Virus record (IMG/VR): IMGVR_UViG_3300009163_000019
Strand: one strand, 5' to 3'
Length of the DNA: 64,000 nucleotides
Source: a virus
Shown one piece after another: positions 1-64,000 of this stretch. Numbering within the stretch: the first letter of the stretch is position 1; every line of letters starts with the position of its first letter. A program made the translations under genes and the position numbers. The notes beneath the pieces are model-generated. The model had not been told where the DNA came from, searched no databases, and was given only the letters and a program-made list of their open reading frames with translations.

Positions 1-740
1 CAATCATTAGAATCATCCCAATGTTTTTTCTTTCCTTCTCTTGTATATTCATGCCATATAACAGGCCTATGTGGAGAAAATAAATTATATCCAAAAGTAA
101 AAGCTCTAGCAGCTAAAGAACTTTCTTCTCCATGAAAATATAATTCAGGATCATAAGGAACTTCTATTGGAAATGAACCTAATGTAAAAATAAAATGAGC
201 AGATATAAATCTTGCAGGAAAAGGTTCTTTATGATCTTGCCAATTTGGAATATGGTGAGGAGCTAAAAATATAGCTCCCGCAGGCATGAATCTATCTATA
301 TTTAAACCCCACACTTCATGAACTCTTGCATTCGGATCATTATTAGGAAAATATCCAGGTACATAAGCAGATAATAAAGGTTTTTTATATCCTTTACATT
401 GTAAATAGTGTATATAATCTTTTAAAGTTATATCCCAGTCTTGTAAAAATCTATGATGTGAATCTAATTGTAAATAATATTCCTGATCTGTATAATGTTT
501 TTGAATTTCTGCACGCATCCAACAAACACCTTTAGCTTCTTTATATGGAATATCTAAAATAATAAATCTAGAATCATTTTTATATTCATCTAGATTATCC
601 CAAGTATCTTCTTCTGAATGTTGCCAACCAATACAAATAGTAAAATTTTCTGGATTAACACAATTAGTTAATAAATCTTTTATAGTAGGAAGTAATTCTG
701 GATCTCTATAAGCTGCTATCGAAACAAAAATTCTTGACAT
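1..740 (-). CDS. GT60/Gnt1-like polypeptide alpha-GlcNAc transferase (Pfam GlcNAc-type GT-A fold); runs off the left edge
   Basis: Not in the ORF track. Manual translation from ATG at 740: MSRIFVSIAAYRDPELLPTIKDLL...AKGVCWMRAEIQ...YYLQLDSHHRF...FISAHFIF...VPYDPELYFHGEE...LAARAFTFGYNLFSP...IWHEY. The IFVSIAxYRD, DSH and FxGEE motifs match the Gnt1/GT60 family. Confidence 0.85.
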   Translation of the reverse strand, partial: MSRIFVSIAAYRDPELLPTIKDLLTNCVNPENFTICIGWQHSEEDTWDNLDEYKNDSRFIILDIPYKEAKGVCWMRAEIQKHYTDQEYYLQLDSHHRFLQDWDITLKDYIHYLQCKGYKKPLLSAYVPGYFPNNDPNARVHEVWGLNIDRFMPAGAIFLAPHHIPNWQDHKEPFPARFISAHFIFTLGSFPIEVPYDPELYFHGEESSLAARAFTFGYNLFSPHRPVIWHEYTREGKKKHWDDSND

Positions 741-743
741 AAC

Positions 744-780
744 GTAAATATACAAAATTTATTTGATATAAAAAAATTTA
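744..780 (-). promoter_or_regulatory. Class-I (host-RNAP-like, early/middle) promoter motif
   Basis: The minus strand reads TAAATTTTTTTATATCAA-N10-TATATTTAC. Near-identical copies with the same spacing lie at 22571-22606(-) and 32962-32997(+). Confidence 0.6.
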
Positions 781-782
781 TT

Positions 783-3700
783 TTAACATGGACCTGCGGC
801 TATATTTGCTGTAAATCCTCTAGTAGGTGTTGCAGAATTTACAGCAGCTGTACACGTACCTCCTGCTGTAGGACAAGTACTGTTTGCAGATATACCACAA
901 TTATAAGGACTTCTATCTGCATTATTCACTAATTGAACTAATGCTGAATCACCTGCATTTAATATGAATGAAGCTCTAAATCCGCAAGTAGAAACAGCAA
1001 ATGCGGCTCCTACAGGAGTATAATTAAATCCACCATCTGTTGAATATTCAAATTGAACAAAAGTTGCATTATCACTAGTTTTACCATATAAATTAACAGT
1101 AAATGGACCAGACGTAGACGGAGTTACACTAGGAGTTCTAGTTGGCGTTGGTGATGGTGAAGGACAAGCCGCTATACTTTGAATCAATCCACTACCTCCT
1201 GTTACTGTACCATAATTCGTTCCATTAGAATAGAATCCGTTATTTACTGTATTAGATCCTATTGAATCCATAGCATTTGTTTTATATAGAATCATACCAG
1301 CTTGAAATGCTGAGGTATACGAATAATATGTTGTTAAAGTTTCTGTTGCTGTACATGCAGTTAATCCACTTGATGCATTATAGTATAACGCATAAGAATA
1401 TACTACTCTACTAGGACTAGGAGTATTACTAGGTGTTATACTAGGAGTTATACTAGGTGTTACTGTTCTAGTAGGAGTTATACTAGGAGTTATACTAGGT
1501 GTTTTACTAGGTGTTACTGTTCTAGTAGGAGTTATACTAGGAGTTATACTAGGTGTTACTGTTCTAGTAGGAGTTATACTAGGAGTTACACTAGGTGTTG
1601 TTGATCTAGTAGTACTTACACTAGGAGTCGGTACCGCTGTACAATCTTGAACATTAGTTATATTTCCTGCTCCATCCATTTCAACAGCGTATGTGACACC
1701 ACTTCTAGTAATATAGTGCCATGTAGTTCCTAAATATTTATTAGCCGGATTTAAAGTATCAGTAGTATATATAATGCCTCCTATTGCAGGAACATTATAA
1801 GATGAATTCATCCATACAGGAAGGGACGCTCCAGCATTAGCGCAAGCTAATGTAGATGTTGCGTATGCTGTATTATTAATTAAATATGCAACAGGTGCCG
1901 CAGTAACACTAGGAGTTACGCTAGGAGTTATACTAGGTGTAATACTAGGAGTTCTACTAGGTGTTACGCTAGGAGTGCCGCTAACGCTAATTGACGGAGT
2001 AGGTGCAGGAGTACACGCTATATTTACTGTATATGTATCAGTTTTTGGATCAGCAGGATTATATGTTCCTGTTTCAACTAATAAGTAATATGTTATACTA
2101 TTATTATAAGTAAAATCTAAATATCCAGTAGGTGATCCGAATGTATTAGGCGTTGGAAGGGTTGGACAATCCCAATCAGGCGCGGAATAACAAAAATCAG
2201 ATCCTACCCAACTTGAAGAAACGGCAGTTGCTATGCCATTTTCATAGACTGTAAATCTATTAGGCCTTTCATAAGCTTGATAAAAAAGTGATATTGCACT
2301 TCCATTAGGAGTAGATGAAAAATCTAAACAATAAAATTCCTGATGGTAATCATTACCACTATATCCTCCTGATATAATATCTCCACAATCATTTGGACAT
2401 CCACCTGGACCATATGCCGATCTTGTAGGACTTACAGAAGGTGTATTAGTTGCTGTGGGAGTGGGGGGTGGTGTACAAATAACTCTTATATAATAAGCAT
2501 CTGTTATTCCAATATCCTCACAAATATCAACTATCACATAATATGTTCTTGAACTATTGTATGTAAATGTTGTATCTACAGGGTTTATGTCAATAGGAGT
2601 ACAAGGGGAACTAGGTGCTGATGATGGTGATCCTAACCATCCAGTTGTAAATATCGGTGATGGATTTACGCTATCATACAATGTAAATCTGTCAGGCCTA
2701 TCTCTTCCATCAAATTGTATATATATAGAAGAACCATTTGCCGTAGATGTTAAATCAAGATTTACTTGTTGTTGTGATGCATTATTAGGACTATAAGAAC
2801 CTATATAACTACCTCCACAACTTAATACTGGATTTGGTGTTGTTGAAGGTGTTATAGTAATACTAGGTGTTGTACTAACTGTTATACTAGGTGTTATGCT
2901 AGGAGTTCTACTAGGTGTAATAGTAATACTAGGAGTAATACTAGGAGTAATACTCGGTGTTATGCTAGGTGTTACGCTAGGAGTTCTACTAGGCGTTGCG
3001 GTTACACTAGGTGTTGCAGTTACTGTTGGTGTAACACTTATACTAGGTGTTGCTGTTATACTAGGTGTTGCTGTTACTGTTGGAGTAATAGTTATACTAG
3101 GTGTTATACTAACAGTAATACTAGGTGTTACGCTAGGTGTTATGCTAGGAGTTACACTAGGTGTTATTGATATGCTAGGTGTTACGCTAGGTGTTATGCT
3201 AGGTGATACACTAGGAGTTACACTAATACTGGTAGTAATGCTAGGAGTTATACTAGGAGTTACACTAGGAGTTATACTAATACTGGTAGTGATGCTAGGT
3301 GTTATGCTAGGTGTTACACTAGGTGTTATTGATGTAGTAGTAGTAATGCTAGGAGTTATACTAGGTGTAATACTTGGCGTAATGCTAGGTGTTATACTAG
3401 GGGTAACTGTTGCTGTTACACTAGTAGTAATACTAGGAGTTATACTAGGTGTTACGCTAACAGATATACTAGGAGTTATACTTGGAGTTACACTAGTAGT
3501 AATACTAGGAGTTACGCTAGGTGTTATGCTAGGAGTTACTGATATACTAGGTGTTACACTAGGAGTCATTGTTATAGTTACACCTGGTGTTGATGTTGGA
3601 CTAGCTGTCAAAGTTATAGTAGGAGTAATACTTATGCTAGGTGTTGCTGTTACTGTTGGCGTAATAGTTATACTAGGCGTTGCTGTTACACTAGGTGTTG

Positions 3701-4748
3701 CAGTTATACTAGGTGTAATACTAATACTAGGCGTTGCTGTTACACTAGGCGTTGCTGTTACACTAGGTGTAATACTTATGCTAGGTGTAGATGTTACAGT
3801 TGGTGTAATAGTTATACTAGGCGTTGCTGTTAAACTAGGTGTAATACTTATACTAGGTGTAGATGTTACAGTTGGCGTAATAGATATACTAGGCGTTGCT
3901 GTTACACTAGGCGTTGCTGTTACACTAGGTGTAATACTTATGCTAGGTGTTACACTAGGAGTCATTGTTATAGTTACACCTGGTGTTGATGTTGGGCTAG
4001 CTGTCAAAGTTATAGTAGGTGTAATACTTATGCTAGGTGTAATAGTTACTGTCGGGGTAATAGTTACACTAGGTGTTGCTGTTACAGTTGGTGTAATAGT
4101 TATACTAGGCGTTGCTGTTACACTAGGTGTAGGTGTTACCGTTGGTGTAATAGTTATACTAGGAGTCGCAGTCATACTAGGTGTTGTTGTTACTGTTGGA
4201 CTAATACTTACACTAGGTGTTGCGGTTACTGTTGGAGTAATACTTATACTAGGTGTTGCAGATACTGTTGGACTAATACTTACACTAGGTGTAGATGTTA
4301 CCGTTGGTGTAATAGTTATACTAGGTGTTGCTGTTACAGTTGGTGTTATGCTAGGAGTTACACTAGGTGTTATTGATATAGTAGTAGTAATACTAGGAGT
4401 TATACTAGGTGTAATACTAGGAGTTACGGTAACAGATATACTAGGAGTTATACTAACAGTTATACTAGGTGTAATACTCGGTGTTATAGAAACAGTAACA
4501 GATGGAGTAGGACTCGGAGCAACTATATATCTAATTACTTGATTATTACCTGAACAAAATTCTTGATTTATTAATTTTACATAAACACTATTATCATTTA
4601 TAGTTACTGTATAACCTGCTAATAAAGTATCAATTGAAACATTTGCCTGGATTAATACATCTGGACCACTATAACTTGTACCGTAATACAAATTAAACGG
4701 CCCTACCGAATCTCCATATGTACTTCCTAATGTTATTAATACTTGCAT
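783..4748 (-). CDS. Mucin-like Thr/Pro/Ser-rich putative virion protein with Cys-bracketed beta-rich domains
   Basis: About 560 aa of TPS[IV]/TPT[VI] repeats plus shorter TPS linkers that separate two pairs of repeated globular domains. No obvious signal peptide. Last gene of the baseplate operon. Confidence 0.7.
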   Translation of the reverse strand: MQVLITLGSTYGDSVGPFNLYYGTSYSGPDVLIQANVSIDTLLAGYTVTINDNSVYVKLINQEFCSGNNQVIRYIVAPSPTPSVTVSITPSITPSITVSITPSISVTVTPSITPSITPSITTTISITPSVTPSITPTVTATPSITITPTVTSTPSVSISPTVSATPSISITPTVTATPSVSISPTVTTTPSMTATPSITITPTVTPTPSVTATPSITITPTVTATPSVTITPTVTITPSISITPTITLTASPTSTPGVTITMTPSVTPSISITPSVTATPSVTATPSISITPTVTSTPSISITPSLTATPSITITPTVTSTPSISITPSVTATPSVTATPSISITPSITATPSVTATPSITITPTVTATPSISITPTITLTASPTSTPGVTITMTPSVTPSISVTPSITPSVTPSITTSVTPSITPSISVSVTPSITPSITTSVTATVTPSITPSITPSITPSITPSITTTTSITPSVTPSITPSITTSISITPSVTPSITPSITTSISVTPSVSPSITPSVTPSISITPSVTPSITPSVTPSITVSITPSITITPTVTATPSITATPSISVTPTVTATPSVTATPSRTPSVTPSITPSITPSITPSITITPSRTPSITPSITVSTTPSITITPSTTPNPVLSCGGSYIGSYSPNNASQQQVNLDLTSTANGSSIYIQFDGRDRPDRFTLYDSVNPSPIFTTGWLGSPSSAPSSPCTPIDINPVDTTFTYNSSRTYYVIVDICEDIGITDAYYIRVICTPPPTPTATNTPSVSPTRSAYGPGGCPNDCGDIISGGYSGNDYHQEFYCLDFSSTPNGSAISLFYQAYERPNRFTVYENGIATAVSSSWVGSDFCYSAPDWDCPTLPTPNTFGSPTGYLDFTYNNSITYYLLVETGTYNPADPKTDTYTVNIACTPAPTPSISVSGTPSVTPSRTPSITPSITPSVTPSVTAAPVAYLINNTAYATSTLACANAGASLPVWMNSSYNVPAIGGIIYTTDTLNPANKYLGTTWHYITRSGVTYAVEMDGAGNITNVQDCTAVPTPSVSTTRSTTPSVTPSITPTRTVTPSITPSITPTRTVTPSKTPSITPSITPTRTVTPSITPSITPSNTPSPSRVVYSYALYYNASSGLTACTATETLTTYYSYTSAFQAGMILYKTNAMDSIGSNTVNNGFYSNGTNYGTVTGGSGLIQSIAACPSPSPTPTRTPSVTPSTSGPFTVNLYGKTSDNATFVQFEYSTDGGFNYTPVGAAFAVSTCGFRASFILNAGDSALVQLVNNADRSPYNCGISANSTCPTAGGTCTAAVNSATPTRGFTANIAAGPC
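1405..1635 (-). repeat. Second TPS coding repeat (TPSITPSITPTRTV units)
   Basis: ctaggtgttactgttctagtaggagttatactaggagtta occurs 3 times. Confidence 0.9.
2836..4520 (-). repeat. Degenerate 12/18-bp coding tandem repeat (TPSI/TPSVTA), including a ~95-bp near-identical duplication at ~3551 and ~3947
   Basis: ctaggtgt/ctaggagt units are visible throughout. The peptide TPTITLTASPTSTPGVTITMTPSVTPSIS occurs twice. Confidence 0.95.
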
Positions 4749-4769
4749 TTAATTTAAATACTTTTTTTA

Positions 4770-6032
4770 TTATAGTATATTGCTACATTGATTATATCCT
4801 GTTATTCTATATACTTTTCCATTTACTGTAATATCTTGTGGACTAGATGTTATATTAGTTCCATTTAATGATAATACAGAAGGTTTCCAACTATTTGCCG
4901 TGTAAATTCCAGATCCATTATCGCATATAGGATTACTATCATAAAATTGAGGATATGCAGATCCTGAAGGTATAAATAATTCAGTACTTAATGAATTATA
5001 GAATACATCAGTTCTAAATATACAGGCTCCTAAATTAGTTCCATTACAACTTGTACCTGTGTATTTTATTATTTGTCCTGTTATAGTTAAATCGTCAGCT
5101 ATAGATCCAGAAGTTATTTCTCCTGTAACCTTGACATCACCAGATCCATTATTAAATCCATAAACTAATATTTTAGCTTGTATAATAGAATTAGAAGTTG
5201 ATGGTGTTACTGTTACAGTAGGAGTTTGTGTTACTGTTGGTGTTATAGTTATACTTGGCGTTATACTAGGGGTTATACTAACAGTTGTACTTGGTGTTTT
5301 ACTAACTGTCTTACTAGGTGTCTTACTAGGAGTTGTAGTTTTAGTTGGTGTTATACTAGGAGTAATACTCGGTGTTTTACTTGGTGTTACAGTAGGTGTT
5401 TGAGTAAGTCCTGGTGTTATAGAAATTGTTACACTTGGACTAGGAGACGCAGCTATTATTGTAGATAGTGTAAAATCAAAACTAGGATCTGCTACTAAAC
5501 ATACATAATCTTCATTTGTAAATGTAATAATTCCTTGTGCATATAAAACATTTCCTACATGAACATTATTATTAAATGTGTCTACTATATTACCATTACC
5601 ATCATCTATAATATTATAACTAGTTCCATCAGTAGAAGCAATATTAACTGTTCTTCTACTCATTTGTTCTCCAAACTGTCTTGATGGAATTGCAAAAAAT
5701 CCTATATTACTTCCAGTAGCAGAAGGAAAATATCGATTATCATCATCTAAACTACCCGATGCTCCTGTAGATTGTATAGAAGGATCCCAATAAGAAGCGG
5801 ATCCTATAATAGATCCAGTTATATAATTTTGATAATAAAGTTGCTTTATTACAGCATACTTATTTCTCTTAATAAAGGGTAACCCAGGAGAAGGTGAAAC
5901 TATATTCGTACCCCTATTAGTAGTTATTCCGTAGTCCAGTAAAGACTGACTCGCATAGGTAGCAGAATATTTTACTTTTATAGGAGCCGAAGATATATCC
6001 GATTTTTTTATGGTATTCTTCGATCTGCTCAT
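4770..6032 (-). CDS. Baseplate/tail-associated structural protein with a TPS-rich linker
   Basis: Has IIDDGNGNIVD..VGNVLYAQGII, a motif related to the neighbouring ORF, plus an ~85-aa TPS linker. Operon context. Confidence 0.55.
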   Translation of the reverse strand: MSRSKNTIKKSDISSAPIKVKYSATYASQSLLDYGITTNRGTNIVSPSPGLPFIKRNKYAVIKQLYYQNYITGSIIGSASYWDPSIQSTGASGSLDDDNRYFPSATGSNIGFFAIPSRQFGEQMSRRTVNIASTDGTSYNIIDDGNGNIVDTFNNNVHVGNVLYAQGIITFTNEDYVCLVADPSFDFTLSTIIAASPSPSVTISITPGLTQTPTVTPSKTPSITPSITPTKTTTPSKTPSKTVSKTPSTTVSITPSITPSITITPTVTQTPTVTVTPSTSNSIIQAKILVYGFNNGSGDVKVTGEITSGSIADDLTITGQIIKYTGTSCNGTNLGACIFRTDVFYNSLSTELFIPSGSAYPQFYDSNPICDNGSGIYTANSWKPSVLSLNGTNITSSPQDITVNGKVYRITGYNQCSNIL

Positions 6033-6038
6033 TTAATT

Positions 6039-7070
6039 TTACCAATCTAATTTTACTCTAATTAAAGCCTCTTTAGTAAAGTCTTTTGTCAAAGGTTTAG
6101 ATAATTTAGCTACTGCTACTAATTCATTATTATCATTATACATACCTACAGATGTTGGAAATGTCTGTGGACTATTAATAAAGTTTGAGTATATTAATGT
6201 ACCAGATCCTGATATAAATGAAGGATTGGTTGTATAATTATATTCTCCATTTTTAATTCTTACAAAAATATAATCAGAAGATATAGTTTCTTGAGAATTT
6301 AATTGGAAATAAGCGCCTCTATTAATTGCTTGGAAAATAAGTTCTTGATTTGCATTAGCCGCTTGAGCAGTTGCTGCAGTACTTAAAGTATATCCTAATC
6401 CACCTGCATTTGCCGGTAAGCTAATAGCCTTTGGATTTAAAACAATTAATCCAAGATCTGGGAGCATTAAACCATAACTACCTGAGGCAGTATATCCTTT
6501 AGCAGAAGCTCCTGATAATAGTGGACTATTTACAGCACTACCATTAGAACCTGAGATAATATCATAAACTCTTCCACCATCTACATAATTAACGATACTA
6601 ACATCATTAGAATTATCTGTAAGAGTTAAAACATTTGTTCCATTACTAAGTCTTAGATTAAAAGTACCAGGGAAAAGACTCTCTTTATACTTATTTCTAT
6701 CAACAGGAATTGCAATTAAATCAATTGAAGAGGTATTACCAGCTCCAAAATTTACAGCGCTTTCTGCATCTCCATAAATTAAATTTCTATACTGACCAAA
6801 AGTAATTCTTGTCGGAGTATTTGCTAAAACTAAATTATTAAGAGGAGCAGATCCTGATCCTAAAGCATGTCCGTAAGCAAATGAAAATTGTATAGAAGAA
6901 GTAGTTGCTGTTACTGGCGCATTATATACATCTAAGTAATTGCTTCCAGTATTTGCTGCTGATGCTGTATAAAATGAAGATAATATAGTAGCACCATTAC
7001 TCCAAGCCGGGGCTGTAACGGAATCAGATGATACTACAAAATCTGTTGGGTCTAATCTTGTAAATGACAT
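6039..7070 (-). CDS. Baseplate/tail-collar-like structural protein
   Basis: The C-terminal TSVGMYNDNNELVAVAKLSKP...IRVKLDW resembles the E/SVGL(F/Y)D..G.L(I/V)AVA motif of tail-collar/fibre-attachment domains. Confidence 0.55.
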   Translation of the reverse strand: MSFTRLDPTDFVVSSDSVTAPAWSNGATILSSFYTASAANTGSNYLDVYNAPVTATTSSIQFSFAYGHALGSGSAPLNNLVLANTPTRITFGQYRNLIYGDAESAVNFGAGNTSSIDLIAIPVDRNKYKESLFPGTFNLRLSNGTNVLTLTDNSNDVSIVNYVDGGRVYDIISGSNGSAVNSPLLSGASAKGYTASGSYGLMLPDLGLIVLNPKAISLPANAGGLGYTLSTAATAQAANANQELIFQAINRGAYFQLNSQETISSDYIFVRIKNGEYNYTTNPSFISGSGTLIYSNFINSPQTFPTSVGMYNDNNELVAVAKLSKPLTKDFTKEALIRVKLDW

Positions 7071-7081
7071 ATCTTATTTTA

Positions 7082-7741
7082 TTATTGATTTACTTTTGTA
7101 ATAGTTACAGGAATACTAATTCTAGCACCAGAATCACGACCAACAACAATCAGTGTTGTATATAATGAAGTATTAGCTCCAAATAATGTATTAACAGTAG
7201 TTGCACTTATGTTAATAGTTGTTCCAATTACTGTTTTACTTACATTCGTACCAATAGTTGCGGTAGAATTTAAACTAGTTGCTTCAGCAGTATTAATACC
7301 GACTCCATTAAATGAACTCATAGTTCTAACATCACCAATAGTAGCCACATATCCTGATTGCTCAAATGTAGATGTAGCTCCTAAATAGTTTAAAGTCTGT
7401 GGAGTTATAGAAAGAGAAGCACCTTGGCGAATAACAATTGCGGTATATCCAAGATCTAGTACAGGTATTTTAGCTGTTCCTCTAGGAAGCGTAATTAACT
7501 TATACTTCATTATTTCTGTATCATTAGGATATGCTTGAAGTATTGGCATGGCTTCTATAGCCTCACCATAAAAAGCAGATCCAGAAGGATGATTTGGATT
7601 ATATAAAGTGTAATCTATCTCGTCATCAGCTAAAGAGAATTGAGTAATTCTAAATGATCCATCATTACGAGCTAAAAGCTCTCTACCTTTCTTAGTTAGG
7701 ATGGCATCAACAATTACTGAGGAATTTTGTAAATATGACAT
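7082..7741 (-). CDS. Baseplate/tail-collar-like structural protein
   Basis: The N-terminal AILTKKGRELLA...FRITQFSLADDEIDY resembles the start of tail-collar domains. Confidence 0.5.
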   Translation of the reverse strand: MSYLQNSSVIVDAILTKKGRELLARNDGSFRITQFSLADDEIDYTLYNPNHPSGSAFYGEAIEAMPILQAYPNDTEIMKYKLITLPRGTAKIPVLDLGYTAIVIRQGASLSITPQTLNYLGATSTFEQSGYVATIGDVRTMSSFNGVGINTAEATSLNSTATIGTNVSKTVIGTTINISATTVNTLFGANTSLYTTLIVVGRDSGARISIPVTITKVNQ

Positions 7742-7781
7742 AAAAAATGGGCTTTTAAATAAATATATCTAATTTTGTTTT

Positions 7782-10700
7782 TTATTGTATTAAATTCTGC
7801 TGTTTTAAAGCTTTTACTGTATTACCAGCATTTGCTTGAACAACTTCATCTATATATTGAGGAAATAATAAACCATTTTCAACTAAAGTAGAATCTTTTG
7901 GATTATATCTAAGCATAACATTAGTTTCGTCAGGTAGATGTTTCCATACAACATACCTACACGCACGGAATGGTGAACCAGTAAAGGCATCTATAGGAAC
8001 TCCGGAACCAGAGGATAGAAGTGCTCCATCTATAGACCTGTCTACTTCAGCTATTAATCTAGATCCAGTAACGCCAGATCCTGTAAATATAATATTTTTT
8101 ATACTATATTCAAATCTTTCATCCCAACCAAGAGAGGATGTATTATATAGAGATATTCTATCTCCAACATTTAAAGTAAATGGAGTTATCACCCTTTCTA
8201 ATGGAGATGTACTCCAGTAATCATCAGAAGTTGAATTATATACCAATCCATAATCATAATAATATGCTATAGCCGAATCAAATACTATTTGTTTAGATTG
8301 AGATAAATAATATAAACAGTTTTGAGATGCACTAACATTAGTAGTTAAAATAGTAGTAGTAAAAGTTGTACCACCTCCGCCTCCTCCTCGTTGCTCAATG
8401 CCATCAATATATTTTGTACATGTCCGACTAAATCCAGAGTTTGACCATCTAGCATTTGGATCAGTTTCTAGACTACATCCACTACCTAATCCAGAGGGTG
8501 TTAATACACTTGTATCACTAGCAATTGTTGTTCCGTCCGATGTTTGCCCAGTATTAATACTTAATACTCTTTCTGTTAATGTTCCGCATGTACCATTTGA
8601 ACTCATAGCAGCCATAATATACACATAAACATCAAAAGTCACAGCTTGAGGAGTAGACGCTCCATTAGGATGGTATGAGGCACTTACGCCGGAAAAATAA
8701 ATAGATTCAGAACCATTGTCTTGTTCGCAAACATAGTATCCTACTCTCCAGTTACTAGATTTTAATTCAGGAGAATTAGGATCTATACCACCGCCGCTAC
8801 TACCTTGTATTATTATTGGTATTGGAGTATCTAAACTAAATGATTGTGTTGTAGTAGATCTAGAACCACTTACTTGATGTAGTATTGGTAAATATCTAAA
8901 TCCGCCTTCATATATTGTGGTAGTAGGATTATTTACTAGTTGCTGAGAAAATGGATTTCTTTCATCATATTCAAATAGGGAGATATTTGAAGTCTCTCCT
9001 GATTTATATATATTCTGAACAGAAAATATGTTATTATTTGCTTTAGTAAGATCTAATACATTTTGATTATTATCAATAACATATTTTATTTGTGCATTAG
9101 ATCTTTTCGGTAAAAACATAGATGATGAATAGATATCAACTAAATAAGCGTATTGATATTTTATCTTATCTATTGCAGCTGTTTTACCATAAGAATCATC
9201 TCCTACTGTATAAGTTGTATAAGTTGCACTCACAGTTTGTGATCCTTTATATCTAGGAAGTATAGATCTTTCTAAAAAGTAATTATAATCCTGAACATAA
9301 GCATATGGGCTCATAGGATTTGTATAATCCGCATAATTATTTATCTGTGAATTATTTAGAGATCCTGTTATTATATTAAAATTAACAGGCTTTGATTGAT
9401 CTGCCGTGTAGTCTAGATCTAATAAATAAAGAGACCTTACAGAACTAGTAACATTTTGATATAGAGCTCCTCTAGAAACAGTAACAACACCTGATGATGT
9501 TGCAGGAAGATTTGAATTTTCTGATTGATCAAAAGCATCTCCAGTAGTAACTACTATTTCTGATCCTGCTAATTCTCCTGTATATTGTTCATAGTTTTGA
9601 GAACTAGTATAAGCAACATTACCTAAAGGTGTAGTAATTAAGCCTGTCCAATAAGTAGATCCAGATAGCGCGCCTCCTGTAGATCCTTCTACATAAAGCA
9701 TATCTATAGATTGTGAATAGTTCATATTAAGACTCATGCTAGGCTCATATCTTGCATACTTATTCCTTTCTAGCATATGAGATTTTACAATTATACCTGT
9801 AGATAGATTTGCTCTAGCAGGTACAAAGTCTTTAATCATTTTGAATAAAGAGTTATTGTAAAATTTAATTAATCTTATATATTCCCAAACACTACTAGGT
9901 TGTGTATAGTTTGCAAAATAGGCATTACTTGCACTAACTAGTGGCGCATATGATGATGATTGTTGATATCCTGGGCTTCCTATTAATTGATTAATATCAA
10001 AAAATCCTTGAGATGCAGTTATATTTGTATTAATAGTATCTGCTGGTGAAAATCCTACTTCAATATTTGTACTATTAACTCTATGATCTTTATCATAAAA
10101 TTGTAAAGTAGCATAAGGTGAAAGTAATGATGAGGATAAAGCTAAGCTGCCAGATACATTCCCATTACTTCCAGTAGAAATATTTATTTTGTAATCCGTT
10201 GTATCTAAATCAAATGCGCCATCAACAGAATCAATTGGATTACCACCAAATTCTCTAACGGTTAAAATTTCTTCAGGAATACCAAAAGTACTGATTAGGG
10301 CTTTTATACCTCTTTGTGTACCTTTTGTTTTAAGTAAATACGGTAAGTTATGATATAATCTTTTATATAATTCATCTTGAATAGTAGCCGCAGGAAGTGT
10401 AGTTAAACTTGAAGTAACATAATTGGTTATAAGTTCAGATCCAGTTGGAGGCAATAATCCACCATCAGTATTAATACCAAACAACGTATAGTACAGGTTA
10501 TCAGATACATTTGAATTAGTATATAATTGCATTCCAAAACCCTTTAGAGCGTCAGAAACAATGTCTAATGATATACCAGTATCAGGATTATTAGTTGCAT
10601 TATATCGATTAGAAAGGTCTTTATAATATATCCAAATATTATCAAAATGCTGTCCTATCATATCTAGGAAAGTAATATATGGAGTATTACTAGAATCATC

Positions 10701-11987
10701 TAATAAATACTGCGGGATACTATTATGCAGTAAGTCTTTATTTGTGCTATCATAATAAGAAGCCGAGAATAGTAAAGATTGAGTTGTTGCTGTTGGAACA
10801 ATAGACTCACTTCCTAAAAAATTAGCGGCTTCTGATGAAGTTACTGAATATAATTGATATGGCTGAGTTGTTGTTGATTTAGGCCATGTCCAACTAGAAG
10901 AATTAAAATATAAAAAATATTCGTAGGTATCAAATTTTTGTATAATATTATTTATAGAAGACTCTATATATCCTATAGAAGACGATACTATTAGTTGATT
11001 TCCTGACCCACCAGTTATTGATTGTTGTTGTATTATTTGATTATTATAAGATTCTATTAATCCTAATTTATAAACAAAATTATTTACCCTTTCTGTAGCA
11101 CTTGAAAAATGAATAAAATTGCTAAAATTACTATAATCAACATTTATTTCGACAGACTTATCTTGATAATAACTAAGTAGTTTTTGATAAGAAGAACTTA
11201 TATTACTAGATAATAAATTATTATAATTATAATATGGCGTAGTTTGTCCATTTTTATTATTTATAACAACATTAAAATTTGGACCTCTTAAAGAATTTTC
11301 ATTTTGTGTAGATTCTGCTTGAACTTGAATATTTACATCAAAGCTAACAGATTCAGCTACTTTATCTACTATCCATAATTGAGTTTTTAAATCATAATCT
11401 GGAGATAATGGTGCATATAATTTAATTAAAAGATAACCGCCATCTTCGTCTTCTGTGTATGCTACATTGTCTGCAATTATTATTTCATTATTTCCAAAAT
11501 TAAGATAAAATACAGGATAATAATTTTTAGTTCCAATATATGCTTGATACTGATTAAATCCATTTTTAATATCGGAATTACTTAATACTTGAGAAGCTAA
11601 TTTTAATTCTGTTCTTGAAGTTGATATTTCTTTTATCCAAAAGAATCTGCCAAATGCAGAGTTAAATAATCTTTTATGGAAATGATACTGTATATTTAAA
11701 TTTCCTCTATTAAACCCTCTATTTTTTAAATCCGTTTCTGGATCTAATGTAAGACTGGGATAGGTATTATTTTTAGGATTAGCTGTTAAATATGGATAAT
11801 AATCTGAGGCATCATAATCAAAGTCTAATAATTGTTTATTTTCATCATATATATATAACTCTAAATAATCATTTGTTGCTCCAAATTGTGTATTAATATA
11901 ATCTGAAGTAACTAATTGTCTATCTAATGTAGATAAATTCTGTCTCTCTGTTCCTTGCCCTGCATATGTTATATTAACTAATTCCAT
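7782..11987 (-). CDS. Large baseplate wedge protein (T4 gp7 / P2 gpI-like core)
   Basis: Motifs LYHNLPYLLKTKGTQRGIKALISTFG and IKDFVPAR. Lies downstream of the gp25- and gp6-like genes. Confidence 0.65.
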   Translation of the reverse strand: MELVNITYAGQGTERQNLSTLDRQLVTSDYINTQFGATNDYLELYIYDENKQLLDFDYDASDYYPYLTANPKNNTYPSLTLDPETDLKNRGFNRGNLNIQYHFHKRLFNSAFGRFFWIKEISTSRTELKLASQVLSNSDIKNGFNQYQAYIGTKNYYPVFYLNFGNNEIIIADNVAYTEDEDGGYLLIKLYAPLSPDYDLKTQLWIVDKVAESVSFDVNIQVQAESTQNENSLRGPNFNVVINNKNGQTTPYYNYNNLLSSNISSSYQKLLSYYQDKSVEINVDYSNFSNFIHFSSATERVNNFVYKLGLIESYNNQIIQQQSITGGSGNQLIVSSSIGYIESSINNIIQKFDTYEYFLYFNSSSWTWPKSTTTQPYQLYSVTSSEAANFLGSESIVPTATTQSLLFSASYYDSTNKDLLHNSIPQYLLDDSSNTPYITFLDMIGQHFDNIWIYYKDLSNRYNATNNPDTGISLDIVSDALKGFGMQLYTNSNVSDNLYYTLFGINTDGGLLPPTGSELITNYVTSSLTTLPAATIQDELYKRLYHNLPYLLKTKGTQRGIKALISTFGIPEEILTVREFGGNPIDSVDGAFDLDTTDYKINISTGSNGNVSGSLALSSSLLSPYATLQFYDKDHRVNSTNIEVGFSPADTINTNITASQGFFDINQLIGSPGYQQSSSYAPLVSASNAYFANYTQPSSVWEYIRLIKFYNNSLFKMIKDFVPARANLSTGIIVKSHMLERNKYARYEPSMSLNMNYSQSIDMLYVEGSTGGALSGSTYWTGLITTPLGNVAYTSSQNYEQYTGELAGSEIVVTTGDAFDQSENSNLPATSSGVVTVSRGALYQNVTSSVRSLYLLDLDYTADQSKPVNFNIITGSLNNSQINNYADYTNPMSPYAYVQDYNYFLERSILPRYKGSQTVSATYTTYTVGDDSYGKTAAIDKIKYQYAYLVDIYSSSMFLPKRSNAQIKYVIDNNQNVLDLTKANNNIFSVQNIYKSGETSNISLFEYDERNPFSQQLVNNPTTTIYEGGFRYLPILHQVSGSRSTTTQSFSLDTPIPIIIQGSSGGGIDPNSPELKSSNWRVGYYVCEQDNGSESIYFSGVSASYHPNGASTPQAVTFDVYVYIMAAMSSNGTCGTLTERVLSINTGQTSDGTTIASDTSVLTPSGLGSGCSLETDPNARWSNSGFSRTCTKYIDGIEQRGGGGGGTTFTTTILTTNVSASQNCLYYLSQSKQIVFDSAIAYYYDYGLVYNSTSDDYWSTSPLERVITPFTLNVGDRISLYNTSSLGWDERFEYSIKNIIFTGSGVTGSRLIAEVDRSIDGALLSSGSGVPIDAFTGSPFRACRYVVWKHLPDETNVMLRYNPKDSTLVENGLLFPQYIDEVVQANAGNTVKALKQQNLIQ

Positions 11988-12325
11988 TACATTAATTGAT
12001 TAATATTTGTGAATGTCTGATTAAGATCTAATAATTGTTGGCGTAGTGAATTAATTTCTTCTATTAAAGCCTGTTTTTCTGCATCTATTACAGATCCTCC
12101 TATATATTGTTGACTTCTTTCTACTAAATATATATGAGAATTTATGTCTCCTTCAACAGGTATATTAAAAAATAATTCATCATAATATCTAAAAAAATCA
12201 TCTACTGATATAGCTGCTTGAGTGTCTACTACTACAGGAGTTATTAATTCTGTAAAACGAGTATCAATAGCTTTTGAATAAGTATTAAGACCATAAATTT
12301 GTTTTATTAAATCTACATTTGCCAT
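11987..12325 (-). CDS. Hypothetical baseplate-region protein with a C-terminal coiled coil
   Basis: ORF track; TAATG overlaps on both sides. Confidence 0.5.
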   Translation of the reverse strand: MANVDLIKQIYGLNTYSKAIDTRFTELITPVVVDTQAAISVDDFFRYYDELFFNIPVEGDINSHIYLVERSQQYIGGSVIDAEKQALIEEINSLRQQLLDLNQTFTNINQLM

Positions 12326-13446
12326 TATCTAACTACTTTAAAAATTAAATCATTATCTATATCATAAGATTCACCATCAGACATTACTGTTCTTATAAGT
12401 ACTTTATAATATCTTTCTGGTTCAAGGCCTGACATATATAAGTAAAAATAACTATTTGTTCCATCGCAACTTATTTTAGTAAACGATGTATCAAAATCTA
12501 TAACCATATCATTGTTTTTAGCATCTTGAATAGCCCAATAAGAAGTTTCAGGAAGTGCTTTATTTGTTGTATAAAAAGAAGATGTTGTAAATGTTCTAGG
12601 AGGGTATTTATCCCTCGCATTAATTATCATTTTATATTTACCAGTTCCATATTTGTAATTAGATATATTATTACCTAATGTTATTACATTATCAGAATTA
12701 TCAATAACTGATAAAGTACCAGTATTATAAGAACTATCGTCCCACTTCATTTCAATAGTAGGTGGATAAATAGTATGTGTATCTACTGAAAAGAAACTTA
12801 ACGCTATGTAACTATTTGGATTTTGTTCTATTGAATTTGGGTGTTTTATAATAAATCCATAATTAGGAAAATTATTAAACCAAGCATCTACTATAGGTTG
12901 AACATTTACATTTATATCTTTATTATCTTTATAACTAAAAGATTGTGTGTAAACTGTGCCTTCCCAAGAACCTCCACCAGGAGTTAAATAATAAGAACCT
13001 GAAACCCCAAAAGAGTTATATCCCCAGTTATTACTTGCAGATGTAAAAGATCCAGTACTATACCAACAACAACCATTTCTAGTTTCTGGTACATCCGCGG
13101 CTTTTCCCGTTCCCATAGTCCAAGAATCATGAACTTGGGCAATTTGTAAACTATAACTAGTATTTAAGTTTTCAGCATTTGCTAAATATAATCTTAAATT
13201 TGCTTGCCAAGAGCCAGTTCTAAATGATTTAAGTGTTTGTAAATCATTATTATCAAATAATATTAATGATCTTCTTAAGTCATCACTTAATAAAGGTTCT
13301 GTTGGAACAGATTCTACAAAATAATTTAAAGGTGTAGATGAATTTTTTACCGATACCTCAAGTATTTCATCTAATCCAGCGTTTAAAGCAGGATGACTAG
13401 AATATATAGAAGCGTCAGCTGAGGCAAATATTTTATATACGGCCAT
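12325..13446 (-). CDS. Structural protein with a DNRLRE-like beta-sandwich domain
   Basis: Pattern ASADASIYS..P.LNAG...RRSLILFD...ANLRLY...W..G.G...NYGFIIK...FFS...P.IEM.W. Confidence 0.55.
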   Translation of the reverse strand: MAVYKIFASADASIYSSHPALNAGLDEILEVSVKNSSTPLNYFVESVPTEPLLSDDLRRSLILFDNNDLQTLKSFRTGSWQANLRLYLANAENLNTSYSLQIAQVHDSWTMGTGKAADVPETRNGCCWYSTGSFTSASNNWGYNSFGVSGSYYLTPGGGSWEGTVYTQSFSYKDNKDINVNVQPIVDAWFNNFPNYGFIIKHPNSIEQNPNSYIALSFFSVDTHTIYPPTIEMKWDDSSYNTGTLSVIDNSDNVITLGNNISNYKYGTGKYKMIINARDKYPPRTFTTSSFYTTNKALPETSYWAIQDAKNNDMVIDFDTSFTKISCDGTNSYFYLYMSGLEPERYYKVLIRTVMSDGESYDIDNDLIFKVVR

Positions 13447-13456
13447 TTTTTTATTT

Positions 13457-15313
13457 TTATAATGTTACTACTCTACCTTGAATATCAGTATCAGGATATT
13501 TAACCTCAAATATAGAAGGATCTAATGACGGATATATTACGTTATTTAAAGTACCTGCAGAAATATCATAAGCATACTTAGAATATCCGCTAGCTTCTCC
13601 TGTTTTATTTATTATTTTAACATCTTTTACAGTTTGAACACCTTCTACTTGATCTAATGTTGAATATAGATCACCTAATATAATAGGCTGATTTATTTGC
13701 CAATTATCCGTATTAAAGAAGTTTTGCACTTGAATTAAACATCTAGCAATAACATCCTGACTTGTATAGTTGGGTCTTATAATGATATCAAAATTACAAC
13801 CTATGTTTATAATATATCCAGGTTTCATATTGATAGCATCAGTCATCATTCTATAATCAAAAAGATACGTTTGTATATTTTTTAAAAGAGCAGGAGATGG
13901 ATCTGCTAATTGTCCTGCATTGTTTAATCCTAGAACATATAGACTAATTAGCATTTGATCTTTCTGACTAACGTCAGCATCCATGTATTTATTATATGTT
14001 GCGTCATCCTTTGTTACATAAGCCTTAGATACCTTTCCATATTGTCCAGGCATACTAAGAGTCCTAGCCAAATAATCTTGTTGAGTAACAGCTCTTAATT
14101 GAGTAGGAAATTCATTTGCAATATTAAATCTTAATTCTTGAACTGAATCACCATCTCCGCCCCCAACTGCAGGACTTGGATTATTTACTGCTATAGTATT
14201 TTGATACGTAGTATTTCCTGATACTGTATATGATGCTACTTGATTTAATTGATTTGATAAAGCATTTGCACTAGCTCCACCGCCTACTAAATAATTAAAA
14301 GTAATAGTTGTATTTTTAGGAGCTATACCATATGTTTGTGTAGTTACAAAATTTGTTGGATCAAATGAACTGGATAATTGACTAAGACCGCCGGCTGTTA
14401 ATCCTACACTGATGCTACTAGGATTCGGAATTACTGCTGTATCTGCCACTGAATTTATACCAGCACCAAATTCTATTTCTAAAGATCCGTCAGTTCTAAA
14501 TCTTGAAACAAAACGTCTAGGAACCTGTAGTTTTTGAATTATATAAGGTACTTGATTTGAATATTGATATAAACTAGGATAGTTTGTAGCCGTATTTTGA
14601 ACTGGTGTTAATATATAATCTTGTGCTAAATAAGGAACTTCATACCATGTATTACCATCTGAATCTACAGCATTTAATATAGATATTATTGAGCTATCTT
14701 GAATAGTTATTGTAGAAAATCTTTTAGGAGAAGAAAATGTAGCCGGATAAGTTTTTACTTGTCCTGATAATGCTTGTGCTGTTTTCTTTAACAAGTAAGA
14801 TATTGCGTTACCAGTGCCATCTACATTATAAACTTCTATAGTTGTAGGATCATAAGATGATGATGTGCTAAAATCTACTTTTTGTGGAATAAAAAATAAA
14901 ACAGAACTATTAACATTTGATTTTATTTGCATTCCTTGATTTATAGTCATAGCATAAGAAAAATCAGGAACCTCATCTATACCAGAAGTAAGTGACGGTA
15001 CTTGTTGATAAACATCAATATCTACTATAGCAGCAGAAGTTACTTTAGGTCTATATCCCATCATATATGCTAGGGAATATAAATTATTTTTTTGTTTAGC
15101 ATATTGTAAAAAAGTTTCTTGAAGTTGATTATCTAAATAAAAAGACATAACGTCTCCTACATAAGAAGCCATTTCAATAAACATACTACCAGGACTAGCT
15201 TGTGTAAAGTCATTATATACTGTCGGATAGTATGCTTTTGCATATTCTATCAAATCAGATTTGAAAGAACTAAAGTCTTTATTTAAATACTTAATATCTA
15301 TTTCGTTAGCCAT
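13457..15313 (-). CDS. Baseplate wedge subunit (T4 gp6 / baseplate J-like)
   Basis: DFSSFKSDLIEYAK, EMASYVGDVMSFYLD, LAYMMGYRP, GGGDGDS..ELR, QLRAVTQQDY. Confidence 0.9.
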   Translation of the reverse strand: MANEIDIKYLNKDFSSFKSDLIEYAKAYYPTVYNDFTQASPGSMFIEMASYVGDVMSFYLDNQLQETFLQYAKQKNNLYSLAYMMGYRPKVTSAAIVDIDVYQQVPSLTSGIDEVPDFSYAMTINQGMQIKSNVNSSVLFFIPQKVDFSTSSSYDPTTIEVYNVDGTGNAISYLLKKTAQALSGQVKTYPATFSSPKRFSTITIQDSSIISILNAVDSDGNTWYEVPYLAQDYILTPVQNTATNYPSLYQYSNQVPYIIQKLQVPRRFVSRFRTDGSLEIEFGAGINSVADTAVIPNPSSISVGLTAGGLSQLSSSFDPTNFVTTQTYGIAPKNTTITFNYLVGGGASANALSNQLNQVASYTVSGNTTYQNTIAVNNPSPAVGGGDGDSVQELRFNIANEFPTQLRAVTQQDYLARTLSMPGQYGKVSKAYVTKDDATYNKYMDADVSQKDQMLISLYVLGLNNAGQLADPSPALLKNIQTYLFDYRMMTDAINMKPGYIINIGCNFDIIIRPNYTSQDVIARCLIQVQNFFNTDNWQINQPIILGDLYSTLDQVEGVQTVKDVKIINKTGEASGYSKYAYDISAGTLNNVIYPSLDPSIFEVKYPDTDIQGRVVTL

Positions 15314-15316
15314 TTT

Positions 15317-15730
15317 TTACATATTTTGTATAGTCAATACAACTGAATCATTTTCATTTGATCTTAATAATCGATAACTAAATTTTATATTTATTGAATT
15401 ATAATCAGGTTCACCTATGATATCTAATTGAACTACTTTAATTTGTGGAAAGTAATTTTCCATTTGTGTCATTATAGATTGCCTTAAGTCTTCAAATGTA
15501 TACTGATCTATCTGTTCAAACAATCTAGATCTCAATCCGGCACCAAATGTAGGATTAAATGGCCTTTCTCTAGGATCAGTAAGTAAATAATTTATTATAT
15601 TATATTTAGTCTGTTCCTTAGTTGTGTATATAGATTGAAATACAGCATCTGACGAGAATGGTATTTTAACACCTATTCCTGTTGATGGTTTAAGATCTAA
15701 AGGCGATATTTTTTTTAATCCGTATGCCAT
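15317..15730 (-). CDS. Baseplate wedge / sheath initiator (T4 gp25-like)
   Basis: NIINYLLTDPRERPFNPTFGAGLRSRLFE. Confidence 0.9.
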   Translation of the reverse strand: MAYGLKKISPLDLKPSTGIGVKIPFSSDAVFQSIYTTKEQTKYNIINYLLTDPRERPFNPTFGAGLRSRLFEQIDQYTFEDLRQSIMTQMENYFPQIKVVQLDIIGEPDYNSINIKFSYRLLRSNENDSVVLTIQNM

Positions 15731-16182
15731 TAAATTTGTCCTTGTGCTTTAAGTTTTGACATTAATCCACTAAAATCAGGTACTTCATTTATTTGAACTG
15801 CATCTAAATTTGAACTGGCTCTAGCTGTTCCAAGCATACCTTCTACAGATCCTACGCTAACCTCAGCTGGCTGAAATACCATAGTTGGACTAACATGATC
15901 AGTACTAAATGACATCATATTATCTGAAACCATATCCATTGCGGTCTCATTCAATAGGCTTGCCATAGGATTATTTCCTTGGAATTTAACACCCGCAACA
16001 GGATTAGACCTTTGTGTATTAAGTGTACCAGGTATCTTTGTTTTAACCTCTTCTTGTAAAGCTTTTTGCCTATCTATATAAGCAGGTTGTTTTGTCTCCT
16101 TTAATATTTTAGGGAGTTCTTCTTTTAGAACCGCACGGAGTTCTTCTCTGATTAGTTTTCTTAATAATTCTACTTGTGCCAT
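15730..16182 (-). CDS. Hypothetical virion protein
   Basis: ORF track; N-terminus LRKLIREELRAVLKE; ATATTTATA motif just upstream. Confidence 0.5.
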   Translation of the reverse strand: MAQVELLRKLIREELRAVLKEELPKILKETKQPAYIDRQKALQEEVKTKIPGTLNTQRSNPVAGVKFQGNNPMASLLNETAMDMVSDNMMSFSTDHVSPTMVFQPAEVSVGSVEGMLGTARASSNLDAVQINEVPDFSGLMSKLKAQGQI

Positions 16183-16200
16183 ATGTTATAAATATTATTT

Positions 16201-18237
16201 TTAACCGTTTTTAAGTTTCTTTATTTGGTCGTCTATCTCTTTTATTTTTTTTAGTGAGGCGGCAGTAATTATTGGATTTAAACTAACAGCTATTGCTGCT
16301 ATAAGTTTTTTCTTCTCTGTTTCTAGTTCTTCTACTTTTAATTTATTATTTTCAACTTGTTTTTCTTTAATAATACTATTTGAGTATTTACCATTTGGGT
16401 CTGTCTTTTTTAGATCTTTTATAAACTGCTCATTATTTTTAATCATTTGCTTCCTCATTCTTCTTCTAAGAGCCTTTCCTCCTGGAAGATTATTAACAAA
16501 AGCATTTAAACCTAGACCCTGATCAGGATCTTCATTATCAGGATCATCTAATCCTGAATTTAGGCTACTTAGTCCTAAATCATCAATATTAATGTCTATA
16601 TCTCCTACATAATTAAGTGACTCATTCATAGTTTCTATGTCTTCAGCACCAAGAGAGCTGAATTGTGATTTAACAAATCCATTAGATACTAATAAAACTT
16701 TTACTTCATTTATTATTATTTCGTCTAATGATGCAAATGTTGGAGTAGATTGAACTACTAGGACTCCATTTAAATCTAAAGCTATTCCGTATCTTCTTTT
16801 TAAAGGAATACCTTCATCGTTTATTTGCTCGTCTACTATTTTAATTTGATATGTTCCAAAATTTCTGTTAAGCCTTTCTTTATTTGATTCATATTCAGAT
16901 ACAAATTTTTGTAGTGAATTTGCAGTTTCAACTAAATTATTAATAGTATCTTTAATTTCTTCAGCTAAAGCAGGATCTATATTATCACAATTTTCTATAT
17001 TTAATAAAATTAATTCTAGCTTTCCTATTATATTTGCCATTCCAGATATAAGAGTAATAGCAAATAAAGAAATATAACTTAATACAGAATTAATCTGTCC
17101 TAATCTTCTTATAAGTTTTCTATTTCCTAATTCTGTTATTGTATCTTGAAATTTACTTGAAAATCCTGTAGTTACTCCTACAGTTGTTACTATATTACCT
17201 ATTGGAAGTGCTAATAAAAATGCTTTAATAGTATTAAATATTTGTATTAAAAACATTAATAATTTAATAATAAACTGAGCTGAACTTATATATCCTAAAA
17301 TTTTTCTACCTACTGAATTAATATTATTAGCAGTCTTTAATATTGATTTTAGTAACGGTATTAATTTATTTACAGGTATTAATTTACTTAGTTTAGCTAT
17401 CTCATCAGAAACTGCACCTCCTGTAAAAGTATCGGCAAGACTTATAACAGAGGATACATTATTTAAACCTTGTATAGCAATAGCAACCCCTCTAATTTTA
17501 TCTACTGTATTTATAATCTTTTGAAGTTCTGAATTAGGGATTTGTCTAAGATCAGTATACTTATTAAATACTCCTAATGAGTTTTGTAAAAAGTTATTAA
17601 ACGTAGAAATTTGTGGATATGCAGTAGATAGATCTGGATCATTTAGTCCTGTCCCTGGATCTATTAATTCTTTAAATGAATTTGATATCTCTTTTGTTAA
17701 AGCATAAAGACCTAATTTACTATTTGGATTTTTTGCGTCTCCATACTGAGTATAATAATCGTCTATATATGATTGAATTTGAAATGCTTTATTTTGTATA
17801 AACCACTTTTTTTTACCTAAAGAATCAGTAGGTATTTGAGCTTTTGGATCAAATTTAGTACCAGCAGGTATTTCATTTATAGCATAATTTATTAGATTAC
17901 AGAAATCAACACCGGCAACTATTTCAAGAAGTTTAATTATTCCTTTATCTAATGCTTTTTTAATAGGATTAATCTCATTTTCTTTAACAGTATACGATCC
18001 ATATAATATTTGATTTGTTTTTACCTGTGCCTTAATTATAAAATTTCTTGTTACTCCAATTGCTTTTTCTAATCCTTTAGCATAAGTTATGTTTATATCT
18101 TTTGCATCTCTACTTAGTGCTACTACAGGAGTTTTTTTTGCAGTTTCTAAAACCGCAGGATTTAGTTTAGTAGCTACACTAGTAGGAGCACTAACTTTAG
18201 TTTTATTTGTAATTGGTATTGTTACTTTTTCTGCCAT
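16201..18237 (-). CDS. Helical protein with a central hydrophobic hairpin (baseplate/ejection-associated?)
   Basis: Probable start is ATG 18237 (MAEKV), right after the upstream stop. Two hydrophobic stretches. Confidence 0.45.
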   Translation of the reverse strand: MAEKVTIPITNKTKVSAPTSVATKLNPAVLETAKKTPVVALSRDAKDINITYAKGLEKAIGVTRNFIIKAQVKTNQILYGSYTVKENEINPIKKALDKGIIKLLEIVAGVDFCNLINYAINEIPAGTKFDPKAQIPTDSLGKKKWFIQNKAFQIQSYIDDYYTQYGDAKNPNSKLGLYALTKEISNSFKELIDPGTGLNDPDLSTAYPQISTFNNFLQNSLGVFNKYTDLRQIPNSELQKIINTVDKIRGVAIAIQGLNNVSSVISLADTFTGGAVSDEIAKLSKLIPVNKLIPLLKSILKTANNINSVGRKILGYISSAQFIIKLLMFLIQIFNTIKAFLLALPIGNIVTTVGVTTGFSSKFQDTITELGNRKLIRRLGQINSVLSYISLFAITLISGMANIIGKLELILLNIENCDNIDPALAEEIKDTINNLVETANSLQKFVSEYESNKERLNRNFGTYQIKIVDEQINDEGIPLKRRYGIALDLNGVLVVQSTPTFASLDEIIINEVKVLLVSNGFVKSQFSSLGAEDIETMNESLNYVGDIDINIDDLGLSSLNSGLDDPDNEDPDQGLGLNAFVNNLPGGKALRRRMRKQMIKNNEQFIKDLKKTDPNGKYSNSIIKEKQVENNKLKVEELETEKKKLIAAIAVSLNPIITAASLKKIKEIDDQIKKLKNG

Positions 18238-18238
18238 T

Positions 18239-18670
18239 TTATCTTGTAAATGTATTTTTAGATAAAATTGATTCAGCAATTAACGCATTTTGAAAACTTT
18301 GTGCGGTTCCAATTAATAATTTACCAGCTCCTGCTATATCACTCATTGTGGGTCCTAAATTTTCTGAAGATGCCTTACTTAAATTTCCTCCTATTTGTAT
18401 AAGACTGTTTAAAAGAATTTGTAATTGTATAGTTAATGTTCTTCCTAATATAACAGGTTCACCTAATACTTTTGCTTCGTGGCCTAATTCTATATTAGGT
18501 GAATCTACTTTAACTCCATCTATAGCATCAAGATTTATTGTCTTAGTAGATGATAAAGATACAGCTTGTTTTCCAAATAAGAATATCGCATCTGATTTAG
18601 AATGCAATGTTACCCTATCAGAAGATATTATAATTTGATTACCTTTATATGGAAATTCTGGTTTAAACAT
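18239..18670 (-). CDS. Baseplate spike-related protein (gp5/gpV C-terminal-like)
   Basis: Beta-strand repeats followed by IELG....EPVILG. Confidence 0.5.
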   Translation of the reverse strand: MFKPEFPYKGNQIIISSDRVTLHSKSDAIFLFGKQAVSLSSTKTINLDAIDGVKVDSPNIELGHEAKVLGEPVILGRTLTIQLQILLNSLIQIGGNLSKASSENLGPTMSDIAGAGKLLIGTAQSFQNALIAESILSKNTFTR

Positions 18671-19569
18671 TATTTATTACTATTTTCATCTTGAAACTGT
18701 GCTGATATTACTTCATCAGATATAGGAGGTTTTGCTATTTGTAATACTGGTTGTATTATAGGATTTATAATTCCTCTAAATGATCTAAGAGGGAATAAAT
18801 TAATGTCCTCTAAATTTATTTCTTGTCCTGCGGTTAAATATATAGATGATTTATCTTTATTTATATCTTCTACTATAGGATCAAATTTAGTTATTGTTTT
18901 ACGCTCTCCTTGACCATTAACAATAATAGTTATAGGATCTCCATTGTTACCTGAATTAGACCAATTATTACTTTTTTTCATTACTGGAACTGTACTTCCA
19001 AATCTTATAGACTGTCCAAATCTAGCCTGTAAAATAGTATCCCCTTCAAAAGGTTGTAAATTTTTTACTTCTTGATTTTCTTCAAATGTATATCCAAGAG
19101 GTAAACTACGACCTTTAGTTTTTGATCCAGGATATCCGGCCTGATTAGAAAACTGTTTTAAATATTGCGCATATTCAGACATATTAGGGAATGCTGAATG
19201 ATTAGCATGATTCCATAATTGATATGGAGGAAAATAGAAAAATTGTTGATTAGAAGCCTTATCATTTAATTTTTCTGTAGGTCCCAATAATATAAGAACT
19301 ATCTCATTTACTATCGGGTATTGTTTTAAAAAATTAAATATTGGCCATGCTGGTTCAGATACTTCTTCAGATTTTGAGGTTCCTAATGGAGAATATAATA
19401 ATTCATATTTTATTTTCCCTATATCAGCAGGACTACCATAATCAGGATCTTTTTGTTTAGTATCACCTTTATATGGCCCTAAAACAATAGATTTTACTCT
19501 TCCAACTTGTAAAAAGTGGCCCTCGGATTTTCCATTCTCTTGTAATTGTGGTCCAAATATATATCCCAT
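18670..19569 (-). CDS. Baseplate hub/spike protein (gp5 OB-fold-like N-terminus)
   Basis: GRVKSIVL...IGKIKY...YPIVNEIVLI and EGDTILQARFGQSIRFGS. Confidence 0.55.
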   Translation of the reverse strand: MGYIFGPQLQENGKSEGHFLQVGRVKSIVLGPYKGDTKQKDPDYGSPADIGKIKYELLYSPLGTSKSEEVSEPAWPIFNFLKQYPIVNEIVLILLGPTEKLNDKASNQQFFYFPPYQLWNHANHSAFPNMSEYAQYLKQFSNQAGYPGSKTKGRSLPLGYTFEENQEVKNLQPFEGDTILQARFGQSIRFGSTVPVMKKSNNWSNSGNNGDPITIIVNGQGERKTITKFDPIVEDINKDKSSIYLTAGQEINLEDINLFPLRSFRGIINPIIQPVLQIAKPPISDEVISAQFQDENSNK

Positions 19570-19931
19570 TATGCGCTAGGTAGTTGTTTAGGATCTTTAA
19601 CTTTTAATGTTGTAACCTCACTAAAGAGTTGCTCTATGTCCTTTTCAGTAAGTATTCCGCTATCTTCAGCACCATCTTTTTTAGAATCAGCAGAGTCTTT
19701 TTGAAATACGGTAAGTAGCTTCATTAGTACTTCGTCATTCTTTAAGCTAGAATCAAAGAAGCCTTTTAATAGAGGAACAATAACAATAGCGTCTCCGGCT
19801 GTTTCGATCATATCTGTTAGCCTCAAAATCTCGTCTCGTAGTGTTTTATCTTGATTTTTGTGCTTGTTATATACCTCTTCCACGAGGTCTGCGATGGTTT
19901 TATCTTTAAATAGTACTTTATCTAATTCCAT
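19569..19931 (-). CDS. Hypothetical protein
   Basis: ORF track; preceded by ATATTTATT. Confidence 0.5.
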   Translation of the reverse strand: MELDKVLFKDKTIADLVEEVYNKHKNQDKTLRDEILRLTDMIETAGDAIVIVPLLKGFFDSSLKNDEVLMKLLTVFQKDSADSKKDGAEDSGILTEKDIEQLFSEVTTLKVKDPKQLPSA

Positions 19932-19949
19932 GACTTTTAGAATAAATAT

Positions 19950-20705
19950 TTAGTAATCATTATTTTCTAAATAGTTGTCAAGGATTCGTTTATATATAGT
20001 TTTTAGGCGCTTTATTACTTTGGTTATTGTATTAGATTGTGCGTCTGTCATCTCTTTTACATAAATAAAGACCGCTTTTTTATTAAAAATGTCTATATTT
20101 TCTCTTTTTTTAAATATTTCTAGTATTGCATCAGCTATTTTAAGTTCATCATTCTTTTCAAAAAGTTCTAGTAAATTATCGTCTACGTATTTAATAAATA
20201 GCTCGACAATCTCTAATTTATCCAATTCCGGTTCAGGTTCTTTAACAATAATACTATTTACAAGAGCATTATCGTCATTTTGTTCGCCTATTTCTGCCTT
20301 AGATACTAACTTTTTATAGTTTTTTTGATTATAAATGATCAAATATCTCTTAGCAATAGTGCCAAAATAAGAATATGCCTTACCTTTTGATTGATCATAA
20401 AGGTCTAATTTTTGTAAAAGAAAAGAAATAACCTCATATTTTAAATCCTCAATATTATCAACCTCTGTATAATAGAATTTAAATGTATGTATAATATTTT
20501 CTACTAATTTATAAAACCCATAATGGATATCTTGATTATAAATCTTGTTTCTTTCCGCTAAAGAACCACTCTTTCTATATCTAAGAATAGCTTCCTCAGT
20601 TTCAGAAGTAAAATAATTATTTTTTACCTTTGGTTTTCTTTTCCTAGGCTCTCCTTTTTTAGTTAACAGTAAAATCTCTTCCTCATTTCCTAATTTTGCT
20701 TCCAT
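19950..20705 (-). CDS. Phage RNA polymerase sigma factor (T4 gp55-like late sigma)
   Basis: NNYFT...EDLKYEVISFLLQKLDLYDQSKGKAYSYFGTIAKRYLI is a sigma region-2 pattern. Confidence 0.75.
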   Translation of the reverse strand: MEAKLGNEEEILLLTKKGEPRKRKPKVKNNYFTSETEEAILRYRKSGSLAERNKIYNQDIHYGFYKLVENIIHTFKFYYTEVDNIEDLKYEVISFLLQKLDLYDQSKGKAYSYFGTIAKRYLIIYNQKNYKKLVSKAEIGEQNDDNALVNSIIVKEPEPELDKLEIVELFIKYVDDNLLELFEKNDELKIADAILEIFKKRENIDIFNKKAVFIYVKEMTDAQSNTITKVIKRLKTIYKRILDNYLENNDY

Positions 20706-20706
20706 A

Positions 20707-20979
20707 TTAAGAGTCTATAAATTGATTAATTGATGTTTGCATAGTTTTGACATTTTCCATAAGTAGTAAAAACTCAGGATCTGATTGAACCCATAACTTA
20801 GAGTCTATTTGCTCAGCCGCCTTATTAATATCTCTCATGGATTCTTTAATTCCATTAATAAAAGTTTGCTGATTCAAAACTATTGCTTCTAATTTTTTAT
20901 TTTTTTGAAATAAATTCCAAATTATGTATCCTATTACGGATACTATCCATATTGATATTGAAAAGATTAGTGTTGTCAT
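20707..20979 (-). CDS. Small membrane-anchored coiled-coil protein
   Basis: N-terminal TM helix. Confidence 0.55.
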   Translation of the reverse strand: MTTLIFSISIWIVSVIGYIIWNLFQKNKKLEAIVLNQQTFINGIKESMRDINKAAEQIDSKLWVQSDPEFLLLMENVKTMQTSINQFIDS

Positions 20980-21617
20980 ATTTTATTTATTTGTAGTTCT
21001 ACTTTACTTGCCATCAAATCTGCTTGATGTAGAATAAAAGCAATATTAGATCTTAATTCATTATCTTTATTATAGGTAATGTAGTAAGCTTTATTAGATT
21101 CCTCATATAAACCGTCATGAAGTTTAATAGCAAGATACTCATTTTGAGTTACTGGAACACCTGCTTTTTGAAGATAGAATAAACTCCTATCTGCAACTCT
21201 CATGTATGTTATATTAGGATTGTATTTATATATTGCTCCTTGTTTTTCTATATGCCATTGGGAATCATTAGGAAGATACATAGGTTCATCATTAGTTCCT
21301 AGCTTGCCTAGATCATGATTAATAGCTGAAAATACTAATTCTTCTGTACTATAATCTTTTTTCTGGCCAAATCTATCCCATACCTTTTCAAATACTAAAG
21401 AAGCCTCAACAACTCTTATAACATGATCAATATATCCACCAGCAAATGCATTATGATGATCTAATTTAGTAGATGCAGGAGAAGTAACTAATGTTTCTTC
21501 AATAGATTTATAAAAATCAATAAGTTTATCTTTTCTACTATCACTAATGTATTTTGTAATAATTGAATAGAACTTATTCAGATTTTCTAACATCTGTTCA
21601 GGTTGTAATTGTTTCAT
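20976..21617 (-). CDS. HD-domain phosphohydrolase (YhaM-like HD)
   Basis: PAS..HH.AF.GG..DH..V, HDLGK, AIKLHDG, LHQAD. Confidence 0.85.
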   Translation of the reverse strand: MKQLQPEQMLENLNKFYSIITKYISDSRKDKLIDFYKSIEETLVTSPASTKLDHHNAFAGGYIDHVIRVVEASLVFEKVWDRFGQKKDYSTEELVFSAINHDLGKLGTNDEPMYLPNDSQWHIEKQGAIYKYNPNITYMRVADRSLFYLQKAGVPVTQNEYLAIKLHDGLYEESNKAYYITYNKDNELRSNIAFILHQADLMASKVELQINKI

Positions 21618-21626
21618 AACTATTTT

Positions 21627-21806
21627 TTAAAATGAATCTTGCTCAGTATTAATTAAAACTTCTATTTCTTTTAGTTTAGTTTCTATTTTATCTATTTGAA
21701 CAGAAAACTCTTCTCTAGGTCTATTATCAGAAAGCATAGCTTTTTGAACATTTATAAAATTTGCTATCTCAAAAAACTTTTTTAAAATTAATTGTTTATT
21801 TCTCAT
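21627..21806 (-). CDS. Small hypothetical protein (59 aa)
   Basis: Manual translation MRNKQLILKKFFEIANF...INTEQDSF*; fills the operon gap. Confidence 0.6.
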   Translation of the reverse strand: MRNKQLILKKFFEIANFINVQKAMLSDNRPREEFSVQIDKIETKLKEIEVLINTEQDSF

Positions 21807-21810
21807 AATG

Positions 21811-22134
21811 CTAATTTAATTTATTTTTTATATAATGTAACATACTATCTATAGAGTGCATAGGAATTCCTGTTACTCCACCATCAAAATCTTTATATTT
21901 GCTAATCATTTCATAAGAATTAGCAATATATAAGATCTCTAGAATTCTATCTTCTTTATCTGTTATTAGTATCATAGGATATTCTTCGATACCAAGTAAA
22001 GTTTCTAATGAATCACATTGATTAGGATTATCTTCACAATTAGTAAATTTATAGATAATATTATTATTGGACAACTCTTTTTTTAATTTATTGCATCTAC
22101 TGCAATCTTGTAATGTTATCAATTGTATTTTCAT
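21811..22134 (-). CDS. Glutaredoxin/thioredoxin-fold protein
   Basis: CSRC motif near the N-terminus and a cis-Pro-type YPMI motif. Confidence 0.75.
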   Translation of the reverse strand: MKIQLITLQDCSRCNKLKKELSNNNIIYKFTNCEDNPNQCDSLETLLGIEEYPMILITDKEDRILEILYIANSYEMISKYKDFDGGVTGIPMHSIDSMLHYIKNKLN

Positions 22135-22301
22135 GTATCTATATCATTAAATTCATTATCTATTTTTTCCATTATCAAATACCATGCTTTTTTTTCGTCT
22201 TCTTCCATAGAATCATAATTCATAGACAAATATATATATAAAGCTTGTAATTGATCTTCTGTTAATTTATTTCCTTCTATTTCTATATCTTCTATTTTCA
22301 T
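22131..22301 (-). CDS. Small acidic hypothetical protein (56 aa)
   Basis: Manual translation MKIEDIEIEGNKLTEDQLQALYIYL...DIDT*; ATGA overlap with the glutaredoxin gene. Confidence 0.6.
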   Translation of the reverse strand: MKIEDIEIEGNKLTEDQLQALYIYLSMNYDSMEEDEKKAWYLIMEKIDNEFNDIDT

Positions 22302-22565
22302 AATAGGCTAGTTTAAAGGTATTAGGCCTTTATTTAGAGTAGGATTGACTTTGTTTTTCATTGATAGTTTATATTTAAAACCCTTTAGCGGACTAAACCG
22401 TCGGATATTGCCGATATTATTTTAAAACTTATTTATCAATTTTATTTATATACCTGAAGCATTATGCTTAGTCTTAGCTCCTGGTAGCCAATTTATTACT
22501 TATTCTAAAACTCACTCATGGAATTTAACCAAGCTATGGTATAGAACCTAAGTATATGGCATTAA
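22302..22565 (-). ncRNA. Candidate structured leader / non-coding RNA
   Basis: Largest non-coding stretch in the window. Several minus-strand hairpins: AAGCA-taa-TGCTT, TCGG-caatat-CCGA, CGG-tttagt-CCG, AAAGG-cctaata-CCTTT. Confidence 0.3.
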
Positions 22566-22570
22566 TACAA

Positions 22571-22650
22571 CTAATATACAACAAATAATTGAAATAAAAA
22601 AATTTATTTTGATAAATATTTTTTTATATGGTTTTTTTATCTTATATTAG
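22571..22650. promoter_or_regulatory. Back-to-back divergent class-I promoters
   Basis: Minus strand: TAAATTTTTTTATTTCAA-N10-TATATTAG. Plus strand: TTTTTTTATATGGT-N10-TATATTAG. Both resemble the Bacteroidota -7 element TAnnTTTG. Confidence 0.6.
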
Positions 22651-22654
22651 TATA

Positions 22655-23584
22655 ATGGAGAATGAACTTTTAGTTTTAGGTTTATTAGAATCTGTCCTTG
22701 GTAAAGGAAAAGGATCAAAAACAACCATGGACTATGCTTTTTATTGCCCAGTTTGTAAACATAAGAATCCTAAACTTATTGTTAATATCAAATCTGGACA
22801 GTATAATTGCTGGACATGCCATCCACCTACTAAAGGTAAAACACCAGTATCACTTTTTAAAAAAATAGATGCTCCAAATGACAGGCTATTAGAAATGAAG
22901 AGCTATTTTAAAGGAGATAATACCAAGATTGATACCACAAAATCAGATAAAGTAACCTTACCAGAAGAATTTATATCTTTATCTAATCCAGATAAAACAT
23001 TAGAGACTAGACATGCATTATCTTACATAAAGAAAAGAGGAATTACAGAAAATGATATTAAAAAATATGGAATAGGGTATTGTAAGACCGGAAGATATAG
23101 AAACAGAATAATAGTTCCATCTTATGATAAATCAGGAGTCTTAAATTATTTTATTGCTAGATCATTTGAATCTGATCCTAGTAGAAAATATGATGCTCCT
23201 ACATGTAATAAGACAGAAATAATTGGATTAGAGTATTTTATTAATTGGTCCGTTCCTGTTATTCTTTGTGAAGGAATATTTGATGCAATATCTATTAAAA
23301 GAAATGCTATTCCTTTATTTGGTAAGACGATTACTAAGTCACTAATGATGAAATTAGTAGAATCTGAAGTAAAAACTATATATTTAGCATTAGACAAAGA
23401 TGCTTTAAAAGAAGCTCTTGAATATTCTCAAAATCTTTTAAATCTAGGTAAAGAAGTTTATCTAATTGAACTAGAAGGGAAAGATCCTTCTGATCTTGGT
23501 TTTAATAATATGACTAAGTTACTACATAAAGCGAAGCCACTATCATTTAGTGATCTACTTCTTAAAAAAATCCAATTATTATGA
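22655..23584 (+). CDS. DNA primase (zinc-binding domain + TOPRIM)
   Basis: CPVC..H...YNCWTC, RIIVP, CEGIFDA, LALDKDA, KDPSD. Probable start ATG 22655. Confidence 0.9.
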   Translation: MENELLVLGLLESVLGKGKGSKTTMDYAFYCPVCKHKNPKLIVNIKSGQYNCWTCHPPTKGKTPVSLFKKIDAPNDRLLEMKSYFKGDNTKIDTTKSDKVTLPEEFISLSNPDKTLETRHALSYIKKRGITENDIKKYGIGYCKTGRYRNRIIVPSYDKSGVLNYFIARSFESDPSRKYDAPTCNKTEIIGLEYFINWSVPVILCEGIFDAISIKRNAIPLFGKTITKSLMMKLVESEVKTIYLALDKDALKEALEYSQNLLNLGKEVYLIELEGKDPSDLGFNNMTKLLHKAKPLSFSDLLLKKIQLL

Positions 23585-24375
23585 TTGAGCAATCAAAAAA
23601 TATCTATAAAGATAATTTCTTAAGAAGAATTGTCGAGACCGACCCAGAATTGAGACAGATAACTTTACACGATTCAAGATATTATCAAAGATCCCCAGGA
23701 GTTTTTTATCCATCTGTTACTACAATTTTAAGTTATTTTCCTAAGGGACATTTTTTTGAAACATGGATTAAGGATGTCGGGCATAATTCTGATATTATTA
23801 TGAGGCGCGCAGGTGATGAAGGTACACAAGTGCATACAGCGATTGAAAAATATCTTAGAGGTGAAAGTATTAGGTGGATTGAATCTGACGGAAGAGTTAA
23901 TTATAGTACCCACGTATGGAAAATGATACTCGGATTTGTAGATTTTTGGAGTAGGTATAAACCAACATTATTGCTTTCAGAAGAATTTATGTATTCAGAT
24001 ACCCACAAATACTCTGGAACCCTAGATCTTTTAGTAGATATTGAAGGCAAAAAGTGGTTACTTGATATTAAAACATCAAATAATATACATGAAAGCTATC
24101 ATTTACAAATGTCAGCGTACACAAAAGCTTATGAGGAAAAATACCTTCAAAAAGTAGATAATAATGGAATTATTTGGTTAAAATCAACTAAAAGAGGCCC
24201 GGATAAATATGGTAAAAAGATGCAGGGAGCTGGATGGGAAATTATTGAAGGTAAAAAAACAGTAGATGAATACTTCCAAATGTTTCTGCATACTTATGAA
24301 ACCTATAAAATAATGCATCCTGAACAAGATATAGAACTACTTACTCTTCCAAACACAGTTAAACTTTCTGATTAA
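23581..24375 (+). CDS. PD-(D/E)XK exonuclease (Cas4/lambda-exo-like)
   Basis: YPSVTTIL, GTQVH, YSGTLDL, LDIKTS, LQMSAY. Confidence 0.85.
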   Translation: MIEQSKNIYKDNFLRRIVETDPELRQITLHDSRYYQRSPGVFYPSVTTILSYFPKGHFFETWIKDVGHNSDIIMRRAGDEGTQVHTAIEKYLRGESIRWIESDGRVNYSTHVWKMILGFVDFWSRYKPTLLLSEEFMYSDTHKYSGTLDLLVDIEGKKWLLDIKTSNNIHESYHLQMSAYTKAYEEKYLQKVDNNGIIWLKSTKRGPDKYGKKMQGAGWEIIEGKKTVDEYFQMFLHTYETYKIMHPEQDIELLTLPNTVKLSD

Positions 24376-24383
24376 TATTTATA
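24375..24383 (+). promoter_or_regulatory. Class-II (putative late) promoter ATATTTATA; representative of ~20 copies
   Basis: Recurs in sense orientation just upstream of structural genes. The full list is in findings. Confidence 0.65.
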
Positions 24384-24389
24384 GGTAGT

Positions 24390-25175
24390 ATGATAAAGCT
24401 ACTAGATATATTAAAAGAGGTAAAATCTCAAAAAAAAGCCATTATTATGGCTGGAGGTGCTGGAGCAGGTAAATCAACATTTGTAAAACAGATCAGACCA
24501 GACCTTAAAAGTAATAACTGGATTGAATTAAACGCAGATAAATACATTGAGGATAAAGATAGCCCTATGTATAATAATTTAGGCAAGGCTTCTTCATATA
24601 TAGATAAACAAGAATTACCACAAACTGTAAATAAAGGGCAAAATTTCCTTTATGATACTACAGGAGCAAATCCAAGTAAAATACAGAATATAGTAGATTC
24701 TGGTTACGATACTATGATGGTCATGGTATATACTAGTCCAATTGTTAGTTTTCTTCGCAACTTTAAAAGGGAAAGAAAGGTTCCAACAGTTGGAGTATTA
24801 ACTAGCTGGAATAGTGTATATAAAAATCTTTCTACATATAAGCAAATGTTCGGAGATAAATTTTATCTTGTGGAAACAGGATTAACTCCAGAGGAAGCAA
24901 AAATGGTAGAACGATTTAATCAAGCATATAATTCTGGAGAATTAAAGCAATTTTTTGAGTCCTTACTAAAATCCGGAGAGTTTAAGTCTACATTTAGAAA
25001 TGATCCGGCTAAACAAAAAACTCCTGAAGAGATAGCTAAATCAAAAGAATTAGTAGATAGACAAATAGATATACTATCTGATCAATTTGATGATATAGAA
25101 TCTCAAGTAAAATCTTTAGGCAGTTCTGATATATCAAATGTTGTGAGTAAAGTAAAATCATTTATAAAATCATGA
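24390..25175 (+). CDS. P-loop kinase (zeta-toxin/AAA_33-like) with MIKLLDILKE leader
   Basis: MAGGAGAGKST, LNAD, YDTTG, RNFKRERKVP. Confidence 0.8.
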   Translation: MIKLLDILKEVKSQKKAIIMAGGAGAGKSTFVKQIRPDLKSNNWIELNADKYIEDKDSPMYNNLGKASSYIDKQELPQTVNKGQNFLYDTTGANPSKIQNIVDSGYDTMMVMVYTSPIVSFLRNFKRERKVPTVGVLTSWNSVYKNLSTYKQMFGDKFYLVETGLTPEEAKMVERFNQAYNSGELKQFFESLLKSGEFKSTFRNDPAKQKTPEEIAKSKELVDRQIDILSDQFDDIESQVKSLGSSDISNVVSKVKSFIKS

Positions 25176-25762
25176 TGAATTTTGATCACATAGGAAGACA
25201 GATCGTTGAAGATCTATTAAGAGAAGGAAGTCCTGATGTAGGACCTTGTTTTTTTCCTGGTAAATTTAAGCCTCCTCATAAAGGACATTTTGAAGCCGCT
25301 AAATACTTAGCTTCCCTAAATTATATTAATATAGTATATGTAATTATATCTAATGTAACTAAATTTGGAATAACTTCAGAAGATTCTCTTTATATTTGGC
25401 AAGAATATCTTAAAGCTGAGCCAAATCCTAAAATAAAAGTATCAATATCTAAAGAATCAACTCCTATAAAAGATATATTTGCTTTCATGGCCGATAATCC
25501 AGATGTTAATCCAATATACGTTGCAGGCGGAGAAGAAGAGGTAGAAGGAATAGGGTATTTTGATAGTATTCAAAAAAGATATCCTAATAGAGTAAGAAAA
25601 GAAGTCATACCTGCTCAATTTGAAAGAATAAGAGCGACAGATATGAGAGCCGTAGTTAAAACTGGTAACTTTGAAGAGTTTGCTAAGTTTATTCCTGATG
25701 CAGCATATAATAAAGGTGTTGCTAAAGACGTATTTGGTCGTCTTATTAAAATAATAAAATGA
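25172..25762 (+). CDS. HIGH-family nucleotidyltransferase (cytidylyltransferase/NMNAT-like)
   Basis: FPGKFKPPHKGH motif and an I(R)ATDMR variant of ISAT. Confidence 0.8.
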   Translation: MMNFDHIGRQIVEDLLREGSPDVGPCFFPGKFKPPHKGHFEAAKYLASLNYINIVYVIISNVTKFGITSEDSLYIWQEYLKAEPNPKIKVSISKESTPIKDIFAFMADNPDVNPIYVAGGEEEVEGIGYFDSIQKRYPNRVRKEVIPAQFERIRATDMRAVVKTGNFEEFAKFIPDAAYNKGVAKDVFGRLIKIIK

Positions 25763-26673
25763 CAGAAGATTTAAAAAAGCAAATTATAGAGGAGTTTATA
25801 CAGTATTGCAAATCTGTATTAAAAATAGATAGTCTACCGCCTATCCAATTTACTAATGATAGAGCTTGGGCAGTAGAAAGGCATAGTTTTGGAGAGTATG
25901 ATCCAAATAAAAACACTCTTTTTGTTTATATAGGTAATAGGAATCTGGCAGACATACTCAGAACACTAGGTCATGAGTTAGTACACCATAAACAAAATGA
26001 ACTTGGAGTATTAGAAAATGGATCTGGCCAAACAGGTTCAGAAATAGAGAATGAAGCTAATTCAATAGCAGGTGTTTTGATGCGAAATTATGGTAAAGCT
26101 AATGAACTTATATATGAGATCAAGACTCCTAGCCTAAAAGACATTTATGAAGAGGAGAAAGTATCTAGATTAAAGATATACTGCGATATGGATGGAGTCC
26201 TTTGTGATTTTGATAAAAGATTTGAGGATTTTTATAATGTATCTCCTTCAGAATATAGAAAAAAGTATACTCCAGAAAAATCAAATGAATACTTAACCAA
26301 TGCAGTAGACGAAGCTGGTGTTCAATTCTGGTCTAAAATGCCATGGATGCCAGGAGGAAAAGAATTATGGGATAAAATATCTCCATATAATCCATCTATA
26401 ATTACTAGTCCTGGTAATTTTAAATTTGCAATAGAAGGTAAAAATATTTGGATTAAAGAAAATCTATCTCCACAACCAAAAAATGTATTTTTTGCTAAAG
26501 CTGGAAATAAACATCTAGTAATATCCAATAAACCAGAATCAGAAATCAAAAATTCAATTCTAATTGATGATTATTTTTCAAATATAGCCCCTTGGAAACA
26601 ATTAGGAGGCATAGGAATCATGCACAAATCATTTGAAGGAACAAATAGTATACTAAATAAATTTAAGTTATAA
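25759..26673 (+). CDS. Fusion: zincin-like HExxH domain + HAD 5'(3')-nucleotidase-like domain
   Basis: TLGHELVHHKQ...ENEAN; IYCDMDGVLCDF...GK..W...ILIDD. Confidence 0.8.
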   Translation: MTEDLKKQIIEEFIQYCKSVLKIDSLPPIQFTNDRAWAVERHSFGEYDPNKNTLFVYIGNRNLADILRTLGHELVHHKQNELGVLENGSGQTGSEIENEANSIAGVLMRNYGKANELIYEIKTPSLKDIYEEEKVSRLKIYCDMDGVLCDFDKRFEDFYNVSPSEYRKKYTPEKSNEYLTNAVDEAGVQFWSKMPWMPGGKELWDKISPYNPSIITSPGNFKFAIEGKNIWIKENLSPQPKNVFFAKAGNKHLVISNKPESEIKNSILIDDYFSNIAPWKQLGGIGIMHKSFEGTNSILNKFKL

Positions 26674-26683
26674 TAAAATAGTT

Positions 26684-27259
26684 ATGGAAGAGAAACAGTC
26701 TATGAAAAAGGAGTTCTCAAAAAAGGACGTCCAAAGAATGAGAAATATTATCACAGGAAAAACTGGAGATAAGACACAAATCCTAACAGGATGGGAAAAA
26801 AAACAAGCAGATCATAAAGAAGGAGATGTTTGGGAAGAGCTAGGACGCTCTTGGACTATTAAAAATGGTATTAAACAAACACTAACTAAATTAGATGGTT
26901 TTAAAAAGTTAGTAGTATTACCATTATGTTGTCCTAGATGTTCTAAGCCAATGAAAGCTAGCGATCTTAATAAAAAAATGTACTCTATATATAGTACTTG
27001 TTTTAATTGTGCAATTGATATTGAAGCAGAAATGAAAAAACAAGGTACTTTTGAAGATTATGAAAAGAAAATGATCAATGCAAATAAAAACGCAAGCTTA
27101 GAAGACTTTGAAAGAGCCGTTGATCAGTGGTTATTAGACAAAGATACCTTTGTAAGTGAGGCCGGAGATGTAGAAAGTTGGCAAGGTGGAGATAAGACAA
27201 AGATATATCAGGAAATCAAAGCTAACTTGGATAAACTAAAGAATACCGATATTTATTAG
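26684..27259 (+). CDS. Hypothetical protein with a CxxC...CxxC zinc site
   Basis: CPRC...CFNC. Confidence 0.55.
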   Translation: MEEKQSMKKEFSKKDVQRMRNIITGKTGDKTQILTGWEKKQADHKEGDVWEELGRSWTIKNGIKQTLTKLDGFKKLVVLPLCCPRCSKPMKASDLNKKMYSIYSTCFNCAIDIEAEMKKQGTFEDYEKKMINANKNASLEDFERAVDQWLLDKDTFVSEAGDVESWQGGDKTKIYQEIKANLDKLKNTDIY

Positions 27260-27280
27260 CAAATTATAAAGACTTATATA

Positions 27281-28111
27281 ATGAGTAATCTATCAGAAAA
27301 AGCTGTATCAAAAAATCAACAACAGTTAATGGGCATAGTTCATGCTCTACAAACAGGAGATAAAAAACCTTCACAAGCATCAGGTAAAGCAAAAAAATTA
27401 GCTAAATCAATGGATCCAGAAGCTGTAACAGACTATGCATCTACTAAACATAAAGGACTTAAAGATAAAGTAAAGAAAGAAAACTTAGATGGCGCACTTG
27501 CAACAGTATATATGGTTAAAAAGCCTTATGCTGGATGTCAATTGACTTCTTTAGTAGAACCAATTGATCCTCTATTAGGTATAGGAGTTGGTCATGAGAT
27601 CGTTCCTGATGAAGTTCATGGAGTTTATGCTGATCAAGATCAAGCAGATGTAGTAGCTAGTGAACTTTATGAAGCCTATTGTGAAAAAGAAAGTATGCTT
27701 GAAGAGAAAAAAGGCCAAGTTGGAGATAAAATTAAAAAAGCTATTGATCAACTAGAGAAAAAACATAAAGAACATATCAATTTAGCAAAAGAAGACCCAA
27801 AAAATGCTTCTAAACATAAAGAACATATTGCTAAAATAGCTCATCAGATTGATGATCTTATGACTAAGTTAGAAAAGATAGAAAAGTCTAAGAAAGAAAT
27901 TAAAAAAGATGAAGACAAAAAAAGCTTAAAAGAAAGTAAGTTTACCGCAGAAATGGGTAAAACGCTAAGCGGTGATACAACAGTAATAGTAAAAAAAGAT
28001 GGTAAAGTATTATCAGCTGATGAACAGCGTGAACTTTCTGATAAAGAAAGACAAGAAATATCAATACTTAAGCAAGCAGCTGTAGAAAAAGGTAGATGGA
28101 AATCTAAATAA
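27281..28111 (+). CDS. Hypothetical multi-domain protein (putative head-internal)
   Basis: Basic N-terminal AVSKNQQQLMG...ASTKHKGL module plus a coiled coil. Confidence 0.5.
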   Translation: MSNLSEKAVSKNQQQLMGIVHALQTGDKKPSQASGKAKKLAKSMDPEAVTDYASTKHKGLKDKVKKENLDGALATVYMVKKPYAGCQLTSLVEPIDPLLGIGVGHEIVPDEVHGVYADQDQADVVASELYEAYCEKESMLEEKKGQVGDKIKKAIDQLEKKHKEHINLAKEDPKNASKHKEHIAKIAHQIDDLMTKLEKIEKSKKEIKKDEDKKSLKESKFTAEMGKTLSGDTTVIVKKDGKVLSADEQRELSDKERQEISILKQAAVEKGRWKSK

Positions 28112-28123
28112 AAAAATAAAATA

Positions 28124-28486
28124 ATGGAACCATACGCACTATTTATAGGAACTTTATTTCAATCTAGAAATCAAGCCCACATATATCATTTACAAACTCC
28201 TTCTTTTGCAGCACATAAAGCTCTACAAGAGTATTATGAAGAGATTATTGAGTTAGCTGATGGACTAGTTGAATCTTATCAAGGTAGATATGGTATTCTT
28301 CGTGGATATAAAATGGAAAATGCTATTAAAGAAGACGATAATCCTGTAATGTATTTTGATGCACTATCTAAATTTGTAGAAGTAATTAGAACAAAGGTTC
28401 CTCAAGATTCTTATATTCAAAATGAGATTGACAATGTAGTTGGTCTTATTGAATCAACTAAATATAAGCTTAAATTTTTACACTAA
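28124..28486 (+). CDS. Ferritin/Dps-like four-helix protein
   Basis: H.YHLQT.SFAAHKAL..YYE....AD.LVESYQG...NEID. Confidence 0.7.
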   Translation: MEPYALFIGTLFQSRNQAHIYHLQTPSFAAHKALQEYYEEIIELADGLVESYQGRYGILRGYKMENAIKEDDNPVMYFDALSKFVEVIRTKVPQDSYIQNEIDNVVGLIESTKYKLKFLH

Positions 28487-28755
28487 TGAATATTAATGAG
28501 ATCAAACAATTTCAGAAATTAGCTGGAATAAATGAAGAAACTATTAATGTAGTTGATTCTGTTCCTGAATTACAGAAAAAGTTAAAAGACTTAGCAGTTC
28601 AAATTCCAAAAATAAAAGGAATTGATGTAGCTGAGGTTAAAAACATCAGCGCCTTATTAGATGCTATAGTTTCTAAATTAGGAAAAGGATCTGTAGGAAA
28701 TGCTGAAAAAGCAGCTCTTGATGTATTTAATAAAAGAACAAGTAATCTTGGATAA
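28486..28755 (+). CDS. Hypothetical protein with a QKLAGINE leader
   Basis: ORF track. Confidence 0.5.
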   Translation: MNINEIKQFQKLAGINEETINVVDSVPELQKKLKDLAVQIPKIKGIDVAEVKNISALLDAIVSKLGKGSVGNAEKAALDVFNKRTSNLG

Positions 28756-29486
28756 TGGCTGAATTAAATACATATGGTGATTTAAAAAAAGTTATTAAAG
28801 CTATCTCTCTTAAACAAAAAGGAGAGAAGATAGGCTCTATAGCTTTAGATACCATAATTGGATTTATACCAGGAGCAGATGCTGCTAGAACAACTTTTGA
28901 TTTTATAAAAGCGGCTATTTCAAAACCAGATAATAAAAAAACAAAAACTTGGTTAGATAGATTAGATATAGATGATGAAATGTCAGCAATTGTTGATGAT
29001 ACTGTTGAAAATGGATTCATGCAAATGATGGCCAAAACTATAGAAGCAGAACCGGATGATAAACCATTAGAGCCAGATTTTAATATGAATGCTAAAATGG
29101 TTGATTATTTAAAAGAAAAATACGAAGGAAGAACAATATACGGAATTAAAGAAGAAATAAATATTAAAGAAGAACTTAATGAAGGTGAATTCTGTCCTCA
29201 ATGCTTAGCTCAATATATAAGAGATAATATTAACACATTAAATGAAGCTAAGTATCAAGGCAGAACAGTACAGTTAGGAAAGCCAATGGCCGGGGATGTT
29301 AAGAAGTTTAAGGTATATGTTAAGAATGATAAAGGAAATGTGGTTAAGGTTAACTTTGGTCAGAAGGGAGTAAAGATAAAGAAGAATAATCCTGCAAGAA
29401 GGAAGAGTTTCAGAGCAAGACATCATTGTGATACTAACCCAGGACCTCGTTGGAAAGCTAGATATTGGAGTTGTAGAAAATGGTAA
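28755..29486 (+). CDS. Hypothetical protein with a basic C-terminal module
   Basis: KKFKVYVK..GNVVKVNFG...RRKSFRARHHC...ARYWSC..W. Confidence 0.55.
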   Translation: MAELNTYGDLKKVIKAISLKQKGEKIGSIALDTIIGFIPGADAARTTFDFIKAAISKPDNKKTKTWLDRLDIDDEMSAIVDDTVENGFMQMMAKTIEAEPDDKPLEPDFNMNAKMVDYLKEKYEGRTIYGIKEEINIKEELNEGEFCPQCLAQYIRDNINTLNEAKYQGRTVQLGKPMAGDVKKFKVYVKNDKGNVVKVNFGQKGVKIKKNNPARRKSFRARHHCDTNPGPRWKARYWSCRKW

Positions 29487-30124
29487 AAGATAAAGAAATA
29501 TATTGTAAGAATTGCCCTCATCATTGGAAGTTATCTGATGGAGGAAAAGATCCTTATACCTGTCATAAATGTAATTATAATAATAAAGAAATGAAATTAA
29601 CAGAAATAATGAAAGAGATGGCTAAGACTGATATTCACTTTCAGAATATAGTTAATACTTTTGTTAATAGTGATAATCACACTAAGAAAAATATTGCTAA
29701 GTATGTATCAGGACAACCCCATCTAGATCTTGATAAATTAGAATATGATCTATTACATTTAGATTATGACGATGTCATAGAGATTGAAAATGAGTTAGGT
29801 ATTTATGCTTTAGAAGAAGCCTGCTGGGATGGATATAGAAAAGATGGAATGAAAAAGGGAAGGAAAGGAAACATGGTTCCTAACTGTGTTAGAGTAGGAG
29901 AGGCTAAAAAGACAGGTGAAGTTAATCCTGCATATCTTACTAAAGATGCAGCAGAAATGAAAAAAGATATAAAAACAAGAAAGAATTTAAAGTCGGATGA
30001 TCCCGCAGCTTATGGAAAATGGGATGCAGACTATTCTGATAAAGCTATGACTAAAAAGTATAAGACTAGAAAATCTGCGGCCACTGTTGCATATGAAAAA
30101 AGATTTGGTAAAAAAGAAAAGTAA
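29480..30124 (+). CDS. Hypothetical modular protein (Zn ribbon; CWDGY...VPNCV module)
   Basis: ORF track and motifs. Confidence 0.5.
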   Translation: MVKDKEIYCKNCPHHWKLSDGGKDPYTCHKCNYNNKEMKLTEIMKEMAKTDIHFQNIVNTFVNSDNHTKKNIAKYVSGQPHLDLDKLEYDLLHLDYDDVIEIENELGIYALEEACWDGYRKDGMKKGRKGNMVPNCVRVGEAKKTGEVNPAYLTKDAAEMKKDIKTRKNLKSDDPAAYGKWDADYSDKAMTKKYKTRKSAATVAYEKRFGKKEK

Positions 30125-30396
30125 TGAAGCTACAAGAACTATTACAACAGTTAGTTGAAGAAAGGTTAAAGTTTCATCATTCTAATGCACCAGATGCAAA
30201 AGGTAAGTTCAAAGAGTTGCCAGCAGAAAAGTTAGCAAATTGGTTGATAAGGACAAGAAAAGGTAAGATGAGTAAAATAACAGGCTCATTAAATCAACAA
30301 GCTAATTTTAATCGTAAAGATGATCCTGCTTATGCAAGGAAGATGGATAGGACTCGTGAAATAGTTAAAAATAAACTAGATAAAAAAAAGAAATAA
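30124..30396 (+). CDS. Small basic hypothetical protein
   Basis: ORF track; MKLQELLQQLVEE leader. Confidence 0.5.
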   Translation: MKLQELLQQLVEERLKFHHSNAPDAKGKFKELPAEKLANWLIRTRKGKMSKITGSLNQQANFNRKDDPAYARKMDRTREIVKNKLDKKKK

Positions 30397-30683
30397 TGAT
30401 TACCAATTTAGATATCTTAAAAAAGATACTTATTCTTGAGTATGATGCTGAAGTAGAAAAGGCCTTAGCAAATAAAGCTAAGTCTACTGGTATATCTAAA
30501 ACAATATTAAAAAGCGTATATACTAAAGGCTTAGCCGCATGGAAAACAGGCCATCGCCCAGGAGCTGGTCAACATCAATGGGGAATGGGGCGAGTTAATT
30601 CTTTTGTAACAGGAAAAGGTGGAGCTAGAAAAGCAGATGCTAAATTATGGAAAACAGCAAGTAAATCAAAAAAGAAAAAATAA
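30396..30683 (+). CDS. Small basic viral protein
   Basis: KAKSTGIS..ILKSVY.KGLAAW.TGHRPG...QWG.GRVNSF module. Confidence 0.55.
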   Translation: MITNLDILKKILILEYDAEVEKALANKAKSTGISKTILKSVYTKGLAAWKTGHRPGAGQHQWGMGRVNSFVTGKGGARKADAKLWKTASKSKKKK

Positions 30684-30685
30684 AA

Positions 30686-31351
30686 ATGAACAAAGTATCT
30701 TTTATTAAAGCGCTTCTTGAAATGGATGAAGAGCTTACAGGTGGACAAAAAAAACTTGATGTAGCTGAACCTAAAGGTAAACTTACAGCCGCTGATTTTG
30801 CGGCTCTTCGTGATAAAAAAAGCATGGAAGAAGAAGAAGGTCAAGACCATGAAGTTTCTATGGCACAAAATAGTTTAAAATCTATTATTAGTGCTGCTAG
30901 TCAATTAATGAATTCTATAGGTCAAGATGAGAAAGATATTCCTGCTTGGATTCAAGATCATATTACCAATGCAGAAAACTATATTAATCAGGCTTCTAAA
31001 AACTATCATGAGTATAATGAAGGAGCAACTAGTGAGTATGATATGGATGAGCTTCCAGATGGTACAGAAGAAAAATTAGCCGGAGACCAAGAAGATAGAG
31101 AAGAGATGTTTCTTAAAAATATGATGGAAGATCTTTTTGAAGCTAAAAAGAAAAAACCTTCTGCTGGACTTACTAAAGCACAAAAATCTACTATAGCTAA
31201 GAAAGCTAAAGCCGGTAAAGATATGGGGAAAAAAGGAAAGGGATTCGAAAAATTAGCCGCTACAGCAGCTAAAGAATATGGATCAAAAGAAAAAGGTCAA
31301 AAAGTAGCTGCGGCTGCAATGTGGAAAAATGCTGCAAAAAAAGCTAAATAA
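30686..31351 (+). CDS. Hypothetical modular protein (acidic core, basic tail)
   Basis: ORF track. Confidence 0.5.
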   Translation: MNKVSFIKALLEMDEELTGGQKKLDVAEPKGKLTAADFAALRDKKSMEEEEGQDHEVSMAQNSLKSIISAASQLMNSIGQDEKDIPAWIQDHITNAENYINQASKNYHEYNEGATSEYDMDELPDGTEEKLAGDQEDREEMFLKNMMEDLFEAKKKKPSAGLTKAQKSTIAKKAKAGKDMGKKGKGFEKLAATAAKEYGSKEKGQKVAAAAMWKNAAKKAK

Positions 31352-31353
31352 TT

Positions 31354-32964
31354 ATGCAAGTGAGCAATAATGATATATTAAAGGCTATACTCTTACAAGA
31401 GTTAGACAGGATGGAACCTGAGACATCTACTTTTGAGGATGATCCTATGCAATTTATATTAAGTAAGTATCAAGGTCTTAAAAGTACTTTAGAATACTTA
31501 ATGACTCCTTCATTTGAAGAGTATATTACTGGTATATATGTTGTAGCACCTAAACCAACTACATTTAAAATAGTTTTACATAATGGGCAATATTTCTTTT
31601 TACAGTTTATGGGCAAAGCTTATGAAGCAACTGTACAAGGAAAAAAATATTATCTAATGACTATTGGTGAGAAAGAAAGAGCAATGGTTGCTATTTCTAG
31701 ATTGTTAAGATATGGAAATCCTTTAAAAACAAAAGGACCAGAGGGAGCTGAACAAGGTACAAGAGATTCAGAAGGACCTGCTGAAGAAGCAGGACCAACT
31801 CCACCAGCAGAGACTAGTGATACAACTGCAGGTGAAGAACAATTAACAGAGTCTAAAATATTAGAAGGGATTTTAAGAAAGGATTTATTTGAAGCTCCTT
31901 TATCAACATCAAAAGTAAATAAAGAAATAGTAGATGCGCTAGTTTCTATGTATCCTGATAAATTCGAAGCTCAGAGTGATTTAGGAAGGATAGCTAATAA
32001 AACTAAAATGGATGCTAAAGAATTTGAATCTATCTTGAAGAAAGATTTAAAAGCAAAAAACATAAAAGTTATCCCTCCAAAAACTCTTCCAAATCTGAGT
32101 TCAAAATTTAATATGTTTCAATTTGATACTAAATCTGGAAAAGGATCTTTAACCTTAAGTGGCGGAGCCGGTGCAAATAAAGGAATGGCATTTGAAAATT
32201 CACTATCAGGAGATTTAAAAAGATATCAAGAAGAAGGGATTACTAATAAAAATAAAGTTGAGTATACTAATCTATCATTAGTTGAAGAGATAACATCAGA
32301 GCTCTCATTACAACCAGGAAATTTTGAGATAGAAGAAACAGGAAGGCTAAATAAGAAAAGACCTTTAAAAGTAACAGAAGCCGGCCCTGAAGTAACACAA
32401 GCAGAAAGCGTGGGTGCAACAGTTGCAGATATTATTATACGCACAAAAAAACAAACATATTATCTATCTCTTAAATTTGGCGGTACATTAACATTTTTTA
32501 ATTCAGGAATAACAAAAATATTTACTGAAAAAGAAATAAAATCAGGAGAAATTACAGATAGAGAAGGCATAATATTATTAAATACATTAGGAATTGATAA
32601 TAAGAGTTTTTGCGCGGTATTTAATTCATATGCAAAAGGAAAACCGGGTAAGTTTATCCCTAAATATCCACCAGCTGATAAAGCAAAACTCCAGCACTTA
32701 GTAAGTTCAGGTATAGGAGACGGATATTATTATGTTCAAAGTGGTAAAGGAGACAATTTATTTTTTAAAATAGACGAAGAATATAATCAAGCAGCTTCTG
32801 AAATAACTTCTGAGCCTAAAGTATATTATGGTGGAATTAAAGGAGGCGGTAAAAGAGTGGATGTAGTTTTTGAAACACCAAAATATACATTTAAAGTAAA
32901 CATTAGACCTAAGGATGTAGGAGTATACCCTACTCACATTATGTGTGACTATGTAGCAAAATAA
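31354..32964 (+). CDS. Two-part protein with a C-terminal PD-(D/E)XK-like nuclease fold
   Basis: KGMAFEN...VADIII.....YYLSLK. Confidence 0.45.
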   Translation: MQVSNNDILKAILLQELDRMEPETSTFEDDPMQFILSKYQGLKSTLEYLMTPSFEEYITGIYVVAPKPTTFKIVLHNGQYFFLQFMGKAYEATVQGKKYYLMTIGEKERAMVAISRLLRYGNPLKTKGPEGAEQGTRDSEGPAEEAGPTPPAETSDTTAGEEQLTESKILEGILRKDLFEAPLSTSKVNKEIVDALVSMYPDKFEAQSDLGRIANKTKMDAKEFESILKKDLKAKNIKVIPPKTLPNLSSKFNMFQFDTKSGKGSLTLSGGAGANKGMAFENSLSGDLKRYQEEGITNKNKVEYTNLSLVEEITSELSLQPGNFEIEETGRLNKKRPLKVTEAGPEVTQAESVGATVADIIIRTKKQTYYLSLKFGGTLTFFNSGITKIFTEKEIKSGEITDREGIILLNTLGIDNKSFCAVFNSYAKGKPGKFIPKYPPADKAKLQHLVSSGIGDGYYYVQSGKGDNLFFKIDEEYNQAASEITSEPKVYYGGIKGGGKRVDVVFETPKYTFKVNIRPKDVGVYPTHIMCDYVAK

Positions 32965-32997
32965 ATTTTTTTATATCAATTTTTTGTTGTATATTGT
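32962..32997 (+). promoter_or_regulatory. Class-I promoter motif
   Basis: TAAATTTTTTTATATCAA-N10-TATATTGT. Confidence 0.6.
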
Positions 32998-33014
32998 AAG
33001 AGTAAATTAAGTTT

Positions 33015-33260
33015 ATGGCTAAGAAAGAAACAGGTTTTAGAAAAATAAAGACTATAGAGGGCATTACTATGCACCTTTATGAGGATAAAAATGGCTTGTA
33101 TAAACCTCATTGCACAACAGGACCAGCAATAATTTATCCAGAATCAGATAAAAGAACTTCAGAATACTATTTTTACGGTGTTAAATATGACCACAATAAG
33201 TGGTATGAATTAACTAAATCATTTAGAAAACCAGAACCTAAAGAAGATTTAGATGATTGA
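33015..33260 (+). CDS. Hypothetical protein (H..GPA.I.P motif)
   Basis: ORF track. Confidence 0.55.
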   Translation: MAKKETGFRKIKTIEGITMHLYEDKNGLYKPHCTTGPAIIYPESDKRTSEYYFYGVKYDHNKWYELTKSFRKPEPKEDLDD

Positions 33261-33285
33261 TAAATATTTATAAGTAAAAGAGACA

Positions 33286-33651
33286 ATGCAACCGTTTAAC
33301 ATCCAGAAGTATTTAACTGAAAATAATCTCACTATTATTTCTAAAATAAGAGAGGGGGCAGAAGAAGATCTAGAAGATCAAGAGCCTACTAAAGCAGATC
33401 TTAAATCAACAGAAAAAGATTTTAGAAATCTAGACAAAAAGAAAAAAGAATATGCTGATCTTCAAGCAAAAGTAAAAGCTATTATATCTAAGTATACGGT
33501 AAAATCTTCTGATGGAACTTTAAAACTTAAAGATGTAGCAGGATATAAGATTGCTGTTGGTAATATGCCAGATAGATTAAAACTTCTTAAACAACAGATA
33601 GACTCTGTAGAACAACCTAAAATAGATAATAATGAAAAAGACAGTGATTAG
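33286..33651 (+). CDS. Hypothetical protein
   Basis: ORF track; late motif upstream. Confidence 0.5.
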   Translation: MQPFNIQKYLTENNLTIISKIREGAEEDLEDQEPTKADLKSTEKDFRNLDKKKKEYADLQAKVKAIISKYTVKSSDGTLKLKDVAGYKIAVGNMPDRLKLLKQQIDSVEQPKIDNNEKDSD

Positions 33652-34324
33652 TGCCTCTTTAGTTCTTGTAGCTTTATTAGCTATATGGTATGTATTTGTT
33701 ATTAGCCCAAGTAGATTTGATACTAAGCCATATGAAGCAAAGATAGATTCACTTCAGCATGATATTGATTCTATTCATATTGTAAATGATACATTAGAAG
33801 TTGGAATTACGGCTTTACAAGAAGAAAATATTATTCTAGTTGAAAAAACAGGAGAACTTAAAGGAAAGGTATCAAATTTAAAATCTAGCTTAAAACAAGC
33901 CGAACTTTCTCATTTGTATACTCCTAGTCAAGTAGACAGTTTTTTTGTAAACAGATATCCTGAAAAATATGCTGAAAAATCTAATGATACTACTCAGCTA
34001 CCTATTCAAGTAAGTAAAGCGGTAGTAGTTGATTTACAACAGGCAGATATTAATAAAGATATTATAATTGCTCAAGATAATGTTATAGTTAATCAAGATC
34101 AAACAATACAAAATACTAATCAAATAGTGGCTACTTTAAGAGATAAAGAGGTTAATTATCAGTCTATAATCCAAAAACAAGTTGAACAAGGTGATAACTA
34201 CAAAACTCAAATTGGTGGATTAAAAGAAGACATTAAAAAAAGTAATAGAAGATTTAAAATTGGTAAAATACAAAAATTTGTTCTAGCAGCTTTAGTAGTA
34301 AGTCTTGCTATAACGCATAAATAA
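33632..34324 (+). CDS. Membrane-anchored coiled-coil protein (spanin-like?)
   Basis: N-terminal TM helix, long coiled coil, C-terminal hydrophobic helix. Confidence 0.45.
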   Translation: MKKTVISASLVLVALLAIWYVFVISPSRFDTKPYEAKIDSLQHDIDSIHIVNDTLEVGITALQEENIILVEKTGELKGKVSNLKSSLKQAELSHLYTPSQVDSFFVNRYPEKYAEKSNDTTQLPIQVSKAVVVDLQQADINKDIIIAQDNVIVNQDQTIQNTNQIVATLRDKEVNYQSIIQKQVEQGDNYKTQIGGLKEDIKKSNRRFKIGKIQKFVLAALVVSLAITHK

Positions 34325-35919
34325 TGGCTGATACACAGATCAATATAAAAGAAAGAATAAAGGAAGAATTTGTAAGATGCGCAACAGATCCTGTTTACTT
34401 TATGAAGAAGTATTACATGATCCAGCATCCACAAAGAGGCCGTCAATTATTTGATCTGTATCCATTCCAAGAGAAAGTACTAAGACTATTTCAAAAGCAT
34501 GACTACTCTATAATAAATAAGTCAAGACAGCTAGGTATATCAACACTAGTTTCTGCCTATTCTTTATGGATGATGCTTTTTAATAAAGATAAGAACGTAC
34601 TTGTTATTGCAACTAAGCAAGAGACAGCAAAGAACATGGTAACTAAAGTAAGATTTGCTTATCAAAACTTACCAACCTGGTTAAAAATAACTGCAGCAGA
34701 AGATAATAGATTAAGTCTAAGACTTTCAAATGGTTCACAAATTAAAGCCGTATCTGCCGCAGGTGATGCAGGTCGTTCTGAAGCTGTATCTCTACTTGTA
34801 ATAGACGAGGCCGCATTTATCGATAATATTGAAACTATTTTTACTGCTGCTCAACAAACTTTGGCAACAGGTGGTGGTTGCGTTGCGCTATCTACTCCTA
34901 ATGGTGTAGGTAACTGGTTTCATAAAACATATACTATTGCTCAAAAACAAGAAAATAAATTTTTGCCTATATCTCTTCCTTGGTCTGTTCATCCTGAACG
35001 TAATCAAGACTGGAGAGATGATCAAGATATTACTTTAGGTAAAAGAAACGCTGCTCAAGAGTGCGATTGTGACTTTGCTTCATCCGGTAATACTGTTATA
35101 GAGCCAGATATTCTTACTTGGTATGAAGATAATATGATTTGTGATCCAATAGAGCGTCGTGGTTTAGACAAAGCTTTATGGATATGGGAATATCCCGATC
35201 CTTTAAAATACTATGCTGTCGTGGCTGATGTGGCTCGTGGTGATGGAAATGACTATTCTGCATTCCATGTTATAGATATTGAATCTGTAACTCAAGTTGC
35301 AGAATATAAATCTCAAATTGGTACTAGAGATTATGCTAACATCCTTCTAAGTGTAGCATCAGAATATAATAATGCCCTACTAGTAGTAGAAAATGCTAAT
35401 ATTGGATGGGATGTTATTCAAACTATTATAGAAAGAGGATATAATAATATTCACTATAGTTATAAACAAGAACAAAATGCAGACTTTTCTAGATATGTAG
35501 ATAAGTATAATAGAGCAGATGGGCTAGTTCCTGGTTTTTCTACTACAGAAAAAACAAGGCCATTAGCAGTAGAGAAAATGAGGAACTTTGTAGAAAATAG
35601 ACTTGCTAATATTAAATCAATAAGATTATTAGAAGAGCTTAGGGTTTTTATTTGGAAAAATGGTAAAGCACAAGCAATGTCTAGTTATAATGATGACTTA
35701 GTTATGTGTTTTTCTATAGCTATGTATTTAAGAGAGACCTCTCTTATGTATAAAAAAACTGCTGAAAGTTTAACTTACGCTGCTTTAAATAGCTTTACAA
35801 AAACACGTGATACCAGTATTGCATATAATACTAGCGATCAATATAATCAAAATCCTTGGAGTATGAATATAAATACACCTCAAGGAGAAGAAACTCAAGA
35901 TTTAACCTGGCTTATATAA
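34324..35919 (+). CDS. terL: Terminase large subunit
   Basis: KSRQLGIST (Walker A), LLVIDEAAF (Walker B), STPNG, nuclease DVARG and DDLVM. Confidence 0.95.
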   Translation: MADTQINIKERIKEEFVRCATDPVYFMKKYYMIQHPQRGRQLFDLYPFQEKVLRLFQKHDYSIINKSRQLGISTLVSAYSLWMMLFNKDKNVLVIATKQETAKNMVTKVRFAYQNLPTWLKITAAEDNRLSLRLSNGSQIKAVSAAGDAGRSEAVSLLVIDEAAFIDNIETIFTAAQQTLATGGGCVALSTPNGVGNWFHKTYTIAQKQENKFLPISLPWSVHPERNQDWRDDQDITLGKRNAAQECDCDFASSGNTVIEPDILTWYEDNMICDPIERRGLDKALWIWEYPDPLKYYAVVADVARGDGNDYSAFHVIDIESVTQVAEYKSQIGTRDYANILLSVASEYNNALLVVENANIGWDVIQTIIERGYNNIHYSYKQEQNADFSRYVDKYNRADGLVPGFSTTEKTRPLAVEKMRNFVENRLANIKSIRLLEELRVFIWKNGKAQAMSSYNDDLVMCFSIAMYLRETSLMYKKTAESLTYAALNSFTKTRDTSIAYNTSDQYNQNPWSMNINTPQGEETQDLTWLI

Positions 35920-35925
35920 AAAATT

Positions 35926-37830
35926 ATGGCAGAACAACCACAAAAACAGAACAATTTATTTTCCACTCTTAGACGTTTGTTTTCTACAGATGTAATTATT
36001 CGTAATGAAGGTGGAGATATGTTAAAAGTAATTGACACAGATACTATTCAAAGGTCTGGTGTTATTCAAACTAACTCTTTAGTAGATAGATTTAATAAGG
36101 TATACACAATGTCTACGGCATACGGTGTAAATCTTAACTTAGCCCAGAATTATCAATCAGCTAGGGTTCAAATCTATGCAGATTATGATGCTATGGATAC
36201 AGATGCAATATGTTGTTCTGCATTAGATATCGTAGCAGATGAGTGTACACTTAAAAATGAACAAGGTGAAGTATTACAAATTAGATCTGCTGACGAAAAT
36301 ATTCAGAAGTTGCTCTACAACTTATTTTATTCTGTACTTAATATTGAATTTAATCTTTGGTCTTGGGTTCGTAATATGGCTAAGTATGGTGATTTCTACC
36401 TCAAATTAGAGATAGCAGAAAAATATGGTGTTTATAATGTTATTCCTTTCTCTGCATATAATATTGTGCGCGAAGAAGGATTCAATCATGAAAATCCACA
36501 AGAAGTTAGATTTAAGTATGATCCAAATGCAACGCTGGCTTCATCTACAGGGTATAGCTCTGCACAAAATCGTGATTCTGGTGTTTGGTTTGATAATTAT
36601 GAGATGGCGCACTTTAGATTAACAGGAGATGTTAACTATCTTCCTTATGGTAGATCTTATCTTGAGCCAGCTCGTAAACTATTTAAACAATATACATTAA
36701 TTGAAGATGCGATGCTAATCCATCGTATTACTAGGGCTCCTGAAAGGAGAATATTTTATGTTAATGTAGGAGCAATTCCCCCAGCAGAAGTAGATAACTA
36801 TATCCAAAAGATGATTAATAAGATGAAAAAAACTCCTCTTATTGATCCTAATACCGGTAATTATAATCTTAAATATAATCAGCAAAACCTATTAGAAGAC
36901 TTCTTTATTCCTGTTAGAGGAAATGATACATCTACTAAAATAGATACAGCAAAAGGTTTAGAATATAATGGTATTGAAGATGTGGCTTATTTTAGAGAAA
37001 AGTTATTTGCGGCTCTTAAGATTCCTAAGGCTTTCATGGGATATGAAAAAGATTTAACTGGTAAAGCTACACTTGCAGCTGAAGATATACGATTTGCTAG
37101 AACAATAGAAAGACTACAAAGAATTCTTATATCTGAACTAACTAAAATTGGTTTAGTACATTTGTATGCTCATGGATACACTAATGAAAGTGCTGCTAAC
37201 TTTACTCTTTCACTAACTAATCCATCAATTATTTATGATCAAGAAAGGATTGCTCTATTTAAAGAGAAAATAGATCTTGCTAAACAAGCAATGGAAGGAT
37301 CTCTTTTACCAAGAGACTTTATTTATGATAAAATATTCCACTTCTCAGAAGATCAATTTGGTGAATTAGAAGATCAAATAGTTGAAGATAAGAAAAGAGA
37401 CTTTAGATATAAACAAATTGCTGAGGAAGGAAATGATCCTTCAGAATCAGGCCAAGCATACGGAACTCCTCATCAGATAGCAAGTCTATATGGAGGAAAA
37501 GAAGATCAAGTTCTTAATGCTCCTTATGGATATGATGAAAATAAACCAGGACGTCCTAAAAGTTTTAGTTCAATTAAAGATACAGATAAGTCTGCTTTTG
37601 GTCGTGATCCTATTGGTAGTGCTGATAGAATGGATTCTAATGAAACAGGTGAAGATACTATGAAACCAAATTTTAAAGGCGGGTCTGCTTTAGCGCTTGA
37701 AAATACAATGACCGAATATTTAAAAAATAGGAGCATGTTCTCTAAAATGAATAAAGTTTCAAGAAAAGTAAAACTCTTTGAAGAGTCAAATCTTTTAAGT
37801 GACGAGAATATAATCGAGGGTTTAGATTAA
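35926..37830 (+). CDS. Portal protein (T4 gp20-like)
   Basis: YGRSYLE, EDAMLIHRITRAPERRIFY.NVG, EDFFIP, LFAALKIP, EDIRF. Confidence 0.95.
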   Translation: MAEQPQKQNNLFSTLRRLFSTDVIIRNEGGDMLKVIDTDTIQRSGVIQTNSLVDRFNKVYTMSTAYGVNLNLAQNYQSARVQIYADYDAMDTDAICCSALDIVADECTLKNEQGEVLQIRSADENIQKLLYNLFYSVLNIEFNLWSWVRNMAKYGDFYLKLEIAEKYGVYNVIPFSAYNIVREEGFNHENPQEVRFKYDPNATLASSTGYSSAQNRDSGVWFDNYEMAHFRLTGDVNYLPYGRSYLEPARKLFKQYTLIEDAMLIHRITRAPERRIFYVNVGAIPPAEVDNYIQKMINKMKKTPLIDPNTGNYNLKYNQQNLLEDFFIPVRGNDTSTKIDTAKGLEYNGIEDVAYFREKLFAALKIPKAFMGYEKDLTGKATLAAEDIRFARTIERLQRILISELTKIGLVHLYAHGYTNESAANFTLSLTNPSIIYDQERIALFKEKIDLAKQAMEGSLLPRDFIYDKIFHFSEDQFGELEDQIVEDKKRDFRYKQIAEEGNDPSESGQAYGTPHQIASLYGGKEDQVLNAPYGYDENKPGRPKSFSSIKDTDKSAFGRDPIGSADRMDSNETGEDTMKPNFKGGSALALENTMTEYLKNRSMFSKMNKVSRKVKLFEESNLLSDENIIEGLD

Positions 37831-37866
37831 TATATAGATATTTATTACTAGAGTATTCAAAAAACT

Positions 37867-38718
37867 ATGGCTATAAAACATTCAAAATATCGCAATACCG
37901 GTATTTTATTCGAATTACTAGTTAGACAGACTACATCTGATCTAATTAATAATCAAGATTCAAAGGCTGTTAAAATATTAAAAAAATATTTCACTAATAC
38001 AGAATTAGGAAAGGAATATAGCCTATATGGAACATTTTCATCCAGCCCAAAATTAACAGAAGCTAAATCAGAGATTCTTATTTCTACTATTATAGAACAA
38101 TATAATAAGTTAGATCACGATAAGATAAATAAGTTAAAGTATAATTTAATTAAAGAAATTAAAGCAAATTACGATTTAGATAATTTTTTTAAAGCCAAAA
38201 TAGAAAATTATAAGCCTTTTGCTTCAATTTATACTATATTTGAATCTCAAAATAGTGAATCTGTTGATACAAAACAACTAATTCTAAATAAAATTAATCT
38301 TTTAGAACATCTATCAGTAAAATCTTTAGATGATACTAAAGCTCCAAAGTCACTGATCCAGGAGTTTATGAAAGAAGATAAAGAAATTAGACTAATGGCT
38401 TATAAAATACTTGTAGAAAAATTCAATAACAAGTATCAAAACATGTCTGAAAAGCAAAAAGATGTATTAAAAGAATATATTACAAACATTTCTGATACAA
38501 AAAATTTAAGAGTTTATCTAAATGGACAATTAAAGACCATAAAATCAGAATTAGTATCACTAAAAGAATCTACACAAGATCAAGTTGTAAAAATTAAATT
38601 AGAAGAAGTACTTAAGTTTGTTACTCCTATTAAAGAGAATCAAACTATTAAAGACGAGATAATTACTGGTATTCTTCAGTATCTAGATTTAATTGATGAG
38701 CTAAAAAGATCTGCATAA
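37867..38718 (+). CDS. Conserved head-region helical protein
   Basis: IKHSKYRNTGILFELL; lies between portal and protease. Confidence 0.5.
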   Translation: MAIKHSKYRNTGILFELLVRQTTSDLINNQDSKAVKILKKYFTNTELGKEYSLYGTFSSSPKLTEAKSEILISTIIEQYNKLDHDKINKLKYNLIKEIKANYDLDNFFKAKIENYKPFASIYTIFESQNSESVDTKQLILNKINLLEHLSVKSLDDTKAPKSLIQEFMKEDKEIRLMAYKILVEKFNNKYQNMSEKQKDVLKEYITNISDTKNLRVYLNGQLKTIKSELVSLKESTQDQVVKIKLEEVLKFVTPIKENQTIKDEIITGILQYLDLIDELKRSA

Positions 38719-39434
38719 TGAAAGAATTTAATCAACAATTTTCAACACTACGTCTTAGAGAAGAGTTTGAAGGTCAGTATGACAAAGTATTATTTTCTAC
38801 AAATGATCCTAAAGTAGACAATCTATTAAATACAGAATTTTACGATAAATTAGATAAAGATGGAGACTACTATTCTCTAGATGCCGATACATTTGGTAAA
38901 TTCGAAGACAAGGCTTTTAGTATGGGACTTAATATGACTGATATTGTAAAAAAAGAAAATGTAGATGAAGAAGGATCTGTAACTGGTGGAGGCGAAGCTT
39001 TTTTACCAGGTCTTGATGTACCTGAGAAGGTATATAAAGCAGGATACACTAAAAAAGTAAAAGAAGCTAAAGATGTTGAGCCAAAACTAGCTGCTGGTAA
39101 AAGTAAAAATATAATGAAAGGTTGGGAAGAAGCTCCATCAATACCTAATCGCCCTTCAAAAGGAGGATTTATCTATAAGCAATTATTTGAGTATTTAAAA
39201 GAACCTTTACAAGAAGGAATTAAAACAGAAATAACTAAGCGTAATAAATCTCAACAATTTAATGAAGCTGCTAAGTTAGCAAATAAAAAATTAAAAGAAG
39301 TAAATGCTATATTAGAATATGCTTCTAAATTAAAATTAGAATTACATGAGACAGGAAATGCTCCGACAAACCGTCTTATGGAAAAAATAAAATTATCAGT
39401 TGTAGAAGCTTATAAAAAGATAAAAGAGCTATAA
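38718..39434 (+). CDS. Hypothetical head-region protein
   Basis: ORF track. Confidence 0.5.
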   Translation: MKEFNQQFSTLRLREEFEGQYDKVLFSTNDPKVDNLLNTEFYDKLDKDGDYYSLDADTFGKFEDKAFSMGLNMTDIVKKENVDEEGSVTGGGEAFLPGLDVPEKVYKAGYTKKVKEAKDVEPKLAAGKSKNIMKGWEEAPSIPNRPSKGGFIYKQLFEYLKEPLQEGIKTEITKRNKSQQFNEAAKLANKKLKEVNAILEYASKLKLELHETGNAPTNRLMEKIKLSVVEAYKKIKEL

Positions 39435-40384
39435 TGAAGAACGAAAAATACCAATTACAAAAATTAGCTGGTCTTCTTAAAGAAAATATTAATGAAGCCA
39501 GTTCCAAATCAGCAGCCGAAAAATTAGAGGCTATACTTATCAATTTAAGTCGTAATATATCAACAGATTCTAATATACCAACAGCTTCAAAACAAGGACT
39601 ATTAGGTGCTTTCAATGAAATGATGGATATAGTTAATGATATCTTAGATGCTGAAGAAGCTGATTCATTCTATGATGATGACGACTACGGCTCAGACGAC
39701 CCAGAAGACGGTCATGGCCCTATGGAAGAAGACGAAATAAGTGAAGCTTATGTACCAAGTAATATAAAAAAGTTTGCAAAAGACAAAGGTGTAACCTCTT
39801 TGGTAAATAAAGTTGCCGCATGGGCAGAAAAAGCAGGTAAAGGAATCAGAGGCGGTACAGCAGTAGGTAAAAACTATAATACACTCGTATTAGATTTAGG
39901 AAATCAAGACGGATCAATTAGTATAGATATTCCTGAAGACGATGACAAAAAGCCTATTATAAAATTATATCATAAAGTTGTATTTGATGCTAAATCATTT
40001 GCAGCCGTATTAAATGCACAATCTGATGATAAAAATATATCAGAGTTAGATGCTAATGATCCTATTTTAATGAAAGTAAGAGCTGCAGCATATCAAAAAT
40101 CTCAACCAAAATCTGAACCTGTAAAAACAATTAATCCTGATTATAAGGCTATTAAAAATTCTGAAAAGATTAAAGTACTTTTAAGGCACAGAGCTGAATT
40201 AATGAGTGATATGGAGCAAGAAGCAGAACCAGAAGGCGGGCCAATTGCTGATAGATATGGACGTGATTTAAATAGAATTGATAAAGCCCTTGCAAAGTTA
40301 AGAGGACAAGATTCTGAAACTAATTCATATATGGATAAAGCAGAAATAGAAAGAAGAGCCGCAACAATAATGCGACTACCATAA
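39434..40384 (+). CDS. Hypothetical head-region protein with a QKLAGLLKE leader
   Basis: ORF track. Confidence 0.5.
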   Translation: MKNEKYQLQKLAGLLKENINEASSKSAAEKLEAILINLSRNISTDSNIPTASKQGLLGAFNEMMDIVNDILDAEEADSFYDDDDYGSDDPEDGHGPMEEDEISEAYVPSNIKKFAKDKGVTSLVNKVAAWAEKAGKGIRGGTAVGKNYNTLVLDLGNQDGSISIDIPEDDDKKPIIKLYHKVVFDAKSFAAVLNAQSDDKNISELDANDPILMKVRAAAYQKSQPKSEPVKTINPDYKAIKNSEKIKVLLRHRAELMSDMEQEAEPEGGPIADRYGRDLNRIDKALAKLRGQDSETNSYMDKAEIERRAATIMRLP

Positions 40385-40410
40385 AAAATTTAAATAAAAA
40401 ATAAATAGCC

Positions 40411-40536
40411 ATGGCAAAAGCTGCAAGTAGTTTAATTAAAATTAGTTTTGGTAAAAAGAAAAAAGGAGTTGCAAAAAAATCATTTAATAAACATGATAGA
40501 AAAGAAAGAAACTATCGTGGACAAAGAAAAGCCTAA
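40411..40536 (+). CDS. Small very basic protein (41 aa), YRGQ-type C-terminus
   Basis: Manual translation MAKAASSLIKISFGKKKKGVAKKSFNKHDRKERNYRGQRKA*. Confidence 0.65.
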   Translation: MAKAASSLIKISFGKKKKGVAKKSFNKHDRKERNYRGQRKA

Positions 40537-40548
40537 TATTTATAGAAT

Positions 40549-41640
40549 ATGACAACACTAGAATTATATAAGAAACATAAATCCGGAACAGTAAGCCGTG
40601 ATAAATTTCTATACGAAGTTCGTAGAGATAATAATTTACCTTGGGTAACTAACATTACATCTTATGATGATGCAGTAAAAATCCTTAAAAACAAAGGCAT
40701 TATTCGTGAAATGGATGCTAATGTTGCAGTAGATCCAGCTGTTGATCTTGTAAATCCTTATTTCCTTAAAAAAGGAGTTCAATCTATTCTTGCAAAAGAG
40801 AAAGAATTAACTAATGATTCTTATGTAAATGCTCTTAATAAAGCAGCTAAAAATTTAATAAAAGATCCAAACTTCTACGAAGTAGACATGCTAGCTAATG
40901 CGGATGAGATTGAAAAAGCTGATGCTAAACTTCAAATGGAGCCTGTTAAAAAAGACAACTTTAATAATGAAGATCGTGAGATGAAGAAGATTAAAGGTAA
41001 AAATGATGCTAAAGCTAATACTAAAGTTAGTACTAAAGAAAATAAAAAAGGAAAACCAAAAGGTGTAGAGATCATGAAAGAAGCAGTTCTTGATGAACTT
41101 CTTTCTTCCCTTAAAAAAAAAGATTTAGTTAATGAAGATATACATCCTACTTATAATGTAGGTGCCGAAGTATATACTCATAATGGTAAGGGTAAAATAA
41201 AAGAAATTATTGGTAGTACTTTTACTATTGAAATGGAAGATGGCTCTTTAGAAGATGTTCAAATAAATACTGTAGATCATCATACAGAAAAAGCTAAAGA
41301 GGCAGAAAATGAAACCCAACTTAATAAGCATGAATTAGATGCTGCTTGGGCACAAAGAGATAAAGAAAATCCCAAAGTATTTGGTGGAATGCTTGGTGAT
41401 CCTGAATATTGGCAAACACCTTTAGATCCTGAGACTATCAAAAAATATATTGACAAGTATAAGGATGATAAAGAAAAAATAAAACGTCTTTATACTAAGC
41501 TAAAAGAATTAACTATTATAAAAAAGAAAGGCGGTTCTGCAATACCTGGCGCTGTTTTTGGAAGTCCAGGAACAGCAACGCAATATATAAATTCTTTAGA
41601 GCCATCTGCAAAAAGTCAAGTAATACAACAAAATTTATAA
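40549..41640 (+). CDS. Hypothetical head-region protein with an SH3/KOW-like module
   Basis: YNVGAEVYT..GKGKIKEI.GS.FTIEMEDG. Confidence 0.5.
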   Translation: MTTLELYKKHKSGTVSRDKFLYEVRRDNNLPWVTNITSYDDAVKILKNKGIIREMDANVAVDPAVDLVNPYFLKKGVQSILAKEKELTNDSYVNALNKAAKNLIKDPNFYEVDMLANADEIEKADAKLQMEPVKKDNFNNEDREMKKIKGKNDAKANTKVSTKENKKGKPKGVEIMKEAVLDELLSSLKKKDLVNEDIHPTYNVGAEVYTHNGKGKIKEIIGSTFTIEMEDGSLEDVQINTVDHHTEKAKEAENETQLNKHELDAAWAQRDKENPKVFGGMLGDPEYWQTPLDPETIKKYIDKYKDDKEKIKRLYTKLKELTIIKKKGGSAIPGAVFGSPGTATQYINSLEPSAKSQVIQQNL

Positions 41641-42272
41641 TGAACAAACAACTTCTAATAGAATATAATGCATTTAGCCCGCTTCCTCATTCATTAACTG
41701 AAGGTAGAAGATTAGCTAATGGTAATATGGTAGTATCTGGTTTAGTTCAGGCTTGTGACAAGCCTAATGCAAATCATAGAATATATCCATATGGAATTCT
41801 ATTTCAACAAGTTGAAAAATATATTGCAGGTCCTATTGCTGAAAATAGAGCTTTAGGAGAATTAGATCATCCAGAATCTAGTGTTATTAATCTTAAAAAT
41901 GTTAGTCATAATATAATTAAGATGTGGTGGGATGGAAAAGATCTTTATGGAGATATTGAAATACTTCCAACTCCTTCTGGTAATATATTAAAGGAATTAT
42001 TTAGAAATAATATTACTGTGGGAATTTCATCTAGAGCTATGGGTTCTGTTTCTCCTATTGGTGAAGGTCTAGTACAAGTTGAAGACGATCTTGATCTTAT
42101 TTGTTGGGATTTTGTTTCAACACCATCAACATATGGTGCATACATGAAACCTGTTTCTGGATTAAGAGAATCTGTTGATAGAAATATTCAACAAAATACA
42201 AATACCTCTAAGATTAACAGAATGATTTCTGATATTATTTGTTCTCAGTCAGGCATCTGTTGCCTTCACTAG
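41640..42272 (+). CDS. Prohead protease (T4 gp21-like)
   Basis: NANHRIYP, ALGELDHP, VSH, GISSRAMGS, DFVSTPST.GA. Confidence 0.95.
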   Translation: MNKQLLIEYNAFSPLPHSLTEGRRLANGNMVVSGLVQACDKPNANHRIYPYGILFQQVEKYIAGPIAENRALGELDHPESSVINLKNVSHNIIKMWWDGKDLYGDIEILPTPSGNILKELFRNNITVGISSRAMGSVSPIGEGLVQVEDDLDLICWDFVSTPSTYGAYMKPVSGLRESVDRNIQQNTNTSKINRMISDIICSQSGICCLH

Positions 42273-42323
42273 TAAAAATATTTTTGTAAATATTTATTTT
42301 TGCAGTAAATCTACATATTTATT

Positions 42324-42414
42324 GCATATGTACTAATTCTAATATAGTACTACTAGATTACAATCCTATATTGCTTCCTAATCTAATAAGCAATTACAAT
42401 CAACATTTTTACAA
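42324..42414 (+). promoter_or_regulatory. Structured 5' leader of the scaffold-capsid operon
   Basis: Hairpins GTACTA/TAGTAC and ATTGCTT/AAGCAAT, both with TCTAAT in the loop. Confidence 0.4.
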
Positions 42415-43464
42415 ATGAGTAACCTTTACCAGGATGCAATCCTCGATGCTAAAGCTTTACGCGCTAGTGCAATGGCCAACGCAAAAGCCGCTTTAGAAGA
42501 AGCATTTGAGCCTAAGATCCAAGAAATGATGCGTCTTAAACTCTCTGAAGAGTTTGATTCGTTAGAAGAAGATGACAATGGCATAGCTGCCGATGATGTC
42601 TCAACTGATGCTATAAATGACATGGAAGAAGAATCTGTATCTCCAGTAGGTATGGAAGAAAACATGGACATTAATGAAGCTGAACTTGAAGAAATTCTTG
42701 CTCAACTAGAAGAATTATCAAAAGAAGAAGATCAATCACCACTTCAAGAAGCTGAAGAAGCTGATGAGGCTGAAGAAGCTGAAGAAGATGATGAAGATTC
42801 TAAAGAAATTGGAGATGAAACAAAAATCATCGATATTACTTTAGGAGATCTTAAACAAGTACTTCAATCTGTAATGGCAGGAGCTGAAACAATGGATCTA
42901 GGAATGGATCAAGATGTTTCTGATGCAGAAGCCAATGACGCAGAAGCTGAATCTGAAATCTCTCTTGATGAAATTCTAGCTGAACTTGAAATGGAAGAAG
43001 GTAATGAAAAAGCGGGACAGTATGAAGCTGAACTAACTTCAGAAACTGATAACCAATCTTCTAAAAAAGACATGTTTGAAAAGAAGCACAAAAAAGAAGA
43101 AGATGACGGTGAACTTGAAGAAGCTAAAGCTACTATTGAAACACTTCGTCAAAATCTTCAAGAAGTTAATCTTCTTAATGCTAAGTATCTTTACATGAAT
43201 AAGTTGTTTAAATCTAAGTCTTTAACTGAATCTCAAAAAGTAAAAGTTATCAACGCTCTTGATCGTGCTAGTAATGTAGCAGAAGTTAAGAACACTTATG
43301 AAACTTTGAAAGAGTCTTTTAGTGAAACTAAGAAAACTCAACTTAAAGAATCAATTGGTTTTGCTTCACAAGCCGCAGGTATGGCTCCAAAAGGTAATAT
43401 AGTGGATGCAGATCCATTTATTAACAGATGGCAGACACTTGCTGGTATTTCAAAAAGAAAATAA
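42415..43464 (+). CDS. Prohead scaffold/core protein (T4 gp22-like)
   Basis: Highly acidic coiled coil between protease and MCP; EVNLLNAK; C-terminal RWQTLAGI. Confidence 0.8.
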   Translation: MSNLYQDAILDAKALRASAMANAKAALEEAFEPKIQEMMRLKLSEEFDSLEEDDNGIAADDVSTDAINDMEEESVSPVGMEENMDINEAELEEILAQLEELSKEEDQSPLQEAEEADEAEEAEEDDEDSKEIGDETKIIDITLGDLKQVLQSVMAGAETMDLGMDQDVSDAEANDAEAESEISLDEILAELEMEEGNEKAGQYEAELTSETDNQSSKKDMFEKKHKKEEDDGELEEAKATIETLRQNLQEVNLLNAKYLYMNKLFKSKSLTESQKVKVINALDRASNVAEVKNTYETLKESFSETKKTQLKESIGFASQAAGMAPKGNIVDADPFINRWQTLAGISKRK

Positions 43465-43477
43465 AATAAATAAAACA

Positions 43478-45133
43478 ATGGCAAACTTAGTACAATCTTT
43501 ACTAACCGAATCTGCCCAAACAGCATTCTCTGATCAACATGGTGTTGCTCAGAAATTATGCAAGAAATGGGTAAAATCAGGTCTTTTAGAAGGCCTTCAA
43601 GATTACGACAAAAATAACATGTCGTTAATGCTTGAGAATCAAGCTAAACAATTAGTAATCGAATCTTCTCAAACAGGTGGAACTGGCACACAAGCAACTT
43701 TCACAGCTGGTAACGGCGAACAATGGGCTGGTGTAGCTTTACCTTTAGTTCGTAAGATCTTTGGTCAAATCGCATCTAAAGAGTTCGTTTCAGTTCAACC
43801 AATGAACTTACCTGCAGGTTTGGTGTTCTATCTTGATTTCCAATACGGAAATACAAAATCACCTTTTACTGCTGATACTTCTATTTATGGTACTGCAACT
43901 GCAAACTTTGGTAACGCGGCTGCTGGCGGTCTTTATGGAGCTGGTCGTTTTGGTTATTCTTTAAACCAATTCTCTGCTTCTATTGTAGGCCCAACCTCAG
44001 CTTCTGCAACTCAGTTTGAAGTAGATTACGATGCTGCTTATACAGCTTCTACTCCAAATGGTATTGTTAAATTAACTGTACCAACTTCATCATTAAGTGG
44101 ATCTTTAAATTTTGATGGTGTTCGTGCTTTCACTATTGCTACTGGTTCTGGTACTTTTGCTGTTACTGATGTTCTTCAGCAATTTACAGCCGTATCTTCA
44201 AGTGCTGCTGGTGTATTTATCAACTTCTTTATTAACAAAGGATTTTCTGGTAGTACAACTGCGCCTTATATCGTTAGCTATAATAAAGCTACTGATTTTA
44301 ACTCACGTGGTGATTTCGAAGATCGTTCAGGACTTCCTGCAGTTCCTAATAATCAGTCTGCGACTTCAATTGTTATCCCTGATATCAATGTACAAATGAA
44401 GAGCCAAACCATTTCTGCTAAAACTCGTAAGTTAAAAGCACAATGGACTCCAGAATTTGCACAAGACCTTAACGCTTATCATTCACTTGATGCTGAAGCT
44501 GAATTGACTGGTCTTCTTTCTGAACATATCTCTCTTGAGATTGATCTTGAAATATTAGACATGTTAATTCAAAATGCTCCAACTATTGAGTACTGGTCTG
44601 CAAAGGTTGGTAATCAAATTAACCAAAATGCGTCTACTGGATTTACTGCAAACACTGCTGGTGTTTATTATACTCAAATGAGTTGGTTCCAAACTCTTGG
44701 AATTAAACTTCAAAAAGTATCTAACATCATTCACCAACGTACATTACGTGGTGGTGCTAACTTCCTAGTTGTTTCTCCAACTATCGCTACTATCCTTGAA
44801 TCAATCCCTGGATTTGCAGCTGATACCGATGGTGCAGCAGATACTATGAAATATGCATTTGGTGTTCAGAAAATTGGCCAATTAAATAGTCGTTATAAAG
44901 TATACAAAAACCCTTACATGGTTGAGAACGCTATCCTTTTAGGATTCCGTGGTAATCAATTCCTTGAGTGTGGTGCTGTTTACTCTCCATACGTTCCATT
45001 GATTATGACTCCACTTGTGTACGATCCAAATACCTTCACTCCAAGAAAAGGTATTATGACTCGTTACGCAATGACTATGGTACGTCCTGAATACTATGGT
45101 TTAGTATTGGTAGCTGATACCAACGTTATCTAA
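43478..45133 (+). CDS. Major capsid protein (T4 gp23-like)
   Basis: KW...GLLEGL, LENQ, VQPMNLPAGLVFYLDF, AKTRKLKAQWTPEFAQDL, YSPYVPL, PRKGIMTRY. Probable start ATG 43478. Confidence 0.95.
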   Translation: MANLVQSLLTESAQTAFSDQHGVAQKLCKKWVKSGLLEGLQDYDKNNMSLMLENQAKQLVIESSQTGGTGTQATFTAGNGEQWAGVALPLVRKIFGQIASKEFVSVQPMNLPAGLVFYLDFQYGNTKSPFTADTSIYGTATANFGNAAAGGLYGAGRFGYSLNQFSASIVGPTSASATQFEVDYDAAYTASTPNGIVKLTVPTSSLSGSLNFDGVRAFTIATGSGTFAVTDVLQQFTAVSSSAAGVFINFFINKGFSGSTTAPYIVSYNKATDFNSRGDFEDRSGLPAVPNNQSATSIVIPDINVQMKSQTISAKTRKLKAQWTPEFAQDLNAYHSLDAEAELTGLLSEHISLEIDLEILDMLIQNAPTIEYWSAKVGNQINQNASTGFTANTAGVYYTQMSWFQTLGIKLQKVSNIIHQRTLRGGANFLVVSPTIATILESIPGFAADTDGAADTMKYAFGVQKIGQLNSRYKVYKNPYMVENAILLGFRGNQFLECGAVYSPYVPLIMTPLVYDPNTFTPRKGIMTRYAMTMVRPEYYGLVLVADTNVI

Positions 45134-45155
45134 TAATAACAATTAGATATATAAT

Positions 45156-45186
45156 AAAGCCCAACCCTGTAAGGTTGGGTTTTTTA
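45156..45186 (+). terminator. Rho-independent terminator after MCP
   Basis: GCCCAACC-ctgtaa-GGTTGGGT followed by a T-tract. Confidence 0.85.
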
Positions 45187-45223
45187 TTTACTATAACTCA
45201 ATATTTATTTGAAAAGGTATCTG

Positions 45224-45895
45224 ATGGACAATCCAAAAAAAACTGCAAAGAGGTCTTTAAAAAATCCAATTAAGTTCGGAGTAAATTTAAATGAAGAACA
45301 AAAACAAGCAAAAGCGGTTATATTAAGTAATAAAATAACTGTTTTAAGAGGTCAAGCAGGTTCTGGTAAATCTTTAGTTGCGGCTCAAGTTGCTTTAGAT
45401 CTTTTATTTCATCGTGAAGTTGAAAAAATAATCCTAACAAGGCCCGCAGTAACATCAGGTGAAGAGATAGGATATCTTCCAGGAGATAAAGATGCTAAAT
45501 TAGCTCCTTATACAGCAGCTATATATGATAATATGTATAGGCTTTATAATAAAGAGAAAATAGATAAAGCAATACTAGAGGGAGAAATAGAAGTTATACC
45601 TTTAGCATTTATGAGAGGTAGAAATTTATCAAATTGTTGTATTGTAGTAGATGAAGGGCAAAATATTACACATAGACAAATGGAATTAATGTTAGGTCGT
45701 ATTTGTAATGGTAGTAGAATGATTATATGCGGTGATGGCGCACAGATTGATTTAAAAGATAAAAAAATGAGTGGTTTTAATTTCATATGTACTAATTTTA
45801 AAGAGGTACCAGGTTTTAGTATAGTCACTTTGAAAACAAATCATCGTGATCCAATAGTAGAAAAAATTCTTGAAATATATAAAGCACACGATTAA
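45224..45895 (+). CDS. phoH: PhoH-like ATPase
   Basis: GQAGSGKS, LTRPAV, GYLPGD, PLAFMRGR, DEGQN, GD..QIDL, HR. Probable start ATG 45224. Confidence 0.95.
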   Translation: MDNPKKTAKRSLKNPIKFGVNLNEEQKQAKAVILSNKITVLRGQAGSGKSLVAAQVALDLLFHREVEKIILTRPAVTSGEEIGYLPGDKDAKLAPYTAAIYDNMYRLYNKEKIDKAILEGEIEVIPLAFMRGRNLSNCCIVVDEGQNITHRQMELMLGRICNGSRMIICGDGAQIDLKDKKMSGFNFICTNFKEVPGFSIVTLKTNHRDPIVEKILEIYKAHD

Positions 45896-47091
45896 TGGCA
45901 ACAACACAGATATATGATGGTACTCCTATAGCAATTTCTGGATCAACTCCGTTTGGTTTCTATGATAATGATAGTCAATACCAATCAGACGGACCTAAAG
46001 TAGCAAACTATGTTGCAAGAAAATTAGGATACCCTGTAATGGAAGTTGAACTTCAAGATATAAACATATATGCGTGTTTTGAAGAAGCTGTATCTGTCTA
46101 TTCAGAAGAATTATATCTATCTAAAATTAAAGATAACTATTTAAGTTTAGAAGGAGGATCAACTGGATCTGTATTAAATAATACAGTAGTTGTTCCAAAT
46201 CTTAATGCAATAGTAACTATAGCTGAAAACTATGGAGCACAAATTGGCATTGGTGGTTATTCTGAGGTATATAAAGCTCCTTTATATTTAACTGCTGGTA
46301 AACAAATATATGATTTACAAGCCTGGGCTCTTAGCGGAAGTCTAATAGAGCCAGGTGATAGTGTTGTAATAAACAAAATATATTATGAAGCTCAACCAGC
46401 TATTAATCAATACTATGATCCATATATTGGAGGATCAATAAACTATCAAGGTGCAACAGAAAATTTTGGTTGGGCTTCTTATTCTCCTGGATTAAATTTT
46501 GTATTATTCCCTGTATATTGGGATATTCAAAGAATTCAAGAAATTGAAATGTCTAACACTGTTAGAAGATCTGCATATTCTTTTGGAATAGCAAATAATA
46601 AATTAACTATATTTCCTTTTCCTGAAATAGACGGTATTGTAGTTTGGGTTGACTATTGGAAAAAAAGTGAATTAGCTAGTATAAGTGGTAATAGTCCTTA
46701 TGGAAGTGGAACGAGTAGTACTAGCGGTCCATCTTATGGAGGTGGATTAATAACAAATCCATCAAATGTGCCATATACAAATGTTACATATAATCAAATA
46801 AACCAACCAGGAAGACAGTGGATCTATGAATTTACATTAGCTCTTGCATCTGAACTTTTAGGTTTAGTAAGAGGTAAGTATACTCAAATACCTGCTCCTG
46901 GTTCAGAAGTTACTCTTAATGGCGCTGATTTAATTTCTAAAGGAAAAGATACTCAAGCCGCATTAAGAGAAAGATTAAGAGGCGATTTAGTAGATCTAAG
47001 CAGACAAGCTCAATTAGAAAGAAAACAATCAGAGAATCAATCTATTTCAAGTACTTTAAATGAAGTACCCATGTTTATTTATATCGGATAA
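45895..47091 (+). CDS. Neck/head-tail adaptor (T4 gp13-like)
   Basis: RKLGYPVMEVEL, LGLVRGKY, VTLNG, PMFIYIG. Confidence 0.8.
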   Translation: MATTQIYDGTPIAISGSTPFGFYDNDSQYQSDGPKVANYVARKLGYPVMEVELQDINIYACFEEAVSVYSEELYLSKIKDNYLSLEGGSTGSVLNNTVVVPNLNAIVTIAENYGAQIGIGGYSEVYKAPLYLTAGKQIYDLQAWALSGSLIEPGDSVVINKIYYEAQPAINQYYDPYIGGSINYQGATENFGWASYSPGLNFVLFPVYWDIQRIQEIEMSNTVRRSAYSFGIANNKLTIFPFPEIDGIVVWVDYWKKSELASISGNSPYGSGTSSTSGPSYGGGLITNPSNVPYTNVTYNQINQPGRQWIYEFTLALASELLGLVRGKYTQIPAPGSEVTLNGADLISKGKDTQAALRERLRGDLVDLSRQAQLERKQSENQSISSTLNEVPMFIYIG

Positions 47092-47100
47092 ATTTATACT

Positions 47101-47592
47101 ATGGCTTTATTTGGAACTATAAATGACATTAATACCTTTAAAATATTTTCTAGAGAATTAATAGAAGACATTATTTCCCAAGAAATAGGTTATTATAAAT
47201 ATAAATTAGGCGATACTCAATCCAATATATATGGAGAGAGTATGTCTAAATATTTTATAGGTCCTGTATTAATACCGTGTTTAATAGTAAGAGGAGATTT
47301 TAATCAAGAAAGAACAGAATATGGCCCGGATACTATAAGATCTAATACCTTTAGATTTCTTACAGATCATTTAAAAGACGCTAACGTATTTCCTGAAGTT
47401 GGAGATGTTATTATGTATAATGAAGGTTACTATGAAGTAGATAATGTTAATGAGAATCAGTATATTTTAGGAAAAGACCCTCAATATTCTTATAGTCCTG
47501 ATTTAGTTAATTTTGGTGACTCTTACTCTATTATATTAGAAACACATTATTCAAGTCCTGATAAACTTGGTATAGTTAAAGAAAGATTATAA
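47101..47592 (+). CDS. Head closure/neck protein (gp14-like)
   Basis: NIYGES, PEVGDVI.Y...YYEVD; synteny. Confidence 0.7.
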   Translation: MALFGTINDINTFKIFSRELIEDIISQEIGYYKYKLGDTQSNIYGESMSKYFIGPVLIPCLIVRGDFNQERTEYGPDTIRSNTFRFLTDHLKDANVFPEVGDVIMYNEGYYEVDNVNENQYILGKDPQYSYSPDLVNFGDSYSIILETHYSSPDKLGIVKERL

Positions 47593-48848
47593 TGGCAATA
47601 CAAATAGTTAGACCTACTAATAGGCGAGAATTCATGGATAAGTTAGTTGAGCCGTATGATCCAAAATCTGGAAATCCAAATGCGGTTTTTTCTGAGCCAA
47701 CTAAATTAGGTCAGCCTGAAGAAAATAGAGCCTACGAAATAAGCAATAAATCAGAGCCTGAAAAAGAATTCAATATTGGAATAAAAGATATTGATGAAGC
47801 TGTTTATTATTATTTTAATAATATATTAAAATTAAGTGTTGTTCAAAATAATACAAAATTAACCCTCCCAGTTATTTACGGAACTCCTGAAAATTGGAAA
47901 AGTGTTCAAGAAGACGGTTATTACAGAGATCAAAATGGAAAATTAATGGCGCCTCTTTTAATGTTTAAAAGGGGTAGCGTAACACAAAATAGAGGTCTAG
48001 GTAATAAGTTAGATGGAAATATGGCGCATAATATGCAGCTATTTAAAAAAAAGTACACAAAAAGAAATTTTTATAGTAACTTTAATATATTAAATAATAG
48101 AGCACCTGAAAGTAAGTACGTAGTATCAGCAACACCTGATTATATTACTGTTGAGTATGAGTGTATTTTATGGACACATTATGTAGAACAAATGGATAAA
48201 CTTATCGAGGATGTTAATTTCGCTTCCAGATCATATTGGGGTGATCCTAACCGCTTCCAATTCTATAGTTCAATAGAATCATTTACTGATAATACAACCT
48301 ATAATTTAGGTGAGAATCGAGCTTCTAGAACTAATTTTACACTTAGTTTAAATGGATACTTAATTCCAGAGTCACTAAATAAAAGTATGGCTTCCATGAC
48401 AACTGCTTATGGAGCTGCGCAAATAGTTTTTGGTTTAGAGTTGGCCTCAGGAACTGAGGAATTTTCAGTTAAAACAAATAAAGGAAAATCATCTAATATT
48501 AAACCGGTGTTATTATCTGATTCTGTTAATATAGTTAACAATATTACTCAAGGTGGAGCTTCCGATGCTGTAGTTACATATCTTAATATAAATAAAACAG
48601 TTGTTGCAACATTTGTATCAGCAAATACTGTAAGTTTTTCTTCAGGTTGGTTAACAGCACCATCACCACTTCCAGCAACTAGTTTAACTAATTTTAATTT
48701 TTTTGTAAATGGTATGTATGTTGAACCATCAAGTATAACTAGTTTTATAAATTATGGTAGCCTTTCAATTTTAACTATTGATCCGGTATTATTACAATAT
48801 AGTTTTGAATCCACAGATGTAATAATTGGTATAGGAAAATTTAATTAA
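47592..48848 (+). CDS. Tail terminator/completion protein (gp15-like) with a C-terminal extension
   Basis: LPVIYG.PE.W, PDY.T.EYE...WT....QMDKLIE; synteny. Confidence 0.6.
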   Translation: MAIQIVRPTNRREFMDKLVEPYDPKSGNPNAVFSEPTKLGQPEENRAYEISNKSEPEKEFNIGIKDIDEAVYYYFNNILKLSVVQNNTKLTLPVIYGTPENWKSVQEDGYYRDQNGKLMAPLLMFKRGSVTQNRGLGNKLDGNMAHNMQLFKKKYTKRNFYSNFNILNNRAPESKYVVSATPDYITVEYECILWTHYVEQMDKLIEDVNFASRSYWGDPNRFQFYSSIESFTDNTTYNLGENRASRTNFTLSLNGYLIPESLNKSMASMTTAYGAAQIVFGLELASGTEEFSVKTNKGKSSNIKPVLLSDSVNIVNNITQGGASDAVVTYLNINKTVVATFVSANTVSFSSGWLTAPSPLPATSLTNFNFFVNGMYVEPSSITSFINYGSLSILTIDPVLLQYSFESTDVIIGIGKFN

Positions 48849-48851
48849 TAT

Positions 48852-49076
48852 ATGGCAAGGCTAAATCTTAAACAAGTACTTTCTAATTTACAATACAATA
48901 ATACTAATTCTCAATTAGTACTAAGCGGTAGTAATGCTAATAGGCCTGACTTTGTTATATCTGGTTCTACATTTATAACATCGACTGGAAGCAAAACAGG
49001 TTCATTAACTATTCAAAATATAGATTCTTTTGGAGATTCTGGAAGCTTCTTTACTATGGATTTAGGAGACTACTAA
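48852..49076 (+). CDS. Small structural protein
   Basis: ORF track; SGS/TGS-rich; ends in DLGDY. Confidence 0.5.
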   Translation: MARLNLKQVLSNLQYNNTNSQLVLSGSNANRPDFVISGSTFITSTGSKTGSLTIQNIDSFGDSGSFFTMDLGDY

Positions 49077-49134
49077 TATTTATAATCTGACTACATAGTC
49101 AAATATTAGTACATACTAAAACCAACAAAGACAT

Positions 49135-50454
49135 ATGTCTAACCAGTATCTTAAACTGCGCCGCTCATCGGTGCCAGGAAAAATTCCTGATACAGCTTCT
49201 TTAGATTTTGGAGAAATAGCTCTCAATACATATGATGGCTTAGCTTTCATGAAGAAGTCTGGTTCGGCTGGTACACAAATTGTCACAATTGGATCAACTT
49301 CTGGTTCATTTACAGGCTCATTACAAGGAAGTGCTTCATATGCACTTACAGCTTCCTATGCTTTAAATGCTAATTTTAATACAGGATCATTTGCAACTAC
49401 AGGTTCAAATACATTTATAGGAAATCAAACAATAACAGGATCTATTATATTTAATAGTGGATCTCGAATAACATCGACTTATTACGGTAATAATTATCCT
49501 GGATATATTGATATTGTAGCAGGAGCGCCGGATGGATTTGTAGAATTACTATCATACAATCAATCATCCTCTGTTAATGTTGATGATTATAGTGTGTATA
49601 TAACAACAAACTCAAGCTCACAATTTAATTTATGGGAATTTAAAAGGGATGGTAGATTACTAGCTCCTAGAGGAATAGAAGCACTTTCATTTACTGGATC
49701 ATTACTTGGAACCGCATCTTTAGCACTTCAAGTATCTACTAGTATATCTACACAAAATCAACAACACAATGTCTTGTTTATTGATACATCAGGACCAGGA
49801 TACATTCAAGTAGATGGAGGTTTAAGATATAATCCTAATCAAGATTTATTAACAACTACCGCATCATTTGCTCTAACAGCATCATCAGCAGACAACTTTA
49901 CAGTAAGAGGTACATTAACAGCACAAACGATTGTAGCTCAAACCATTACTGCATCAACTGAATTTATTACTGGTTCTAGTAGATTTGGTAGTTTACTTAC
50001 TAATACGCATCAATTTACAGGATCAGTTAGTATAACATCAAGTCTATTAGTAACCGGTCAAGTTAATGCATCAGGAATTACCGGTTCGCTATTTGGAACA
50101 GCAAGTTGGGCTCAAAACGCTATAACAGCATCTTATGTTGCTGCCGCAAATGTTGCTGGTCTATCCTTATTTCAAATAACAACAGGCAGTATAACAGCTA
50201 GTGTAGGAATAGGTCCAAGTAATTTATTTTTAATAAATTCTGCAAGTACAGAATATTTTAATATTTCTAGTAGTGGTAATACAACTATTAATAGTAATTT
50301 ATTTATAATAAAAAATTTTACAACCCAAAAACCTGTATTAACAATAAGTCAAAGTATAGTACAATTCGCAACACAATCTTATGAACCAACAGGATTAATA
50401 GAAAATGGAAGTATTTGGTTTACTTCTACAAATTTATATATAGGACTAGATTAA
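49135..50454 (+). CDS. Fibre protein with a T4 gp37-like N-terminus
   Basis: LKLRRSSVPGKIP....LDFGEIALNTYDG resembles the gp37 N-terminal motif. Confidence 0.7.
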   Translation: MSNQYLKLRRSSVPGKIPDTASLDFGEIALNTYDGLAFMKKSGSAGTQIVTIGSTSGSFTGSLQGSASYALTASYALNANFNTGSFATTGSNTFIGNQTITGSIIFNSGSRITSTYYGNNYPGYIDIVAGAPDGFVELLSYNQSSSVNVDDYSVYITTNSSSQFNLWEFKRDGRLLAPRGIEALSFTGSLLGTASLALQVSTSISTQNQQHNVLFIDTSGPGYIQVDGGLRYNPNQDLLTTTASFALTASSADNFTVRGTLTAQTIVAQTITASTEFITGSSRFGSLLTNTHQFTGSVSITSSLLVTGQVNASGITGSLFGTASWAQNAITASYVAAANVAGLSLFQITTGSITASVGIGPSNLFLINSASTEYFNISSSGNTTINSNLFIIKNFTTQKPVLTISQSIVQFATQSYEPTGLIENGSIWFTSTNLYIGLD

Positions 50455-50509
50455 AATACTTTAAATTTACTAAAATAGTGATATTTATTAATGAATAAAA
50501 TTAAATATA

Positions 50510-51835
50510 ATGGCAACTTGGAAAAAAGTCGTAGTTTCTGGCAGTAGTGCCGAACTAGCTGCTTTAAAAGTAGATAATCTAACATCAGGACAGGTAGTAA
50601 TTGGTGGTGGATCCGCAGGTAACTTGTCTACAACAGCTATAAATGGTACAGGAAATATAGTAGCAACAACTGGAGCTACTAATTTAGTCCATTCTGGTTC
50701 ATTTAGTGGATCTTTTAAAGGAGACGGTTCTGCATTAAGTGGAGTTGCCGCTAGTTTTCCTGTAATTGAAAAAACCAACATAGTAACTGCTGATAAATTC
50801 TTCATTCAGAATAGTGTAGGAGCTTCAAGTGAATTTATTACTTATGGTAACTTATTAACTGATTTAGCTGGTACTAATTTAGTAACTGAATCTAATGATA
50901 GTTTAACTTTAGCATCTACTATTACTGGTCTTACCTCGGTAAGTGCTACTGGCTTTACTGGTAGCTTTACTGGTTCTCTTATTGGAGCTTTAACAGGTAC
51001 TGCATCTTTTGCAAATAATGCAACAAGTGCTTCGTTTGCCTCTCAAGCAGCTAATGCAACTACAGCATCATATGTTGTAACTGCTCAAACAGCTTCTTTT
51101 GTCACAACTGCCCAAACTGCTTCGTTTATCACATCCTCTAATGTATTTGGTCCTAATGGTGCTAATACAATATTGAGTTCATCATTTGCTTTAACAGCAT
51201 CATTTGCTCAAAATGGAGGCACTGTTGCTAATGCCTTAACATTTGGATCTGGTTTATCAGGTAGCTCTGCAACATTTAACGGCGGAACTGCAGTTACAGT
51301 ATCTGTATCTGGAGCGGTTTCTTTAACTACTAATAATCTCCCTAAATGGACGGGTACTGGATTTGCAAATAGTAATATCTCAGATACAGGTACCGCAATT
51401 TCTGTTAGCTCAAATATTCCTGTAACAGTCAATAGTAATTTAACAGTAACAGGTGACTTAACAGTTGCTGGTACTGCTAGCTTTCAAAATACACAAAATT
51501 TATTAATTGGCGATAGATTTGCTGCACTTGCTTCTGGATCTACAACATTAACTGACGGCGGTATTATTGTTGTATCTTCAACTACAGCTAATGGAATGTC
51601 AGGTTCTGCATTCTTTCTAGAGTCACTTTCATCAGGATTATATGGTCGTTGGGCAGTAGCTGCTAATGTAAATGTTTCATCATCAACAGTATCAGCCGAT
51701 GAATATGCAGTAACAGCAAAAATATCACAGGCATCAAATCCAGTAGATGCAACACCTCCAACATGGGGTAGTTCAACAAATGGTATGGGTAATATGTGGA
51801 TTACAAATGCTGGTGACATTTATATTTATTCGTAA
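50510..51835 (+). CDS. Fibre-like structural protein (MATWKKVVVSGS type)
   Basis: S/T/A/G-rich with ASF/ASY repeats and NLTVTGDLTVAGT. Confidence 0.6.
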   Translation: MATWKKVVVSGSSAELAALKVDNLTSGQVVIGGGSAGNLSTTAINGTGNIVATTGATNLVHSGSFSGSFKGDGSALSGVAASFPVIEKTNIVTADKFFIQNSVGASSEFITYGNLLTDLAGTNLVTESNDSLTLASTITGLTSVSATGFTGSFTGSLIGALTGTASFANNATSASFASQAANATTASYVVTAQTASFVTTAQTASFITSSNVFGPNGANTILSSSFALTASFAQNGGTVANALTFGSGLSGSSATFNGGTAVTVSVSGAVSLTTNNLPKWTGTGFANSNISDTGTAISVSSNIPVTVNSNLTVTGDLTVAGTASFQNTQNLLIGDRFAALASGSTTLTDGGIIVVSSTTANGMSGSAFFLESLSSGLYGRWAVAANVNVSSSTVSADEYAVTAKISQASNPVDATPPTWGSSTNGMGNMWITNAGDIYIYS

Positions 51836-51858
51836 TAAAATATATAAAATAAATAGTT

Positions 51859-52065
51859 GTGGCATTTTATTCTAATCAAGTTTTATCAACAGAATTGACT
51901 AATACGCCTCAAAAATTTGTTGATGAAACAGATGAACTTAATAAGTTAGAATTAGAATATATGTTGGAGCTATTAAAAAATGCAGATTTAAAAGGATATC
52001 AAATTGAAATGTTTTATAATCTAGCATTTAAACTGCAAAATCAATATTTAAAAAAAAATAAATAA
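51859..52065 (+). CDS. Small hypothetical protein (possible fibre chaperone)
   Basis: ORF track. Confidence 0.4.
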   Translation: MAFYSNQVLSTELTNTPQKFVDETDELNKLELEYMLELLKNADLKGYQIEMFYNLAFKLQNQYLKKNK

Positions 52066-52073
52066 TAATCGTT

Positions 52074-52292
52074 ATGGACATTTTTTCAATCGACGTAACT
52101 CCTCAAGAGATTGCGTTCATTCGTCAATCTTTAGACTTAGTACAAATTTCAGGTAAAGACGCTAAATTCTTAGCAAATCTACAAGTAAAATTAGAGAACG
52201 AGTACTCTCAGATCCAAGCAATGAAAGCAGAAGAAGAAGCAAAGAAACAAGCAGAGCTTCAAGCTATTAAGACTAAGGAAAAAAAGTCTTAA
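52074..52292 (+). CDS. Small hypothetical protein (possible fibre chaperone)
   Basis: ORF track; weakly similar to the preceding ORF. Confidence 0.45.
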   Translation: MDIFSIDVTPQEIAFIRQSLDLVQISGKDAKFLANLQVKLENEYSQIQAMKAEEEAKKQAELQAIKTKEKKS

Positions 52293-52320
52293 AAAATCGT
52301 ATATTTATAGGAGAAGCAAC

Positions 52321-52382
52321 TCTGTTGGCCCTCACGGGAAGTAGGCATATACATGGCATAAATGTATGTATCTAACCACAGA
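52321..52382 (+). ncRNA. Candidate three-way-junction cis-regulatory RNA
   Basis: P1 TCTGT.GG/CCACAGA; P2 CCC-tcac-GGG; P3 TAGG/TCTA plus ATATACAT/ATGTATGT. Confidence 0.45.
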
Positions 52383-52399
52383 ATAAATTATAAAATAAC

Positions 52400-52969
52400 A
52401 TGCCAAATTGGAGAAAAGTTGTCGTATCTGGCTCAGATGCGAGTTTAAATTCATTATATGTACTAACTAGTGTAACTGCTAGTGTATTCTCAGGTTCACA
52501 TACAGGTTCTTTATTTGGAACTGCGAGTTGGGCTCAAAATGCTGTAACAGCATCATACATTTTAAACGCGGTAAGTTCATCATTTGCAACTAGAGCTATA
52601 TCTGCATCTTATGCAGATGACTTTACAGTAAGAAACTTATTAAACGTTGATTCTGCGTCATTAGATTATCAACAAAATTTAGCTGTAGCAACAGGATCAT
52701 TTCAAACAATAGTTAGTGTAGCTACAGGTTCTTATAGATGTGCTTTCTTCGATTATGTAACATTTAGTAGTTCAATAGTCAGAGCAGGAACCGTCGTTTC
52801 AACTTGGAGTGGTTCAGCAACAGAATATTATGAAAACTTTACAGCTGATTTGGGTGGTAGCACATCTATTGTTATATTACAAACAGCAATAAGTGCAAGC
52901 AATATAGTATTACAAGCAGGAATTTCAGGTTCCGCTTGGTCAGTTCGTTCATTAGTAAGATTATTATAA
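52400..52969 (+). CDS. Short fibre/adaptor protein (MPNWRKVVVSGS type)
   Basis: N-terminus shared with 50510; C-terminal domain shared with 54447. Confidence 0.6.
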   Translation: MPNWRKVVVSGSDASLNSLYVLTSVTASVFSGSHTGSLFGTASWAQNAVTASYILNAVSSSFATRAISASYADDFTVRNLLNVDSASLDYQQNLAVATGSFQTIVSVATGSYRCAFFDYVTFSSSIVRAGTVVSTWSGSATEYYENFTADLGGSTSIVILQTAISASNIVLQAGISGSAWSVRSLVRLL

Positions 52970-52970
52970 T

Positions 52971-53672
52971 ATGGCATTTTTTAGAGGCCCAAATATGGTT
53001 ACAAATGGTTTAGTATTAGCACTAGATGCTGCCAATACAAAAAGCTATCCGGGCAGTGGAACTGTATGGAGAGATTTAAGTGGAAGTAATATTAGTGGAT
53101 CATTAATTAATGGACCAACATTTAGTAATACAAATAACGGTGTTATTGTATTTGATGGAACTAATGATTATGTAGATATTAACAATACTTATACTTTTAC
53201 CTCAAGTTCAAATTTTTCAGTTCAATTATGGGTTTATTTTTTAAATCATTCTGATAGACCTACTGCTGCTGCTGATATATTTGGAAAGGGACACTTCTAT
53301 GCTAATACATGGGACATATGGTTGTATAATACACATCAGATATCTTTTGAAACAAGAGGAAATACTACAGGTATAACTGATAATTTAGATACTAGTGCAT
53401 TAGCAATAAATACTTGGCATAACTTTGCTGCTACTTATAATAATACAGCTAAAAGCATTTATGTAAATGGTAATAGAGTAGGTACTTCAACTTATCCCGG
53501 TCCGGGGGACTTTACTAATGGTTTTAATGTATATATTGGATCAAGACAAGGAGATCTTTCTAGAAGTTTAAGAGGTCGTGTTGCAATGACTTGTCTTTAT
53601 AATCGATCTCTCACTGCATCAGAAGTCCTACAAAATTATAATGCAACAAAATCACGCTTCAATCTAACATAA
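52971..53672 (+). CDS. LamG/concanavalin-A-like lectin protein 1
   Basis: GLVLALDAAN..SYPGSG..W.DLSG, FDGTNDY, W.NFA.TY, YNR.L...E..QNYNA. Confidence 0.85.
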   Translation: MAFFRGPNMVTNGLVLALDAANTKSYPGSGTVWRDLSGSNISGSLINGPTFSNTNNGVIVFDGTNDYVDINNTYTFTSSSNFSVQLWVYFLNHSDRPTAAADIFGKGHFYANTWDIWLYNTHQISFETRGNTTGITDNLDTSALAINTWHNFAATYNNTAKSIYVNGNRVGTSTYPGPGDFTNGFNVYIGSRQGDLSRSLRGRVAMTCLYNRSLTASEVLQNYNATKSRFNLT

Positions 53673-53673
53673 T

Positions 53674-54384
53674 ATGGCATCATTAGGTGGACCAAATATA
53701 ATAACAAATGGATTAGTGTTAGCGCTAGATGCTGCTAATACTAAAAGTTATCCTGGTAGTGGAACTACTTGGGGGGATTTAAGTGGTAATAATAATAGTG
53801 GTAGTTTAATTAATGGTCCTACATTTAGTAGTTCAAATAGTGGTATTTTAACATTTAATGGAACTAATCAATACATATCAACTCCTATACAAAACTTAAG
53901 TAGACCATGTACATTTTCAACATGGGTAAATTTTAATAATCTAACCGGATATCAAACACTTGTAGGTCAGGATACTTCAACAGCAATAGCAAGAGGCCGG
54001 TTTTATTTTCAAAAAGCAGGTGGTACTACGGAAGGGTTAATATTAAATGTAGTAAATTTTTCTATGGTTTTAAGTAATAATACAGTAGTGGTAGTAAATG
54101 CATTAAACCCAGTAGTAACTAATCAATGGTATAACTATAGTGTAGTATTAACTACTACAAGTTTAAGTTTATATGAAAATGGAATATTACAAAATACTGT
54201 AAGTGATAGTAACACTTTTTTAACGCCAAACACAACAATTACACTAAATGCAGGATATTATGCAGATGTTATCGTAGATTTTGTAAATGGTAAATCGTCT
54301 TCATTTTTAATATATAATAGAGCGCTCTTAACAACAGAAATCTCTCAAAACTACAACGCAACAAAAGCACGTTTTGGTCTATAA
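53674..54384 (+). CDS. LamG-like lectin protein 2
   Basis: Paralog of 52971. Confidence 0.85.
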   Translation: MASLGGPNIITNGLVLALDAANTKSYPGSGTTWGDLSGNNNSGSLINGPTFSSSNSGILTFNGTNQYISTPIQNLSRPCTFSTWVNFNNLTGYQTLVGQDTSTAIARGRFYFQKAGGTTEGLILNVVNFSMVLSNNTVVVVNALNPVVTNQWYNYSVVLTTTSLSLYENGILQNTVSDSNTFLTPNTTITLNAGYYADVIVDFVNGKSSSFLIYNRALLTTEISQNYNATKARFGL

Positions 54385-54446
54385 TTAAACCCTTATTTGT
54401 TATATTTATATATGTCCCTTTGGAATATGAAAAAAGGATAAAATAA

Positions 54447-56105
54447 ATGGCAAACGAATTTAAAGTAAAAAAAGGCCTAGTCGTAAATGGATCAGGCTCA
54501 GTAATATTAGATATACAAGGATCACAAGGTCAATTATTTTCAGTAACAGACCAACTATCCGGATCCTTATTTTCAGTAAACGATATCTCAGGTATTCCTA
54601 TATTAGCGGTATCATCAGATGATTCTGTTAGATTAGGTACATTTAGTAGAGAAGCCATTAAAGTATCCGGTTCTAATGCAGTTATCACAGGTTCATTTAC
54701 CGGTTCATTAAGCGGTTCATTGTTTGGCACTGCATCGTGGGCTAACAATGCATTAACAGCATCTTTTTTTGGAGGAAGCGTAACTAGTGCTTCATATGCC
54801 TCTAGTTCTACAAGTGCTTCGTTTGCCTCTACAGCATCTTTAGCATTAAATTTTATTACTAGTTCTGTAACATCTGCAAGTTTTGCTACAACTGCAAGTT
54901 CAGCAGATTCATTTAATGTCAGAACAAGTTTAACTGCCTCTAATTTACTAGTAAGTGGAACAATAACTGCTCAAACACTATTAGTACAAACTATTACTTC
55001 TTCTGTTGAATTTATTACTGGGTCAAGTAAATTTGGTAGTTTATTAACAGATACACATCAATTTACAGGGTCTGTTTCTATAAGTAGTAGTTTAAATATA
55101 ACCGGACAATTAACAGCAACAGGAATTACTGGCTCTCATTTTGGAACAAGTTCTTGGGCAATTAATGCTGCCACTGCATCTTATTTTTTAACTAGTTCTG
55201 TAACTAATGCAACTAGTGCTAGTTATGCAGCTACTTCAAGTTGGGCATTAAATTTTTTAACATCTTCTGTAACTAGTGCCTCTCTAGCAGCAACAGCATC
55301 CTATTTTCTAACTAGTTCAGTAACTAATGCAACTAGTGCCTCTCTAGCAGCAACAGCATCCTATTTTCTAACTAGTTCAGTAACTAGTGCGTCATATGCT
55401 CAAACAGCGTCTTATCATTTTACCAGTTCGGTTACTAATGCAACTAGTGCCTCTCTAGCAGCAACAGCATCATACTTTATAACTAGTTCTGTTACTAGCG
55501 CATCATTTGCATCAACTGCATCTTATTTTATAACCAGCTCAGTAACTAATGCTACTAGTGCCTCTCTAGCAGCAACAGCATCATACTTTATAACTAGTTC
55601 AGTAACTAATGCTACTAGTGCATCATTTGCAGCAACAGCATCTTACTTTATTACTAGTTCAGTAACTTCTGCAAGTTATGCTGCAACAGCTTCTTACTTT
55701 ATTACTAGTTCTGTTACTAGCGCATCATTTGCAGCAACATCATCATATGCAAATGCTACATCAACTGTAGGTTATACTATAGGTGGTTCACAAATATATT
55801 ATGCGTCTGTTTTATCATCTACTAGTCCTGTAAATCAAAATATATTTACTAATAATACAGGATCATTTACTTCTGGATTTTATAACTATACTATATCTAG
55901 TGGTTCAAATGCTAGATCTGGTCAAATATCATCAGTATGGTCAGTAAATACTGTGTCATACAACGACTATTCAACAACTGATATTGGAGATACCTCTACA
56001 GTAACAGCATCAGTAGTAGTTGTAACAGGACAAGTACAATTTAATGTTCAAGTTCCTTCCTCAACAACAGGTTGGAGAATTAAAGCAACAGCAACTTATT
56101 TATAA
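54447..56105 (+). CDS. Fibre protein (MANEF type) with S/A/T tandem repeats
   Basis: Repeats of TASYF(L/I)TSSVT(NAT)SAS and modules shared with other fibres. Confidence 0.65.
   Translation: MANEFKVKKGLVVNGSGSVILDIQGSQGQLFSVTDQLSGSLFSVNDISGIPILAVSSDDSVRLGTFSREAIKVSGSNAVITGSFTGSLSGSLFGTASWANNALTASFFGGSVTSASYASSSTSASFASTASLALNFITSSVTSASFATTASSADSFNVRTSLTASNLLVSGTITAQTLLVQTITSSVEFITGSSKFGSLLTDTHQFTGSVSISSSLNITGQLTATGITGSHFGTSSWAINAATASYFLTSSVTNATSASYAATSSWALNFLTSSVTSASLAATASYFLTSSVTNATSASLAATASYFLTSSVTSASYAQTASYHFTSSVTNATSASLAATASYFITSSVTSASFASTASYFITSSVTNATSASLAATASYFITSSVTNATSASFAATASYFITSSVTSASYAATASYFITSSVTSASFAATSSYANATSTVGYTIGGSQIYYASVLSSTSPVNQNIFTNNTGSFTSGFYNYTISSGSNARSGQISSVWSVNTVSYNDYSTTDIGDTSTVTASVVVVTGQVQFNVQVPSSTTGWRIKATATYL
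55171..55750 (+). repeat. 51/60-bp coding tandem repeat (~10 units)
   Basis: actagtgcctctctagcagcaacagcatc recurs. Confidence 0.9.
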
Positions 56106-56124
56106 AAATTTAAAATAATAATTT

Positions 56125-56334
56125 ATGTATCAATATCAAGTACAGTGTCAGTTTATACCTGGCCTAGACACTATTTGGGTAGCTAGATTAACACTTGAAG
56201 ATCCAATTTATGAATATGTTCATGAAGGTGAGGCAATTGCAAAAGCTGCTGAACTTCAAGCTGCTGATGAAACAGGAAGACAATATCGTGTAGTAGATAT
56301 TTCTATTGTTCAAGAAGAATTACCAACAGAATAA
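56125..56334 (+). CDS. Small hypothetical protein
   Basis: ORF track. Confidence 0.55.
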   Translation: MYQYQVQCQFIPGLDTIWVARLTLEDPIYEYVHEGEAIAKAAELQAADETGRQYRVVDISIVQEELPTE

Positions 56335-56335
56335 T

Positions 56336-57004
56336 ATGGGATTTTTTGATGGACCTACTATTGTTACAAATGGATTAGTATTAGCATTAGATGCTGCTGA
56401 TCAAAATTCTTATGCTGGTAGTGGAACTAACTGGTTTAGTTTAGTTAGTAATAATAGCGGGTCTTTAATAAATGGACCTACATTTAATTCTGATAATAAT
56501 GGTAGTATTGTATTTGATGGTACTAATGATTTTGTAACTGCTAGTATGAGTTGTGATAAAACTAATTATTCTGTTGATTGGTGGATACGTCCTTCTACAA
56601 CAACTAACTTTAACCAATTTATAGGTTTTAATCGTTATGGATGGAATGGTTTTGTTTGTCATACAACATCAACAGGACAAATTTATGTAGGGACAACAGC
56701 AGTAGATAATACAGGTAGAATTATTCCTTGGAGAACTGGGGTTTATGTAACAAATACCTGGCAAAATATTACATGGACGTTTGCTAATGGAGCCGGGAAA
56801 TTCTATAAAAATTCAGTACTAGAAGCTTCAGCCACATTATCAGTGTCAGCAGATGCTTCTTTTACATCTATTTCTATTGGAGCAAATGCAACAGACACAA
56901 TAAATGGAAGAATAGCCTGTATTAAAGTTTACAGTAATAAAATACTGTCAGCAGACGAAATCGCTCAAAACTACGACGCACAAAAATCACGCTTCGGTTT
57001 ATAG
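56336..57004 (+). CDS. LamG-like lectin protein 3
   Basis: Paralog; probable start ATG 56336 (MGFFDGP). Confidence 0.85.
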   Translation: MGFFDGPTIVTNGLVLALDAADQNSYAGSGTNWFSLVSNNSGSLINGPTFNSDNNGSIVFDGTNDFVTASMSCDKTNYSVDWWIRPSTTTNFNQFIGFNRYGWNGFVCHTTSTGQIYVGTTAVDNTGRIIPWRTGVYVTNTWQNITWTFANGAGKFYKNSVLEASATLSVSADASFTSISIGANATDTINGRIACIKVYSNKILSADEIAQNYDAQKSRFGL

Positions 57005-57013
57005 TTATAATAT

Positions 57014-57688
57014 ATGTCAACACAATACGCTTTTGGACAAATAGTAACAAATGGATTAGTATTATCATTAGATGCTGCTGATAAGAATTCTTATCCTGGT
57101 AGTGGAACTGTGTGGAATGATTTGAGTGGGAATAATAATACCGGATCTTTAATTAATACTCCTACATTTAGTAATATTAATGGCGGATCTTTTTTATTTA
57201 ATGGAACCAATCAATCAGTATCATTAGTATCTTTAAATTTACAACAAAATTTTACTCTTGAAGCTTGGATTAATCAAAACGTTTTAAATGGGTTTGCTAT
57301 ATTTGGTCAAGGTACTCAAGCTACTAATAATGGATTGCATGTTTGGTATACAGCTAATACTACAATAAGGTTCGGAATGTTTAGTAATGATACTGACTTT
57401 ACAGTAGCAACTAGTACCGGCAACTGGTATCATCTAGTTGTCACTTACAATAATAGCTCCCCTTTTACAAAATCTATGTATCTTAATGGAGTAGCACTAT
57501 CAGGTACTCCACAACAAACTCAAGCCGCATACACCGGAACCGGGACTTTTAGATTAGGAGCTATTTATAGCACTCCTACTAATTACGGCAATGGGTATTT
57601 TGCAGGTACAAAAACATATAGTCGCATATTATCAGCATCAGAAATCACCCAAAACTACAACGCACAAAAATCACGCTTCGGCTTATAA
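57014..57688 (+). CDS. LamG-like lectin protein 4
   Basis: Paralog. Confidence 0.85.
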   Translation: MSTQYAFGQIVTNGLVLSLDAADKNSYPGSGTVWNDLSGNNNTGSLINTPTFSNINGGSFLFNGTNQSVSLVSLNLQQNFTLEAWINQNVLNGFAIFGQGTQATNNGLHVWYTANTTIRFGMFSNDTDFTVATSTGNWYHLVVTYNNSSPFTKSMYLNGVALSGTPQQTQAAYTGTGTFRLGAIYSTPTNYGNGYFAGTKTYSRILSASEITQNYNAQKSRFGL

Positions 57689-57691
57689 CAA

Positions 57692-58420
57692 ATGGGAATA
57701 TCAGGTGGACCATATATAGTAAGAGATAGTAGCTTAATATTAGAGCTAGATGCTGCTGATAATAATTCTTATCCGGGTAGTGGAACTACATGTAATGATT
57801 TAGCTAGTATTGGTAATGTTGGTACTTTTACAAATTCACCAACATTTAATAGTTCTAATGGTGGAAATATTGTATTTAATGGTACTAATAGTTATATAGC
57901 ATTTACAAATACTACCACTACTTTAGCAAATGATAACTTTACAATAGATATGTGGTGTAGACCCACTTCTACTATAGCTGATATAACTGAATCAACAGGA
58001 GGAACTGGCTGTCTTAGTGGACAAAGATTCATAACAGAGCCATTCTATACTGATCCTGGATCTGGAGCAGGCGTTTCTATAGGCACTAATGGAATCGTAG
58101 TAGCCGAACATTCAAATTCATATATCCCAGGGCTACTTGAATATACTGCTACTATATCAAATATAATCTTTTCTCACATAGTAATTACTTATACTAGTAA
58201 ACAACCTAGAGCATATCTTAATGGTGTTTTAGTAAGAACCGGATTAACAAGTGCAAAAGCTTTTGTTAGTTTAAGAATAGCAGGTATAGGAGGAATGCAG
58301 TATGCTAATTATGGATATTTTGCCGGGGGATTAGCAAATATAAAATGGTATAATAGAACTTTATCCACAGACGAAATCCTACAAAATTATAACGCACAAA
58401 AATCACGCTTCGGCTTATAA
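57692..58420 (+). CDS. LamG-like lectin protein 5
   Basis: Paralog. Confidence 0.85.
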   Translation: MGISGGPYIVRDSSLILELDAADNNSYPGSGTTCNDLASIGNVGTFTNSPTFNSSNGGNIVFNGTNSYIAFTNTTTTLANDNFTIDMWCRPTSTIADITESTGGTGCLSGQRFITEPFYTDPGSGAGVSIGTNGIVVAEHSNSYIPGLLEYTATISNIIFSHIVITYTSKQPRAYLNGVLVRTGLTSAKAFVSLRIAGIGGMQYANYGYFAGGLANIKWYNRTLSTDEILQNYNAQKSRFGL

Positions 58421-58432
58421 AACAATACAATT

Positions 58433-58678
58433 ATGAATAACACGTACATGATTTTTAACGTATCAGAATTAGAACAAATTGATTTTACTCAAGTAAAAGA
58501 AACATCAATTGACACTGTTCGCAAATCAATAGATCAAACTAAAACATTTGTTAAATGGGAAGGTGAAATACCACAATGTGTAGTTGATTTAACAACCAAA
58601 GAAGGCCCATACACTTATGATGAAATATTAGCAATATTAGCTACAGAAGAATGGACTAATCCTAATCCACTTCCATAA
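58433..58678 (+). CDS. Small hypothetical protein linked to the LamG cluster
   Basis: ORF track. Confidence 0.55.
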   Translation: MNNTYMIFNVSELEQIDFTQVKETSIDTVRKSIDQTKTFVKWEGEIPQCVVDLTTKEGPYTYDEILAILATEEWTNPNPLP

Positions 58679-58729
58679 TATTTATAATAAACCCCCGTTC
58701 TAGGGATAGGGATCTAGAACACAACATAA

Positions 58730-59764
58730 ATGCCAAACGAATTTGTAGCCAGAAATGGTGTCATTGCTTTAAATAATAGCACTGTAACAGGATCATTAAA
58801 TGTTACAAGTGGAATTACAGGATCTCTATTTGGAACGGCATCTTGGGCAGTATCATCTTCTTTTTCATTAACTGCATCTTTCGCTCTTAATGCAGGTGCA
58901 TCAAGTCCAACTTCATTTACACTTAGTCAAACTACGCCTTCTACTACCTGGACTGTTAATCACAATTTAAATAATGCGTATCCTTCAATTACTATTTATG
59001 ACAATAATGGATACGTAATAATCCCTAAAAATATATTAGCAAATAATGCAAATCAAACTACAGTAACTTTTTCTTATCCTGCTACAGGATATGCAACAGT
59101 AGTAGTTGCAGGAACCACAGTTACTACAGCATCTTATGCACTTACGGCGGCCACAGCATCATATGTAGTAAACTCAATTAGTGCATCATTTGCAGCAACT
59201 GCAAGTTCTGCTGATTTATTTAACGTACGAACAAGTTTAACTGCATCTAATTTATTAGTAAGCGGAACAATTACCGCACAAACCCTAGTAGTTCAAACAA
59301 TTACATCTTCTGTAAGCTGGATTACTGGATCAACAAAATTTGGTAATTTATCAACAAATACGCATCAATTTACAGGTAGTATAACAATAACAGGATCACT
59401 AACAATAGGTAGTGGTAGTATAACAGGATCTAGGATAAATCCTAGAACCGCAACAACAGCTTCAGTAGGTATATATACACCAAATATAGATGTAGCTGAT
59501 GTTTTTACTATTACTGGACAAACAGCATCTTTAGCATTTAATAATCCTTCAGGTAGTCCAGTCAATGGCCAAAGAATGATTATTAGAATTGAAGATGATG
59601 GAGTTGGTGCAAGAGCTTTAAACTTCACAGGATCTCAATACAGAGCATCAACAGAATTAGCATTCCCAGCATCATCATCTCTAAGCAAAACTTTATACTT
59701 AGGTTTTATATATAATTCAACAGATACTAAGTGGGATTTATTAGCTAAAATTGATAATTTTTAA
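58730..59764 (+). CDS. Fibre/adaptor protein (MPNEF type)
   Basis: WTVNHNLN..YP module, shared THQFTGS module, C-terminal NGQRMIIRI...YN....WD domain. Confidence 0.65.
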   Translation: MPNEFVARNGVIALNNSTVTGSLNVTSGITGSLFGTASWAVSSSFSLTASFALNAGASSPTSFTLSQTTPSTTWTVNHNLNNAYPSITIYDNNGYVIIPKNILANNANQTTVTFSYPATGYATVVVAGTTVTTASYALTAATASYVVNSISASFAATASSADLFNVRTSLTASNLLVSGTITAQTLVVQTITSSVSWITGSTKFGNLSTNTHQFTGSITITGSLTIGSGSITGSRINPRTATTASVGIYTPNIDVADVFTITGQTASLAFNNPSGSPVNGQRMIIRIEDDGVGARALNFTGSQYRASTELAFPASSSLSKTLYLGFIYNSTDTKWDLLAKIDNF

Positions 59765-59770
59765 TAGTAT

Positions 59771-61072
59771 ATGGGAAGTGCAATTTTTAGAAATTATCTT
59801 ACATCTAGTATCTGGATAGCTCCATCAGGATCAGCTATCACAGCTTCATGCTGGGGTGGTGGAGGTGGAGGTCAAGATACTGACATAGAAATACCAGCAA
59901 ATGGTGTTGGTGGTGATGGTGGATCATACGCAAGAAAAATATTAACAGTTGTATCAGGAAGTTCTTATATAGTAAAAGTTGGTGCGGGTGGACCGGCAAC
60001 AAGTAATGGATTTACGTCACCTGGAGGTGATAGTTGGTTTAGTGGATCAACTATAGTTCGTGCAAAAGGTGGTAATAGTGCCGCAACTAATATAGGAGAT
60101 GTTACATATACAGGAGGGGCTGCAGGAATCGGTGGTGGTGGTGGAGCAGGATCAACAGGAAATGGAGGAGGCGGTGGTGGACTTACAGGAGGAACAGGAA
60201 CCGCAGTAAGTGGAGGTAACGGAGGAACTACGCCAGGAACCAATGCAAATGGAAGAACAGGAAGTTTATATGGTGGTGGTGGATCAGGAGGAGCAACGAC
60301 TGGAATTACAGACTATGGTGGAGCTGCAGGAGCAGAAGGACTAGTTATATTATCGTATCCTGGAAGTTCATCTCTAGAGCAGTTTATTTCAACTACTACT
60401 TGGGTTTGCCCACAAGGAGTATCTTTTGTTACAGCTTCTTGTTGGGGAGGCGGAGGTAGTGGAGGAGACGCTGATGTTAGGGCATCAGCAACAGATGGTC
60501 GTGCAGGAGGTGCGGGAGGTGGTGGAGCTTTCGCTAGAAAAGTAGTTCCAGTAATGCCAGGCACTTCATATACAGTTACAGTAGGTGGACCAAACCAAGA
60601 TAGTTGGTTTGTTTCTACAACTACTGTTTTAGCTAGATCAGGAAGTAATGGACAGAGTGCAACTTGTGGACCAACTATATGTACAGGTGGAACAGGTCGT
60701 GCGGGTGGATCTGCAGCAGGATCAATAGGAGATATAACATATTCTGGAGGATCTGGAGGTAGTACCGGAGGTGGCGGCGGCGGCGCTGCAGGTCTTATAA
60801 ATACAGGTTCAAATGGTGCTAGTGGAGGAGGAGGAGGAATAGGAGGAGGCCCTTATGCTGGAAAAGGTGGAGATGGAGATATAGGACTTGATCAAAATGG
60901 ATTACCAGGAGGTTATTTTGGAGCAGGTGGAGGTGGAGGTCCATTATTTGATAATGGAGACGGAACTTTTTCAGCAAATTCTGGCGGCGCCGGGGCACAA
61001 GGTCTAGTAATATTAGAATACACACCAATAATACAATCAGCAGTAGCAGGAGCATTTTTTAGTATTTTATAA
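59771..61072 (+). CDS. Glycine-rich adhesin-like protein with two tandem domains
   Basis: W..P.G....TASCWGGGG...ARK......G.SY.V.VG...GA.GLVIL.Y occurs twice. Confidence 0.7.
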   Translation: MGSAIFRNYLTSSIWIAPSGSAITASCWGGGGGGQDTDIEIPANGVGGDGGSYARKILTVVSGSSYIVKVGAGGPATSNGFTSPGGDSWFSGSTIVRAKGGNSAATNIGDVTYTGGAAGIGGGGGAGSTGNGGGGGGLTGGTGTAVSGGNGGTTPGTNANGRTGSLYGGGGSGGATTGITDYGGAAGAEGLVILSYPGSSSLEQFISTTTWVCPQGVSFVTASCWGGGGSGGDADVRASATDGRAGGAGGGGAFARKVVPVMPGTSYTVTVGGPNQDSWFVSTTTVLARSGSNGQSATCGPTICTGGTGRAGGSAAGSIGDITYSGGSGGSTGGGGGGAAGLINTGSNGASGGGGGIGGGPYAGKGGDGDIGLDQNGLPGGYFGAGGGGGPLFDNGDGTFSANSGGAGAQGLVILEYTPIIQSAVAGAFFSIL

Positions 61073-61099
61073 AATAAGTATAATTAATAATAATATCAA

Positions 61100-63271
61100 A
61101 TGGTAATAGATAGCGGTACAGCAACAAGTTCATTTTATGTTAGTGGAACACTATCAGTAACTGATGGCATTACAGGTTCATTATTTGGAACCTCTTCATG
61201 GGCTACCTCAGCTTCTTTTGCAGTAACTGCATCTAATAGTATAACCGCTTCATTTGCACTTAACGCTGGAGGTGCTACAGGAGATAAAATTGTTACAGGT
61301 AGTATAACAGCTTCTGTTAACGTAACAGGCGCGGCATTTAGAATTGATAGTGGATCTACTTCATTTGTTTATGTAAATAATATTGGTAATTTAGGTATAG
61401 GTACAACAGTGCCTGCTGCAAAACTTCAAGTATCAGGAACTGCTAACCTTTTAAATATTAGAGGATCAGGAAGCTCTGCTACACAATCACTATTCACAGT
61501 TGATGGAGCCGCAGGACGTCTATTTAGTGTAAATGACTCTCTTTCCGGATCCTTATTCTCGGTTAATACAATAGCGGGTTTACCGGTTATAGAAGCGTTT
61601 TCAGATAATACTGTCAGAATAGGTCAGTATGGACAAAAAGCATTATTTGTTTCGCAATCTAGAGTTGGTATAGGAACTGAAATACCAACCGCTTTATTAC
61701 ATATTACGGGTTCTACAGGAAATATTTTTGAACTTGATGGATCTGGATCTATTAATGCGTTAATTGTTAGTTCATCAGGACGTATAGGTATAGGTACTGA
61801 TACTCCTGCAGGTAGATTTGATATTTCATATCCTGGAAATCTTAATGATCCGACTATTCTTTTAGGAGCAGATGATACAGGAGGAACATCTAGAACAAAT
61901 AATACAACAAAAGTAGCTAGAATAGGAGTGGCTCACTATAGTAGTAGTGCAACTGCGTCTGCTATATTAATAGCTGATTCAAATGCTACTGATAATAGAG
62001 TATTTATTGGAGGAGGATCGTCTTATCTAAATGCTGCTACTCAAATTTTATTTTATACAGGTCCAACAACAGCTTCTTTAACAGGAACAGAAAAATTAAG
62101 AATTAGTGGTAGTGGACAAATAATAGTAAGTAGTTCTGTTTCAATATCTGGATCACTAACGGTAACTACTGGATCAATTAAAGGAAACGTTGAAACTAGT
62201 AGATTAATCTTTGGAACAGTTAATTCAAATCCATCTGTAAATCAAAATGATTTTGCTCCTGTAGGATGGGATGACGCAGATCCAGCAAAATCAACAACTA
62301 TAGATATTTCTGGAAGTGCATCTATAAAAATAACTGGATTAGGTGGAGGAGTACATGGCCGAATTGCAGTTTTAAGAAATGCGTCTCCTGATAGACTTAT
62401 AATATTAGAAGATAATGCAACATCTTCTTTATCTGGAAATAGATTTGATTTTAGAAATCCTGTATTTTTAATACCAAATGGAACTATACAATTACAGTAT
62501 GATTCAACATCTTCAAAATGGGAACCAATAGGATCTTCAGAAGGTATTGGATTCCAAGAATTTTTTGATCAGTATGAAGAATTTTTAGGATTCAATATAG
62601 TATCTTCTAGTAGTACTGATACAGCAGGTCTTTGGACAGGAGTAGCTTCCGGAGCTTTTAGTTCTATTGGTACTAGTAGCTATTTACAAAATACAACAGA
62701 AAGACCTCTAGGTATTTACGATATGAATGTAGGTAGTACAGCAGCGGGTCGTGCACATATAGGAACAAGAACATCAGCATCAATACAACCAGGTTATGGG
62801 CAAGGAATAATGCTAACAAGATTAGCTTTACAGCAACCCGCAACCGCTACAGAAAACTTTCAAGTTTTTACAGGTTGGCATGATTCAATAACTGGTGGCG
62901 GTACTACATTTGGGTTTCCTAGAACTGGAATTTATTGGATGTATAATAGTGGATCAGGTGCTGCTGGTAGTAACTGGCAGGCTGTTGCCGCATCAGCAAG
63001 TTTATCTTCATCAGCTACTGTAGGACCTACTGTTGATAGTAACTATGTATGGCTTGGCATTTATGTAAATTCTCAATGGAATAGAGGAACTTGGTTCTAT
63101 TCAACAGATACTGTTACCTGGTTTATAGCTCAAGATACAGCACCAAGTGGAAACTCTATTACAGGTTCTCAAATTGGATTTGGTGTAACTGCAGTCAAAG
63201 CAATAGGAACAACAGGAAGATTAATTACAATAGATGCCCTAGCACATAGGTATGATATAAATAGAAACTAA
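61100..63271 (+). CDS. Fibre protein with (N/R)(L/V/I)GIGT..P repeats
   Basis: GNLGIGTTVPAAKLQV, RVGIGTEIPTALLHI, GRIGIGTDTP. Confidence 0.7.
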   Translation: MVIDSGTATSSFYVSGTLSVTDGITGSLFGTSSWATSASFAVTASNSITASFALNAGGATGDKIVTGSITASVNVTGAAFRIDSGSTSFVYVNNIGNLGIGTTVPAAKLQVSGTANLLNIRGSGSSATQSLFTVDGAAGRLFSVNDSLSGSLFSVNTIAGLPVIEAFSDNTVRIGQYGQKALFVSQSRVGIGTEIPTALLHITGSTGNIFELDGSGSINALIVSSSGRIGIGTDTPAGRFDISYPGNLNDPTILLGADDTGGTSRTNNTTKVARIGVAHYSSSATASAILIADSNATDNRVFIGGGSSYLNAATQILFYTGPTTASLTGTEKLRISGSGQIIVSSSVSISGSLTVTTGSIKGNVETSRLIFGTVNSNPSVNQNDFAPVGWDDADPAKSTTIDISGSASIKITGLGGGVHGRIAVLRNASPDRLIILEDNATSSLSGNRFDFRNPVFLIPNGTIQLQYDSTSSKWEPIGSSEGIGFQEFFDQYEEFLGFNIVSSSSTDTAGLWTGVASGAFSSIGTSSYLQNTTERPLGIYDMNVGSTAAGRAHIGTRTSASIQPGYGQGIMLTRLALQQPATATENFQVFTGWHDSITGGGTTFGFPRTGIYWMYNSGSGAAGSNWQAVAASASLSSSATVGPTVDSNYVWLGIYVNSQWNRGTWFYSTDTVTWFIAQDTAPSGNSITGSQIGFGVTAVKAIGTTGRLITIDALAHRYDINRN

Positions 63272-63333
63272 AAATATTTTACTAAAAATATATTTTAGAT
63301 TATTTTTATATATTTATAAATAAACAATAATTT

Positions 63334-63558
63334 ATGACAACAGTATTAATTATCTTAGCAGTTATTGCGCTTGGTTTTATTGTTTACAAATTAGAGAAAA
63401 AACCAAAAGAACTAAATCTTCCAGAAGCTCCTGAAAAAATTGAGCCAATTGAAATCACAGCTGCTAAATCAAGCTTAACTACAAAAGTAGTAAAAAAATC
63501 AACAGCAGTAAAAAAAGCAGGAACTACTGCAGTTAGAAAAACTCCTAAAAAACTTTAA
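63334..63558 (+). CDS. Small membrane protein with a Lys-rich tail
   Basis: N-terminal TM helix. Confidence 0.55.
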   Translation: MTTVLIILAVIALGFIVYKLEKKPKELNLPEAPEKIEPIEITAAKSSLTTKVVKKSTAVKKAGTTAVRKTPKKL

Positions 63559-63583
63559 TAAAAATATAATCATATAATTTAAT

Positions 63584-63608
63584 AGCTCTCCTAATAAGAG
63601 AGCTTTTT
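63584..63608 (+). terminator. Rho-independent terminator
   Basis: AGCTCTC-ctaataa-GAGAGCT-TTTT. Confidence 0.7.
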
Positions 63609-63650
63609 ACTTTATCAATTTACTTTATATATTTATTATAAAATATTGTT

Positions 63651-63887
63651 ATGGGAAAAATTACAGATAATGAGTTGCAAAGAATTCAATTAGTAAAAAG
63701 AGATGCAATTGAAGTTGCTACCGCTTTAGGAGAATTAGAATTTCAAAGAATCACAATAGAACTTTTAATTGAGCAAGAAAAAGAAAAAATAAAAGATATA
63801 AAAAAGAGAGAGCAACAAATCTTTTTAGAATTAAAAGAAACTTACGGAACAATTAGCATAAATATTGAAACGGGAGAATTTAACTAA
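63651..63887 (+). CDS. Small coiled-coil protein preceding the sheath gene
   Basis: LGEL...L...YG..SI..ETGE. Confidence 0.6.
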   Translation: MGKITDNELQRIQLVKRDAIEVATALGELEFQRITIELLIEQEKEKIKDIKKREQQIFLELKETYGTISINIETGEFN

Positions 63888-63937
63888 AGTGTTTTGAATA
63901 AAGTATTGATATTTATTACTAGATAAAAATAATATAA

Positions 63938-64000
63938 ATGGCCGAAACACTTATTAGCCCAGGAGTTTTCTTAAATGAAAACGATTTATCCCAGATAACA
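63938..64000 (+). CDS. Tail sheath protein N-terminus (gp18-like); truncated by the window
   Basis: MAETLISPGVFLNENDLSQIT matches the SPGV...E.D.S sheath signature. Confidence 0.8.
   Translation, partial: MAETLISPGVFLNENDLSQIT

Follow-up and report, generated by a model that had tools for sequence, protein, structure and literature searches.

The window, the whole stretch of 64,000 nucleotides of viral DNA that was analysed, encodes a terminase, a portal protein and a major head protein, and we therefore assign it to a T4-like myovirus. Toward its left end lie a baseplate module, two fibre-type proteins with Thr/Pro/Ser-rich repeats, and a glycosyltransferase gene that leaves the window. All of these are on one strand, with the glycosyltransferase genes directly 3' of the baseplate and fibre genes:

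3-740, minus strand: GT60-type glycosyltransferase, paralog A (PF11397, phrog_24687); the N-terminal 246 of its 418 residues fall in the window
741-782, minus strand: intergenic gap of 42 bp between the P0002 and glycosyltransferase genes
783-4748, minus strand: P0002, a 1321-residue 'beads on a string' protein, from its translation and composition
2799-4532, minus strand: main Thr/Pro/Ser/Ile/Val repeat array, P0002 residues 73-650, the proposed O-glycosylation acceptor
4770-6032, minus strand: P0003, a 420-residue fibre protein: anchor domain at the N-terminus (residues 1 to about 190), followed by a TPS linker and a distal domain
6039-7070, minus strand: 343-residue conserved baseplate-module protein, the independent marker for sampling relatives; no Pfam or PHROG match
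7082-15730, minus strand: upstream baseplate module, with proteins of 219, 1401, 112 and 373 residues, then the gp6-like and gp25-like proteins
13457-15313, minus strand: gp6-like wedge protein (phrog_219 and phrog_10646, 'baseplate wedge subunit')
15317-15730, minus strand: gp25-like wedge protein (phrog_261 and phrog_43, 'baseplate wedge subunit')

P0002 consists of a 77-residue N-terminal domain, an array of TP[ST][IV] units, and Cys-containing globular domains set between three shorter TPS linkers, at about residues 905-957, 1030-1122 and 1183-1228. The initial annotation had described long contiguous TPS[IV] repeats in this reading frame, and they are indeed present: delimited by a content of at least 60% T+P+S per 30-residue window, the array covers about 580 residues. 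In total, 103 TP[ST][IVM] tetrapeptides are found across the protein. Residues 78-640 contain 31% T, 21% S, 18% P, 15% I and 9% V; that is, with 70% T+S+P in long tandem repeats, the segment is mucin-like (PTS). Its DNA is likewise tandem, with a base period of 12 nt and higher orders of 36, 54, 108 and 216 nt. A 548-residue reading frame on the plus strand (2896-4542) was rejected as an antisense shadow of the array. The 24% of Ile plus Val in the repeats is atypical of mucin domains. The repeats might also form ordered beta structure instead of a brush. P0002 matches phrog_15511, whose function is unassigned, and gave no match in Pfam. Relatives keep its N-terminal 77 residues, at 41-48%, in their second repeat protein, and its distal domains are not conserved.

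The TPS linker expected in P0003 was located at residues 183-288 (positions 5169-5486; 106 residues), and within the window TPS-type repeats are limited to P0002 and P0003. In 61 related loci, the gene in the same place starts with the N-terminal domain of P0003, followed there by C-terminal parts of about 170 to 1524 residues. The domain also shares 53% identity with the N-terminus of a 380-residue protein in a relative that has neither the repeats nor the glycosyltransferase. The earlier proposal that the repeat stalk is attached to the baseplate holds for P0003 only, by virtue of this conserved domain; P0002 is a putative virion component, as its gene position and conserved N-terminal domain suggest.

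The truncated glycosyltransferase gene was found as had been noted, directly 3' of the Thr/Pro/Ser protein and on the same strand: the reading frame 3-755 runs past the left end of the window, its ATG lies at 740, and the P0002 gene stops at 783, which leaves the 42 bp previously counted. No terminator-like site was detected in this gap, and shuffled sequences contain promoter-like sites at least as often as this region does, which makes co-transcription of the two genes likely. The motifs IFVSIAAYRD, LQLDSHHRF (DSH at 456-464) and FHGEE are all present in the translation. The fragment within the window matches PF11397 ('GlcNAc'; E 4.5e-58, 197.8 bits, cut-off 21), which we take to be the Pfam counterpart of CAZy GT60, and phrog_24687 ('glycosyltransferase'; 2e-102). 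It is identical at 245 of 246 positions to P0007, a full-length protein of 418 residues from a JGI contig. Full-length orthologs and paralog B, the other member of an anciently diverged tandem pair, score 168-215 bits against PF11397, with alignments that span positions 1-45 and about 97-351 of the 352 in the profile. In an alignment of 61 homologs, both paralogs included, D93 and H95 of the DxH metal motif are invariant. In the GT60/GT27 clade the DxD metal motif is replaced by DxH, and these two sister families have in common both DxH and the O-glycosylation of polypeptide Ser/Thr (PMC7185993). The enzyme begins directly with its first beta strand and so has no type II membrane anchor; no membrane segment was found in it (maximum 19-residue hydropathy 1.13).

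An AlphaFold model of the glycosyltransferase (pLDDT 93.6) was compared with known structures. The top 50 or so Foldseek matches are all ppGalNAc-transferases, as are ranks 1-29 with VIA-align (Z 19.7-23.2, about 275 residues at 3.3 A), at a sequence identity of only 12-15%; the next fold family, generic GT2 folds, reaches Z values of at most 17.4. This comparison was made against GT27 structures, GT60 having no solved structure. When the last 103 residues were modelled by themselves (pLDDT 88), they gave a beta-sandwich with about seven strands, whose closest structural matches, FN3 domains, reach only a background-level Z of 6.7. By structure comparison, the enzyme lacks a ricin-type (beta-trefoil) lectin domain, and the sandwich has no detectable lectin relationship.

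Phage glycosyltransferases commonly modify DNA, and in two cultured Xanthomonas phages the GT60-like gene lies only a few genes from those of a DNA polymerase and RNase H. These enzymes might accordingly be thought to glycosylate a hypermodified base of the phage DNA as protection against restriction. However, the known DNA-modifying GT-A enzymes of phages are JGT-/TarP-like, with R...DDD...EDY/F motifs (bioRxiv 10.1101/2023.12.21.572611), unlike the enzyme in the window, which has DxH and matches ppGalNAc-transferases. In this lineage, moreover, the gene sits in a fibre module, and an action on DNA would leave the association with protein repeats unexplained. We consider this reading very improbable. 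Membership in PF11397, the DxH motif and the modelled catalytic domain place the enzyme apart from the GT2 enzymes that modify DNA or LPS.

The initial annotation anticipated further glycosyltransferase and sugar genes to the left of the window, and a near-identical strain (245/246 in the glycosyltransferase) supplies them. The gene order there is repeat protein, GT60-A, GT60-B, a 329-residue protein of unassigned function, a carbamoyltransferase, and a fusion of methyltransferase, HtrL and GT2 domains. Most relatives carry a tandem GT60 pair with variable sugar-tailoring genes. In three of them (L079-L081), two repeat-protein genes precede the first GT60 gene, and one or more further repeat-protein genes separate it from the second. 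L067 and L068, whose marker gene is 79% identical, lack the entire cassette together with the repeats at this place; judging from these gene orders, repeats and cassette are gained or lost together between close relatives. Relatives without GT60 have the same fibre anchor with a poly-Thr linker, followed by GT2 and methyltransferase genes.

To assess co-occurrence, records were picked in several ways. The 343-residue marker has 313 relatives in IMG/VR, 80 of which were fetched. Among 28 marker-picked records, three have both GT60 and the repeats, 24 have neither, one is a fragment with the pattern only, and none has the glycosyltransferase only (Fisher p = 0.0012, n = 28, relatedness ignored). 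All five genomes picked by the glycosyltransferase contain the repeat pattern, with 2-48 matches against 0-1 for the reversed control. When contigs of at least 60 kb were chosen solely by the repeat DNA pattern, PF11397 was found in 15 of 29 (and in 5 of the 6 with at least 90% completeness), as against 0 of 34 control contigs chosen by a random 14-mer (p = 6e-7, with relatedness ignored and the control contigs smaller on average); the size-matched comparison is 15/29 versus 0/6 (p = 0.027, relatedness again ignored). Two pattern-positive genomes, the complete G035 and the 88%-complete G044, have no PF11397, and in many GT60-positive phages the repeat genes lie tens of kilobases from the glycosyltransferase. 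Among bacterial genomes, a T/P-rich ORF is present within 8 kb at 32 of 80 GT60-like loci, about nine of these ORFs being directly upstream of the GT60-like gene on the same strand.

The cultured phages just mentioned, Xoo-sp13 and XacN1, resemble the window phage in having a GT60-like gene (43-47% identical) adjoining a carbamoyltransferase gene, together with many large TP[ST][IV]-repeat proteins, some of them beside tail genes. The pattern matches 47 times in Xoo-sp13 (control, 1) and 50 times in XacN1 (control, 0). They differ from it in three respects: they are jumbo phages infecting Proteobacteria, they have one GT60 gene each, and their repeat genes are dispersed, not adjacent. XacN1 also encodes a GT9. 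One of the repeat proteins in this pair of phages is annotated 'mucin-16-like'. XacN1 virions contain PAS (Schiff)-positive glycoprotein bands, which are not tied there to the GT60 family or to the repeat proteins (PMC5852040). The predicted co-occurrence of GT60 with TP[ST][IV]-repeat ORFs is therefore seen at three levels: among phages of this lineage, in large phages unrelated to it, and in the two jumbo phages available in culture. Together with the PAS-positive bands of XacN1 virions, it lends indirect support to a dense O-glycosylation of the repeats.

Unglycosylated flexible linkers are common in the fibres of large phages, and the repeats could be plain linkers of this kind. The GT60 cassette would then act on another glycan (host envelope polysaccharide or LPS) or on another phage protein, and its adjacency would reflect only the co-regulation of late genes. 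In favour of this view, polysaccharide clusters typically contain genes of the HtrL/YibB, GT2, FkbM-type methyltransferase, carbamoyltransferase, DegT and RmlD-like kinds, the glycosyltransferase pair is often distant from the repeat genes, and two nearly complete pattern-positive genomes do without PF11397. On the other hand, it does not accord with the joint coming and going of repeats and cassette among close relatives, the interleaving of the two in L079-L081, the enrichment of PF11397 in pattern-picked contigs, or the recurrence of the same motif with GT60 in distant Xanthomonas jumbo phages. The fold, too, is nearest to that of the peptide-glycosylating GT27 enzymes, and the enzyme is soluble and without a membrane anchor, whereas envelope-glycan glycosyltransferases are usually membrane-acting. 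We therefore regard plain linkers as unlikely.

Comparison with known systems bears on the acceptor and the sugar. The reaction of CAZy GT60 enzymes is the transfer of alpha-GlcNAc, with retention, from UDP-GlcNAc to Thr/Ser or Hyp hydroxyls of proteins. The protist members include Dictyostelium Gnt1 (acting on Skp1 hydroxyproline), Gnt2, and the polypeptide alpha-GlcNAc-transferases of Trypanosoma cruzi. The phage enzyme has PF11397, the DxH metal motif and the GT-A fold in common with them; its proposed acceptors are also Thr/Pro-rich, mucin-like tracts; and, like Gnt1, it is a soluble enzyme whose site of action would be the cytoplasm. It differs in being predicted from sequence and encoded by a bacteriophage as two tandem paralogs, in its extra C-terminal beta-sandwich of about 100 residues, and in being trailed by bacterial-type glycan-tailoring genes; Gnt2 and the T. 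cruzi enzymes, in contrast to it, have a Golgi membrane anchor. The GT27 enzymes (animal and apicomplexan ppGalNAc-transferases) provide the closest solved structures (Z 20-23, about 275 residues), share DxH, and act as several isoenzymes on dense Thr/Ser/Pro repeats. They are, however, Golgi-resident, whereas the phage enzyme would be cytoplasmic, and they carry a ricin-type lectin domain in place of its FN3/Ig-like sandwich, itself similar to FN3 domains at background level.

The likeness to Gnt1 raises the question of whether the acceptor could be hydroxyproline in the TP motifs, formed by a prolyl 4-hydroxylase, instead of Thr/Ser. PF11397 is named for the Skp1 hydroxyproline GlcNAc-transferase, which is likewise soluble and cytoplasmic, and Pro occurs in every repeat unit. 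Yet a P4H-type 2OG-Fe(II) oxygenase (PF13640) is encoded in only one of three complete GT60-positive genomes and in none of the examined cassettes, a count that covers this oxygenase family and leaves room for a host enzyme. Modification of hydroxyproline thus appears improbable. Between Thr and Ser, the acceptor may be Thr. The sugar, by family, is probably GlcNAc rather than GalNAc.

Both the grouping of the glycosyltransferase and its co-occurrence with the repeats favour the original reading of this locus as a phage O-glycosylation system. We consider it probable, from sequence and structural modelling, that the phage encodes a cytoplasmic protein O-glycosylation module for its own baseplate fibres. 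In this mechanism, two fibre proteins, one of 420 residues with a baseplate-anchor domain and one of 1321 residues, would be made late in infection, with their distal domains carried on extended TP[ST][IV] repeat stalks. The genes directly downstream (A cut by the window edge, B just beyond it) would supply two soluble GT-A enzymes of the GT60 type, which would take their sugar from a UDP-HexNAc of the host, most likely UDP-GlcNAc, with the help of a metal bound at the DxH motif. Since no membrane segment was found in either the enzymes or the fibre proteins, both would meet in the cytoplasm. The first sugar would be placed on Thr/Ser hydroxyls of the repeats, by the chemistry that protist GT60 and animal GT27 enzymes perform on mucins, and the carbamoyltransferase and the fusion of FkbM-type methyltransferase, HtrL/YibB-like and GT2 domains would then extend and cap the glycan. 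The outcome would be a stiffened, glycan-covered, protease-resistant stalk on the virion, which may exceed 100 nm in length and could serve as a shield or a spacer.

To our knowledge, virion glycosylation by phage-encoded enzymes has been demonstrated experimentally in only a few cases, notably mycobacteriophages. In that system, structural proteins of the phage receive their sugars inside the host cell's cytoplasm, from glycosyltransferases that the phage itself encodes (Freeman et al. 2023, Cell Host Microbe, as cited in PMC12619734), and, in the account given by PMC12619734, the hosts are Actinobacteria and the glycans are carried by extensions at the C-termini of capsid and tail-tube subunits. 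The system proposed here resembles the one so described in its phage-encoded glycosyltransferases and in having virion proteins as its putative targets; it differs in that the enzymes belong to another glycosyltransferase family and their substrates would be internal repeat stalks, hundreds of residues in length, of the baseplate fibres of a T4-like myovirus. A literature search returned no paper tying GT60 or PF11397 to phage repeat proteins.

If our interpretation is correct, T4-like phages and jumbo phages that infect Gram-negative hosts would also glycosylate their virions, through an enzyme family otherwise known for starting protist mucin-type glycans and here acting on substrates hundreds of residues long. 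It would also account for the 'mucin-like' and mis-annotated 'xylanase' giant proteins of jumbo phages, and would constitute a bacterial-cytoplasm route to dense mucin-type O-glycosylation, useful in glyco-engineering. Strain-specific glycans on the fibre stalks are predicted to affect stability, adsorption or recognition. Because XacN1 and Xoo-sp13 are cultured, the hypothesis is directly testable. A broader reading, to which we give about even weight, makes TP[ST][IV] the sequon of an undescribed but widespread form of cytoplasmic mucin-type O-glycosylation in large phages, one that has relatives in many bacterial phyla. Initiating and follow-up GT60 paralogs would densely glycosylate the stalks, strain-variable tailoring genes would diversify the glycan, and sister phages would pair poly-Thr linkers with GT2. 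If so, virion glycan coats would be a common, evolvable layer of the interaction of phages with their hosts and their environment.

The window derives from an uncultured T4-like myovirus of low GC content (~31%), and encodes gp6-like and gp25-like baseplate wedge proteins, the large terminase, the portal and the major head protein. A megablast search of window positions 1-8000 against cultured phages found none that is close at the DNA level. The genes of interest follow the baseplate module in this order:

from ~15.7 kb downward, (-) strand: baseplate genes, then genes for proteins of 1401, 219 and 343 aa, the 420-aa ORF and the 1321-aa ORF
4770-6032, (-) strand: 420-aa ORF
783-4748, (-) strand: 1321-aa ORF
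start at 740, (-) strand: truncated glycosyltransferase (GT) ORF, 42 bp past the 1321-aa ORF, running off the left edge

Upon re-reading of the window, all sequence details that the initial annotation had given for the repeat ORFs and the truncated GT ORF were borne out. The 1321-aa protein contains an array dominated by Thr, Pro and Ser at residues 73-650, Cys-containing globular domains set apart by three more short linkers, and, over its whole length, 103 TP[ST][IVM] tetrapeptides. The TPS linker reported for the 420-aa protein is indeed of the same type, at residues 183-288. At the DNA level the array is a true tandem repeat, with a 12-nt unit and higher-order periods of up to 216 nt; such repeats are absent from all other ORFs within the 64 kb. 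The 548-aa ORF opposite the array, at 2896-4542 (+), is not a gene but an antisense artefact produced by the tandem repeats. In Pfam and PHROGs the fibre proteins have no match except phrog_15511, whose function is not known, and this match is probably driven by the repeats. An ESM Atlas feature search with the globular domains of the 1321-aa protein returned only unnamed viral clusters, with scores of at most 0.85.

The 420-aa protein begins with a domain of ~190 residues, hereafter the anchor, that opens the gene at the same position in 61 related loci, while the part distal to it ranges from ~170 to 1524 residues. In some relatives (L008, L011) the anchor and a long repeat protein form a direct fusion, which stops right before the GT gene. 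When a conserved N-terminal anchor is joined to a variable distal part and the gene comes right behind the baseplate genes, the arrangement is typical of a fibre attached to the baseplate. In the 1321-aa protein, the N-terminal 77 residues are likewise 41-48% conserved in the second repeat protein of the relatives, and the distal domains are not conserved. We infer that the 1321-aa protein is present in the virion. Elsewhere in the window, a 433-aa glycine-rich protein at 59771-61072 (+), built of two similar halves with GGGGG runs and a recurring 'SCWGGGG ... GLVILxY' frame, accounts for a local GC peak (0.42), and next to it comes a 723-aa protein rich in Ser, Thr and Gly at 61100-63271 (+). 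The two are probably additional structural or fibre proteins.

The truncated ORF had been read as a GT60 polypeptide-GlcNAc transferase. Its quoted motifs were found, with the D-S-H at 456-464, and a profile search assigns it to Pfam PF11397 'GlcNAc' with an E-value of 4.5e-58. The DxH motif is reported as the hallmark of families GT27 and GT60 (Taujale et al., PMC7185993); its D and H are invariant in 61 sequences that include both paralogs of the enzyme. By sequence, the full-length GT has no relative among the solved structures of the PDB. A confident AlphaFold model was created from the 61-sequence alignment (pLDDT 93.6). For residues 1-324 of this model the best structural alignment is with ppGalNAc-transferases. 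The ~50 top Foldseek matches are all ppGalNAc-transferases, as are VIA-align ranks 1-29 (Z 19.7-23.2), with generic GT2-type folds next (Z at most 17.4). That is, on the question of whether the enzyme groups with DNA- or LPS-modifying GT2 enzymes, the predicted fold is nearer to ppGalNAc-transferases than to generic GT2. It is unlikely that the GT60 enzymes modify DNA: the DNA-modifying phage GT-A enzymes described are JGT/TarP-like, with other motifs and other structural neighbours, and such a role would leave the association with protein repeats unexplained.

In contrast to GT27, which carries a ricin lectin domain, the phage GT is predicted to end in a beta-sandwich. A reading of this C-terminal domain as a ppGalNAc-transferase-like lectin is not supported, as the last ~100 residues folded alone show only background-level FN3/Ig-like similarity; a Foldseek match to the Wzt carbohydrate-binding domain is non-significant (E 0.14). 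The GT has no membrane segment; enzyme and acceptor must therefore come together in the cytoplasm, where virion proteins fold. Two other arrangements of the family were seen in viral records: an 897-aa ORF on a viral contig that unites the two PF11397 domains (G049, the record behind L194, 38136-40457), and a 577-aa form in a 315-kb phage, for which one continuous match of 267 bits covers the complete Pfam profile (G062, the record behind L233, 172587-173570).

The initial annotation had suggested looking for more GTs to the left of the window, and a continuation is seen on the JGI metagenome contig L156, which encodes a 418-aa protein identical to the GT fragment of the window at 245 of 246 positions. 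Both a second GT60 paralog and a GT2 domain are present, in the following order:

tail of the repeat protein
GT60-A, 418 aa
GT60-B, 422 aa (PF11397, 6e-50)
329-aa protein without a family
carbamoyltransferase
fusion of FkbM-type methyltransferase, HtrL/YibB-like and GT2 domains

Relatives of the enzyme were found in 64 IMG/VR loci, most of them with the tandem pair; the sugar-tailoring genes that follow it vary, and include methyltransferases, GT2, HtrL-like proteins, DegT aminotransferase, RmlD-like reductase and carbamoyltransferase. In a phylogenetic tree the second-of-tandem copies form one clade, and the first copies cluster with single-copy forms, among which are those from Xanthomonas jumbo phages and from giant-virus MAGs. 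This topology implies that the duplication is old and that both copies have been kept. In three related loci (L079:11081-20930, L080 and L081) the paralogs stand apart, each after its own repeat gene or genes, in the order repeat, repeat, GT60-A, repeat, (repeat), GT60-B, which hints that each paralog may serve particular fibres.

To assess co-occurrence within the lineage, relatives were sampled by the gene for the 343-aa neighbour protein (the marker), which is independent of both repeats and GT, and each of the 28 records of at least 30 kb was checked for PF11397 and for a codon-degenerate DNA pattern encoding TP[ST][IV]TP[ST]. Both were present in 3 records and neither in 24, two of which are 100%-complete genomes; one record, a fragment that is 22% complete, had the pattern only, and none had PF11397 only (Fisher p = 0.0012, kinship not corrected for). 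Repeats and GT60 are associated within the lineage, with 1 discordant record among the 28.

The presence or absence of repeats and cassette (the GT60 pair and its downstream glycan-tailoring genes) is interleaved with marker similarity. L067 and L068, at 79% marker identity, have neither, and L079-L081, at only 64-68%, have both repeats and GT60. Compared with the 380-aa protein of a relative that lacks both repeats and GT, the 420-aa protein keeps the anchor and has its middle and distal part replaced; what is kept includes a short match to the stretch 357-374 close to the C-terminal end of the 380-aa protein. In L067 and L068, the 100-aa and 150-aa GIY-YIG genes found at the close of the L002 cassette come right behind the anchor protein. 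A SegE-like GIY-YIG homing endonuclease gene, just past the cassette end at L002:18731-19180 and in the corresponding, cassette-free place at L067:12522-12971, marks the indel boundary, and may bear on how the block moves.

Other relatives with the same anchor (L069:11046-18103 and L072:2397-3512) carry poly-Thr linkers of the TTTSTTT type in place of TP[ST][IV] and have no GT60; in L069, GT2 and methyltransferase genes lie downstream where GT60 would be. L084:11047-15549 has an S/T/P-rich region (outside the stretch inspected), no GT60, and downstream a GT2 match that is weak, with an E-value of 2e-4, and does not reach the Pfam cut-off. These loci suggest that each linker flavour may be paired with its own enzymes, poly-Thr being a possible second pairing.

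Co-occurrence across phage genomes, which the initial annotation had proposed to test, extends beyond the lineage. IMG/VR was scanned with a 3.5-unit repeat pattern, and all matching contigs of at least 60 kb were taken (n = 29). PF11397 was found in 15 of them, with genomes of 60-315 kb; of the 6 contigs with a completeness of 90% or more, 5 carry it. A random 14-mer picked 34 comparison contigs of at least 20 kb, smaller on average and not size-matched, and PF11397 was found in none of these, including 11 complete ones (p = 6e-7, or p = 0.027 when restricted to contigs of at least 60 kb; kinship not corrected for). One complete pattern-positive genome is without PF11397. Five GT60-positive genomes in which the neighbourhood of the GT is repeat-free all have the pattern elsewhere, with 2-48 matches against 0-1 for the reversed control.

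The main live alternative takes the repeats to be bare linkers and assigns the cassette to some other glycan. Against it stand the joint gain and loss of repeats and cassette, the interleaving of GT60 and repeat genes, the enrichment of PF11397 with repeats across lineages, and the soluble, ppGalNAc-transferase-like character of the enzyme. A Gnt1-like hydroxyproline acceptor is not supported: of three complete GT60-positive genomes, just one has an oxygenase of the P4H type (PF13640), and none lies in the cassettes examined.

Full-length relatives of the GT, including the C-terminal sandwich, occur in many bacterial phyla (343 matches). Of the 80 bacterial loci kept, 32 have a T/P-rich ORF no more than 8 kb away, and in ~9 of these it is directly upstream on the same strand; because this count has no control, it is supporting colour only. 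The neighbours are varied, with FN3, BNR, lectin-like and glycoside-hydrolase-like proteins, and PqqD-domain proteins with T/P tails in Gemmatimonadaceae. In two loci of the latter family (L417:7143-7937 and L425:7212-7952) a protein with a PqqD domain of the RiPP-recognition type and a T/P-rich tail is encoded directly upstream of a full-length GT60 homolog, a pairing that may be a bacterial system with a glycosylated peptide or protein. Among the best bacterial GT matches are Bacteroidota, namely Cytophagaceae, Saprospiraceae (L403, a Saprospiraceae MAG) and Arcticibacterium, and a related phage encodes a SprB-repeat protein in its fibre module (L096:13432-14847). Together these hint at a freshwater Bacteroidota host.

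Among 50,697 cultured phage records the enzyme is found in only four, all of them Xanthomonas or Stenotrophomonas jumbo phages. The repeat pattern has 47 matches in Xoo-sp13, against 1 for the control, and 50 in XacN1, against 0. These matches fall in large proteins, one annotated as 'mucin-16-like' and others adjoining the tail sheath stabiliser; some of the giant proteins are evidently mis-annotated, via their linkers, as 'xylanase' or 'phosphodiesterase'. As in the cassette described above, a carbamoyltransferase comes after the GT60 gene in both Xoo-sp13 and XacN1. Purified XacN1 virions show Schiff-stained glycoprotein bands, proposed to be made by its two GTs, ORF334 (GT60-like) and ORF328 (GT9); the paper's text leaves these bands without a protein assignment (PMC5852040). 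Searches of literature full text on GT60 or PF11397 with phage, and on mucin-like virion proteins with glycosyltransferases, yielded no account of the pairing. Phage-encoded virion glycosylation is known from mycobacteriophages, according to work cited in PMC12619734. The pairing of a GT60-type enzyme with repeat fibres would be an addition to this already known phage virion glycosylation.

Follow-up and report, generated by a model that had tools for sequence, protein, structure and literature searches.

Introduction

Mycobacteriophages O-glycosylate their virions through phage-encoded glycosyltransferases (Freeman et al. 2023, as summarised in PMC12619734), the glycans having been mapped by mass spectrometry to extensions at the C-termini of the subunits that form capsid and tail tube. 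Cytoplasmic hyperglycosylation of Ser, not Thr, by TibC and AAH occurs in the beta-helical adhesin repeats of TibA and AIDA-I (PMC4358343, PMC3835316), while the GtfA/GtfB system of serine-rich repeat (SRR) proteins joins a conserved glycosyltransferase (GT) pair to variable extension GTs (PMC6973325). Here we compare with these systems a stretch of 64,000 nucleotides (the window; IMG/VR record IMGVR_UViG_3300009163_000019) from an uncultured T4-like water phage. A first-pass annotation of this stretch had noted frequent [ST]-[GAS]-S tripeptides in unrelated outer virion proteins and had proposed that they form a glycosylation sequon rather than a structural repeat.

Results

An [ST]-[GAS]-S excess on outer virion proteins

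Composition-corrected counts in the window gave 197 motifs in the 13 open reading frames (ORFs) of the fibre block versus 63.3 expected (observed/expected, O/E, 3.1), and 64 versus 23.0 in the eight ORFs for baseplate, major capsid (MCP) and neck proteins (O/E 2.8). The remaining 48 ORFs held seven where 15.1 were expected, in agreement with the scarcity that had been judged by eye in primase, TerL, sigma and head-internal proteins. The excess on the outer proteins of this phage and its relatives, about threefold, is confirmed as real, and the counts support a concentration of the motif in outer, clade-specific parts of the virion.

An artefact of composition or low complexity might be suspected from the S/T/G/A content of the motif-rich proteins (30-60% of residues), but the excess outlasted global shuffles as well as local shuffles within 6-, 10- or 20-residue windows, the latter leaving z = 18 for the fibre set and z = 8 for the non-fibre set even at six residues. 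With the three residue sets placed in the five other possible orders, O/E was about 1 (0.8-2.1), the most S/T-rich protein was depleted in the motif, and the motif Ser was drawn from both Ser codon families with a usage that mirrors background. Together these results rule out the artefact, to which we assign a negligible probability.

The third position is occupied by Ser and not Thr, as [ST]-[GAS]-T was found at an O/E of 0.8-1.1, and Gly or Ala is preferred over Ser at position 2. Hydrophobic residues flank the motif at position -1 and directly after it in 50-67% of cases versus a background of 30-34%. An excess of N-x-[ST] sequons was absent from both fibres (O/E 0.95) and non-fibre proteins (O/E 0.81). 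We read the tripeptide as the centre of a longer motif specific to the clade, consisting of a hydrophobic residue, Ser/Thr, Gly/Ala (less often Ser), Ser, and a second hydrophobic residue.

Baseplate, capsid and neck proteins

The features outside the fibre block are as follows (motifs observed versus expected).

4770..6032, minus strand: structural protein; short TPS tract, motif in modest excess, 7 versus 4.1
6039..7070, minus strand: baseplate-module protein, motif-rich; 9 versus 2.5, z 4.2
7782..11987, minus strand: 1401-aa outer baseplate protein, motif-rich; 27 versus 7.9, z 7.4
12325..13446, minus strand: baseplate-module protein, moderately motif-rich; 5 versus 1.9
43958..44290, plus strand: insertion domain of a Gp23-type MCP (ORF 43406-45133; PF07068, E 5e-75)
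45895..47091, plus strand: gp13-like neck protein (phrog_211); weak excess, 4 versus 1.4, local z 1.25

Every example quoted in the first-pass annotation was found in the gene named there, including VSGSLALSSSLL, FTGSGVTGSRL and VSASYH in 7782..11987, STGSFTSAS in 12325..13446, and FSASI, TSASA, YTAST, TSSLSGSL, ATGSG and FSGST in the capsid insertion. The outer proteins listed there as motif-rich proved to be so in the case of 6039, 7782, 12325, the capsid insertion and the fibres, but the neck protein shows only the weak excess given above.

Orthologues of 6039..7070 are also enriched (5 versus 1.7 expected in Flavobacterium phage immuto and 9 versus 2.2 in Microcystis phage Mel-JY01), as are those of 12325..13446 (7 versus 1.4 and 6 versus 1.3, respectively). 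The window's gp6-like wedge is not enriched (3 versus 2.2). The motifs of 7782..11987 are without periodicity, and 22 of its 27 sites are common to at least one of three orthologues of 46-56% identity. Across this protein and its orthologues the excess consists of shared sites, with unique sites numbering 5-12 per protein where chance would give 7-8.

All eight motifs of the MCP lie inside the insertion (residues 185-295), where 1.65 are expected. In 78 capsid sequences, comprising the window's own and those of 77 relatives, the insertion carried 4-9 motifs and the rest of the protein 0-3, this latter number being 0 or 1 in 76 of the 78. Relatives down to 51% identity have the insertion sites at largely equivalent positions, and at several sites the third Ser hardly varies. 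In an AF2 model of moderate confidence the insertion is a beta-sandwich (pLDDT 62-83) whose motifs are distributed over strands, strand ends and loops, and not confined to one structural context.

Fibre block

The motif-rich features of the fibre block, all on the plus strand, are the following.

48852..49076, plus strand: small protein, motif-rich; 5 versus 0.85
49135..50454, plus strand: mosaic tail fibre; 27 versus 5.6
50510..51835, plus strand: tail fibre paralogue with a module in common with 52400; 18 versus 7.9
52400..52969, plus strand: short fibre protein with the shared module; 15 versus 3.5
54447..56105, plus strand: fibre with long hexad arrays (T-A-S-aromatic-A-x); 56 versus 20.9
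58730..59764, plus strand: fibre paralogue with a galactose-binding-like domain (PF23623, 26 bits, under the cut-off of 27); 21 versus 4.5
59771..61072, plus strand: glycine-rich (30% Gly) fibre-associated protein (PF21722); 10 versus 4.7
61100..63271, plus strand: 723-aa fibre; 33 versus 8.7

The mosaic fibre 49135..50454 carries two conserved modules, ITGSLFGTASWAxNAxTASY and FITGSxxFG..NTHxFTGS, and 70-96% of 90 homologues preserve the sites in these modules. Conservation among homologues of this fibre is higher at motif residues (0.55) than at the remaining S/T residues (0.41), and 120 homologues, when pooled, gave an O/E of 3.6. Modules are common to six of the window's fibres, 40-45% of the fibre matches represent duplicated contexts, and 104-116 of the 197 are distinct contexts. 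Inter-motif gaps peak at exactly six residues (43 of 164), the sequence pattern being T/A/S/hydrophobic with period 6, and a 111-nt tandem repeat was located by TRF at 55265-55674 within 54447..56105. The hexad tracts were unstructured in a poor AF2 monomer model of the fibre, as expected for intertwined trimers. No match of the window's fibres to Pfam repeats, PF05658 included, was found at E values up to 5, and neither a PDB sequence search nor any Pfam family yielded a match that explains the motif.

Fibres share their residue specificity with baseplate proteins 7782, 6039 and 12325 and with the capsid insertion, none of which has detectable homology to them; the earlier description of the motif-bearing proteins as unrelated is accurate to this extent, but does not extend to the six module-sharing fibres. 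In S-SKS1, an unrelated cyanophage, the sole module-sharing protein is enriched 2.5-fold in the motif, and a search of this phage for GTs returned no GT2 match and one sub-threshold GT1 match only. The beta-rich fibres and baseplate of phage T4 show no excess (23 observed versus 26.2 expected, 0.88), and therefore beta folds of this kind do not show it as a rule.

The motif's concentration on outer proteins of aquatic phages, together with the regular S/T arrays that we infer on one face and that can be likened to the Thr-x-Thr of ice-binding beta-solenoids, would fit another surface function for unmodified exposed hydroxyl pairs, such as weak binding of glycans or water or the provision of an uncharged, non-sticky surface. 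A demand of general surface chemistry, however, would explain neither the preference for Ser rather than Thr at position 3 nor the fixed residue order, and we consider this reading improbable.

A candidate structural element

We favour the reading, at a probability of roughly 0.5, that the motif is a structural strand-edge or turn element of the lineage's outer-virion beta modules. The data fit such an element because about 40% of fibre matches are module or period-6 copies and most of the excess lies at conserved positions, and because the enriched S-SKS1 module protein belongs to a phage with no GT2 match. The two hydroxyl residues would point to the same side of a short strand, or of the junction between a strand and a turn, with the small middle residue and both hydrophobic flanks on the opposite side. 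In the trimeric fibre shafts the motif forms period-6 arrays (T-A/G-S-aromatic-A-x) and moves along with mosaic modules that are copied inside the genome and swapped among phages; in the baseplate proteins and capsid insertion it occurs singly, where orthologues conserve its position. The original contrast between sequon and structural repeat survives in part: the excess does not stem from composition and its specificity is common to non-homologous outer proteins, but part of the fibre signal consists of period-6 arrays and paralogous modules.

Several observations count against a structural role. The same sharp residue rule applies in domains without mutual detectable homology; T4 lacks the excess, the capsid motifs occupy mixed structural contexts, and no Pfam family or solved structure explains the motif; and a GT4-like pair is conserved in relatives, heading a sugar island in immuto.

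GT60 and a mucin-like virion protein

Two further genes lie at the left edge of the window.

3..755, minus strand: edge-truncated GT60 polypeptide GlcNAc-transferase-like gene (PF11397, E 4.5e-58)
783..4748, minus strand: mucin-like virion protein (1321 aa; TPS[IV] repeats), adjoining the GT60 gene

Characterised GT60 family members act on polypeptides, and both the strong PF11397 match and the location of this gene, the only GT in the window, within the baseplate module would suit an enzyme with [ST]-[GAS]-S as its sequon. The adjoining protein, which contains 99 TPS tripeptides and 12-nt tandem repeats and shares phrog_15511 with 4770..6032, is nevertheless depleted about sevenfold in the motif (3 observed versus 20.9 expected). 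Across relatives GT60 tracks TP[ST]-repeat proteins instead: the window, G001 and G003 have both, G002, Mel-JY01, RM378 and LR756508 have neither, and immuto has no GT60 and a single protein with 10 TP[ST] copies. GT60 genes are present in G004. As G002, immuto and Mel-JY01, a complete relative among them, retain the [ST]-[GAS]-S excess without GT60, the motif is independent of this enzyme; the proposed comparison of GT content with the motif thus revealed no link to the window's own GT. A role for the motif as GT60 sequon is largely refuted and, in our estimation, highly unlikely.

A GT4-like pair in motif-rich relatives

Motif excess was measured in relatives G001-G003, immuto and Mel-JY01, all of which carry a GT4-like pair, and is weaker in Rhodothermus phage RM378. 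The pair, known from the near-complete genomes of relatives (G001-G004, immuto and Mel-JY01), consists of adjacent tandem genes of about 481 and 436 aa (PF00534) in G001-G004 and immuto, and of 302 and 455 aa in Mel-JY01, where the first gene is apparently split. The immuto pair stands at the head of a sugar island of five GTs, two sugar aminotransferases, a methyltransferase, an acetyltransferase and an epimerase, in whose annotation no flippase, polymerase, priming transferase or export genes appear. LR756508, a huge relative at the same capsid distance as Mel-JY01, has a single GT4 only and a weak excess (15 versus 7.3; capsid 1 versus 1.1), and a Ser-rich structural protein of Mel-JY01 adjoins a 1227-aa GT4 + FkbM gene. 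These results support the conclusion that the phage lineage encodes glycosyltransferases.

The presence of the pair in motif-rich relatives and of an immuto island without annotated export genes makes it possible, if doubtful, that a cytoplasmic system for virion O-glycosylation uses the motif as its acceptor sequon, in which case the GT4-like pair would prime the exposed Ser and the variable downstream island extend the glycan. Glycans may then coat the fibres, outer baseplate and capsid insertion. An excess that depends on order and residue, spans outer proteins without homology to one another and is lacking in T4 is consistent with a sequon, as are the co-occurrence of excess and pair, the weak excess in LR756508 and the gene neighbourhood in Mel-JY01. 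Precedents exist in the Ser-only O-glycosylation of beta-helix repeats by TibC on TibA (PMC4358343) and in the conserved pair and variable extension GTs of GtfA/GtfB (PMC6973325). However, GT matches and capsid-clade matches in the phage collection fall in the same records, with LR756511 (partial capsid match, no GT match) as the exception, so that the association is confined to one clade and the link between pair and motif is inseparable from shared ancestry. In addition, the pair matches generic GT4 models only, without GtfA/GtfB hallmarks, and does not adjoin structural genes in G002; turnover of the motif sites is not elevated, as for conserved positions; and the sugar island could instead act on DNA or host glycans.

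Discussion

As a structural element alone, the motif would be a useful and so far uncatalogued marker of outer-virion modules in a clade of abundant, poorly annotated myoviruses from fresh and sea water, in which Pfam and PHROG leave the majority of baseplate and fibre proteins unnamed. A sequon, if true, would represent the first virion glycosylation code to be defined at the sequence level among tailed phages other than actinobacteriophages. It would then matter for how hosts are recognised, for grazing and immune evasion, and for the unexplained glycan islands that aquatic phage genomes commonly carry. Tentatively, the whole aquatic T4-like clade, with hosts from Flavobacterium to Microcystis and Rhodothermus, might O-glycosylate the Ser of hydrophobic-[ST]-[GA]-S-hydrophobic through the GT4 pair and a swappable island, with a GT60/mucin module layered on in some members. 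The question is directly testable, as immuto, Mel-JY01 and RM378 show the excess and have cultured hosts.

Among known systems, GT60 mucin-type O-GlcNAc initiation (PF11397) resembles this locus in the placement of a PF11397 gene beside a Thr/Pro/Ser repeat protein. The likeness concerns the TPS repeats, unlike [ST]-[GAS]-S, which is depleted in the TPS protein and persists in relatives without GT60. Period 6, a hydrophobic position, small residues and S/T recall the left-handed beta-helix hexapeptide and the YadA head repeat (PF05658), but the window's fibres lack PF05658, some mosaic fibre homologues carry it in a different module (YSHAEG), and the AF2 monomer does not predict a hexad fold.

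With TibC/AAH the phage motif shares a candidate Ser-not-Thr acceptor within repeats, although their acceptor contexts, N-S-G-G and T-S-A-A, differ from [ST]-[GA]-S (PMC4358343, PMC3835316); the GT9-type heptosyltransferase PF01075, as well as GT41 and GT-D, is absent from G001-G004. The phage pair resembles GtfA/GtfB as a conserved two-protein GT4-type pair followed by variable extension GTs, and GtfA/GtfB acceptors are rich in S-A-S and T-A-S, resembling the phage motif (PMC6973325). Unlike GtfA/GtfB, the phage pair is without DUF1975 and, in Pfam and NCBIfam scans, matched generic GT4 models and no NCBIfam GtfA/GtfB model. SRR regions are disordered and their acceptors are long Ser-x dipeptide repeats, while the phage motifs lie in aromatic hexads or singly in folded domains. 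Compared with the mycobacteriophage glycans, the candidate sites here are internal and spread over fibres, baseplate and a capsid insertion (residues 185-295); like the mycobacteriophages, this lineage has glycosyltransferases of its own and outer structural proteins as their candidate targets.

Gene content of the window

The window is part of a T4-like myovirus of low GC content (~31%); a megablast search of the phage collection with 20 kb of it returned no close DNA-level match, and IMG/VR holds many relatives with capsid identities of 64-86%. Its major capsid protein (MCP) is of the Gp23 type (PF07068, E 5e-75) with a fold match to T4 gp23/gp24, and TerL, portal, prohead protease, primase, gp6- and gp25-like baseplate wedges and a gp13-like neck protein are also encoded. 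The longest capsid ORF starts at 43406, 24 codons upstream of the methionine at which most relatives begin (MANLVQSLL), and the true start is probably 43478. Further features are as follows.

45209-45895, + strand: PhoH-like gene (phrog_170, E 1e-61), between the MCP gene and the neck gene
59771-61072, + strand: Gly-rich protein, 30% glycine (Gly_rich_2, PF21722; also phrog_863, 'tail fiber assembly')
52971-54384 and 56306-58420, + strand: five paralogous proteins of ~230 aa, phrog_24074/8510 being common to all
2896-4542, + strand: 548-aa ORF antisense to a TPS-repeat gene, most likely a low-complexity-repeat artefact and not a gene

The five paralogues, which occur in alternation with the fibres, may be interchangeable receptor-binding tips; a test of one of them identified a concanavalin-A-like lectin/glucanase domain (PF13385, E 1.5e-25).

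The tripeptide excess in outer virion proteins follows one residue rule

The first-pass annotation had noticed by eye that the tripeptide [ST]-[GAS]-S is frequent in outer virion proteins. For each of 70 called ORFs, we set the motif count against the number expected from composition and against shuffled sequences, shuffled either globally or within 20-residue windows. This revealed an excess stronger than a reading by eye could have known, with 197 motifs observed versus 63.3 expected in the 13 ORFs of the fibre block and 64 versus 23.0 in the eight baseplate, capsid and neck ORFs (the non-fibre set), compared with 7 versus 15.1 in the remaining 48 ORFs. The excess is weak in the ~230-aa paralogues (12 versus 6.7), and the most S/T-rich protein of all, the TPS-repeat protein encoded at 783-4748, has 3 motifs versus 20.9 expected. 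Correction for composition left the excess in place under both global shuffles and shuffles inside 6-residue windows (z-scores of 18.7 in the fibre block and 8 in the non-fibre set), and a composition artefact is effectively refuted.

The order of the residues matters, as five other orderings of the same residue sets gave observed over expected (O/E) ratios of 0.8-2.1. Position 1 is restricted to S or T. At position 2, G and A are favoured in the fibres (O/E 4.3-4.8) and, in the non-fibre set, G at 4.6 and A at 2.3, with S less favoured (1.7-2.2); position 3 takes S (2.9-3.3) and not T (0.8-1.1). The rule is identical when fibres and non-fibre proteins are taken separately. Codons at all three positions are as mixed as in the background (TCN and AGY for Ser, mixed for Thr, Gly and Ala), which places the selection at the level of the protein sequence rather than of a DNA word; a DNA-level cause was rejected. 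The N-x-[ST] sequon was likewise rejected, not being enriched in the same proteins.

Fibre motifs are periodic and lie in shared modules

The tripeptide is preceded by a hydrophobic residue in 50-56% of cases and followed by one in 49-67%, against a background of 30-34%. In the fibres it forms part of a period-6 pattern (T/S, A/G, S, hydrophobic, A, x), and exactly 6 residues make up 43 of the 164 gaps separating successive motifs; no periodicity was seen in the non-fibre proteins. Six fibres have modules in common, such as ITGSLFGTASWAxNAxTASY and FITGSxxFG..NTHxFTGS, and the fibre at 54447 contains a 111-nt tandem repeat. When fibre hits with 5-6 of 12 flanking residues identical were treated as duplicates, 104-116 of the 197 contexts remained distinct, still above the 63 expected. 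The description of the motif-bearing proteins as unrelated therefore does not suit these fibres, and it holds for the baseplate proteins 7782, 6039 and 12325 and for the capsid insertion (43958-44290), which showed no BLAST or HMM similarity to the fibres or to one another; an HMM of the capsid insertion detected no relative of this domain among the other structural proteins.

Three fibres (49135-50454, 54447-56105 and 58730-59764, all + strand) carry the conserved module [ST]GS[ST][KR]FG..[ND]THxFTGS with an invariant His, and the module also occurs in a structural protein of Microcystis phage Mel-JY01. Speculatively, this His might bind metal on the trimer axis, much as the His boxes at the tip of T4 gp37 do. 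A YadA-head repeat was rejected as the source of the motif, since PF05658 matches in homologues sit in a different module.

Neither two of the fibres nor a 91-sequence fibre profile produced a meaningful match in sequence searches of the PDB, and the ESM Atlas gave weak leads only, to a pectate-lyase-like beta-helix (TM 0.44-0.45). An AF2 model of a fibre monomer was confident at both ends only, with the hexad tracts as low-confidence coil, as would be expected for intertwined trimers. The AF2 capsid model (60-sequence alignment) was poor overall (pLDDT 51), with a moderately confident insertion (pLDDT 62-83) folded as a beta-sandwich; three of its eight motifs fall in strands, two at strand ends and three in loops.

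Our leading reading, to which we give a probability of roughly one half, is that the motif is a clade-specific structural element with a pair of hydroxyl groups on the same face of a strand edge or turn, arrayed in fibre shafts and inherited with mosaic modules. The first-pass annotation had preferred a glycosylation sequon to a structural repeat. We regard a sequon as the less likely of the two; the period of 6 and the shared modules of the fibres fit the structural reading, and the sequon draws real circumstantial support from the action of one residue rule across unrelated domains and from T4, where there is no motif excess.

Motif sites are old and restricted to one T4-like clade

Table. 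Motif counts (observed versus expected) in the relatives and T4
Phage; capsid identity to the window; motif
T4; distant (Gp23 family); outer structural proteins 23 vs 26.2, O/E 0.88; gp23 none
G001, G002, G003 (complete IMG/VR relatives); within the 64-86% of the IMG/VR set; excess present
Flavobacterium phage immuto (vB_FspM_immuto, host Flavobacterium sp. LMO8); 56%; orthologues 25 vs 9.4
Microcystis phage Mel-JY01; 51%; orthologues 38 vs 11.1
LR756508 (484 kb); 51%; orthologues 15 vs 7.3; capsid 1 vs 1.1
Rhodothermus phage RM378; 36%; genome-wide 115 vs 69.9; several ORFs at O/E 4-5

As the excess is present in these relatives and absent from T4, it is a trait of a single deep T4-like clade and not generic to beta-rich phage fibres. 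No baseplate orthologue was found in LR756511, and S-SKS1 made a poor control, since its high-scoring proteins are mostly poly-Ser linkers or other repeats.

The capsid insertion (~120 residues) has 4-9 motifs in each of 78 sequences (the window and 77 relatives), and the other ~430 capsid residues have 0 or 1 in 76 of the 78 and 2-3 in the remaining two. At several insertion sites the third Ser is invariant or almost so. The excess in the insertion is about three-fold in distant relatives (3 versus 0.88 in immuto, 4 versus 1.34 in Mel-JY01), where most of the motifs occupy homologous positions; none is present in the gp23 insertion of T4. For the fibre at 49135, motif sites in conserved modules persist in 70-96% of 90 homologues; conservation is higher at motif residues than at other S/T residues, and 120 pooled homologues give an O/E of 3.6. 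Of the 27 sites in the 1401-aa baseplate protein, 22 recur in at least one of three orthologues (46-56% identity), and the 5-12 sites unique to one orthologue are near the chance expectation, so the excess is old and positional and does not reflect fast turnover.

GT60 accompanies mucin-like proteins and is decoupled from the motif

The sole glycosyltransferase (GT) in the window is a truncated GT60 (PF11397, E 4.5e-58), directly downstream of the TPS-repeat gene.

3-755, - strand: truncated GT60
783-4748, - strand: mucin-like protein of 1321 aa with 99 TPS tripeptides in TPS[IV] units; 12-nt tandem repeats at 1409-4495

The two look like a candidate mucin-type O-glycosylation pair. GT60 and TP[ST]-repeat proteins are both present in the window, G001 and G003, and both are missing from G002 (CheckV 100% complete), Mel-JY01, RM378 and LR756508, so that they are jointly present or absent over eight genomes with one partial case, immuto, which has no GT60 and a single protein with 10 TP[ST] copies. 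GT60 genes are also present in G004, another relative. As G002, immuto and Mel-JY01 retain the [ST][GAS]S excess without GT60, GT60 goes with the mucin-like proteins and is independent of the motif, and its candidacy as the enzyme of the motif is effectively refuted.

A GT4-like gene pair co-occurs with the motif

Tandem GT4-like genes (~481 and ~436 aa) are found in all near-complete clade genomes checked. The pair is conserved among the freshwater members of the clade, and the thermophilic RM378 keeps the first GT.

G002, 28956-31722: tandem GT4-like pair, ~481 and ~436 aa
RM378, 9165-11893: conserved first GT and a 425-aa neighbour without detectable family

Only generic GT4 matches were obtained for the pair, with no DUF1975 or GtfA/GtfB signatures, and GT9, GT41 and GT-D families were not found in four relatives. 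The immuto pair stands at the head of an island that also encodes three further GTs, two sugar aminotransferases, a methyltransferase, an acetyltransferase and an epimerase; the annotation of the island lists neither a flippase nor a polymerase nor a priming transferase. In Mel-JY01 (PP395634.1), the segment 3065-8009 encodes a Ser-rich, fibre-like structural protein (24 motifs versus 7.5 expected), directly followed by a 1227-aa gene with a GT4 domain (E 2e-15) and an FkbM methyltransferase annotation.

The conserved pair and, in immuto, its place at the head of an island without annotated export genes lend circumstantial support to a sequon, as does the weaker excess in LR756508, which has a single GT4. 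However, first-GT records in the phage collection are the capsid-clade records, except for a partial capsid hit, LR756511, without a GT hit; the link between pair and motif therefore rests on one clade and is inseparable from common descent. The association of the motif with the GT4-like pair was confirmed within this one clade only.

Comparison with known glycosylation systems

A sequon would have precedents in known systems, namely glycosylation restricted to Ser in beta-helix repeats (PMC4358343) and conserved GT pairs accompanied by extension enzymes that vary (PMC6973325).
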